A DNA stretch of 64,000 bases from Hemiscyllium ocellatum (Eukaryota), in the NCBI RefSeq assembly GCF_020745735.1, contig NW_026867476.1, positions 434,001-498,000 of the forward strand, written 5' to 3'. Positions 1-64,000 of the stretch are shown one piece after another (the stretch's first letter is position 1; every line of letters starts with the position of its first letter). The translations under genes and the position numbers were made by a program. The notes under the pieces were generated by a model. That model ran no database searches, was not told the origin of the DNA, and worked only from the letters and a program-made list of their open reading frames with translations.

Positions 1-62
1 CTGACTACATGTACAAAATGAGACAATTGTGAGCTGAAACAACAAACAATTTTTCAATTTAC

Positions 63-114
63 CAGTTAAGAAAGCTGCAGCGGTAACAACAAAGTAAAAA
101 TTAACCCCAAACAT
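63..114 (-). CDS. Leader (signal peptide) exon of a TCR V segment; its V exon lies left of the window
   Basis: Minus strand ATG..ACT G|GTAAAT gives MFGVNFYFVVTAAAFLT+G: 52 nt, phase-1 donor. Same length and 3' end as the leader at 47522-47573, and the upstream flank is similar. Confidence 0.6.
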
Positions 115-317
115 ATTTGCAGAGAAATCATGACGGATCTGAACAGAATTTTTTTTTTCTGAAATGGGTATTTGTCAAGAAATGAGATGATGCCTGATAT
201 CGATCTCCCTGCTGATTGATTTGTTCTGGACCAACACAAAAGGTAACATCTAATACAGTGGCAAAATCATTGTTTTGCACAAAAAAACTGCTCAATACGC
301 CTCTGTTCTGAAAATGG

Positions 318-325
318 TGACGTCA
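318..325. promoter_or_regulatory. Perfect CRE palindrome TGACGTCA upstream of the V leader
   Basis: TGACGTCA lies about 200 bp 5' of the ATG at 114. CRE-like elements are typical of TCR V promoters. Function is inferred. Confidence 0.35.
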
Positions 326-519
326 GAAAAATTGACGGTGGAATGGCATGATATTGAAACATAATTTTTGCTGCTGTTGAAATTAGTCCTCCCTCCTCAT
401 TAGAGCAACTATTCTAAAACGTGCAAAACAGAAAGCATCGCTGGTATCCCTCTGTATAACAATGTTGAAATTATTCTCCAAAATGGATGTGGAACTATCC
501 AAATGTTGGATCTTGAAAC

Positions 520-1520
520 ATGTTCAACCTGTTCCTTGTTTTCTCAACAAGTCTCCTTTTGCTTCACTCAATCTTTCACCACTTATTCCCTCTTCTTTCC
601 TCAACATCTTGTTACTTCAATTATATTTCTGTCCATTCGCACGTTGTTCCATCTCGTTTACAACTGTCTCTATTCATGTCTAGCTTATTTCTGCCTCCAT
701 TTCGTTTTCAGACACCCTTTCTAAATCCTCTCCTCTCTTTTACTACATCTTCATGATCTCTTTTTGCGTTCGCTCTCCCCTACCCTCTTTGTTCAATTTA
801 TTTCTCACGCCCTTTCTCTCTGCGCTTATCCATTGCAATGTTGTATTATCTCCTTTAATGCGATTAAAAGCAATCTCACTTTCAAGTTTTGTTATTTTTT
901 CTCTCTCTATTCTTGTCTTTCTCACTGTCTTTATGTTTCTGCATATGTCCAACCAACTCTGTCGGTCACTCTCAGTCTCCTTTAATCTGTGTGTTTAAAT
1001 CATCCTCTCCCGAAGATTGTTGCATTCCTTTTAATGCTCCTCTACATGATATCTTTCTGTTTCTTTTCTTGCCTCGTCTTGTATCTTTCTTTCTCCAGTT
1101 TCGATCTCATTATCTCTCATTATCTTATTTAATATCAATTTATTTATCTGTCCCTCTTTGCAAAGTTCTCCACGTATATGTCCTGTGTTTGTTCTCTGTC
1201 TCTCGCTGTTCCTCTCCCTCAGTGTTCTCTATTCCATATGGTAATTCACTCTTTATTTACATATTTATTTGTCTTCTCTCTTGGATATCTGTATTTCTAT
1301 TTTTCTCTCCTCTGTTTTTGCTGTCCCTTTCTCTACTTCACTTTAGGTCTGACAGGCATTTTACGTTAACCACTGTTTCATATTGCAGTTTTATGTAGTG
1401 TCTCTATCTCTCTGTTTATCTTTTTTCCTTCTTCTTTCTCTTATCACGCGTGCCTCCATGTCTCTTCATTGCCAAATTGTGCTGTTTCTTCACATGGTTC
1501 TTGTCTTTCACTCCATATTC
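520..1520. repeat. Pyrimidine-rich (TC) low-complexity tract
   Basis: Strong T/C strand skew with ctct/tttc runs; produces spurious F/L/S-rich ORFs. Confidence 0.6.
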
Positions 1521-1917
1521 TGCTCTTTGGAGACAAAGCACTCTGTCCAGCTCCGCTGTTTTAATGCAGCCTTCCTGGCGTGTGCAACATTGTGTCATGT
1601 AATGAAATAGCAGGAGTTTGTATTTGCACGGAAAAAAGACGGGACATGACTCTTCTGCCAACTAAAAAAGCTGATAACATTGGTCGTGCTGCGTGGTGTG
1701 TATACGTTTCAATGATGTGTAACATGCTGACCTCTGACGGGGATGGACAGAGCTCAAAATGACACAAAACAGTAGATAGTCCAAGCTTGTACTTTCAAAT
1801 TACCTTGTTCTGCAATAACCTGGTGTGGCACGATTTGTAAATATGTTTAAACGTTCAGTATCTGCTCCACAAGGTATGGTCTCTCTCGGACAATTAATAA
1901 TTTTTGCCTTGTTGCAG

Positions 1918-2220
1918 GTACCAATGGCAAAGACTCAGCATTCCAGGATCAACACGAAATCACAGTCTTGGAAGGACAAAATATTCCCTTGAACTGCAGT
2001 TTCTCGATAGCGACTGTGAGAACTGTGTTCTGCTGCGTTCAGCATTCTGTGACATTGTGAGATATTTCATAAAAGCTTACAGACCCGGAAAGGGAGAAAT
2101 GCCGCGAGACTTTCAAGACAGGTTATTTGGTGTTTTGTACAAAGGAAACAAAGTGTTTCCTTTATATTTCTCTCTGGTTCTTCTCTCCAACAACGCATTG
2201 CATTTCTGGGCCATGGAACC
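1918..2220 (+). pseudogene. TCR alpha/delta V pseudogene
   Basis: After the gttgcag acceptor: GTNGKDSAFQDQHEITVLEGQNIPLNCSFSIATVRTVFCCVQ.. then stop/frameshift, then RYFIKAY..DRLFG..LSNNALHFWAMEP (WY and YC eroded). Followed by GAGATTG, 8 nt, ACAAAAATG, a broken RSS. Confidence 0.75.
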
Positions 2221-2250
2221 GAGATTGCTGTAAATACAAAAATGTATTTT

Positions 2251-2491
2251 GATTAGATTCCCTACAGTGTGGAAACAGGCCCTTCGGCCCAACAAGTCCA
2301 CACCGACCCGCCGAAGCGCAACCCACCCATACCCCTACATATACCCCTTACCTAACACTACGGGCAATTTAGCATGGCCAATTCACCTGACCCGCACATC
2401 TTTGGACTGTGGGAGGAAACCGGAGCACCCGGAGGAAACCCACGCAGACACAGGGAGAACGTGCAAACTCCACACAGTCAGTCGCCTGAAG
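2251..2491 (-). mobile_element. Shark tRNA-derived SINE (HE1/V-SINE type), 5'-truncated
   Basis: The reverse complement has the V-SINE core (GTTTCCTCCGGGTGCTCCGGTTTCCTCCCACAGTCCAAAGATGTGC) and a CR1-like 3' tail ending GGGAATCTAATC. Confidence 0.85.
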
Positions 2492-2970
2492 TCGTCAGTA
2501 TCTTGAGTTTTCCCACTGCTGTCCATGCGAGGTAGGTCCCAGAACAATAAACCGAGACAATGATGAAAACCCAAGGATGAGGGTCACAAAATCATCAATG
2601 AAATCAGAAAAAGAGCACTGAACCAGAACATGTCAGAAACAAAACCGAGAAATTAGGCTTCTTCTTCATTTCACTTGCAAATACTCAAAAGTAGACTTCA
2701 TTACATAATATGTGACACATTTATGCATATTTTGTCGTGTTATCATCTTTAAATACCTTTGTAATTTACTGTTTATTTTCATTTCACAAAATAGCTGTGA
2801 GGGGAGATTGTTAGTGACTAATGAAAGGAATAATACAATGGCTAAGTATGTGATAATAAAGCGTGGCGTGTGAGGTAGAGGACTCCGACATAGCAGAGTT
2901 ATTGCGCTAACATCATTGAACTTGAATAGGAGTCTCAATTGCTGCAGGGTCCACAAGCAGAAAATGTGTT

Positions 2971-3118
2971 CTTAGAGTCATACAGTCATAGAGATGAACA
3001 GCATGGAAACATACCCTTCGCTCCAACCTGTCCATGCCGACCAGATATCCAAACCCAATCTAGTCCCACCTACCAGCGCCTGGCCCATGTCACTCCAAAC
3101 CCTTCCTATTCTTCCAAC
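2971..3118 (-). mobile_element. CR1-type LINE 3' end fragment
   Basis: Begins with the tagagtcatacagtcatagag tail followed by the typical CR1 3' UTR. Confidence 0.55.
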
Positions 3119-4439
3119 TTGGATTTCGCGTGGGCACTGCAGGAAGCCTGAGAGAAAGATGTTGGCCAGATATTACAGTGGTGTAGTTCCATTATACATC
3201 TATAAAATACTGAATTGTACTGAATTGCGCCCATTTGCAACACACAGCAAGATTAAATTCGACCTGCCGTTTTGAGCAATTACAGAACAAGTGTTTGTTA
3301 GATCATTTACATTTGACTAGAATACATTGCATTGCCTGAATATTAATCATGTAAACTGCTCAGGATTAACTTCTATTCCAATGCTGGAAATTACAGTCAA
3401 ATGATATCGGTGTAATATGAAATAATCTCCACTACCACTAGGTTCGTCATTTTCAAGCGCAGCTTTCGTGATAATATCTAAGGAAACTATTGATGATCTG
3501 ATTTTTTTTCAACACTTAAAGGTTATATAGCGATAATTTAAGTCTGTTGGATAATACTTTGCAATTTCCCACAGGCAACTTGATGGCGATCATCATACTC
3601 TTACAATCAACCTCCTTGTAGGAGGATGTTGCAGACTATATCGGTGCACCACCTATTGTTTGCGGGACTTGCATGCAATCGTCACTGGATACATTCTTGT
3701 TGGAGAAATGTCTGCCACCACCCCCCTCCCCCCGCCCACCCACAGCATGACAACAAAGAAGGTCAAAAGCAGGACTACGAAACAAGGAGATCAAGCCTGC
3801 TAACACATACAAAACACCCACAATGCCCCAGTCTTGGCTAAGCAGGCTAACAAAGAAACCAAACATGGCCACGCTCCTCTCAGACCAGAGAATACAGTCC
3901 CCAAGCAATCTTCACAATAAGCTCCAAGCCCGATTAGCACGACAGTCCAATACCCTAATGGCAAGCTCATTTCCCTTGAAACCAGTCCCGCAAAAACAAA
4001 GAGTCAGATCGAGAGGGCTCAGCAGACTTCACTCGCAGGCGGGGCACAGTGGACAAAACTGGATGCCAGAAGAATAAGCATTTACACATATTTGTGTAGA
4101 TGGGAAATACAATGAAGAATCCTCTAGAAAACATTCTCACCTATTCACGGAGATGGCTCAAATCGCTTGTGTCCATTACAAATAAATTGCTACTGCCAGA
4201 CACTTGATTAGTTTCCATTCAGTTTATTCTTGTTTTAATCGCTTTACAATTTTTACGATTGTCCCGTCACTGCTTTACAATTATCACCTTTGTGTTATAA
4301 CCCGAGATAAAGCCGTCTGCACCTTCCATTTGGGGAAGAGCATTCTGGTCATCTGTGCTGACAATCAATTCTGTGTTAGCCTCGACAATTTCTCTTCTGT
4401 GATATTGCTTTGTTTAATAAACTGCTTGTCAATTTAACC

Positions 4440-4789
4440 ACGGTCCTCATTTGTGGTCTCTGGTTCATTAGGCTGAATTTCTCCAACAATCCTGAATCTG
4501 ATCGGTGATATTTGCTTCCATCACAGTGCCCTTTCCGCGACAAATGTCTCTGCACAGAACACTGTCATGATTTATGCCAGCCTAGATAGCTCAGTCTGGC
4601 TGATTGAGGCTTTCGGCATCGACCATTCTTTGGCCATCTTCGAGCCAAGTCTGAAGAGCAAGTACTGTACCAGGAAAATTGCATCATGGTTCAACATAGT
4701 GGTTTGTGTCCTGAGCTTTGTCAACCATTTGCACACCAAATTGTCTATTGCACTTGTACATTGTGGATGGAATGTCCTGGTTCTGTGAC
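4440..4789 (+). mobile_element. Possible Tx1-like (L1 clade) ORF2 C-terminal fragment
   Basis: Translation ..VLSFVNHLHTKLSIALVHCGWNVL loosely resembles the Tx1 region at about 54900-55050. Confidence 0.25.
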
Positions 4790-6935
4790 ACAGAGAAACA
4801 TACGATAACTCCCGTCATGGAGGTCTTATGACTGGCCTCAAAATATGCTGAACAATGAGGACGTCCATCAGGAATGGGATAGATTGATAAACTGTCTGCA
4901 TGAGGAGTTAAGAACGCTGTTGAAAGTTTTTTAAAGAAATGTGTGGACTTATGCAGCAATAAAATGGGGAGGACACATGTAGACTAATGGGTATACTGTT
5001 CCGATAAAACAACACGCATATTGGCTTAATCCTTTCAAAGCCAGACAGGTCCAGAATGAGGTGGAAGCCCTGCTCAATGAAGATATTTCTGAGCCAAGTC
5101 AAAGCAAGTGGACAGTCTAAGTTCCAAAACCTGATGGGATTCGACGATTTTGTGTGGATTATCAGAAGGTCAATGCCATAACAAAAGCACACTCAACCCA
5201 ATACCAAGATTGGAGACTGTATAGAGAACTTTGAATAAGCCAGTTACGTCACTAAATTGGATTTCCTGCGTGGTTACTAGCAGTTAACTTTATCAGAGAA
5301 GGTTAAAGAAATTTCTACGTTTTTAATCCCAAATGTGCTGTAAAAATTCAAAATGATACACTTTTTGAATGAAGAACGCACCCACCAACATTCCAAAGAT
5401 TCATGAACAGAGTTCTGCCATGGCTAACAATCTGTGCAGTCTATTTGGACTATGAAGTGATCTTTCGTGAGTGCTGGGAAGATCACGTGGTAAAGCTGGC
5501 AAAACTCTTTATTGATTAAGAGTAGCAAAACTAGTAATGAACTTAAACAAAACTGAATTCGCGAAAGTAAAGGTGACGTTCTTGAGACATAACATGGGGC
5601 ATGGAAGGATGACACCAAGGAATGCAAAGATGAAAGCCATTGAGGAATCTCCAAGACCAAGATCGAAGAAATAGTTGTTTTAATTTCGAGGCTAAGCGGA
5701 TCCTATCGGAAGTTTGTTCCAAACTTCAGCAGCATAGTGACTCCTTTAACAGATCTTCTGAAGAAAAACACAAACTTTCGGTGGACAGATCGATGCCAGG
5801 AGACGTTTGTCGATTTAGCAGTAATGTTAAGAAACACACCAGTTTTAGCGACACCAAACTTTTGGAAACCGTTCAAAGTTTCCATCGATGCTAGTGACAT
5901 AAGAGTTCGATCTGTGCTGCTGCAGGAAGATGATGATTGGCACTTTGCAAAGAAACTCAAAGTCTACCAGAGAAAATACCTACGATCGAAAAAGAATGAC
6001 TGAGTTTGTGACTGGCCGTACCATTTTAATGTTTATGTCATGAATAATGCGATGGAGCCAGTTGGATCCACGGTCACAATCCTCTTCTATTCTTGGGCAC
6101 TTTAAAGACAAGAATATGAGACTATTTCGTGGAGTCTTATCTTAATTACTTTCAATTCACAAATCGTGCATGTTGCCGGTCATAAGAATGTATTAGCAGT
6201 TGTGTGATCGTGGATTTAACTGTCAAAGTATAGATGTGTTTGGTACATACTCAATGATATATATGGGAGAACGTTAATATGAACTTAGATTAAAGTCATG
6301 TGTATGTCACGGGAAAGTGGTTTTACTAAGCTTATTTGTTATACAACAGATTCGAATTCAACCAATTAGTTTAAATTACGCCCCAAGATAACTAAATTCA
6401 ATCGAAAGTGAATTTTACATTTTTGACACCATTAACCAATGAGATGTTCCGATGTGTTGGGATATAAAAGTCGGATATTTTGAACAGTTAGCCAGAGCAG
6501 CAAAGAGCGCCAACAAACAAAGACTGCCCGCACAAAAATTTTCAGAAAGGTACCTCTTCATGTGAAGTCTGTGAAGCAGAAGACTGAATAAAACACCTAG
6601 GAAAATGGAGAGGAAGATATAGAGAAGAATCGAAACAGCTGACTGGTTTAGAAGTTTGAACTTTTTGTAAAACCTAATTGGGGGTTTTATCGTATTGGTA
6701 CATTGTTGGAGAGTGAGAGGTCGATAAATCAATCGGATATAGAAGACTTACAGAGTAGATAGTTCTTTTTTCACGTTCTCTTTTTTTCTTGGGGTTAAAG
6801 GATAATTTTTCTGTTGAAGTCGTGGGATTTGGTCGTTCTTTGTCACACATACCATACTTTTACAGATTACAAGGCAAGGAGAGTTTTTCTAAGTGTCTGG
6901 AGTAATTTGGCAGAAGGGTTTACCTGTGTGTCACA
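4790..6935 (+). mobile_element. Degenerate Ty3/gypsy (Gmr1-type) RT-RNaseH plus partial 3' LTR
   Basis: PIKQH(A)YWLNP, FCVDYQKVN and PLTDLLKKNTNFRW..KPFKVSIDASD motifs. Clearly paralogous to 62330-63960. LTR-like segment ends TGTGTCACA at 6935. Confidence 0.8.
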
Positions 6936-7200
6936 ATCCATTGTACTGCTGTTCAGCATATCGCTGGGCTTCCTCATCAATGGGTTATTTCTGCTGCCCG
7001 ACATTTGTTGAGGCATACTTCAGCGACTAGGGCTTCAATAACACAGAGTTCATTTCCAAAGGATGAACAATGTTCAGTAGATATTCAGTTTCCGCAGCAA
7101 TGTCTTCATTTATGCATTATTCCAGAACAAGTTCCCAGACGAGCTCAAGAACTTCTTGGTGTCTCTCTACACATCTCTCACTCGTTGCAAATACTTCTGG
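6936..7200 (+). pseudogene. GPR139-like GPCR pseudogene fragment (TM6-TM7-helix 8)
   Basis: SIVLLFSISLGFL.. followed by sequence aligning to 20510-20760 (..caatgtcttcatttatgc..cagaacaagttcc..). Contains stops and frameshifts; begins exactly at the LTR end. Confidence 0.75.
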
Positions 7201-8685
7201 ATTGTTGTTTTCCTTCCAACAGATGGGCACAGTGAGTAACGCACTCTCTATATAGCTCACTCAAAACTGAATAATTTTGTGCGTTATCACTTCTCTCCTG
7301 GAGATATGAACAGTCAATTTACAGCCCGGATATCCATTGTTGTCAAAGTCATCAGAATATGAGACCACCAGAAGTTGTGTGTTTTTGGGAGAGATGCAAG
7401 TGATCAATTTTTAAGATTTCTAATGATATGAGCCATTTGATTTGATATTCATCTCTTTCTCTCCTTCCCTCTCAGTCTCTATTCTTGTGTGACTCCCTGC
7501 CTTCGTCTCCCTCGTTTAGTCCCAGGACTATTGTGTTCATCGTTTTTGAATCTCAAGCGTTGTCTTTAGCTTTGATGAACAAACCAAATGTGTCCTCAAT
7601 AAAGATCTAGGTAGTTTTCGTTCTGACTGTAGATGGTAGACTCCGTGGCACCGTCCATAAATATCAGACTTAGTTTAAGTGTTTCACAGTATCAGCAGCT
7701 CTAGGCAATTCACCTCCATCCACCACCAACAACAACCCCAAAAAGCACCTGAAGACGTCCTCCACCTTTTCTGCACTACAAAAAAAAATAATTTCATGAT
7801 TCTTTTACTTTACGTTCCGTTTTATGTTACACAAGGCAGTCAGAAATGAGTCTCTGCATGGTCTTTAGACCATTAACTATGTCATACATTTGCCTGATAC
7901 TGACTTTCATTTCTCTCCTGCTGTGTATACTCCTAATCGAAGATGTACACCACCTAATGATCGATTTCGAGAAATTCGATGTGTTAACTTTCCATCACTG
8001 AAATGTTGCATGTTTGCGGCTTATTCTTTATTGTAAACTATATTACCATTGAGAGAAATTTGCCGTCCTCCTTTCTAAGTATATTTTAACTCATGTCTGC
8101 GAGCGTGTAGTATATTCTTGAGCGTTGAACGACACTGGTAAGTCTATTGCTCACTCTTCATGCTCAAGTTGAGCTTAGAACCACGGAACTTCCAGCGTTC
8201 GTATTGCGTGAAAATGGAATGGAAAGGTTGACATTAATTTCTCATGGACATTGCGTGGAGTCGAAAGGATAACGTTGCTTTCTCCCCACAGTTGATGCCA
8301 GATCTGCTGTGCTTTGCCAGCTAGTTTTGCTTTGTGTCAGATCTCCAGCATCCACAGTTCCTTGTTCTATTACTGTGGTACAGGTCATAACAGGAAACCC
8401 AATAAATAATTCTTCTGATGATATCATCTAAAGATTCTGAAGGTAAGACTTTGGTAAAATCCATAAATATTGTTATTTGCACAGTTGGCCCAGTCGACCA
8501 ACTTTAACTATTTCTGTGTTGCATCTGAAACCACAACGCACTTTATCGTGACACCTGAGACACACAATTGAAAATGGTTCCAACATACAAGAGGCATCCC
8601 AGCTCGCTTGTCAATCAGGACCTTTCCTGCTGAAGTTAGTTAAAACAATAGGAAGACTGTCAGAAAATAAAAGAAATTGGACAAT

Positions 8686-9011
8686 CATAGAATCACGACA
8701 GTTTGAAGAATGTCATCCGGCCCATCGAGGATATGCCAAACCTCTGAAGGGCATCCCACAACCCACACACAGTGCTTCTCCATTGAGTGATATATTTCGG
8801 AATAGCTAACGCTATCCACCTAGCCTACACACCCCCAAGCAATGTGGAAAGTTACTTTAGCCAATCCATGAAACATGCACAACTTTGAAATGTGGGAGGA
8901 GTCCAGGCCGCTTGGAAGAAAGCCACACAGACAGTCGTCTATAGATGGAATCAATGGAATCAAGCCCAGGCCGCTGTGGTACTGTGAGGCAGCAGTGCTA
9001 AACACTGAGCC
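8686..9011 (-). mobile_element. V-SINE with tRNA-derived head
   Basis: The reverse complement starts GGCTCAGTGTTTAGCACTGCTGCCTCACAG (A-box like) and ends in a CR1-like tail. Confidence 0.7.
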
Positions 9012-9392
9012 AAAAACCACCCAACTGCAACATCTTTATATGTTCCATTACGTTGGCAACAACGTCTACCTTTAATCAGATTATATTATTGTGAAACTCC
9101 TACATTATCAGAACTTAGCTGGAAAATATTTGTCTCTGTTTTGTATGGGACATCAATTTCAGCCAAACTGTATATTAGGCGGGAGAACATGAATTTGCGT
9201 GCAGTGAGCTGTTAAGATCTGGACTGTATGAGCAAATTTTTCGTCGATAGGAATAATTTTTAAAAAGCCTTTCAATTATAATTGTATAAGCATGTGCATA
9301 GAAGAGGTTAACGGTGCCAAGTCTATATAATATATGATGGATAGTAAATCATTCAGTTATAATTTCAGCCAGTAGACACATACAATTACAGA

Positions 9393-9545
9393 AAATAGTC
9401 ATAGGAGTAGATCATGCAGGTCCTCGAGTCTGTTCCACTATTCAGCGCGGTCCTGACTGGTCATGGAGGTGAATGCAATGCACACATCTCACCCTCCTCC
9501 CATATCCCTTGATCCCTTCAGAGACAAAAATGAATCTCGATCGAC
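9393..9545 (-). mobile_element. CR1 LINE 3' end fragment
   Basis: ..cataggagtag..gtctgttccactattca..catatcccttgatcccttc: typical reversed CR1 3' UTR. Confidence 0.5.
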
Positions 9546-12500
9546 CAAAGGAGAGAGTGTGAGAGATAACGAGTTTATCTATGTGAGAGAAAGGTTGTGA
9601 GATTGTGCATGAAAGAGAGAGAGGAGGCAGCATATGGAGGGCCGAATGGTCGCTGTACTGTTCTTTGCAAATATCTCCTTCCATGCATAGCTATGTCTTT
9701 TAGTGCGGAGAGAATACTGGGAGATGTTGCAATTCCTCGTGTCAGTTTAGGTCTGTATATTTCACCGTTTCTCAAGTTGAGCCGTTGATGTTGAACACTA
9801 ATGGTAATTACCTTTGCTGATTCTTAAGTTTGTGAATTTTAACATTCCAACTCGTGTCAAAAGGCACAAATGGCAGGATGAAAAGTAATATGAAGCATGC
9901 CCACTTGTGCAAAATATAATGTGCCACATGCTGCATCCGGCAATTGTGTGCTTGATCTTCACATGCCTCCAATGTATTTTGAAAATTCAGTGTTCATCAC
10001 GTGTCAACTAAATGGCTTTTCTTGTCCTACTAAAAACTTTCACTAGTGAAAGGCTAACGTGAAATGCCGTTGTAGGATTCAAATATATGCAAGGAGAATA
10101 TTGCTGTCGCTTTCACATTGTAGCCACCATCAACAAATGGACGGTGATAAAGTTCGTCAGAGATAATGCAATGATCCCACCAGCGAAAAAGGCGACTCAA
10201 CCAGGGCTGGCCCCGCTAAAATCCGAAAGATTCTCTGTAATACCGCTCCCTCTCGTTCAACCCAACATCGAGATATTAATACAGTGAGGTTGAATGACGA
10301 TGACAAGTACCTGGCCTTCTGTATTTCGAGAAAGACGTCCCCCGATTTACACATTTTTGGCTGTTAACATAGGAAAAAGAAACAACATTTTATTTTTGTT
10401 ACTTCTCCACTGAATGAGGGCGTCGCTGGTAAGGCCATGTTTATTCTCCATCCCTAACAGAGGTTACTAAAGAGTCAACCATATTGCTGTGGGTCTGGAG
10501 ACACATGTAATCCAGACCAGGTGTGGATGGCAGTTTCTTTCCCAAAACGATATCAGTGTACTGGGTGGGCTTTTAATACAATCGACAATGGATTCGTAAT
10601 CATCACGAGATTCTTAACTCCATCATTTTAAAATTAAATTCAAATTCTACCGTCTGCCAGGGGGTACATACTGTGTGCCCAGACATTTCACTGGATCTCT
10701 ATATTAACAGTCCAGTAGTGAAGCCACGAGGTGGTCTCATCCTCGCCTCCACCAACATTCCCTGATGAGGTTCAATCATGTAATTCAGGAGTGGAATCAG
10801 CGTACCACAGCAGATTTCGGAGTGACTGTGTTATGTCTGAAACTAGCCCTCAATTTAGGATGGAAAAACATGATTCATAAGTAACTGTTCTAGGTTGTAT
10901 ATTGTCCTTCCAAAAGAATGAGAGTCGACTGGAAAATTTGGTCAATAACAACGGCAAATACTGAAGAAAATGGTTCATGACTGACAGCATTCTAATGAGG
11001 AAGAATGATTCAACTAAGGAGTTAAACCAACCATGTTTAAGTCAGAAAGCTAAAGATAAAAAGGAAATTTGAAACGTACATGGAGAGAGGTTAAGAGGTA
11101 AGAAAGAGGATTGGAAAGACATGTTGAAAATACAATGGAAAAGGGAGGTGGACTGCAATGAGCTAACAAACCCCCATCTAATTCTTTAACAAGTTCGTGA
11201 TCTTTCTGTATGAGGTTAATGTGTTGAATATGGAAGGTGGATACAAAGACCAGCCAAACTCATCATGCTGTACGTCTCTCAGATACAGAGGCTCCTTTAA
11301 AACAGCACTTCACTGATGATGAGAGCTCCATGCAGCCTTTACACCCAGCCAATGGTTCCTCAGAGATCGGAACACAATGCAGGAATGCATATATGTCACA
11401 TTTCGATGAATGAAAATGAAGTGAACAGACTCTGTTGTTTGATGAATTAAATCAGAAGAGGAAAGTGGGATCTGTGATCTTAAGGTGAAATAGAAATAAG
11501 AAATCTTCTCATCACGATTTGTTAAAAATGCAACTGAGTAAACACAAGCGTAGTCGTTACTTTTCAGAACTGTAAGCTTCACTCAACACAAAGGCATTAA
11601 AGCTATCGAAGAACCAGGAACTGGAACATACTCGCCAAAGCACACTCACCATGCCGACTTTGAATCTTGTTATGATTCTTGCACAGTAGCCAAGTCAAAA
11701 TCCTGGCTCTCCCTTCTTCGTAAATTTGCGATGTTACCAGATTGGCGTTTGGTAACATCGTGATAATATCACCGGCCACGCAATCCAGTTGCTTACATTT
11801 GGTCTGGAGAGGTCATGGACCCACCTTTACATCTGAAGGTGTTTGATCTCATATTCTCAGACTTTGGACTTGAAGGCTAGTGTCTGGAAATAACTGTGAA
11901 ATTCTCATTTGTATGCTTTTGCCAATGGCATATGCAACTGCACTGAATTCCTTGTTCCGTTACTCAAACCATCTTGCAATGAAGTCAAAAATGTGGACAT
12001 ACCAGATTAGGTTCCATAATCCAAATATATATGAATTCTGATTACGCGGGGTTGCCCATCTGTGAAACAAACAATTCTTCTTACATTTTGCCAAGTTAAT
12101 CTATTTGCGAGTCAATGGTTAAGAGAGTAAGGCAGAAAATTGGATTTTTATAATCATTAATAGTCCCAACGAAAACCAAAGTCCCAATGAACTGAATGAG
12201 CAACCTCTGCTCCTACATCTATTGCACTCTGATGATTATTGATAAAATTTTATTCGATAATCATTGTCATGAAAAGTTAACTCTCTCCAGAGTTCTGCTA
12301 CTGATTTTACATGTGAATGTATCGATTTCATGCCACTCCTGCCCTCTGATAGCAGCCAGTTACGATATTTTTCACTATGTTCAGAAAATGAACAATTTTG
12401 CGTTTGAGAATCATAAAGATATACGATAAGGAAAGACAGCCTTTGGCCCAATTTATCCACGACAACCAGATATCTCAAACGAATCTACTTCCACTTAAGT

Positions 12501-12555
12501 TATCCGTACAGTTGCCTATTATAAACTGTCATGGCTGTTCTTTTCATCTTCGAGT

Positions 12556-12718
12556 AAAAAATGAGGTCTGCAGATGCTGGAGATCACAGCTGCAAATGTG
12601 TTGCTGGTCAAAGCACAGCAGGTTAGGCAGCATCTCAGGAATAGAGAATTCGACGTTTCGAGCATAAGCCCTTCATCAGGAATAAGAGAGAGAGAGCCAA
12701 GCAGGCTGACCCGTCCAG
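12556..12718. mobile_element. Penelope-derived pseudo-LTR repeat
   Basis: aaaaaatgaggtctgcagatgctggagatc..gcagcatc..cgacgtttcgagcataagcccttcatcagg. A related copy is at 63675-63843. Confidence 0.65.
12648..12683 (-). ncRNA. Minimal type I hammerhead ribozyme motif
   Basis: RNA AUUC-CUGAUGA-A-GGGC-UUAU-GCUC-GAA-ACGU-C^GAAU: intact core, stem II GGGC/GCUC, stem I AUUC/GAAU, palindromic ACGU stem III and a GUC cleavage triplet. Confidence 0.65.
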
Positions 12719-13069
12719 GACCTTTCACTTCTTCTATAACAAAAGAGTTATTCGGACTGCGCAGAATGTACTCAGTCCTGAGAGATGCGAAGTCCCAAGT
12801 GTGTCCTTTAATCTGCAGAAGCGATTTCACGAGACTCGAATATGCAGAATCCGGAATATCTCCTCAGTGAGTGCATTTCAAAATAGGATTCTTCTTTTCT
12901 TCAATTGTCACCATTGATCTTTCTGGAACTTAAATGTCCGGAAGTGAACTGCTGACAAAGAATGAAAACTTTAAAAGAAGGATAAAAAAGGTTCATTGCC
13001 ATCCAGACTTACAGCAGATGATTCATCTCACTAAGATTTCCACTGGCAGCTCCGACTCACAAAGCAGTC

Positions 13070-14775
13070 ATCACGATGTGCAATCTGAGGACATGGGAAA
13101 GCGTTTGTTGAATACTTTTTGACAGTACTCACATTGGAAAAGCGCAAGATGAGTGAGAATATGATGATACAGGATACTAGATTAGATGGGTTCGCAGTTG
13201 CCAAAGAGGCGGTTTTAACAATTTTTGAAGATCTTAAAATAGATAAGGCCACTGGGCGAGATGAGATTTATTATCAGATACTGTGGCAAGTCAGGGCGAA
13301 TAAGGTCTAGCCTTTGGCTTTCACCTTTATGTCATCATTGTCAACAGGAGTAGTGCCAGAAGACTGGAGGATATCAAATGTTGTTCCATTGTTTGAGAAG
13401 GAGGGGGTCGGGCCATCGTTGGAAATTATAGCCAGTAAGCTTTATTTTGGATGTGGGTAAGGAGTTGGCAAAGGTTACAAGAGATAGGATTTGTAATCAT
13501 CTGGAAAGCAACAAGTTGACTAACGATAGTCAACGCGGTTATCTGAAGGGTAGGTTGCACCAAACAAACCTTACTAAGTTCTTAAAACGGTGACAAAGAA
13601 GGTGGATGAAGTAAAGCGGTTGATGTGGTGTATATGGACTGAAGTAAGGCGTTTGATAAGATTCCACATGGTAGGCTACTGCACAAGTGCGGACTTTAGG
13701 GACTGATGTTGATTTAGAGATTTGGATCAGGCATTGGCGAGCTGAGAGAAGACAGAAGGTGATAGTTGATGCAAAATATTCATCCTGCAACTCAGTTTCC
13801 AGTGGGGTGCTGCAAGGATCAGTTTTGGGCCAATGCTGTTTGTCATTTTTATAAATGATCTGGATGTGGGCGTAGAAGCATGACAGTAAGGGAGGCAAAG
13901 TTGTGCATAGTGCCGAAGGATATTGTGGTTTGCAGAGAGACACAAGGAAGATGCAGAGTTGGACTGAGAATTGGTAAATGGAAGATAATGCGAAAAGGTG
14001 TGAGGTTGTTCACTTCAGAAGGAGTAACAGGATTGCAAAGCACTGGACTAATAGTAAAACTCTTGGCAGTGCCGATGCACACAGGGGTCTCGGTATCCAG
14101 GTGCATAAATCCATGAAAGTTGTGACCCGGGTTGTTCGCGTTGTTAAGAAGCCATCCGATGTGTTGGCGTTTATTGGTCAGGAAATTGAGTTTCGGGGCC
14201 ACGAGGTCATGATTCAGCTATTCAAGACTCTGGTAAGATCGCACCTGGAACTTTGTGTACAGTTCTGGTCACTGCATTGTAAGAAGGACGTGAAAGCTTT
14301 GGAAAGGGTTCAGAGGAGATTTACTAGGATGTCGCCTGGTATGGAAGGAAGGTCTTACGAGGAAAGCCTGAAGGAACTCAGGCTGATTTCGCTGGAGGCA
14401 AGAAGGTTGAGAGGTGAAATAGTCGAGATGTGTAAGATAATCAGAGGTTAAGATAAGGTGGACAATGAGAGAGCCTTTTTCCTCGGATGGTGAAGGCGAA
14501 AACAAGGTTGCATGGCTTCAAATTGAGGGGTGATAGATTTTGGACAGATGTCAGAAACAGTTTATTTGCATAGAGATTAGAGGGGGCGTGGAACGGCCTG
14601 CCTGCAACAGGACTTAATCTTGCAGATATTAAGGGCATTTACATGGCATTGAACATGCATATGGATAATAATGGAAAGGTGTAGATTTGATGTGCATCAG
14701 ATTAATTTCACGTGTGGATGCAAAATCGAAGGCCGAAAGGCCTGTACTACGCTATAACGTTCTATGTTCTATATT
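13070..14775 (+). mobile_element. CR1 LINE ORF2 (RT) 3' portion, degenerate
   Basis: DKATGRDEIY, NVVPLF, SGV.QGSVLGP, LVRSHLELCVQFWS and ALERVQRRFTRM motifs; ends gttctatgttctatattc. Confidence 0.9.
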
Positions 14776-15304
14776 CTGCATGTTTTTGATTGGTTATTGT
14801 TGTTCAGATGTGTTTTAGAACTCGCTTTCTTGTTAATATGCTGACAAGGTCTGCATGATACTGTGTCGCCGAACCTGTAGTTCACCTTTCTGGAGTTGCA
14901 AATATAGAAGTACGGGGCAGGACTGAGTAACCTGCAATTTGGTTGACGTTGTTCTCGTTGCATGAGTGTTTGATTCTGAGAAACATGTGCCAGGTTATTG
15001 TCTTTCAAACGAGTTCTACAATTCCTTATGTCGCTAAAGGATGCTCTTCAACCTGCGTTTTCGACACCACAACGTCACTGAAGCATTGAAATAGCTTGGG
15101 ACATATCAAAAGGCACAAAATACATTATTTGTATATCATTCATTGAACTAACGACGTTAGCTCATTTTAATAGGATGTTATTAATGATTAAAGCTTTGTC
15201 TTCGAAGGAGTTAGATGATGTCAACGTGAATTCGGGTACCACCGCACATCTGCCCTTCATTTCACAGTTTCATTGATATGCTATCATGTTCAGTGACCCT
15301 CTGA

Positions 15305-15342
15305 CAGTTTTGTACTGGGTCGGCCACGTCTGGGTGTCTGTG
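15305..15342 (-). other. Recombination signal sequence (CACAGAC-22-ACAAAACTG) of the V pseudogene
   Basis: Heptamer 15336-15342, 22-bp spacer, nonamer 15305-15313 on the minus strand. Confidence 0.65.
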
Positions 15343-16196
15343 GGGCTCAGTACACCGTAATAAACCGTGGATTCTGTCAATTTAGTTTTCAACACATTCA
15401 GCTGGGTAGTGGGGTCCACACGATCAAACTCAGAGAAAAAGCAGGATTCTTAAAGGTGTGTCTATGGTCTTGATGTAATGGTTTCTCTTCAGGAGATATT
15501 CCATGATGCAGCTGAAATGCTGCCAGAAGCAGAACAGTTAAGAATCGCTGCTTGGTGTAGCTGTATGATTGTAGAATTACAGGACATCATCTGCCACATT
15601 TAATATGATTGCAGCTGATCATTGGAAGACAGAATCTGCGCGACAAAACAGAGTAATAATCAGAAGTGAGACTAAATTTAAATAGTTACTTTATTATTCT
15701 TATCACCCAGAATCAGCCGGTTCATTTTGAACAATAAACAGAGAAACAATTGGTAGGGAAGTTGAACAAGAATCTTTTTCATACAACACTACGACTGGTA
15801 CCAGCAAGGACTTTGACAAATGAAATAAAAATTCTTTAAAACACTAGTCACCCTTTTAATGAGGTAATTTCCCATTCCCCTCCCAAAGGGACAACGGGAA
15901 TTAGTCGGTTTTTTTAAAAGTTCGGCCTTTGTCAAGTCGCTTCAATCGCCTCAATCCTGTCTGGATTCCCAGTCTAACTCTTTCACTGCTTTTTTTACGA
16001 AGTACAGTTGCCAATTTCTACCAACCTTTGCTCAGTGTTGGGACAAGTTTAGATCCAGATTATTTTCATCTGTGGAGAAGGTATTGCTGTCTCTGTGTTG
16101 CCAGAACTGTTCGAATCAATTTAATTCCTGACATAGAACAGAAGCATAACGTTTCACGAATTGTGAACCTACCGTTCAGAAGAGCTGCAGACGATA
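15343..16196 (-). pseudogene. TCR alpha/delta V pseudogene (paralogue of 46766-47573) with eroded leader at about 16173-16196
   Basis: Minus strand ..CRADSVFQ*..LNVLKTKLTESTVYYGVLSP then the RSS. Stops, indels, Cys104 lost, leader ATG changed to ATA with a deletion. Confidence 0.8.
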
Positions 16197-16864
16197 TGTT
16201 TGCAGAGATATCACGTTGAATATGAGCAGTACTGGCCAAAGCTAAAATTGTTCTCGTCAAGAGTTGGGAAAATCTTGAGTAATTTCCGGGCCTCTGCTCA
16301 GTGGTTCATTATCGGCGAAGACATTGGGTGACAGCCAGGTAACTTGTAGGTGCTTTATTCTTAAATTGCACTACTTTCCTGAGAGCCTCACTTCATGTCA
16401 TGATCTTTGTGAAAAAGGAACACAATGCTGAAAACAGTCACTGGAACTGAAACGTTGATTCAGATACTGCCAAATTGGCTGAGTTTCTCCCGATGTTTCG
16501 GTTTTGTTTCAGATATCTAGTAACTGCAGTTCTTTATAATTTATTTAAAAAACAAACTCAGTTTGTTCATCTGACAACACCGTGATGGACAGAGTCGAAG
16601 CAAAATATCGCCCCATCACGGTTATTATTTCTGTAGGCAACACCAGAAAAGGGAAGCATTTCATGTTCTTCAACTATCACAACTGGAGTTCCCCAGTCAA
16701 CAGAGCTGCTCTCTGACGATGACAGCTCCCTGCAGCTGATGTGGAAGGACTGTGGGTCTGAGCGATTTGGAATAAAATAATTAGTTAAATACAAGTAATT
16801 TTTAATGAATGTGATGGTAGAATCAAATGTGTTTTCTCTGCATTTGCTGGCAAGTGCCATTGGT

Positions 16865-17135
16865 TGGCATGGCAATTCACTGGTTGCAAGGCTGTCGCAC
16901 TGCACTGGGGACATAGGTTCTTTTCCACTTTCGGGTGAACATCTTCATGGTGTGTACACATTTTTGCTGCTTTCCAGGTATCCGCACCCAGTTCAATCAT
17001 GTTCAGGCTATGTCGATTAGCTGTGGGCAAAGTGTGGTTACTAGAATTCGATAGAATAGGGTTCATGCTTTTCAGTGGGTCAGTTTGGTTTCAATGGGCT
17101 GCATGGCCTACTACCACATTGTCGACATTCTACAT
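16865..17135 (+). mobile_element. Old degenerate V-SINE
   Basis: Collinear similarity to the SINE consensus, ending ..gggtcagtttggtttcaatgggctgcatggcctactaccacattg. Confidence 0.5.
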
Positions 17136-18113
17136 TGTCAAAAGCTGGTTTTGTTTAACTTCACCTTTCATCATCACATATATAACTTATGCACCTATAT
17201 CAGATGCAGTGTGTCAAAAAGATGGCTCACCAACCTATTGCCATGCTATAGACTATGTTTGCACAAACGTAAACAATTAATCGAGGTGTTGCTGATAGTA
17301 TTGGTGTGAATGCTGGTGAGTCAAAATGACGTTGTCGGATGGGTCAGGCCCTATCATAATGGCGACTGCAAGGGATCATATCTTATTTTTTTCTCTATCA
17401 TATTATCTCTATTTTTGTTCCTTTGTAACGGAAGTGCCTCTAATTACCAGTGCTTTTGATACGATATTCCAAATCAAAATACAAGTTGCTGCTTCACCTG
17501 TTGATGCATTTAGCAAATATAGCAAACCCCAGCCCACACTTCTAGCTTTCTAAACCCTGAACCAGAAGTCGAAAGGTTGAAGACCTGTCTGCACTTCTCG
17601 ATGAGCAGGACAAACGAATCGTTTTGCGTATTTCCATCGTCAAAAATGTGCATCTGATATCAACGTTACTTCAAATAGTTGAGTGATTTCGTCACATTAA
17701 GGCATAAAACATGACAACCCTGATGGAAAGAACAAGCAAATGAACCAATCTGACTTGTCACATCAAAAAAGTACATGAAAAGTGAAAATGGCAGAAGCAT
17801 CAATTTTAGATTTAATATTGTGGCGATAGAAACGAAAGGGAGACAGAAAACCATGGTTTGTGAGGGTGAGCGCATCAGACGTTTATGGAGCCAATTCCTC
17901 CATGAATTTGATGGCAGCAGCTGCATTGCTAATTGTCAAAATGGAAGGCATCAAAACCGGGATTGATTTGCTGTTGGCAGAACTGTAAATGAGCTGAATG
18001 ATCCAACTTAATTGTTTCTCTAGAGACACCAAGATGGAATATATGTGCGACTCTGTGCATTTTTCAGAGCTCAGTTCTTTCCAATTGCTTTACTTTTTGG
18101 AGGAAAAAAAACA

Positions 18114-18183
18114 ATGCACGGGCCAGCGAAAGGACTCTTCTTTGGAATTGCTTACCCCATTGTCGCGGCTATTGGTGTCCCTG
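18114..18183 (+). CDS. GPR139/GPR142-like class A GPCR, exon 1 (N-terminus and TM1)
   Basis: ATG..CCT G|GTAAAT gives MHGPAKGLFFGIAYPIVAAIGVP, phase 1. Homologous exons precede the other GPCR copies. Confidence 0.8.
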
Positions 18184-19359
18184 GTAAATAATAGATGACA
18201 AAAAGATAATGTTATTTTCTGTTCTATGAATCTTCTGGCACATTGCTTTTCAGGTCCGGGCTGAATTTATTTGCAGAACTCGACATTTTCTGAGATTAAG
18301 ATAGATCAACTCGGCAGCAATATCTTGAGCTGCCACTTTATGTACACCTTTATAATATGTAGCTCAATTTGTTGCATGCAGTGTCACAAGTATGTCATGT
18401 ATTTGCGTGCTGGAATATGAATTTTAACGTATGACATTGCGTGAACGTCAGTCTGTTATTTACTGAATATTGGTTTCTGCAATGATGTTGCACACAAATC
18501 AAAAAACCACTTAGTGACTTGTGAGTGATAGTGTGTTATGGTGCAAGCAGTTCGATTTTCGTACACACATCATTTGGCGTCATTATAAGTAATTCATATC
18601 ATACAATGACCACGTTAAGGGCATTCTAACTTCGAAAAATACGTTCGGTTATTATAAAAATCAATGGTGAGACTTTTGTGAAATAAATAATAGTTATGCT
18701 GCAGTGAGTTCCCATTCAATAGTCAATATTTTAAATGTGATTTTAAATAAGACCTGGACACATTTGAAAAGGGCGAGGAGACAGAAAATTGCTATAATCT
18801 GTGACGAAAATTGCCTTATGCTGATAGGTTTTGTAAATTTTCATTCTGTTTTTGTGTGAATACACATATGTTCACGATAATGCAATATGGCTGTCTCAAT
18901 TTCCGTTTAGCACTGGACAAGATGGAGTTGTACATGTTCTTTCAGGCCATCGCATTATGTCAAGATTGATTGATTCGCAGGAGCGTGGACATTACGAAAT
19001 TCTGTTGAAAGATGGAAGGAATAGTAGTGTGAGCAACAATATGTTTATCAAAGAGATAGATTATTAGAAGCACTCTTAAGAGTAGAAATACCCTTCGAGG
19101 GAGAGATTTCCAGGGATTAGATGCTCGACAACTATAGATTGAGTGGGATAGATGACATGATTCGGGGATGCACAACAGAGCAAAATTTGAGGCACGTGGT
19201 GATGACAGACGTTTATGAATTCCAAATAGATGCAAGTGGCAATTCCTGACCTTATAAACATTAAGATGAGATGAATGAAAGTGAGGTGTTGCCAGGCGGA
19301 GACCTATTGAACGGCAATATGCTTGGGACAAGGGATGAACTGCATACTATGCGAATGTG

Positions 19360-19600
19360 AGGGACCAGGGTTCCATTCCATCCTTGTCTGTGTGGGTTTT
19401 TCATATGTTTCCTGTGTATGCAAAGGTGCCTGCTAACTTGGTCAGGATTCCTCCCATAGTACAAGATATCCAGATAAGATGAATTGGCCAAGCTAAATTG
19501 TGCCATTGTGCACAGGTGATATGCAGTTACATGGGCTATCTCTGATAAATACATGAATACGGGGACATAGTGGGGATAGATGGGATGCCCTTCGGAAATT
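19360..19600 (+). mobile_element. Degenerate V-SINE in the GPCR intron
   Basis: gggaccagggttccattcc..gattcctcccatagtacaagat..gaattggccaagctaaattg. Confidence 0.5.
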
Positions 19601-19888
19601 AAACATTCAAACCGCAAATGACTTCTTTCCACACATTAGGAATTCTCTTTTTCTGCAATCTTTGAATGGATAGGTGAATATTACCAGAAGAAAGAAATTG
19701 TGGTGACACAGATTTCAGTAGCCCCTGTATTGACAAACGATTATTTCAGCAGTGACACTATACTTTTAGAAGAGTCATTATCTCAGAGTGATGAATGAAT
19801 GTTTGAGATGATAGCAATAACAGGAAGGACGAGACAATGGCCATTTGAAATTAGCATAGTAACAACTCTCTCTTTTGACCACTTGCAG

Positions 19889-20817
19889 CCAACTTGGTGA
19901 CAATCATAATCCTATCCCGAGGACGATGCGGACTCTCACGTTGTGTCACCAACTACCTGATGGCGATAGCTTTCGCTGATTTCCTTGTTATATTCACCGG
20001 GTGCATTCTGAACAGGATCGGTCGCATTTATCTTAGGTACACAATCCTATCTGCTTTTCCAGTGTGTGCGTTTAGTGCAGTTTTGGTCTACATCAGCCGT
20101 GATGGATCAGTCTGGCTGACAGTAGCCTTCACCATTGATCGTTTTGTGGCCATCGCCTGCCCGAGTCTGAGTACCAGATACTGCACTGAGAAAACTGCAT
20201 TGCTCGTCATAGGCGTGATCTGCTCCTTGTTCTGCAGCAAGAACATCCCTCTGTACTTTGTCACTCAACCCTTGGTTATACTGGATGGGATGCCTTGGTT
20301 CTGTGGCATCAAGCCGATGTTCTACACTTCACCTGCCTGGCAGGCCTACCACTACCTTGACCGTGTCTTGACTCCACTCCTTCCGTTCTTTCTCATTCTC
20401 CTGCTTAACGCCCTCACTGTTCGGCATATTTTAGTGGTCAATGCGGCACGCAGGAGGCTCCGTGGCTCTGTGAATGGTGAAGATCACGAGATGGCCAAAC
20501 GCAAGAGATCTATAGTTCTGCTGTACGCCATCTCCATCAGCTTTCTACTCCTGTGGGGCACATATGTCGGAAGATTCCTCTACATTCAGATTACAGGGAA
20601 GGACTACTTTGGTGGCCTAGATTTCAATAACCCACAGTACATTCTCTCAGAGATGACAAATATGCTCCAGTTACTCAGTTCGTGCAACAATGTCTTCATC
20701 TATGCGATATCTCAGAATAAGTTCCGAGAGGAAATGAAGAAGGTGCTAATGTGTCCTCTTCTCTTAATCACCAGTTGTTTCAAATGTCGAAAACCGCAAC
20801 AGAAAATCACCACATAA
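19889..20817 (+). CDS. GPR139/GPR142-like class A GPCR, exon 2 (intact; spliced ORF 999 nt, 332 aa)
   Basis: After the ttgcag acceptor: (A)NLVTIIILSRGRCGLS..LMAIAFADFLV..WLTVAFTIDRFVAIAC..TPLLPFFLILLLNALT..SIVLLYAIS..LSSCNNVFIY. Seven hydrophobic helices and a DRF motif; the GxP/AN exon junction resembles GPR139. Confidence 0.9.
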
Positions 20818-22434
20818 GTTCTCTTACATCATTGTCTCTCAGAATGTTTTGCTGCATTACACTGTTAGATATGTTAGCTTCTGAACTCGTGAAATCTAAG
20901 ACTCTCTCTTGTACCAATAATTACTTGCTTGGGAAATGAAAAGTTTAAATGCAGATGAGGTCGAGAGATTTAAAATCACTTGGAGTGAACAGACTGGAGG
21001 AGGTAATAGTTGCCGTTGGATGCAAGAATTGACATGCAGACAATGTACACATATCAGGAACCTGAGAGACGGAAGAACAATGACGCAATCAATTTGATCA
21101 ACACATCAAAAATTTAGAATTTGTCGGAATCTAACTGAGAATTTGTCGGAGACCGAATCTAAAGAGACTTTTGAAGTGGAAGACTTGCATTTCTGAACAG
21201 CAGAAATCGTTCTGTTCTATGAAAGTCGACTGGCCCCTGGTGAATTGTTCTTTTAGATAACATTCACAATAGCCGAATAGGCTCCCTTTTGCGTTCTAAT
21301 ATTTCTATGATTCCGCTGTCAATCTTAGGACCACGAAGTAAAATCAACTTTACATAGCATTTCTATGACGAAAGTATGTCTTACTGATGGTAGTGAAATC
21401 GAGATTATGTACATGGAATGAATCTGGTGTTGTTTAAAAACGTAACTGCACTGGACACAGTCTCTGTTTGTATTACATTAAATGAAACCATGTACTCAGT
21501 CATATTGCATCAAGTGATACCTTTGATTGTATTGCAGCAGATCATGTTTCAATTTAGTCTCTATGCTTGCCCAGTTACTGAATCGGAACGTATGTCATGG
21601 GCTCGCATATTTGTCCATTCCAGCATGCTGCAATAATCAACAGGACAATGTCTGGTAGAGCCTTTCTCTCGTTTCCAGCTGTCTGTCTGCACCACGTACA
21701 CTTTGGATTCCATGTAATCATTAAAATCTGTCGAAAGCAGAATTTAATAAATTTAAAGCTTCGGCCTGAAGTATCTTGTTGGCAAAGTGTTTTTATATAG
21801 AGATGGACGCACAGGTCATTTCTTAAGCAATTTAAAAACGTGGTGGTTGGTTTACTTGATATTTTACGCACCCTCAAGCTTTCCTTTCCTTCGTGTAAAG
21901 GTGTGAAGCGTTTTGCTGGACTTATTTCAGTACATCCGTCGACTTTTGGAATGCTCCATGAGAATCTGTGTTCCACATCAGGATTGTCACAAAGTTGGGC
22001 TTGATTTGTAATCTAGAATTCAGAGAGACATATGATTGTGCTGGGATTTTCTCTGGATTTTGTGAAAAAAATTCGAAGGTGAACTCTTCTGACTGATTTT
22101 TTGAATTAATCGCTCAGGGTAATATTCTACAGGCAAAGTGGCAGGCGTAATGAAAATTCAGTTAGTATGTACCTGAAATTAACTAGTTCCTTTAACCGTG
22201 AGCGTGACACGGAAATCAACTGTTATGTTTTTTAAAAAGACAAGTTTTGATATCGGTTGGATAATACAGGTTCGCAATGTTTCTTGGTGTTCATATAACT
22301 CGAGACCTGATGAACTTTTTGACTCTTAATTGACCTTTGAATATATTTTCCATGGCAATCAATTCAAGGAGCAATTAGGAAAGGGCAAAAACTTTTGCCT
22401 TTGCCAGTGACAACAGCTGGGGCTTTCTGGAAAA

Positions 22435-22530
22435 TTGATTTCTTCGGAATTTCCTCATGAAACACTCATATCAGTTCAAACTGTTGAAAAGAAAAACTCA
22501 CAGACTCTGCAGTATATTGCTTCTCCCAGA
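22435..22530 (+). pseudogene. Possible V-segment 3' relic
   Basis: ..TCTTCGGAATTT..CTCACAGACTCTGCAGTATATTGC gives SSEF..LTDSAVY(-)C, resembling FR3 of the 15343/46766 V family. No RSS seen. Confidence 0.3.
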
Positions 22531-23024
22531 GACGAGCAGACAGGTAAGCTTGAAATGTTTCACAATTCGTTTGTTGGTGATAACACAAAAGTTCAATTAT
22601 TAGAAATATTTTCTTTTAATGGACTAACGCTGCTCGTTTAAGGAATGAATACAGAACTTATTGCGTGCCTTTTGAGATGGCAAAATGTGATTTACTGTTC
22701 AACAAATGAGGCGCTGCAGAAAATATAATAAACACTCTTGGAATAGTAAAGTATTTCGAGGAAGCATGGAGCAACAACACTTATTTGAGAGACATCGAAA
22801 TGTCACATGATTCTAACAATGAAACATTGGAAGAAACTGAATCAGTTCAAACACATAACAATGGCATGGGGAAGCCAGTAGAGGGCGGCTTTACATTACT
22901 TTAAACAGAAAATGGACTGACAGACATGAGGATGGAGAGAGAGATTCTGAGCCTCCGATTCATCAGGTTTTAATCGTTCATTCAACCGTCCCTCCCGGAC
23001 AAAGTTTGTCCCATTGCAGGAATA

Positions 23025-23100
23025 GATGGACACATACACAAACATACACGCACACACACGCACACACACACATCGAGACACACACATACATCGAGACGCA
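23025..23100. repeat. Imperfect (CA)n microsatellite
   Basis: cacatacacaaacatacacgcacacacacgcacacacacacatcgagacacacacatac. Confidence 0.7.
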
Positions 23101-25949
23101 ATTCCACGTGAGCAGCAATATTTGATGACTTCAACAACAAGAGAGACAGAAAAAGAGGAAGAGGTTTTGACCCTTTCCTTTGAATAATCCTCCAAAACAA
23201 CAGACAGTCGATTGCACCCAGATTCAGATATACAGATATGCACAAATATGGAAACACACATTAATGCACACTAAATACAAGCACTCATGCTTACAAACAT
23301 GGCCAGAGTGTCAGGAGCAAAGGCATCGAAATATGCAGGAAGAGAAACAAAAGCACAAATAAATGGACGCGTGCGCACATGCACATTCACTATCTTGGTC
23401 TCTCTGACAGTCCATTTCTCGAATTTTACTTTTGCACTTTTGAAAACGTCTACATTCGGAGAGAAGAGTGCAAAATTGCCTTTCTCTCTGGGCTGGAGTA
23501 CCGAGTGCTGAGCTCACATTCTCCCAATTATTTGTCCATAATTTAGGAATGATATGAAGAAACATTACTTCCCACAAAGGATTGTAAAAGTTAGGAATTC
23601 TAAATGGAATTTGTAATCAATCAGCAAAACTATTCCACCACAATCACAAGATAGAAACAGACATCCTTACTCTTGGTGTGACATTGATAAACGGTAACAG
23701 CTGAGAAAGTCATTGATTTGCTCATCGGTTAGTCTACAGTTTGTTCTGTCTTTCTTCATTATTCTACTGACCTTAAAATGAACGAGAGAGCATAAAGGAA
23801 GAGAAGAAGCAAAAGTATTCACATAACAGAGGAAAGAAAATCTTGGCCAAATAGCGATTATATTTCAAAACCAAAAAGCAAGTTCCATCAATGTGGAGCA
23901 TTTCCGAACGACACGATTGGGAGCGCCCACTAATAACATATTTAGTTCAATCACAGGACAGGTATGCAATAATAATTGCATCGGACAATTAGATGTGGAC
24001 ATGAAGTTAACAGTGAGGTGACCGACTTCAATTTTCAAAACGCTCTGAAACTTTCAATGTTAATATGGATCATATATAATGTGCCTTCCCAGAACTATAC
24101 CCAGTGCTCACTTTATGATATAACCAGGGATTTGCACAGCAGCAGCCAACTTTACTTTCCATCAACACGTTGTATACGGTGGAAATATTTTGAAAGTCTA
24201 TTGATATAAATGAAGACGAAATTGATTCGAAAAATAGCTGAGAAAGCACGTTAAATTTCAAATCAACTTCCTAAATAAATACACAGTTGCACGGTACAGA
24301 GCAGAACTTTTGCCTCAACCTTTTAATAAACTGGTTGTGACCATTTGCCAGCAATTGATATCCACCGAAAATCTTCCTATTCATATCCCCAACCAAATGA
24401 CTTTCAAATGTCAGAATTGTACTCGACGCTGCCAATTTCTCTGGCAGCTTACGAATTTCAACCACCACCCAACAGCCCTCTTTATTACGTTTTTTATTAT
24501 TTCAGTATTTTATTATTGCAGTGTCCGAGATTGGACTGCAAGCCAAGATATCATTGATGGAAAATGTGTTAATAAATACAAGCTCTGCGAATGCCCTGAA
24601 GTTACGTGGAATCAGGTTCAAAAACGTACCCTTTTATTTTGCAATATCTCCTGTCCATGTCCAGGCCGTCGCAATAGGATCATGAGCAGTGCAATTCCGA
24701 TTTGATCATGCACCATCGGTGTTGTGAAAGATGCATGGCCAACGTGGCGGCACCTGCTGCAGGATGATGGGTACTTGTTCTCCGTGAAATGTGAAAGAAA
24801 GCAGAATGTGGGAAAGACATTGGAGGTGGTGGCGGGAGCGGGGAGCTTTCATGAACACTGCTTACAGACCTCAAAACCCGAATCAGGCACTCATCGTGCC
24901 GCACTGACAATGAACTAGCCTGAAGCTGTGGTGCCCCGTGTCTCAAACACAAGCCACGACTATAGGTTGACATTTTTGTTGGTGGGGTGCAACTGCCAAC
25001 AGCGTGCATGCGCTTTAATCCTGATTGTGGAGTGGCAAGCCATGAATATCTCTGCAAAATGGACAAGGGTGGGGTTTATTAAATCTTTTTGCAGAGGATT
25101 TACGGAAATTTGAAACCAAGATGAATACTGCAGGAAGGCTGGAAGTGAGAAGAATTTCATGTCTGGCAGAATCTTTGTAGAGATAAGCAGATTTTCCAGT
25201 AATCCATACGGGAGGCTGAACGTGAAATGTTAATTAGCATTTACTCTCCACAGATGCTGCTGGACGTGTTAGGTTTCTCCTTCATTTCAGATCTCCAGCA
25301 TTTATTGAAGAGAAATGTTGATCATTTCTGAATTTCCATTCTGAACTGGTATTGAAGGACTTTATTGCTTTTTCGTGCATTGTATTTAAAGCAGAGACTC
25401 GGTGGTGGAGAAACTGAACTCATCTGTCACATCAAGATCTGACAGAGTCGATTAATGCATTATGTTCTGAGCACCATTTGTTTGGAAGTAGGAAGATAAA
25501 TGTTCATTTCTTCCGTCAGTCGGCAAAGGGTGCAGCTTAGAATAAGATCCAGGAAGTGGAAACCCAACTTCAATGGATATGAGTGGATAGGAGCCAGATA
25601 ACTTGCAATCTCGTTGTCCTGCTTTCAAGCAAAAATTGTTCTGACACTTTCGAGGAATATTCCCATGAATGGTGCATTCAGTGGTCGCAACGCCAAAGCA
25701 ACGTTGATGACAAAACAGAGAAAGAAATTAAGATTCTCACGGACAAAGCACTTGTGACAAACACGAGGGTGATAGTTAACTGATGACCAGGATAAATTTG
25801 GACTGTTCTGGGATAATTGAATAAGTAAATGTTCAAAGCAGAACCACAGTTTTGAAAGATGGCAGAAGTTAACTTAGCTTTGAATCAAAATCTCTTCAAT
25901 AGTCATGTCACTAATAAATGTGCAATTAGACGAACATGCATGAGTGTTG

Positions 25950-26560
25950 AGAAGGCTTTGAAAAATCATCCAGACTGGCCAATTCAATTTCACCTGCGCC
26001 AGCGATAGTGGGAAAGGGTTCACGTACCCGAATGAGTTGGAAATTCATTGATGCAATCACATTGAGTAGAAGCCGATCATCTGTGCTGAGGTTCATTGGG
26101 TCACCACACATGCTGACATATCAGCGCATTCACACTGCAGAGAGAAGAGCCGTTTTAAATGTCCAAACTGCGAGAAATTCTGTACAGTTTCTGGTGAACT
26201 GATTCTTCATCAACGTATTCATAATGACGAGAGACCATTCTTCGTATCTCACTTTGGCACTGGGTTCAAGAGATCATCTCAACTTACTGTACACCAGCGA
26301 AATCATGCCACATGATTACGATCTCTGGCCATGAGTGTGGAAAGATATTTACCACTTCATGCAAAAGTTTGGCACACCAATGATTCGTCTTGCCAATGGG
26401 CAAAAAGCCTTTCTTGACTGGGGGGAGGGATTCACTCATTCATCTGTGCTGCTGGTACACGAGCGCCTTCACATTTGAATGACACCGTACATCTGTCCTG
26501 AATGTGGGAAAGGATTCATTGTCTTCCAACCTGGTCATTCAACAACAAATGCATAAATGA
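25950..26560 (+). pseudogene. C2H2 (Kruppel-type) zinc-finger array pseudogene
   Basis: ..YQRIHTAE..FKCPNCEKF..LILHQRIHNDERPF..GFKRSSQLTVHQRNH..YICPECGKGF, with frameshifts and stops. Confidence 0.75.
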
Positions 26561-27584
26561 GTTCGCATTCATATCTTGTAACACGTTGTAATTCTTCGGA
26601 TAAACAATGAAACAAACACTTTGAAACGTACTTTGGCAGAAGGTTGGTCATTGAGAAGGTGACTACAGATACATCCAAACAGTCAAAACAGTCACGCAGT
26701 TTCTTTGCACACAGACTATGATTACCAATGTTGTGTAAGGATGGATTTCACCAAGAAAGAGCTTCCACTTTCCTGATTTGAGTTGGTGCATCTTTTGTAT
26801 TTTTTACTGGAGGTATCGACGACCTGGTAGTATATTTTAATGAAAGGTAGACGGAGGTTTAGAAGGACTTGAGGGACAAGCAAGTGACCTTTGACTGTTC
26901 AATTCACTGCCGTTAAAGGTGGTACAGTCGAAACTCAAAAATAATTAAGAATAGTTGAGAAGTTCTCACAGAATGTCAACAAATGTCTACAAATTCAGTG
27001 ACCCTTAAAATAATTCCATTTGTTTTAGCTCAATTTACATAGTCCTATATTGCGCACATGTATTCCCGAAACTATGAAGTTTCTGGGATTGGAAGCCACT
27101 ACATTTTAAGATTCACTACCATGTTTACATTCCCGATTATCTCCATTCCTATCTACGTAATCTCCTGCTGAAGCACAGCCTTCTAAAATATCTGAATTCA
27201 TCTCATTCAGGTCTGTTATATATTCTTGAATTAACTGGCTTAACAACGTTGGCCATTTTTTCAATTGTGCATGACAGACACTCTGGAATTTCGTCCTTGA
27301 ACTGTTCCTACTCTATATATCCAATTTGTCCTTAAATACATCACTAAACCCATTCCTCCATGAACAAACTATCTATCACCTGTTCTAATATGACCTAGCC
27401 AAAAAAAAACAGTGCGGATCTGGAGACTTGAAATAAAAACAGAAAGTGTTTTTAGAAATTCAACACGTCTGGCAGCGTCTGTGAAAGAGAAGCACTCCTA
27501 ATTCAAAATTACTGTCCTCCAGAAATGAAGAGACGTTCAAAATTGCTGGAGTTTGGACTGGACAGAAGGGTATGTAAACAAATT

Positions 27585-37285: not shown

Positions 37286-39743
37286 ATGCACGAGCCAGTC
37301 ATTGCCCCATTCTTTGTCGTTTTCTACTCAATCCTCGCTGCTATCGGTGCCCCTGATAAGTCACTGATGTTCGAGAAAATCGATTGCCTATTCGTGTATT
37401 TCCAGATGTTTATTCCTTATCTTTCCAGGGTTCAGTAGAATATTTCCAAACTGCAACTCTTTAATTTTAAAGCAGTTCAACAAGTCTCCAGACCGTATAA
37501 TACATCATGAAATAATATCTGCAGCAAACTTACAGAAAAATGGGCTATGAGAACTGAGAACTGCGTTGAATCACAATGCATAAACATTAAACAGTAATAT
37601 TGTCACAAATTGCGTTCAAATCCAATTCAATAAACTGGAATTTGGTCCATTGTATGATGATTGGTTTAACACAGTGTGGTAAAATGCCTCTCTGCACAGC
37701 TTTCCTTACAGTATCTAAATATGAATTACTTTGTAGTTGTACTTTAGAAGACATTTTGTAATATAAACCTACATTCACAGATTAAACGAATGTACAGCAT
37801 GCGCTGAGCAGGGGTGTAATAAATTGTCGAGCTCCCAAAGGACAACAGAATCGTTAATGTGGTCTTGGGACTTAATTGAAGTTTAGTCTCAAAGACGTCA
37901 ATAGCGATGCAATATTTTTGTACTTTGTTAGTTTGCCTTTCTGCTGTGAATTCTCTCAAATTTCAAATCATTATATTTTAAATAATTTACCAAAAAGATA
38001 TTGTTCCTCAATTATAAGAACGTGCAGTTCCACCTCGTCTCAAGTTATCTCACTGCATACAGCAAACACCAGAACAATGTGGCAGACCAATTTAGTTTTG
38101 AGGAATATGAAATATTGACAAACGGTTTGACCAAAGGAACGTCTGAAAGAAGGGAGCAAAATCCAAGCTACTCAGGTGGTAATTCCAACAATTTGGGTTT
38201 TAGTCATTGAATCTATAACCACCATACTTTGGAATATTAAATTGAAGGATGTACAGGACATAGAATCAAACTTAACATGATATTTCAGACTGTTGTATGA
38301 TGCCGCAATGGATTTCACTAGGGTCGGGAACATCTGAACATTTGAAGGATGAGGTTGCAAAGGGTGAGACATCTCTGTAAGGATCCAACGTCGGTCAACA
38401 TTTATGGATTAAAGGCTGACCCGTATTTGATATGAATATGTTCATGTCAGCCGCATTATTTTTGTTATTGCAAATTGAACAAGTAGCTACTTGGCATTAA
38501 CTCAGTGACTGGAGTGCGATTTTGTTTTCCTGGACTGACCACATTGACAGATGATGCGGTGTTGATATGTAAGACTGGGGTGGAGAAAGTCAGACGTGAC
38601 AGTAGATCTGGTTATTGTCCAATGAGTTTGTTTAAAATAAGATTCCAGACTGCTGTTCCATTGTAAATTGCATCACAATATGTTTAATGCTGCACTTCAT
38701 GTCTAGTAATTGTCAATGTTTTCAAAAATAAGGTGGACAGTGGAAGTGCCAAGGTGATAGTTGAAGGTAGTTCTGTGTAATATTTCACGAAGATACAAAG
38801 TTTCGACTGAGTTCAGTAATGTCTCATTTGATTTTTCACAGCCAACTTGCTGGCATTCATAATTCTATTGCGAGGACGGTGTGGTCTCTCAAGGTGTATC
38901 ACCTCCTACCTGGTGGCGATCGCAGTGAGTGATTTCCTTGTCATTACTACTGCAGTCATCCTCAATCGAATCAGCCGCATCTATTTTCGGAAAAGTCTCT
39001 TCTCCACCACTCCTGCGTGCACTCTCAGTGTCGTATTGGTCAATGCCACTCTGGATTGCTCGATGTGGCTGACAGTGGCCTTTACCATTGATCGCTTTGC
39101 AGCCATCTGCTATCAGAGACAGAAGACCAGATTCAGCAATGAGAAAACCGCATTACTGGTTATAGGAATGATCTGTGTTCTGTGTTGCGTTAAGACCATC
39201 CCTTTGTACTTTGCATTCCAGCCCTTGTTCATTTTGTATGGGGTATCATCGTTTTGCAACATCAAAGTCAGCTTCTATACCTGGCCAGTCTGACAAGCAT
39301 ATGATTGGCTGTTTCGTATCATGACACCTTTTCACCGATTCTTTGTCATTCTGCTGCTAAACATCCTTACCATAAGACAAATCATAGCGGCCAACAGAGC
39401 TCGCAGGAGGCTCTGGGGTGCCGAAAATCGACAAGATCCAGAAATGGCCAACCGCCAAAGGTCCATTGTCTTGCTGTTTGCCATTTCTCTCAGTTTCCTC
39501 CTCATGTGGTCCCCTGTTGTTGGACATTTTATCTATGTGCGGCTGAAAGCTAAGAGTGATTTTGATGGACTGGATTTCAGGAACCCGAAGTACATATTTG
39601 AAGAAAGCACCAACATACTCCAGTTACTTAGTTCCTGCAACAACGACTTCATCTATACGGTCTCACAGAACTTGTTTCGAAAGCAGATGAAGAAAGTTCC
39701 GATTTACCCCTTCGTCATTCTCGCCAGATCATTTAAACGATGA
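37286..39743 (+). pseudogene. GPR139-like GPCR pseudogene (exon 1 37286-37355, exon 2 38842-39743)
   Basis: Exon 1 MHEPVIAPFFVVFYSILAAIGAP with its donor changed GT>AT. Exon 2 is open apart from a single TGA (W>stop) at 39291-39293. TIDRFAAIC and SSCNNDFIY motifs. Confidence 0.88.
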
Positions 39744-41579
39744 ATGATTAGAAAACAGGTCATCTTGTTTCTTTCCGAACAGAGTGACCGAGCGTTCACT
39801 TCTACCATTTACATTCGATAAAGAAATCTGATGAAAAGAAGCCCCAGTCTTAAAGGGACATAAGGACTATACTCCTGCTGTACAGATACCTGAAGCATAG
39901 CCTAAAAGAATGCAGAAATATTGGAAATTATTTCCTCCTGGACATGAAGCGAATTTATGATTTGTATCCACCCACACTTCCTCCAACTCTCACTGGTCTC
40001 GTACAATTCATATTTGTTTATTCATGTATTTCCCCATTGTTTTGCTGTTGATATCATTTTCCAATCTCTTCATTCCTTCCAGTTTTCCTTCAGCACTGTC
40101 GCCCTCTTTGCCATTATTTCATTTCTGTGAGCTGTCATATCGCCCCGTCCATCTAGTTCACGATGTTCCACAGAGTAACGTGATCTTCAAGAAGACCCAT
40201 AACCCAATTTTTGTGTTTGAACTGTGTCTTCAGGGATGTGTGTTCTTTTCATTGTTGAGTCTGCAGGATTTACATTGATTCTCCTGTTGAACCCCTCGGA
40301 GAATTGAACATTATAACAACATCATTAGGTTCTTCCCTAGTTTCTACATCAGAACTTCATTTTTCTGCACATGAATTCAAATAAACAAGAATACATGCTT
40401 AAACAAAATCAAATTTCCAATTTCATGGCATCAATAATTTTGCAATAACTATGATTGAGACGATCATTACATAAATTGGCACGCTCTATGTCTCAGATTT
40501 TTGAGGTACTCCAACGAATAACATTCGGCCATCCTGAGAATAATGCATTCCTTTCTGCAATTTGAGTTCTCCTTATTAATTCATCACCACAACTTAACAT
40601 CAATCTCGTATTCTCTAACATATTTACCGACTTCCTGGATGGAATGTTACCAAAAATGTTCAAAATAATGAAAACTCATCACATCTGCTGGTTGTTCCTT
40701 ATCGGTGCTCCAATTAGCATCCACAAAACGAATTCCAGAGAGTTTGCGAAATATTCTTCCCCTTTTGTGAATCTGTATTAACTCATCTCAAACATATCAT
40801 TGTTTCAAAATGTCTATTTATCGTCTCCTTCATCATATGACCTGGTAATTCCTTATAATTGACATTCAACAGTATTCTGGTCCCTGGTTTCTGATCCCGT
40901 CCTTCTTAAATAGTTGGATTAGTATCCTTTTTTTATAAACCTCAGCAACTTTTCCACAACTTCTCGAATTTCCAACGATAATCATCAATGCACTCATTGT
41001 CTATCGAGCCACCTCCTACAAGACTCTGGAATGGACACCATTTGGTTAAGGAACTTATCAACCCTAAATGTAAGAAGTTTTCTGTTCTCAGCATTCAAAG
41101 GATTTTCATGCCCTGGACTCCTCCTCTGATATCATCCGTTATTGGTAAACAGAGTCTTGAAATTTTTGAAATTTATTTATAGCCGAATATTCAGACAGCA
41201 AAACTGGCGAAGGAAAATCATTCAATAATTTCACAACAAAAGATAGAAACAATTGGGGAAAATGCAGAGAAGGACTGAGATGTCCTACAAATTAGACCTA
41301 AGCTCACATTTTGAAATAGGAACTCTTTGATGGTGTAATCAAAACACGTGGAAAGGGGCTTCAGAATTTGCAGGTTGCTGTTCTCGTTTCACGCGTGTGC
41401 AATTGTGCAATATTCCAATGTTACATAGCAGGCATGACACCGGACCAGACACGAAGTTACACGTTCGAATGTAATTGACACACTCCAGACTCTGAAATTG
41501 CATAAATTAGAGACCTTTTTGTTTATGCCGCGGAGCTCAAGCGTGGAGTTTTGAAATTTCGATTAGTTTACAACAAATG

Positions 41580-42990
41580 ATGCATGGCCCAGCGAGTGTC
41601 TCGTTCAATGCCCTGTATTATTTAGCACTTGCTACTACTGGTGTCCCTTGGTCGGTAACACATTCTAACGATTTGCTTTGAAGTTCAACCAAGTAGTTTC
41701 TTTTACATTTCACGATCGTCTTTGTTTTCTGATAGTCACCGCTGAAGGAAACAGCCCAGATCACTATGTATATCCAAAATATTGAGATGGACTAAATTTC
41801 ACGCGTTTGCAATGCACAGCAACATTATACGCAAACTGTTATTTTGAGCAATTAAAGAACAATTAGTTATTAGATTATTGGTTTGTGAATTTTAATGTGT
41901 GAAATTGCCTGAATAATATTCAGATTAACTGCACAAAATTAAATTTTATTACACTGCTGGCAAAGTCAAGCAGCTGTTTTTGCTGTTGTCTGGAATAATG
42001 CACTATCATTGCGTTCAATAATTTTATACACAGTTGACATGATGATCCCGAAGAAAATTATTGCACATGCGTCATTATTTTAAAGATTAAAAGTGTATCT
42101 AGTGATTACTCAAATCAGTTCAAAGGTTCTTGGCACTTTCGCCAGCCAACCTGCTGGCGATCTTTTTACTATAACGAGGATCGTGCGTACTCTCTGGGTG
42201 CACCAACTTTTACTTGGTGGGGATAGCAGTGAGCGATTTTCTTGTGATCACCACTGGGTACTTCCTGACTCAGGTCGGCGGCATTTAATTCTGACACAGC
42301 GCCAAGTCCGCGACTACTGCCTGGGCAGTCAGCACCATGATAATCTAAGCCAGTCAGAATGGCTCCATCTGGCTGATTGGTATTCACCATCGGCCGTTTC
42401 GCGACTCTGAAGACCAGGTACTGCACCGAGAAAACTGCATCACTGTTCATTGGAGTGGTTTTCGCCCTGAGCTGCATCATGAATCTGCTTCAGACGACGT
42501 CAACTAGCCCTTGTACATTGTGGACTGGGTGTTCCGGTTCTGTGACTTCAGATACTCGTACTGTAATTCATCTGCATGGAAGTCCTATTACTAGCTGAAT
42601 CATATCTTCACGCCTTTTCTGCCCTTCCTTCTTATTCTGCTGCTCAATGCCGTGACTGTCAGATACATCTTGGGAGCCAGCAGTGTCTGAAGGAAGCTCC
42701 AGGTCCAGCATACTGCTCTTCACCATCTCGCTCAGCTTCCTCCTTCTAAGGGTCACCTTTTTTGTCAGGCGCTCCTTCTACGTGTAGTTTAAAGGTGAGG
42801 AATACTTCCGCGGCTTGGATTTCACTGACCCACAGTTTATTCTCCAAGAAACGACGAACATGATGCAGACACTAAGTTCCTGAAAAAACGTTTTCATTAA
42901 TGCAATATCCCAGAACAAGTGTTGAGATGAAATGAAGATGGTGTTATTGTCGCTCTTCACATCTCTCGCTGGGTGCAAAATAATTTTGTC
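41580..42990 (+). pseudogene. GPR139-like GPCR pseudogene (exon 1 about 41580-41650, exon 2 about 42146-42990)
   Basis: Exon 1 MHGPASVSFNALYYLALATTGVP with a 1-nt insertion before the donor. Exon 2 ANLL..VFTIGRFATL..TRYCTEKTASL..PFLPFLLILLLNAVT, with many frameshifts and deletions. Confidence 0.8.
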
Positions 42991-45900
42991 ATGTTTTACG
43001 TCGATCAGAGTGGTTTAGTGTGTAACACACAGTCTCCCTCTCAAAATTAAATTACAATTGTGCGTTCATGCTTCTGTCCTGGAATTATGACCAGTCCGTT
43101 TTCCAGCCTTGACATCCTCTGTTACTAAGACCAACAGAAAATAAAACTAGCAGAAGATGTATTTCCAAGGATGAGATACTAAACTGTGGACAATGCCTGT
43201 GATGAATATGTTACACTTCCAGTGGCCCGGGCAATATCACTTGATATTCGTCTCAAACTCTCTAGATGCTCCTTCCCTCACAGTCGCCATTCTTCCGTTG
43301 TTTCCTTCCTTCTTCTCCCGCATTCGTGTCTTAGCACTACCACATCTACTTCTTTGATTCGTTCACGTTGCCTTTCACCTTGACACAGTCCTGGTGAACA
43401 GGTCAATGCGTCCTCAACAATGATCTCGATTGTTTTCATGTTTTCGCTGGATCATACATTCCACGCCTCTCCAGGTAAAGCTCAGCTTCAGTTTATGTCT
43501 TTCACAGTATTAGCAGTATCCAAAGAACTCAGCGACCCCAACCCCAATCTCCCCACACCACATCTCGACATACACACATATATTCTGCCCTTTAAGTCAA
43601 ATGTCGTTATACAAGACAAGCCGAAACGATGTTTTCCTTCTGCTTTAGACAACAATTAACACAATTGTCAGGTCCTGATTATCATTTCTCTCCATTCCCT
43701 CTGTGAATATTCTTAATGGAGTAAGGACACCATCTGGCGGTGCATTCAGATAAATTAAGTGCGACGATGTTCAGTGACTTAAATTTAATATTTCTGGAAT
43801 GTATTCTACGAAAAATTTGATATTATCACGAGGACAAACAATTGCTCCTCCATTGCAAGTATTGTGGACATCGTCATTGTTATTTATTTGTTTTGAATGA
43901 CACTAGATAATTAAAAATATGTACATATATTTAAACGTGTGTCACATACTCTTGGGAATTGAACATCTCTACCAAGTTTGTACGTGTTGTGCATGTTGCA
44001 GTAGAGTTTGTACTGATAGAAGTTTCAACACTAGTGCAGGACGAAAACGTAACAGAAGAGATTAATTGAACACGGACCTTTAATTTTCCATGTTCTTTTC
44101 GGCGAGAGCACGGGTAAGTGGATCTGAGTCCACGAAAAGATCAGCCATGATTTTATAATGGTGGAGTAGGCTTGAAGAGCCGGACGGCCTACTCTTGCTC
44201 CAAGTTCTTATGTTCTAATGTTCTTATGATCATCACCTGGGACACGCAGTTTTCTGATGAAGAGTCTCTGGACTCAAAATTTTAACTCTGTTTTGTACCA
44301 ATAGCTGCTACCAGACCTGCTGGGTTTCGACAGCAAATTGTGTTTGGCTTCAGATTTCAGCATCCACATGTCAAATGTTGAACAAATAAATGATTGTTCT
44401 GATAAGATATTTGAAACTTCTGGACATAAACTGAATTTTGACAAAATCCACACTTTTTTGCCACTAATTTAAACTTTCCTGCGTTGCATCCTCCGCGCAG
44501 TTCAGTTTGTTCCAACACCTGAGAATGTCAATCGAAAATTTCTAAATCATCCAAGTGACATTCCAGCCATTTTGTTGGTCAGAAATTTGCGCATTGAATT
44601 CACTTATAACAGTGACCATCAGAAAATGCATCAACGTCCTTCAAGTCATCAATAGTCCCAGCATCCAAGTTATGAACACCTAACTCCCACTCCGCTAATC
44701 TGGGCATATGTTAGGATGCCTAACCTATGACTGCGAAAATAAATCATCTTCACTGAACTCAAAGAAGTGCTAAAACCTCAAAGGAAGCTTTTTAAAGACA
44801 TACTGAAGGCTCCCTTCCAGAAATGGAAGAGATTTCAACGCGTGGGAGATCGTCGTTCAGGATGAAATGACTTGAATTTATTGCATCCAGGGACACAACT
44901 CGTTGAGAAAAGCCACGCACGAGCTGAACAGGAATTGTAGAACGGAATGCCACCAATGTCGAAATAAAAAAAGTAATTCCACCTCCTCAGCAATGGCTAA
45001 ATTCGTTGTCTTCAGTGTGGATCTTGGACTTGGTACGTGTCATGTCAGGACCTACAGAAACGTGATTAATGACAAGGAATTTTCTCGCTTGCAATCGAAC
45101 GCTTTAACGAGTGATTTGAGAATCAAGACCAGTTTAGACACGTTGTAACATCCACCAGAACGTGGTGGAGTGACACCTATATCCACCTGGGTAGCACTTA
45201 GACGTGCTGTTCATTGCCGCATCAGTCTACATCATGTTTTAGCAGCTAACTTGCAGAGTTGAGTTGTTAACCGAGCCATGAGCGGGAATAGTAACCTTCA
45301 CAACGTGAACAAAAAGCGAAGATAATAATTGATACTATTTAAATTGAGTCTTAAAAAGCCTAGCATTTTTTTCTGGAAAGCAAACCGTATTTGTTCCTAT
45401 ATAGCTGCTTCCTTGTCATCTCTTTCCCTGTTGAAAATTTCTCTCTCTTCATTCACAGTTAATCCTCCATTTTATAATCCAATCTCGTGAAATGTGGCTT
45501 CATGTCTAGTGCGAGTCTTTTGAAGTCAACAGCTTGAACAAATTCGACGAGGAACTTCTGGTCAAATCTACCCAGGCTTCTGGAATACGACGATACAAAC
45601 GACACTTTTTATGGGTGATGTACATCGCTGCAGCTCAGTGACTCAAAGCAGACCCTGCTCTGTTCTTTCATGCAGCACGTCTGATTACCAACATCAAGTA
45701 ATGACAATTACACTTTCTTCAGAATGAAACCCAAGACGACAAATTGAACCTTTTCAAAACTCAATGCCATTCATAGGATGAGAAGGACAGTGTGACTGTC
45801 GACATCTCAATATTTCGTCTCACGTGTGATCTGATCGAAAGGTTTCACTTTTTCCATAACAACAGGGTTATGCTGATCGGCAGAATGTACCAACTCCTGA

Positions 45901-46726
45901 GGGATGCCAAATCTCACGTTAATCCTCTATTGTGCAGAATCACACTTTATTGGATCGAATGCCCAAATTCAGGAAATTTACTTTTTGTGACCAGCTACCA
46001 AAATAGGACTTTGTATTTCTCAGTTACCACCATAAAGAGAAGAGCAACTCGATTGTTTATACACAGATTAAATATCCAGATGTGATTTGCTGACAAAGAA
46101 TTAGGAAATTTGCTGAGAAGATTAAAAGTGTTTATTTCCATCCAGCCTAACAACAGAAACGTCAAGTGACGTTTTACTGGCGGCTCTGACTCATCAGGCA
46201 GCCGCTACTCAATGCTTTTAATTGGTTTAGTCGTGAGTTACATCCTACCTAATTCTTAATATTTTAAAACATGTCAGCGTTATACTTGTACCATAAATCG
46301 ATAACATGCCAATCTGGAATGGTTAATGTGAAATTACAGGGACAGTACTCAATAATGCACAATATGTTTGCCGTTGTTCAGATTATTCCAATGTTTCATT
46401 ATTAGAATCATGTTGCAATATATCGTCTCTCAAACTGAATGCTGCAGTTCCATTTTACTGGAGGAATGTGCTGGATCAAAACTAGCTGTTCAATAGCAGC
46501 TCATCGCTGTCACAGCATTTTCTAACATCAACAAATGCACAAAATATTTTTATTTGTTTTACATTCACGAAACTATTCGTTTATTTCAATAATGGATTTA
46601 TAATAGGTAAAGATTTGTGTCCGAATGTCAAGTATCAGATATCACTGTGAGCTCAAGAATCGCTTCAGATATACACCGGATCTCACTGTTCGCTGAACAC
46701 ACAATCATGTACAGAGATGCTCTTAG

Positions 46727-46765
46727 AGTTTTTGTACAGGGTCAGCCATGTTCTGATTCTCTGTG
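46727..46765 (-). other. 23-RSS (CACAGAG-23-ACAAAAACT)
   Basis: Heptamer 46759-46765, spacer 46736-46758, nonamer 46727-46735. Confidence 0.9.
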
Positions 46766-47069
46766 GGACTCAGTGCGCAGTCATACACTGCAGAGTCTGT
46801 TAGTTCTGTACTCAACACATTCAGTTTGATAGTGCGGTTCACAGGATCAAAATTCCAGGAAAGCCGGCCCAGTAGGAAACTCCCCGTTTTCTCGCTGTAT
46901 TGCTCTTTCTGTAGCAGAAACTGTACGGATCCGTTGGAAGGTTGACGGTACCAGTACAGGTAAGCATTGTTGCTTATTGTAGTGTAATTACAGAACAACA
47001 GCACATCGTCCCCCTCATTCAGTTTGATTGCAGCCGGTGTTTGTGAGACAGAATCGCCACGACAAAGTC
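46766..47069 (-). CDS. TCR alpha/delta V segment, V exon (open frame)
   Basis: After the cttgtag acceptor: GLCRGDSVSQTPAAIKLNEGDDVLLFCNYTTISNNAYLYWYRQPSNGSVQFLLQKEQYSEKTGSFLLGRLSWNFDPVNRTIKLNVLSTELTDSAVYDCALSP. Confidence 0.9.
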
Positions 47070-47521
47070 CTACAAGAGCCAGGAGTTATACAAAATTAAA
47101 TAAGGCACGACAATATACTTAAAGTCCAGAATTCGCAAATGTACCTTCATCAATAAACCGAGAAATAAATGAGGGAAGTCAAACTGGATTGCATTCCATA
47201 TGTCGTGATCATTTCCCATTACATCTCTCGAAACCTGTAGTGAAACATGAAAACTGTTGGTGGATATAAAACTCTCCCCTCGGTAAAATCATCTGAATTA
47301 TCTTAGACCTGTCTGCATTTCAAGCCGAACTCTTCCACTGCCATTGCCTCATTTACACTCGCTCATTTCTGTCAGATTTTGCTCATTGTTGGGGAAAATT
47401 TAGATCCAGATTTTTTTGGGCGGAGAATGTATTGTTGCTTCTATGTTGCGCAAGTTGATTGAATATAATTCACTTCTCAGCAAAGAGCTGAAGCACAGAC
47501 ATAGACAGGTGTTTAACCTAC

Positions 47522-47573
47522 CAGTTAGAATGGCTGCAATTGTGAGGAGTAAATCCAGAGCTCCTGGCAACAT
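47522..47573 (-). CDS. Leader exon of the V at 46766-47069
   Basis: MLPGALDLLLTIAAILT G|GTAGG, phase 1, in frame with the V exon across a 452-bp intron. Confidence 0.75.
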
Positions 47574-48989
47574 GTTTGCAGAGAGTTCACCGTGAATATG
47601 CAAACAACTGGCTGAAGCTAAAATGGTTCTCCTCAAGAGTTGGGTAATTCAGGTTGAGTAATTTCCGGACCTCTGCTCGTTGGACCATTGTTGGCAAAGG
47701 CATCGTGTGAAAGCCAATGAGTACCAGGCTCCTTTGTTCTTCAGATGAGCCAATCAGTTTCAAGCTCGTTTGAGCCCCACTTCATATTATGACTGATGTG
47801 ATAAACTAACAAAGTTCAGATCATGGGTTACTGCATCCGGAAGGCTCACTCGGTTTTCTCATCACAGTTGCTGCCAGGCCTGCGCGATTCTCTGGTTGTT
47901 TGTTTTTGTATTGGATTTCCAGCCACTGCAGATTTTTGTTATTTTTGTTTCACCCACTGGAGTGATTAGAATCACGTGGATCTTATTGACTATGAGATCC
48001 TTCATTGGGATTGTTAAATCGATGGAGTCCTGGGCAATAGGTATAAGTACAAGATTTTGAGTCGCCTCACTTCACAGACAGAATCCAAACAGGCTATCTA
48101 TGGCCAGTGTACTGTCACAAATAAATGAAGGGTGACTTGGCGACGGAATGTCAGCTTCTGTGCAGTTATTTCAAGAGCAAAGTAACTTTGTTCATTAACA
48201 AACAATGGTATGGACAGAGATTGAACCAAACGTTGTCCCATGTCGATTATTATTTCAGCAAGCACTTCTCCAAATGGGAATTAATTCATCCTGTTCGAGT
48301 ATGATAACTGTGGTGTCACAGGTAACAAAGCTGGTCTCGGTCTTCAACAGTCCCATTAGCTGATGCGTAGGACCAGTGGGTCTGGGGGATTCTGATACAA
48401 TGATGAGGAAACAAATAAATAAAATTTTTTAAAAAACTGAAACAGTACAATCGAATGTTGTTTCTGATGCATTTCCTGGTGTGATACGTTGCAACTGCCT
48501 TTCATTAACTTTACTTTGTTCCATCGTAAACATAACTCCTGCATGAGTATCAAATACACTGCAGTGCATCAAACACGCGGCTCACCGCCACATTGTCTCA
48601 GCTTATACAAGGCTAACTGACCTCTCACGGAAAAAAAAGACATTCTGTTAAACTCTCCCTCATTTGAATGGGCATGGTGAAAGGACAGAGGTGCATGCGA
48701 ACGTAAATTCCAAATCCTGACTAATGTTTACCAAGTTTACAAGTGACACAAAAATTAGTAGCATGGCAATTGGTACTGACTATGAATTAAAGATTCTCTT
48801 GGAAGACAAAGTCACAGACTGTTTCAAAGAATGTCACTGTACCATATTCTGGTGAGATCTCCAGGAAATGTTCAATAAAGAAATGAACAATTCATGAATG
48901 GGAGGAAAAGCAAATCGTGAATTTTCATCGGCCATTCTCAAGATGATGTGATCCGCACTGCTGTTTCGTAAAACCAAAGACACACGTTC

Positions 48990-49228
48990 GATTTCAGCCT
49001 CAGGTAGCTGTCACGATGGAGGGTGCACGCTCTCCCTAAATCTGCATGGGTTTCCTATGGGTGTTCTGGTTTCCTCGCACAGTCCATAGGCGGGCAGCTT
49101 CGGTAACTTAGACCTTAGGTAACATAGGAGATGCAGGGGGAGGTTGGGTCTAGATGTGATTTTCTTCAGATGCTTGGTGTGCTCTCGATGGGCCGAATGT
49201 CGTGCATCCACACTGCAGGGATTCTATA
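48990..49228 (+). mobile_element. Degenerate V-SINE
   Basis: ..gggtttcctatgggtgttctggtttcctcgcacagtcc..gatgggccgaatg..cacactgcagggattctat. Confidence 0.6.
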
Positions 49229-50115
49229 TTTAGATGTGTATATATTGATCTTTTTTAAATGTCTTTACTGGTGGGCTGTAGGAACCGATGTCTAGCCAGC
49301 ATTGACTACCTGTCCCAAATTGTCCTTGTGAAGGTGGAGATGAGCTGCCTTATTAAACTGCGACAGTTCACCTGCTCTGAGTTGACCTACAATGCCACTG
49401 GGGGGACAGAATTATCGGTTTTTTAACAAGTGAATGCCTATCAATGCTCTGCCGATCAAACGGGCTGCATTGTCCTAGATGGTGTCAAGCATCTAAAGAC
49501 TTGTTGGAGCTGCACTCATCCAGACAATTGGGGAGTATTCCATCACAATACTGAGGTGGGCCTTGTAGATGATGGACAGGATTTCGGGAGACAGGAAGTA
49601 TATGTTACTCCCCGCATTAATCCACGTCACTGACCTGCTCGTGTTGCTGCTGCAGTTTTGCATTGTGTCCGGTTGAGTTTTTAATCATTAAAATCCGCAC
49701 GAGGTAGACAGTGGGAGATTCGGTGAAGTTAACATAGCGTTAAAGGACATGCCACTATTCTTCGTTCATGTTTCCTTCAACTGTGATTTGACCGGATCTT
49801 TAACACAATGCTTGTTAGTTTTCACTTTCTTCCATATCTGCTTCAACCGTTTCTCATCATTCTACACTCTTCAAGTATTACTAAAGTATCTCTCCACCTT
49901 TCCTTTTCTCCATTACACTTTCAGGTTTGCAAACATATACTTCTTTCACCTCCATCTGCATCCCCAACTGTCTTCACTTCTGACCATTCTTAAATTTACC
50001 TGATGCATACATTGTGGTGTACTTTGCTCATATTTCCATTATCTCAGATGTTGGTGCCAAGAATTAGCAACACTGAAACTTCATAATCACCATACTGGAA
50101 CTCCCACTCTGTGCT

Positions 50116-50154
50116 GGTTTTAGTACGCGCTTTCCATCTGTTTGTAACACTGTG
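50116..50154 (-). other. 23-RSS (CACAGTG-23-ACTAAAACC)
   Basis: Heptamer 50148-50154, nonamer 50116-50124. Confidence 0.9.
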
Positions 50155-50488
50155 CCTTCATTGCACAGAGATAGATTGCAGTGTCATTAAGTCTGGCGTC
50201 TTTCACAGTCAGTGTACTTAGTTTGTAGCCTCCACTGATTGAAGCAGTGATCCTCTCGGGCTGATCATTTTCCCTTTTGGCCATCACCAGAAGTTGGGGT
50301 GGCTGATTCGGGACCTGTCTGTACCAATACACTGTGTTCGGCATAATGGCAAAGGAGCAATTCATGGACACAATTCCCACTTCACGAACAACCATCCACG
50401 AAGGAAATTGCGTTACATCACCTTCTCCAGTCACATCCCTCGAAGTCAGAGTGGAAAACATCAGGAAGATTCTGCAAATTCGGAACAT
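50155..50488 (-). CDS. TCR alpha/delta V segment with leader fused in a single exon
   Basis: MFRICRIFLMFSTLTSRDVTGEGDVTQFPSWMVVREVGIVSMNCSFAIMPNTVYWYRQVPNQPPQLLVMAKRENDQPERITASISGGYKLSTLTVKDARLNDTAIYLCAMK, then the RSS. Confidence 0.88.
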
Positions 50489-52835
50489 TATCAGATTGTA
50501 ACACCAGTAGCAAAAGCAATTGTCCACGGGGTTCTGTTGAGGAACTGGAGGCAACTATTACATTTACACAAGTAAATATCGAGAACAATGCACACTTGAC
50601 GTCTAGCGCAGACCAGCCTTGCTGTTGGAGTTGCAGAAGAAGCTGAGTCTTGGTGCTTGTTCATGTAACAAGCCTCTGACAGTGAAAGGTCTGGAAGGTC
50701 ATTCCTCCTTCTGCAGACGTCATCAATATTTATCCCAGGATCACACTGCCATCTAGTTGCATGAACAAATAACTGCGAAATCCACATACTCGCACAAATT
50801 TCACTTCACGCGATACTACTCAATGAAACTAGATATGCCCTCCTTCCCAGCAGAACACTGTGAGCAGCTGAGAATCTGCATTTAATCTAATCTAATCTAA
50901 TCTAATTTCAATTTCATTTGCACCATCCAACGTTTTCACACGATGTTCCTCCTGCATTGTAATCAAAGCTTTATTCCTCAAGGCAATTTTTGATGAATGA
51001 AGCAGTAGAATCGAATGCTGCTTTTGCTGCATTTACTGGGCAGACATATTATAACCGCATTTATTGAACTTTACTTCATCTTATTGTAAATGTAACTCCT
51101 ATATCATTATCAGCTGCACTGCAGTTTGTCAAGTCAATGCCTCATGGCCACATTGCTCTGGACAATTAGAGGAAGGTGTCAGCATTGCTAGCCACTCCCA
51201 TACAGGATTGCCAAATGTTTCAGAAGGAAAGAAAACACAACTTGGTAAAGTCTCCAACATCTGAAAGGGAATGGTGTAATAGCAGAGGTACGTGACAACG
51301 TGAGATGCAAATCCTGATACGTTTACAAATGACACAAATATAAATGGTAAGTGTTGATGATGATTCAAAGAGTCCATAAGAAGATCAGGTTTTCACCTGC
51401 TCCAGCGAGTGTGACTAATGTGTACTCTGAGGAGATCTCTTGTAATTTTTCAGCACCAAGAAATGAGAAATTTATGAGTTAGTGCAATACCAAATCATGA
51501 ATTTCCAGGAAACATTCCACAGATGATGTTATTGTGGCTCAGTTGTTCGGACTGCTGCCGACCAGCACCAAACCCCCAGGTTCTATTTCAGCTTCAGATG
51601 TTAGTCTGCTCATTTTCCATGTGTCTGCATCAATTTCCTGCAGGTGTTCTGGAATCCTCCTACAGTCCAAACGGGTAGCTGAATTAGCGAGAGGAGATGC
51701 AGGGATAATTTGTGTATGTTTTTCTTCAAAGACACGATGGTTCCAATAACCTGATGCCATTCTGTTGGGATTCTGTGTTCAGAGTGCTAAAACGTTTTTT
51801 TCAATTCGTGAGATGTGGGCGTCGCTGGCTTGTCAGTATTTATTGCCCGTTCCTTGTACGTGTTAAGGATCTTGGAGCGAGTTGCCACCTTAAACTCTGT
51901 AGTCCACGTGCTGTCTGTGTACGCATAATGACATAGGGCAGGGATTTCCAGGATTTTCACCAAACGACAGTGATGGAACGCTGATATGTTTCCGTGTTAA
52001 GATGGTGATTGGCTTCGACGGGAACTTGAAAGTGGCAGTGTTCCCATATATCTCCTGGCCGTGGAAGTGTTTGTGGGTTTGGAAGGTACTTTCTAACGAT
52101 CGCTGGTAAACCTCTGCAGTGAAACTTGCAGTTGGGCACACTGAGTGGCGGTAATGGAGGGAGTGGAAGGCTGTGCATGCTGTGCAAATCAAATGGACTG
52201 TTTGTTCTTGGGTGGTGTCAAGATTCTTGAGTATTGTTGGGGCTGCGCACATTCAGGCAGGTCGAGAGTATTCAATCACACCCCGAACTTGTGCCTTGGA
52301 AATGTGGGCACTCTTTGGGTAGTCAGGAAGTACGTTACTCGCCACAATAATCCGAACCTCTAACCTGCTCTTGTACCCATTGTGTTGATGAGGTGAGTCC
52401 TGTTAAGTTATTTGTCATTTGACACTGAGGCATCCAGTGATGATAACATCATTTTAAAGGAAAATCTATCATATTTTCTTCATGTTTACTTTTATTGTGA
52501 TTTAAGTTGACCTTTCACCTTTGCGCATCATGCTTCTTATTTTTCATTTGCTTCCAGTTCTTCTTCAACAGGTTCCCAACATACTGCCCACTGCAAGTAT
52601 TATTAAAGGATCTCTATACTTTCCTTTTTCTCTATCATTTTTCTGATTTGCAAATATACATTTCCTTCCCTCCCATCCGTATGTCCAATTGTCTTCACTG
52701 TTGACCATCTTTAACTTTAGCTTTCCACACTTTCTGATGTATTTTGTTCACATTTCCTATATCTGGTCTATTGGGGCACAGAATTAGTCACAAAGATAAT
52801 TCGACATCAACATACTGGAACTCCCAATCTATGTA

Positions 52836-52874
52836 GGTTTTGGTACATGCTGTGCATATGTTTGTGACACTGTG
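52836..52874 (-). other. 23-RSS (CACAGTG-23-ACCAAAACC)
   Basis: Heptamer 52868-52874, nonamer 52836-52844. Confidence 0.9.
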
Positions 52875-53208
52875 CCTTCATTGCACAGAGGTAGGTGGCG
52901 GTGTCATTAAGTCTGGTGTCTTTGACAGTCAGGGTACTGGTTTTGTAATCTCCAATGATTGAAGCAGTGATCCTCTTAGACTGATCATCATCTCTTTTAG
53001 CCATCACCAGATACTGGGGTGGCTGATCAGGGAGCTGTCTATACCAACGCAAGTTGGTAGTTGTTCTGGCAAAAGTGCAATTCATGGACACAATGCCCAT
53101 TTCACGAACAACCATCCATTGGGGGAGTTGCTTCACTTCACCTTCTCCGGTCACCTCCATGGCCATCAGACTGGAAAACATCAGGAGGATTCTGAAAATT
53201 GGGAACAT
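52875..53208 (-). CDS. TCR alpha/delta V segment with fused leader (tandem paralogue of 50155-50488)
   Basis: MFPIFRILLMFSSLMAMEVTGEGEVKQLPQWMVVREMGIVSMNCTFARTTTNLRWYRQLPDQPPQYLVMAKRDDDQSKRITASIIGDYKTSTLTVKDTRLNDTATYLCAMK, then the RSS. There is also an in-frame upstream ATG at 53265. Confidence 0.88.
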
Positions 53209-53777
53209 TATCAAATTGCAAGACCAGTGGTGAAAGTAATTGTCCACATACCTCTGGTGAGGCATCAGAGAGAAATGTTATTTTTATAAGAGTACGTACC
53301 TGGAATAATGCATGCTTTATATCTAACTCAGAACCGCCTTCCTGTTAAAGTTGCAGAAGAAACTGAGTCTTGGTTTTTGTTTCTGTACTACGCCTCTCAT
53401 ACTCACAGTTGCTCACATTGTCTGGAAATCACTCCTACTCCAGCTCTCATTTTCAATGTTAACAGATTCGCACTGCCCTCTAGTGGCCTATACACGTAAT
53501 TGTGACATTCGCTTATTATAGTTCACTGGATACTGCTGAATGAAAACAGGTCTCCCATCGTTCCCGGTAGAACATGTGAACCGGTGAGATCCTGCATTTC
53601 AAATTCGTTTGCACCATCCAATGATTTCGGAATGCGTTCCTCCTGCATTGTAACCAAAGCTTTATTCCACAAAGTGATTACTCTTGGAGAAATGTCTCCA
53701 CATTCATCCTGAAATATCGATGTGTACTTGAAATTGCCTAAATCCTCAAACAATTACACTATGTTTCTGCCAGGTAT

Positions 53778-55615
53778 CATATGCGAATCCATAATGAAAG
53801 GTAGCATCTCCTTCATCTACCAGAGAAGGGGGACCGGGAGGAAATTAGAAACTTTTGGCCAATATCATTGCTGAATGCAGACTACAATATCCTGTCTGGG
53901 GTCATCACCAAAGAGGTCAGCGAGATCCACCCTGCCGCACCAGGTGGAATGACTTCAGGGGGCCTCAGTCTCCTCAGGGATGCTTTCGCCTAAACGGAGG
54001 ACACTGGGGTGGATAACTGCCTCACCAGCCTGGACCAGGAGAAGGCCAATGAAGGGATGGATATCGTACAACGACATGCAAGACGTGCTCTCCAAAACTT
54101 GATTTCGGGAGGGAATCTGCAAATGGATCTCACTGCTCTGCACCAGCATTGTCAGTGCAGTCTCAGACAATGGATGAGAATCAGAAAGCCTCCTGATCAG
54201 ATCCAGTGTCAGGCAGAGCTGTCCCCACTCTCTGGCCTTGTTCGTGTGTTGCATACAGCCAGGAAGAATGTGAGCCTGGTTTGTGTGACTATTGCAGGCA
54301 GCCGAGGCCAGCAGGTCAAAGCCTCCCTGTACACGGATGGTGTTTCGTTTCAACTGTCCTCTGGCGCCAAGGTAAATCGAGGCAGGAGTGGAGGCCATGT
54401 TCTTTGGGAACTGGGCCAACTGATCGTTCGTTCCCTTCAGCGTCAGGACAGAGAATTGGAAGGTGCTCAGAATATCATTCAGAGCATGCACAAAATGTTG
54501 AGAGGAGCGCAGTACCAAAATAAAGCAGGAACTGGTCTTTTGGGAACACTGCGCCCGCGCTAATGTGGGTAAAAACCTGGTCATCAGGCCTGAGGTATTC
54601 TCTCTGTTGTTGTACACGGTGCAGGTGTAGCCCATTCCCTGAACCTGCGCTGTTTCAGTCACACAAGCCATTTTCCACTCCATCTGGAAGCCCAAGATAT
54701 ATCCGGTCTGGAGGGACCCCATGTAAAAACTATGGATAAGGGGAGTAGATATTTGTTCAACGTTGCCCTCATCCTGGGAGCCACTTTTGTCTGTGGCTGA
54801 ATCAAGCAGTGTGTCGATCCTCGATACATAAAAGCCAAGTGTCAATATGCACTGACGTTCTACCTGCCCCCAGTGTTGTCAATGATGTGCCTAGCCTCAT
54901 AGCTACGGAATTCTTCAAGTCCACGGACCATCCCGTATCATCTGCCCTGCATCAAGAAATTTGCAAAGCGAAACACTTTTGACCACCAGTCAATCCAAGA
55001 AGTGGAAAGCACATAGCATCCTCAAGACACTGACAGAAAGGTGGATCCTGTCCGGAGGTTCCCTGAGCAGACACTCACACTAATTTTGCAAAATCACTCC
55101 TCACCATAACTTTCTAACTAGTACCAAGATATCGCTGGTCTGGTGGTGAGAAGGGCACTAACTGTCAGATCTTCCATGCACACCCAGTCAGCCCTGCACC
55201 AGCGCACACTGCCTTTGAATGGTTGTGAGGGATTAGACTGTCAGACAATTCCTTCTGGATTGTGCCTTTGCAAAGGGAGTCTGGAGGAAGTGAAATCAGT
55301 TGTGTCAAGGGTCATCTCGAGCCCCTCTGTGACACAGAGACGCACATCGAAGGACCATCAGGTTGGTGAAAGATGCTCTTATTTATGCCAGAAATGTGTT
55401 GATCTTCCAGAACCAGGAGTTGGCCCCCATTGAGTATAGCAGACTGGCACATCCCAAGGTGACTTACATGGTCAGCGACACACTAAAGCTTGGGGCAGCT
55501 GCCGCCAAGGTGCAATGTTGACAGAACACTGCCTGAGGTCTTTCTGCTGAAGGTAAATGGGGGCCTGTTCTGTTATTGGATCCTGCTCGTGCCTTAAGTA
55601 TTTGTATATATTTTT
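53778..55615 (+). mobile_element. Tx1-like (L1 clade) non-LTR retrotransposon ORF2, degenerate
   Basis: PISLLNADY, SLDQEKA, (VR)QSCPHS, QVKASLYTD, SGAKVNRGRS and C-terminal ..TLKLGAAAAKVQ motifs. Confidence 0.85.
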
Positions 55616-56734
55616 ATTGGATGAGTAAGACAAATGTTGGTTTTCTGGGTAGATTCAACGTCAAGTTTTTTCAGTTTTTGTTACTTGATATGCAACTGGA
55701 TAGAACAGAGCTGCTTTTGTGACAATGCATACAGACAGATTTGTAATGAATAGAGTACATTTTTAAATGAAAAGAATGTATATTTATTTCTGTTTGGTAC
55801 AACATTCCCATGGGAAGATCGACGCTGATAGCTCATTACAGTGAATTACTTCGTTGGGATCTGTCAGAAATCACTCTCCTCCACCTCTCGCATACACACA
55901 CACACAAACGTGTGTGTCGACACACACACGAACACTTCATTCATCTCCATCTTCAAGAGGGTGTCATGGATTCTTTATACTAGTGTGTATAATAAAGTGA
56001 AATCTGACGAGTTTAGAGTAGAGGTGGAATCATGGTTAGTGTGGAAACTGGAACGGTGTAGGGTTAGAGTGGCAGAATTAGGCTATTTGGCCCTTCGAAT
56101 CTGTTCTGTCATTTGATCATGACTAATATGTTTCTCGAATCCATTCTTCTGCCTTCTCCCTGCAAGACTTGATTCCCTAATTGAACAAGAATCTATCTAT
56201 CTCTATCTTAAATTCATTCAATGAGTTGGTCTCCACTACTTCTGCAACAATGAGTTCTACAGATTCTCCACCCCCTGGTAAAGAAATTCCTGCTCATTTC
56301 AGGTCTAACGGGTGAATCTATTCCGTTTCTCAGTATTCTGTAAGTTTCAATCAGATTTCCGCATCCTTCCAAACTCCATCAAGTACAGACTCAGAGGCTT
56401 CAACCACCTCTAACATGACAAGCTATTCATCCTCGGATCATTATTGGAAACTTTCTCTGAACCACCTCCAAGACCAGCACACCCTTACTTAGAAATCAGG
56501 TACAAAAATGCTCACGACGTTTCAAAATGCTGTCTGACCAGAGCCCTATACAGCCTCAGTCATGCATCCCTACTCTTGCATTCTGATGCTCTCAAAATGA
56601 ATGCTGACATTTCATTTGCCTTCAGAACTGCCAACTCATGGAGTCATTCAGCAATGAAGCAGCCACTTCAGCTGTGCTGAACAGCCATCCCAATCTGATC
56701 TAGTCTCACTTATGTGCTTGCTAAGTTTAATATT

Positions 56735-56915
56735 TATGCTTGTGTATGTGTGTGCACGCATATATGTGCGTTTTATATTCGTGTGCTTGTCTGTGTGAAT
56801 CTTTGTGTTTCTATCTGGGTGTTTCTGTCTGTCTGTGTGTGTGCCTGCATGAGCATGTGTTTCTATGTGTATCTATCATTGTGCGTTTCTGTCTGTATAC
56901 TCATTTCTGTACTCA
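56735..56915. repeat. TG-rich degenerate microsatellite
   Basis: tgtgtatgtgtgtgcacgcatatatgtgcg..tgtctgtctgtgtgtgtgcctgcatgagcatgtg. Confidence 0.6.
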
Positions 56916-57199
56916 GTGCGGGAAACGTAGATGGAGGTTGCTCTCTTCTGCTTGAAATGATATAATGTCAACGCCTGCTGTCGGATCGACGCCACTGCAC
57001 GAGCGATAAATTTTTAATCATGCATTTTTGTGAGGGATACTCTTGGGAATTTTCTTGTTGGTTACTTTCTGATTTTAGGGGAGTGGAGCTATAACTAAGA
57101 TCCATGTCTTAAAAATAAGGAGGCAGAATGTAAAACAGAGATTAGTGGAAGCCATTCTGAGGCAGCTGAAATCATGGCATCGTTTTTGGCTCTTTGCAG

Positions 57200-60110
57200 A
57201 TGGAGGAAGAAAGAGGTATAGAAATGTAATTGTCACAAGACATTCAGTAAGGGAATAGATGGGCGTTTTGTGGCTGGAAACAAGAGTCCAGAATGGTGTG
57301 CTGGATGCCTGGTGCTGGGATGCTCGATGTATCAGACCACTAGCAGGACATTCTGGAGGGGAAGGGCAAATATTCAGTTGTCCTTGTACGCCTTGGTATG
57401 AACAACATTGGAAAAAAACTAAGATGAGATTCCAAAAGCAGAATGTATAGAACTAGGAAAAAAGTTGAAATACAGTCCCTCAAAAGTACTCACCTCAGGA
57501 TTACGACCAATGTAATGACGGAGTCAGAATCGAAAAGCAGGATGTATATGATGAACGCCTGGCTTAAACGATGGTGTAAGCAGGAAGTTGTCAGATTGTC
57601 CGGGCATTGGGACTGGTTCTGGGGGAGTTGGGACCTGCACAAACTCAACTGGTAACACTTGGGCAGGTCATATGTTTTGGGGGTTTAATTGGTTAGACTA
57701 GTTGAGGAGGGGTTAAACTCGTGTGACAAGGGAATGGGTACTCGAGGAATAGAGCAGCAAATGGAGAAAGGAAGGGAGATGTAGAAGCATGACAAATATG
57801 ACAAAGGAAAAGAACAGGAAAGGTAACACTGCTGAAAAGACCAGAGGAGGTGGTCTGAAATCCATATGTTTCAACGTGAGAAATATAAGTGGAAGGAATA
57901 GGGCCTGTCAAAGCAGGAAGTTGGAAGTTGTGTGTGGATTCTGTGGAGATGAGAGTGGTGCTAAACGGTGGTGCTTCACTCAAGAACACGGGAATATTGT
58001 AGAGGAGAAGTCTGAGATACGGGCAATTAGGCTTGAAACGATTGAGGTTAGTAAGGAGGAGGTGTTATCAATTGCAGAAGGTGTGAAACTAGATAGGTCC
58101 CCTGCGCCTGATGGGATTTTTCCGAGAATTCACTGGGAAGCTAAGGGGAGATAGCGGAGCCTGTGGCCTTCATCTTTGATTCGTCATTATCAACAGGTTT
58201 CAGGCCAGAAGAGTGGATGATTGCAAATGTTGTGCACTTGTTCAAGAAGGACAGTTGAGATGACATAGCTAATCATAGACCAGTGAGCCTTATTTCTGTT
58301 GTTGGAAAAGGTTTGGAAAGGTTTATAAGAGATAGGATTTATAATCACTCTGCAAGCAACAATTTGACTGGAAAGAGTCAACATGAATTCATCAAGGACA
58401 GGTTGTATCGCACAAATCTCATTGAGTTTTTTTGAGAAGTTGACCAAGTATGTGGATGAGTGTAGGGCAGTTGGTGGCATTCAATAAAGCTGTTGATACG
58501 TTTCCACATGATAGGCTATTGGGGAAAATGCGGAGACATGGGAAGGAAGGTGATTTAGCAGTTTGGATTGGGAACTGGCTTTCTGTAAGAAGGCAACGAG
58601 TGGTGGTTGATTGAAAATATTCTGCCTGGAGTCCAGTTACTAGTGGTGTGCCTCAATGATCTGTTTTGGGACATTTTATAAACGACGTGAACGTAGGCAT
58701 AGGTGGATGAGTTAGTATGTTTTCAGATGATACTTAAGTCAGTGGAGAGGTGGGTAATGTGGAACAATGTTGCAGGTTGCAAGGAAGCTTGGATAAACTG
58801 CAGATTGGTCTGGAAAGTGAAAAATGGAGTTTAATGCAGACAAATGTTGGGTGACTCACTTTAAGAAGAATAACAGGAAGGCAGAATATTGGTTCAATGG
58901 AAAGATTCTTGGTAGTGTGGATGTGCAGATTGGTCTTGAAAAGCAAAAGGTATTGTGTGCCTGAAATAGAATTAAGGTAGATAGGTTCTCGGGACCTGGT
59001 GGGATTTACCCCATAATATTCAGGGAGGCAAATGAACAACATGTTGCTGTATTGACAGACACCCTTGTCTGCTCTTTGGATACAGGTATGATCCCAGAGG
59101 ACTGCAGAATAGACAATGTTGTCCCATTGTTTAAACATAGTACCAGGGATAATTTAGGAAATTACACGCCTGCGAGCTTCACATCAGTGGTAGGGAAATT
59201 ATTGGAAAATATTATCAGTGACAATATCTTTACGTATTCAGGACCAATTGGTCTTAATCGTGAGAAATAGCACAGTTTTCTGCAGAGGAGGTTGGGCCTC
59301 ACTAACTTGCTGGATTTTTTTAGAGAAGGTAATGAAGATGACTAATGAGAGAAATTCAGTTGATGTGGTCTACATGGACTGAATTAAAGCTTTTCTCAAG
59401 GTCCCTCATAGCAGGCTGGTGCAAAAGGTAACGTCACATTGCATTAAGTTGAGCTGGCAAGATGGATACAGAACTGGCTTAGTCGGTGGAGACAGAGGGT
59501 AGCGGCAGAAGGATGTTTTTCGCAATAGAGACTTGTCGCAAGTGGGGTTGCATATTGATCAATTCTCTGGCCTTGCTGATCGCGGTATAGATAAATGACT
59601 TGTCAGAAAACGTGACTGGTCTAACAAGTAAGTTTGAGGACCATACAAAGATTGGTTGGAGTTGCAGATAGTGAAGAGGGGTCTCGGAGAATATAACAGG
59701 ATATAAATCATTTGGAGGCATGGACAGGAAAAAGGCAGATTGAGTTTTATTTGGACAGATGTGAGGCGATGAATTTTGAAAGGTCAAGTAAAGGTGGAAA
59801 TTTAAAAGTGAATGGCAGAACTTGTAGGAGTCTTGATATGCTCAGGAATCTGTGTGTGCAGGTCCACAGATCACTGAAGGTGGCAGTTCAGGCAGATAAG
59901 ATAGCAAAACAGGCCTATTGCGTGCTGGCCTTAATTGGAAATGGCATTGAATATAAGGATAGAAATATATGCTGCAACGTTATGGAACCTCAGTTAGGCC
60001 ACGCTTGAAATCTTGATAAAGTTTTGGTCACACACTACCGGAAAAATGAAGCCGCAGTGGAGAGGGTGCAGAAAAGGTTTACAATGATGTTTCCTGGTAA
60101 GGGGGAGTTA
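57200..60110 (+). mobile_element. Stacked CR1 LINE fragments (ORF1 esterase-like region, APE N-terminus, two RT pieces)
   Basis: VVLVRLGMNNIG (SGNH-like), GLKSICFNVRNI, LDRSPAPDGIFPR, and IDNVVPLFK..NYTPASFTSVVGKLLE. The RT region occurs twice (about 58000-58950 and 58960-60100). Confidence 0.8.
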
Positions 60111-60119
60111 TAGCTAAAA

Positions 60120-63100
60120 GCATGTTGGGGCATAAGAGAAGCTTCTGGTTAGAGCTTCGTCCTGCGATGGACAGAAGTTGGGATAAGAGGAGATCCTATA
60201 CTAAACAACCAAGACTACAGAGCACTGGAAAGCGTTTACCACAGGATAAAAACGAAGCCCAAGAGGGAAGAAAGGAGGTGAAAGGCCTCAAGTGCATCCA
60301 CAGTCGGAAAGTGCGACTCCTAAAGACATAGTGCTAGCTCGTTAAAGAAAGGAACTGTGGGAAAAGATGTGGTAAAATAAGCTCAGCGACTGGCGTTAGT
60401 GTAGGTCGTAAAAGAGACCCCAAGAAGAGCCGGGGAGCTGCAGGAGAGTGCACAGTCTCGACGGGGATGGGTGTGGAGTTAGTAGCTGATCTCTCCAAAT
60501 AATGTACCTCTGTGATGAAGGTAACGCAGAAAAAGCAGGCGGAGAAGGTCAAGACGTTATAATTTAGAGAGTTATAGGATTTAACCAGTCGCTGATGGTA
60601 AGGAATGAGTGAATATGCCCTCTTCTTGATCTGTCCCCCCAGAGTGTGTAATTTCTGGGATAGATGGACAGACATTTAGCATTCACCTGTGTAAAGTCAG
60701 GTTGGAGTGCCAACTTAAGTCTGGGGAAGTTCCAGTGGAAGTGATTGACAGAATGTCAGTTCCAGGAATTCAGTTTGTTCTTGGGAATGATTGGGCAGAA
60801 TGTAAGGTGGGGCAGTGACATCTCTTGTTGTGGAGAAGCCCAACAAAATCCAAGAAATTGAGGATTTAAAACAGAAATATCCTGGTATTTTGTCAGACTG
60901 CGTGGTAACCACATCCTACTATCAAAGTCACAGCACGAAGCGAAAAGTAAAGTGAATGGTGAAGGAGATGAGGTTCAGTTAGTGGATACCCTTGTGACTT
61001 CATGATGCCGGGGAATAATAACAGAACTGGCAGAGAGACACACAGAAGGATTCCGTCCAGAAAGGCTCAGAGACTTGCAAAAGCATGACATGACAATAAA
61101 AGACGTATCTTTGTTTGCTTGCTCTGAAAAGCAGGCCGAGAATATTCCAGGTTATTATCTGAAAGATAGAATCGGAACATGGAAATAGAGACTGCGGCAG
61201 ATAAGTGCAGAGGGGAAGTTGGCTAAAGTGCATCAGATTGTGTTGCCGGGAGCATACAGACAGGAGGTGATATGGCTAACACATGAACTACCCGTAGGAG
61301 GTCACATGGGATACGAAAGTGACAGGCTAAAGTACAAAAACCTTGTTATTGGACAGGAACGCACAAGGTTGTGGTTAACTTATGACGTACATGTCATACA
61401 TGCCAAATGATATTTAACTCACAGGCAGTAATAAAGCCACAACTTTGTTGCCAATTCCCCCACTTGAAGAACCTGTCACGCGGGTTATAATTGATTGTCT
61501 ATGTCCACGCCCGACTACTAAATGAACCAGTACTTGTTAACCAGAATACCTGTACTACCAGATTTCTGAAGGCAATTCCATAATGGAGTTTCGAGGGAAA
61601 ATGGGTAGTAAAGGAGTTAGTAGCTTTCTTCACACAGTATGGTCTACCAAGAGAGATTCAGTGGGACCAAGGGTCAAGTTTTACTGCCAGGCTGATTACG
61701 AGGTTATGGATAGCTTAGGTATACAGCACTTTAAATCCAGTGTGGATCATCGTGAATCCCAGCGAGCTTTATAAAATTGGCATCAGACCTTGAAGACCAT
61801 ATTGAGAACATACTTTTATGATTACTTGACTGATTGGGATAAAGGCAGCCCATTGATATTGTTTACCATTAGAAGTGCCCCAAACGAATCGACACAGTTT
61901 ACGCCCTTTGAGTGAATATTCGGTCAAGAAGTGAGAGGCCCTTTGAAATTAATTAAATAAAATTTTACAGAACCAAAGTCGGAGTCCTTGCACTTAGATT
62001 AGGTATCGGAGGTGAGGGAGAGATTAAACTGAGTAGGTGAATTAGGTAAACAGCACCTGTAGAGGGCACAGTATAGAATGAAGCAGGTGGTAGATAAAAG
62101 CTCTGAGACTCGAAAGTTTTCCTGAGGGGATAACGTATTAATACTGTCACCAATGATAGGAGATCCCTTCAAAGCCAGGTCTAGTGGTCCCTATCAAATT
62201 GAGAAAACGTTGACTCAGGCAAACTATTGAGTAAAGATGCCAGATAGAAAGAGAGATGTATTGGGTATGTCATGGGAATATGTTTAAACCGTATTACACT
62301 GGAGAGAAAGAATTAGAGAAACAGTTATTATCTACTGCCCCCCAGAGGGAGGAATCAAATCCAGACGATATGGGGTTTGAAGGGCCTCAAAATAGATTAA
62401 AAGATGAAGAAGTCTTTCGGGCATGGGATAAGTTAGTAAGCTATCTGTCTCAGGAGCATAGAATGCAGTTCAAAAACTTGTTACTGCAATACACAGACAT
62501 ATTTAAGAATCAGATGGGGCAGACTAATGCTATTGTACATGAAGTAGACATAGGAAATACTGCTCCAATAAAACAACACTCCTATTGGCTTAATCCTTTC
62601 AAAACCAGAGAGGTCCAGAACGGGGTGGAGGCCATGCTCGATGAGAACATCATCGAACCAAGCCAGAGCGAGCAGAGTTCGCTGATCTTCTTAGTTCCCA
62701 ATCTGGATGGGATTCAAAAGTTCTGCGTGGATTATCAGAAGGTCAACACCATTACAACTTCGGACTCATATCCAATTCCTAGATTGGAGGATACTATCGA
62801 GAAAGTCGGACAAGCCAGTTACATCACCAAGTTGGACATAATGCGTGACTTCTGGGAGGTAACTTTGTCAGAGTTGGCGAAAGCAATTTCTGTATTTGTA
62901 ACCACAAATGGGCTATATCAGTTTAAAGTAACGCCTTGTGAAATGAAGAACGGGCCCGCCATATTCCAAAGACTCACGAACAGAGTTGTGGCTGGGTGAA
63001 CAAACTGTGCAGTCCATTTGGACCATGTAGAGAACTTTAATAAGTCCTGGAAAGATCACATGGTACAGCTGACGGAGCTCTTGGAACGAGTACGTGAGGC

Positions 63101-64000
63101 AAAGGTGGTAATAAACTTAAATAAAATGGAATTCGTACGAGCAGAGGTGACGATCTTGGGACATGACATCGGCCATGGAAGAATGACCCCAAGGAATGCA
63201 AAGACGAAGACCATCGAAAAAATTCCACGACCAGTCACGAACAAAGAGGTGCTTCCATTCTTGGACACAGCGAATTCAATCAGACGTTTGTTCCAAACTT
63301 TAGGAGCATAGTGGCACCGTTAACTGATTTGCTCAAGAAGAACACAATGTTTCGGAGGACAGAACTATTCCAGGAAGCTGTCGACCATTTGAAATCGATA
63401 TTAAACACCAAACCAGTTTTAGCTTCTCCAAACTTTTCAAAATCTTTTAAACTCAGTATAAATTCTCGTGACGTTGGTGTTGGAGCGGTACTCCTACAAG
63501 AACATGCCGTTGGGATTGAACTGCCAGTTGGTTACTTATCGAAGGAGATCAACATCTACCAGAGGAAATGTGTCAGAATCGAAAAGGAACTATTGAGTTT
63601 GCTACTGTCTTTCCAACATTTTAATGTGTATGTCATGATCAATGTGTCTGAGACAGTTGTGTATACTGACCACAGGAGAAAGTGAGGTCTGCAGATGCTG
63701 GAGTTCAGAGCTGAAAATGTATTGCTGGAAAAGCGCAGCAGGTCAGGCAGCATCCAAGGAACAGGAGATTCGATGTTTCGGGCATAAGCCCTTCTTCAGG
63801 TTACTGATTCCTCAAGAACGGCTTATGCCCGAAACGTCGAATCAATGTTTTATATATATGCAGATATAAGGAAAGAAGTTAAGGTGAACTTATATTCAAG
63901 TTACCTGTATGTTAGGTAATGCGTTTAGAAAGTTAAAAAAATGCCATCTTTTCATTATGATAGTTTTTTTTCTCTTAAGCGGGGAGTTGTGATGACGACA
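60120..64000 (+). mobile_element. Gmr1-type Ty3/gypsy LTR retrotransposon remnant (gag knuckle-PR-IN-RT-RH, PPT, start of 3' LTR)
   Basis: GIQFVLGND (PR) at about 60760; HELPVGGHMG, SSGPYQI (IN) at 61215-62240; PIKQHSYWLNP, FCVDYQKVN, YPIPRLED (RT); KSFKLSINSRD (RH); PPT AAGCGGGGAG at 63977-63986; TGTGATG at 63988. Confidence 0.85.
63675..63843. mobile_element. Penelope-derived repeat with an internal inverted duplication, inserted in gypsy RNaseH
   Basis: Homologous to 12556-12718. Arms 63767-63800 and 63810-63843 are reverse complements (31/34 identical). Confidence 0.7.

Follow-up and report, generated by a model that had tools for sequence, protein, structure and literature searches.

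GPR139-related receptor genes among the V segments and NAR-TCR cassettes of a shark TRA/TRD array

In mammals, olfactory-receptor genes are scattered among the TRAV genes at the TRA/TRD locus's 5' end, as is known for opossum, human and mouse (PMC2275272). We found a similar situation in the TRA/TRD V array of Hemiscyllium ocellatum: here, too, a multigene class A GPCR family is located among the V segments of TRA/TRD and is kept across species, namely in three orectolobiform sharks as opposed to opossum, human and mouse. The initial annotation had drawn this parallel while pointing to a different GPCR family, and the comparison proved apt (PMC2275272). However, the mammalian genes sit at the 5' edge of their locus, whereas those of the shark are found far inside the array and are repeated together with NAR-TCR cassettes. 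Furthermore, the shark family is GPR139-related, and its coding sequence is divided between two exons, while that of olfactory receptors occupies one.

Another described case is that of the trypsinogen genes within the mammalian TRB locus, whose locus-internal duplication varies by species while synteny is conserved (PMC2685407). Like the shark receptors, they form a non-immune gene family which has its place between the V segments and D-J-C and which, by its position, would be lost on V-DJ joining; unlike them, they encode proteases, belong to another TCR locus and have a known pancreatic function. Both the olfactory-receptor genes in TRAV and the trypsinogen genes in TRB are lost upon rearrangement, and we are not aware of any effect on T cells described for either lodged family. 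The shark GPCRs fit the same pattern: they are located between RSS-bearing V segments, have been co-duplicated with them and occupy a conserved neighbourhood in Stegostoma and Rhincodon. In the literature searched, no paper on a GPR139-related expansion in sharks or on GPCRs in a shark TCR locus was found.

Receptor copies and V segments in the window

The window, i. e. the whole stretch of 64,000 nucleotides that was analysed, contains a two-exon rhodopsin-family GPCR four times (copies A to D), always on the + strand. With the intact exon 2 of copy B as the tblastn query, exon 2 matches were obtained at 19894-20814 (B), 38847-39737 (C), 42151-42979 (D) and 4489-4795 plus 6931-7191 (A); all protein searches were likewise queried with exon 2. 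All four copies were assigned to Pfam 7tm_1 (PF00001), for which B scored 64.7 bits and the first and second pieces of C 40.2 and 22.3 at a cut-off of 30.5. Four same-strand copies of a two-exon GPCR had been predicted beforehand, and this prediction was borne out; the exon 1 positions given with it (18114, 37286 and 41580) were exact. B is intact, and the other three copies are pseudogenes. The order in the window is A, psiV15, B, the NAR V, a supporting V, C, D, V46, V50 and V52, with the GPCR copies interspersed among RSS-bearing V segments (canonical 23-RSSs at 34603, 50154 and 52874) and placed on either side of the NAR-TCR cassettes. The proposed alternation of GPCRs and V segments thus holds in part, but C adjoins D, and V46, V50 and V52 adjoin one another. 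Retroposition is ruled out as the spreading route by an intron at the identical codon in B, C and D. An assembly artefact is ruled out as well, by the recurrence of the same order at two sites in GCA_020745735.1 and by V-GPCR adjacency in two further species.

Exon 1 of copy B (18114..18183, +) comprises 23 codons plus 1 nt, is followed by the donor GTAAAT at 18184 and matches residues 1-23 of the family protein P0020 at 69.6% in the alignment. Together with the intact exon 2 (19889..20817, +) it gives an open frame of 332 codons over two exons with canonical splice sites (donor CCTG/GTAAAT, acceptor CAG/CC) and a phase 1 intron. The Logan proteins P0100 and P0103 were considered as transcript evidence, but both begin within exon 2 and are uninformative on splicing. 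The stretch ahead of the hydrophobic TM1 run is about 7 residues long (MHGPAKG), in line with the very short N-terminus that had been predicted. Judged from its sequence, exon 2 of copy B is likely functional.

Copy C is a young pseudogene. In its exon 1 (37286..37355, +) the splice donor has changed from GT to AT (CCTG/ATAAGT), and the paralogue at a second genomic site, L003, retains GTAAGT. Exon 2 (38842..39743, +) carries a single in-frame stop at 39291 in place of a conserved Trp; at the amino acid level it matches exon 2 of B at 59.6% (tblastn, E 3e-111) and P0107 at 93.9%. Copy D is an old pseudogene, with donor and phase disrupted in exon 1 (41580..41654, +) and 8 stops and 3 frameshifts in exon 2 (42146..42985, +). 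The latter was matched by exon 2 of B in two frames (tblastn, E 3e-37) and reached 71% at the amino acid level with P0020 in a frameshift-aware alignment.

Copy A is interrupted by an insertion of about 2 kb, part of which is a pol fragment of an LTR retrotransposon (4834..6064, +) with 70% nt identity to 62383-63659, a relative in the window which carries RVT_1 and RNase H. The fragment at 6936 to which copy A had originally been reduced is real and corresponds to the 3' part of exon 2 (6931..7191, +; tblastn, 37-45% aa), but the 5' half is present as well, as a frameshifted piece at 4447..4850 (+), for which P0107, P0020 and P0026 gave tblastn HSPs spread over three frames. On the upstream side, an intron or flanking segment (3204..3599, +) has its homologue in the copy D intron at 41776-42170 (self-blastn, 66.8% over 398 nt), and the downstream flank 7009-7698 matches 42796-43516 (self-blastn). 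The dead V segment psiV15 (15230..15450, -) is of the V46 type (tblastn, 56% to V46). It has lost a conserved Cys to Gly and its RSS reads as a decayed CACAGAC, and self-comparison matched the block 15109-16337 around it to 46533-47716 around V46.

The NAR-type V of the NAR-TCR cassette (30508..31400, +) was recognised as Pfam V-set and has RSS-like signals at 31354 and 31377 in an RSS scan. The supporting TCR-delta V (34223..34641, +) possesses a canonical 23-RSS, CACAGTG-23-ACAAAAACC, at 34603, which points toward copies C and D. V46, a TRA/TRD-type V (46727..47112, -), has a near-canonical 23-RSS, CACAGAG-23-ACAAAAACT, at 46765-46727. V50 (50116..50554, -) and its tandem paralogue V52 (52836..53265, -; 67% aa) both have canonical 23-RSSs, with heptamers at 50154 and 52874. 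The 23-RSSs of V46, V50 and V52 are on the strand opposite to that of the supporting V. From the position of the GPCRs between RSS-bearing V segments, their RAG-mediated removal or inversion would be expected to follow.

Receptor family and block duplication

The tree contains three old lineages, each with a support of 98-100: one joins A and D to P0020/P0026, another joins B to P0001, and the third joins C to P0107/P0063. The lineages containing the window copies are shark-only. The number of copies in the initial annotation stands, but they are no product of recent copying of one single gene. Between old family paralogues dN/dS is 0.13-0.19; the family is under long-term purifying selection. 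It gave 883 protein matches at E<=1e-10, and the best 120 of these all belonged to sharks or rays, each species contributing many. By this sequence similarity the family is very large, GPR139-related, orphan and, among the matches listed, specific to cartilaginous fish. It is clustered and evolves by birth and death, and three of the four window copies are pseudogenes.

The nearest solved structure to B is GPR139 (PDB 7vug/9m42; E 4.8e-10, full-length alignment for 7vug), with a small margin over the runner-up, galanin receptor 1 (GALR1; E 7.4e-7). Shark relatives are called "probable GPR139" by NCBI. GPR139 and GPR142 are vertebrate orphan or aromatic-amino-acid class A receptors. The class A hallmarks of B, TIDRF (D-R at the end of TM3) and NNVFIY (N..Y in TM7), align to TIDRY and INFFLY of GPR139, so that the DR motif and the N-x-x-x-Y motif are in register. 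The similarity is distant, however. In the LWAPR stretch of GPR139, with its putative ligand contacts, the Trp is kept in B but the Arg is replaced by Tyr (LWGTY), and the shark family has hundreds of paralogues per lineage and no one-to-one orthologue. The label "GPR139-like" is therefore adequate for the nearest named relative but does not denote an orthologue, given 883 proteins with many paralogues per species.

That the GPCRs co-duplicate with V units, as had been proposed, is supported at two levels of age. The older pair lies inside the window, where A, together with its flanking DNA and psiV15, is collinear with D, its flanks and V46, in the same order and orientation and at about 65-67% nt identity. 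In addition, H. ocellatum scaffold JAJGRY010000101.1 has two sites where blocks of >20 kb are found again with 90-98% identity; these hold the NAR-TCR cassette, accompanied either by B or by C, D and V46. The first site, L001, is collinear with window positions 9677-34201 (90-98% identity), and L003 with 27499-49714 (92-95%). The two sites lie 0.94 Mb apart in opposite orientation and are 93% identical to each other over the cassette. The counterpart of copy D at L003 is likewise riddled with stops. Because stops fill D in both the window and L003, D was dead before the block was duplicated; it was copied while already dead, and the receptors therefore look like passengers.

An association with TCR V segments was also looked for in other chondrichthyans. 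We found it in Stegostoma (zebra shark; L002), where a V50-like segment lies 5.5 kb and a V46-like segment 8 kb downstream of a related GPCR, and in Rhincodon (whale shark; L004), where a V46-like segment with RSS lies 18.6 kb upstream of one. In contrast, no V segments were found near a family GPCR at one locus of Leucoraja (skate) and one locus of Heptranchias (cow shark). Since a single locus was sampled in each of the latter, the age of the GPCR-V association is poorly bounded. Gene tables of lamniform and carcharhiniform loci showed no neighbour within 10 kb; as the V segments at L002 and L004 are likewise missing from the called genes, these tables are uninformative on V segments. Among the best 120 matches, one small chromosome per species holds 10 of 11 from Rhincodon and 5 of 6 from Stegostoma. 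That the GPCR subfamily is concentrated on the chromosome bearing the TCR locus, and that it has persisted in three orectolobiforms, could reflect more than a chance neighbourhood.

Passengers or partners of the V array

In our view, the receptor genes are probably long-standing neighbours of the V segments which were carried along as passengers when the array duplicated. A GPR139-related subfamily would have long been resident in the TRA/TRD V/NAR-TCR array of orectolobiform sharks, and the array would grow via repeated block duplication, partly in inverted orientation. Each block would carry V segments and NAR-TCR cassettes plus the intervening GPCR genes, alive or dead. The GPCR copies would then undergo ordinary birth and death, leaving B intact, C recently dead, and A and D long dead. 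V(D)J joining in T cells would delete or invert GPCR genes as by-catch. This loss in T cells would probably be without consequence, since the tissue in which B acts, if it acts anywhere, is most likely non-lymphoid (sensory or neural).

It is unlikely, if conceivable, that all four copies are functionless relics and that B is intact merely through its recent last duplication. B and its L001 counterpart are 98.6% identical; of the changes between them 6 are non-synonymous and 2 synonymous, a neutral ratio. Relative to the family's usual dN/dS, the non-synonymous excess has a P of about 0.02 at omega 0.15, with 8 differences in all. The protein database search yielded no protein identical to B, and the stem of B and P0001 (0.27) is the longest in its region of the tree. 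Yet B has its full two-exon open frame and canonical splice sites, keeps 58 of 60 near-invariant family positions (annotated-gene median 59; dead C 53), and in exon 2 diverges from L001 by 0.87% as compared with about 2% for the surrounding block. On the 8 differences from its L001 counterpart, too few for a decision, copy B may be under relaxed or diversifying selection and not just conserved. That the receptors are instead chemoreceptors chosen stochastically, one per cell, by the same chromatin or long-range choice machinery as the V array, converging on the mammalian olfactory-receptor/TRAV arrangement, seems very unlikely to us. The size of the family (883 matches), its birth-and-death evolution with many pseudogenes, the very short N-terminus and the apparently independent mammalian parallel (PMC2275272) would be consistent with it. 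However, family members at one skate and one cow-shark locus lie far from any V segment, and a common susceptibility to block duplication suffices without any shared mechanism.

Exceedingly unlikely is a functional coupling in which the GPCRs are expressed in the T lineage and RAG-mediated deletion or inversion makes their dosage or expression differ from clone to clone, depending on the V used. With usable RSSs at the supporting V and at V46, V50 and V52, joining would have to delete or invert some of the GPCRs, and the GPCR-V neighbourhood persists in three orectolobiform sharks. But only B is intact among the four copies, and D was duplicated after its death. The proposed link between GPCR dosage or expression and V choice is unsupported. 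The skate and cow-shark loci without nearby V segments argue in the same direction. So do the analogous olfactory-receptor genes in TRAV and trypsinogen genes in TRB, for which we know of no described T-cell effect. Just as improbable is a broader version, in which thymocytes or T cells transcribe B-type genes, or these genes use the chromatin-choice machinery of the array, and V(D)J deletion or inversion then produces mosaics of clones whose receptor dosage depends on the V used. If it were true, this might help to explain the repeated lodging of chemoreceptor-type GPCRs in the TRA V arrays of shark and mammal. The receptors would be relevant to T cells only if they were expressed in lymphocytes, and nothing in the present analysis suggests so.

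The receptor genes represent a second, apparently independent multigene GPCR family woven into a TCR alpha/delta V array, after the mammalian olfactory-receptor genes. The V arrays of antigen receptors may therefore be nurseries in which frequent duplication amplifies any resident genes, and the copies in the TCR array provide dated, block-by-block examples of the birth and death of a family. In sharks, which have few classical olfactory receptors, the GPR139-related family could represent a sensory repertoire that has gone unrecognised.

Receptor copies and their state

The window contains no runs of N. The six-frame ORF list and Pfam scan of the window gave a single long rhodopsin-family GPCR ORF (19894-20817; 64.7 bits against 7tm_1, cut-off 30.5), an adjoining pair of GPCR ORFs (38847-39293 and 39321-39743) and five V-set ORFs. 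Searches for the receptor used exon 2 by itself, taken from the intact GPCR copy B. By tblastn with this query the four copies of the initial annotation were all recovered on the + strand: A, which is fragmentary (4489-4795 plus 6931-7191), B itself (19894-20814), C (38847-39737; 59.6% amino acid identity to B, E 3e-111) and D (42151-42979; two frames, E 3e-37). Three exon-1 positions proved exact, with MHGPAKGLFFGIAYPIVAAIGVP encoded from 18114 and related 23-residue peptides from 37286 and 41580. Exon 1 of B ends in CCTG, followed at 18183/18184 by GTAAAT; exon 2 starts at 19889, preceded by CAG, and the phase 1 intron restores an Ala codon across the junction. The resulting gene model has 332 codons and the short N-terminus that had been proposed, with about 7 residues ahead of the hydrophobic TM1 run.

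Lesions were scored by frameshift-aware alignment of each copy with its closest annotated relative. B has none and is intact, as had been claimed. Of 60 family positions with at least 95% conservation it retains 58 (annotated genes: median 59, 5th percentile 55). C keeps 53 of these; it has one in-frame stop, at 39291 in place of a conserved Trp, and its exon-1 donor reads ATAAGT, not GTAAGT. D carries 8 stops as well as 3 frameshifts, with an out-of-phase junction at exon 1. A lies in two pieces (5' 4447-4850, 3' 6931-7191) about 2 kb apart; within this gap, 4834-6064 shares 70% identity with 62383-63659, where a decayed LTR-retrotransposon pol carries RVT_1 and RNase H domains.

The decayed pol extends over 62256-63685, where it is split over three ORFs, and the element in A is of the same kind. 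At 53955-56000 the window reaches its highest GC content (0.47). This stretch is probably a repeat element; the long ORFs that overlap on its two strands (296 and 184 amino acids) matched no Pfam family. P0107, the annotated C-type paralogue in the H. ocellatum block L003 (11528-12418), looks intact and has a stop near the C-terminus. With 302 amino acids against about 323 in its relatives it ends about 20 residues early, and it may also be heading for the pseudogene state.

Identity and lineages of the receptors

A word-index protein search gave 883 proteins at E<=1e-10. The best 120 listed were without exception shark or ray proteins, most of them named 'probable G-protein coupled receptor 139', and the top match (98.6% identity) came from H. 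ocellatum scaffold JAJGRY010000101.1 (scaffold 101). The closest solved structure is that of GPR139 (E 4.8e-10), with galanin receptor 1 next. Judged by these matches, the receptor belongs to a large expansion in cartilaginous fishes; the designation GPR139-like holds as a distant relationship and not as orthology. A literature search found no description of this shark and ray GPCR expansion, nor of its presence in a TCR locus.

A quick maximum-likelihood tree was built from 82 relatives and the four window copies, every break in a dead copy being coded as X. A and D grouped with the annotated relatives P0020 (H. ocellatum) and P0026 (Rhincodon) with support 100, C with P0107 and a gene from Chiloscyllium punctatum (98-100), and B with P0001 alone. 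The copies are therefore not one gene, as had been assumed, and the lineages A/D, B and C are older than the split of the sampled orectolobiform species. The long branches of A and D make their exact placement less certain; the relatives that match them best (65% and 52% identity) are the same as in the tree.

Between old paralogues dN/dS was 0.13-0.19, and between C and its L003 copy 0.36. B differs from its copy in L001, a second H. ocellatum block, by 2 synonymous and 6 non-synonymous changes, which is the neutral ratio and is unlikely under an omega of 0.15 (P ~0.02). Since there are only eight changes in all, we take this as a hint of relaxed or diversifying evolution.

Joint duplication with V segments

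Read from left to right, the window carries A, psiV15, B, NAR-TCR cassette, C, D, V46, V50, V52. Thus the receptor copies do flank the cassette, as described in the initial annotation, but they do not strictly alternate with the V segments. Canonical 23-RSSs accompany the supporting V at 34223 (RSS at 34603) and, on the - strand, V50 (at 50154) and V52 (at 52874). V46, also on the - strand, has the RSS CACAGAG-23-ACAAAAACT, and psiV15 (about 15230-15450, - strand) is a V46-type relic that has lost the conserved Cys. The variant heptamer CACAGAG with its 23-bp spacer occurs both in the window (46727-46765, -) and in the whale shark block L004 (5261-5299), which indicates that it is conserved and not a fresh mutation.

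Co-duplication of the receptors with V units is supported at three depths. The oldest lies within the window, where A and D, flanks and bodies alike, correspond in three segments (3204-3599 = 41776-42170, 4490-4836 = 42263-42595, 7009-7698 = 42796-43516) and the psiV15 block (15109-16337) matches the V46 block (46533-47716), all at 65-67% nucleotide identity and in the same order and orientation. At intermediate depth, L003, which lies reversed at 1.981-2.003 Mb of scaffold 101, is collinear with 27499-49714 at 92-95%, a block with NAR V, supporting V, C, D and V46. Most recently, L001 (scaffold 101, 1.036-1.057 Mb) is collinear at 90-98% with 9677-34201, which holds psiV15, B and the cassette. 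L001 and L003 are 93% identical over the cassette. The window receptors were duplicated together with the NAR-TCR cassette. If the window represents another assembly of the species, one of the two blocks could be allelic, never both, and the within-window pair is evidence independent of such allelism. The D-type copy in L003 is likewise full of stops, so a dead gene was copied along with its block; D looks like a passenger.

Two further features of these blocks concern their divergence. The L001 block, otherwise 97-98% identical, lacks about 1.5 kb of the window (23082-24584). This stretch adjoins a simple repeat rich in TG (the ORFs at 22896-23261 read CVCVCV), and to its right the identity falls from 97-98% to 90-93%, suggesting that recombination or conversion between repeat units had a breakpoint here. 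The NAR V domain (30694-30966) is far more diverged from L001 and L003 than its surroundings (79-82% amino acid identity, dS 0.18-0.21, dN/dS 0.46-0.65); between the same blocks the supporting V shares 96% identity (dS 0.06), and V46, over 79 codons, 100%. The NAR V may thus be of older origin, may have undergone gene conversion from other cassettes, or may be under diversifying pressure at the NAR tip.

Conservation of the neighbourhood and predicted effects of rearrangement

The GPCR family is large and spread over many contigs. Among the best 120 matches listed, the 17 from H. ocellatum fall on 10 contigs, with five of these matches on the TCR scaffold. The subfamily closest to B is nevertheless concentrated: a single chromosome of 11.7 Mb has 10 of the 11 Rhincodon matches, and one of 16.4 Mb has 5 of the 6 from Stegostoma. 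Neither random dispersal nor incongruent trees were found.

Four blocks from other species were chosen solely for holding a GPCR relative. In Stegostoma (L002) a V50-like segment with an open frame and an RSS-like signal lies 5.5 kb downstream and a dead V46-like segment 8 kb downstream; in Rhincodon (L004) a V46-like segment with the RSS CACAGAG-23-AGAAAAACT lies 18.6 kb upstream of exon 2. No V segments were found near the GPCR in 25 kb of Leucoraja (L005) or 31 kb of Heptranchias (L006). We judge adjacency in both orectolobiform samples to be far above chance from the rarity of V segments in the genome, not from a computed statistic. The GPCR-V neighbourhood is thus a real one, conserved within Orectolobiformes at the least.

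The RSS of the supporting V faces C, D and the downstream V segments, whereas V46, V50 and V52 face the opposite way, and repeat units lie on the scaffold in both orientations. With this layout, the established mechanism of V(D)J joining would require that some receptor copies be deleted and others inverted in individual T cells. Comparable lodgers are the olfactory-receptor genes among the TRAV genes (PMC2275272) and the trypsinogen genes in TRB (PMC2685407). Both are lost on rearrangement in the way predicted for the window GPCRs. To our knowledge, no effect of this loss on T cells has been described. Nothing indicates that loss or inversion of a receptor is of consequence to the T cell; of the four copies, only B is still alive. 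Most likely, block duplication of the V array brings the lodged receptor genes along, and the copies, once duplicated, survive or die independently.
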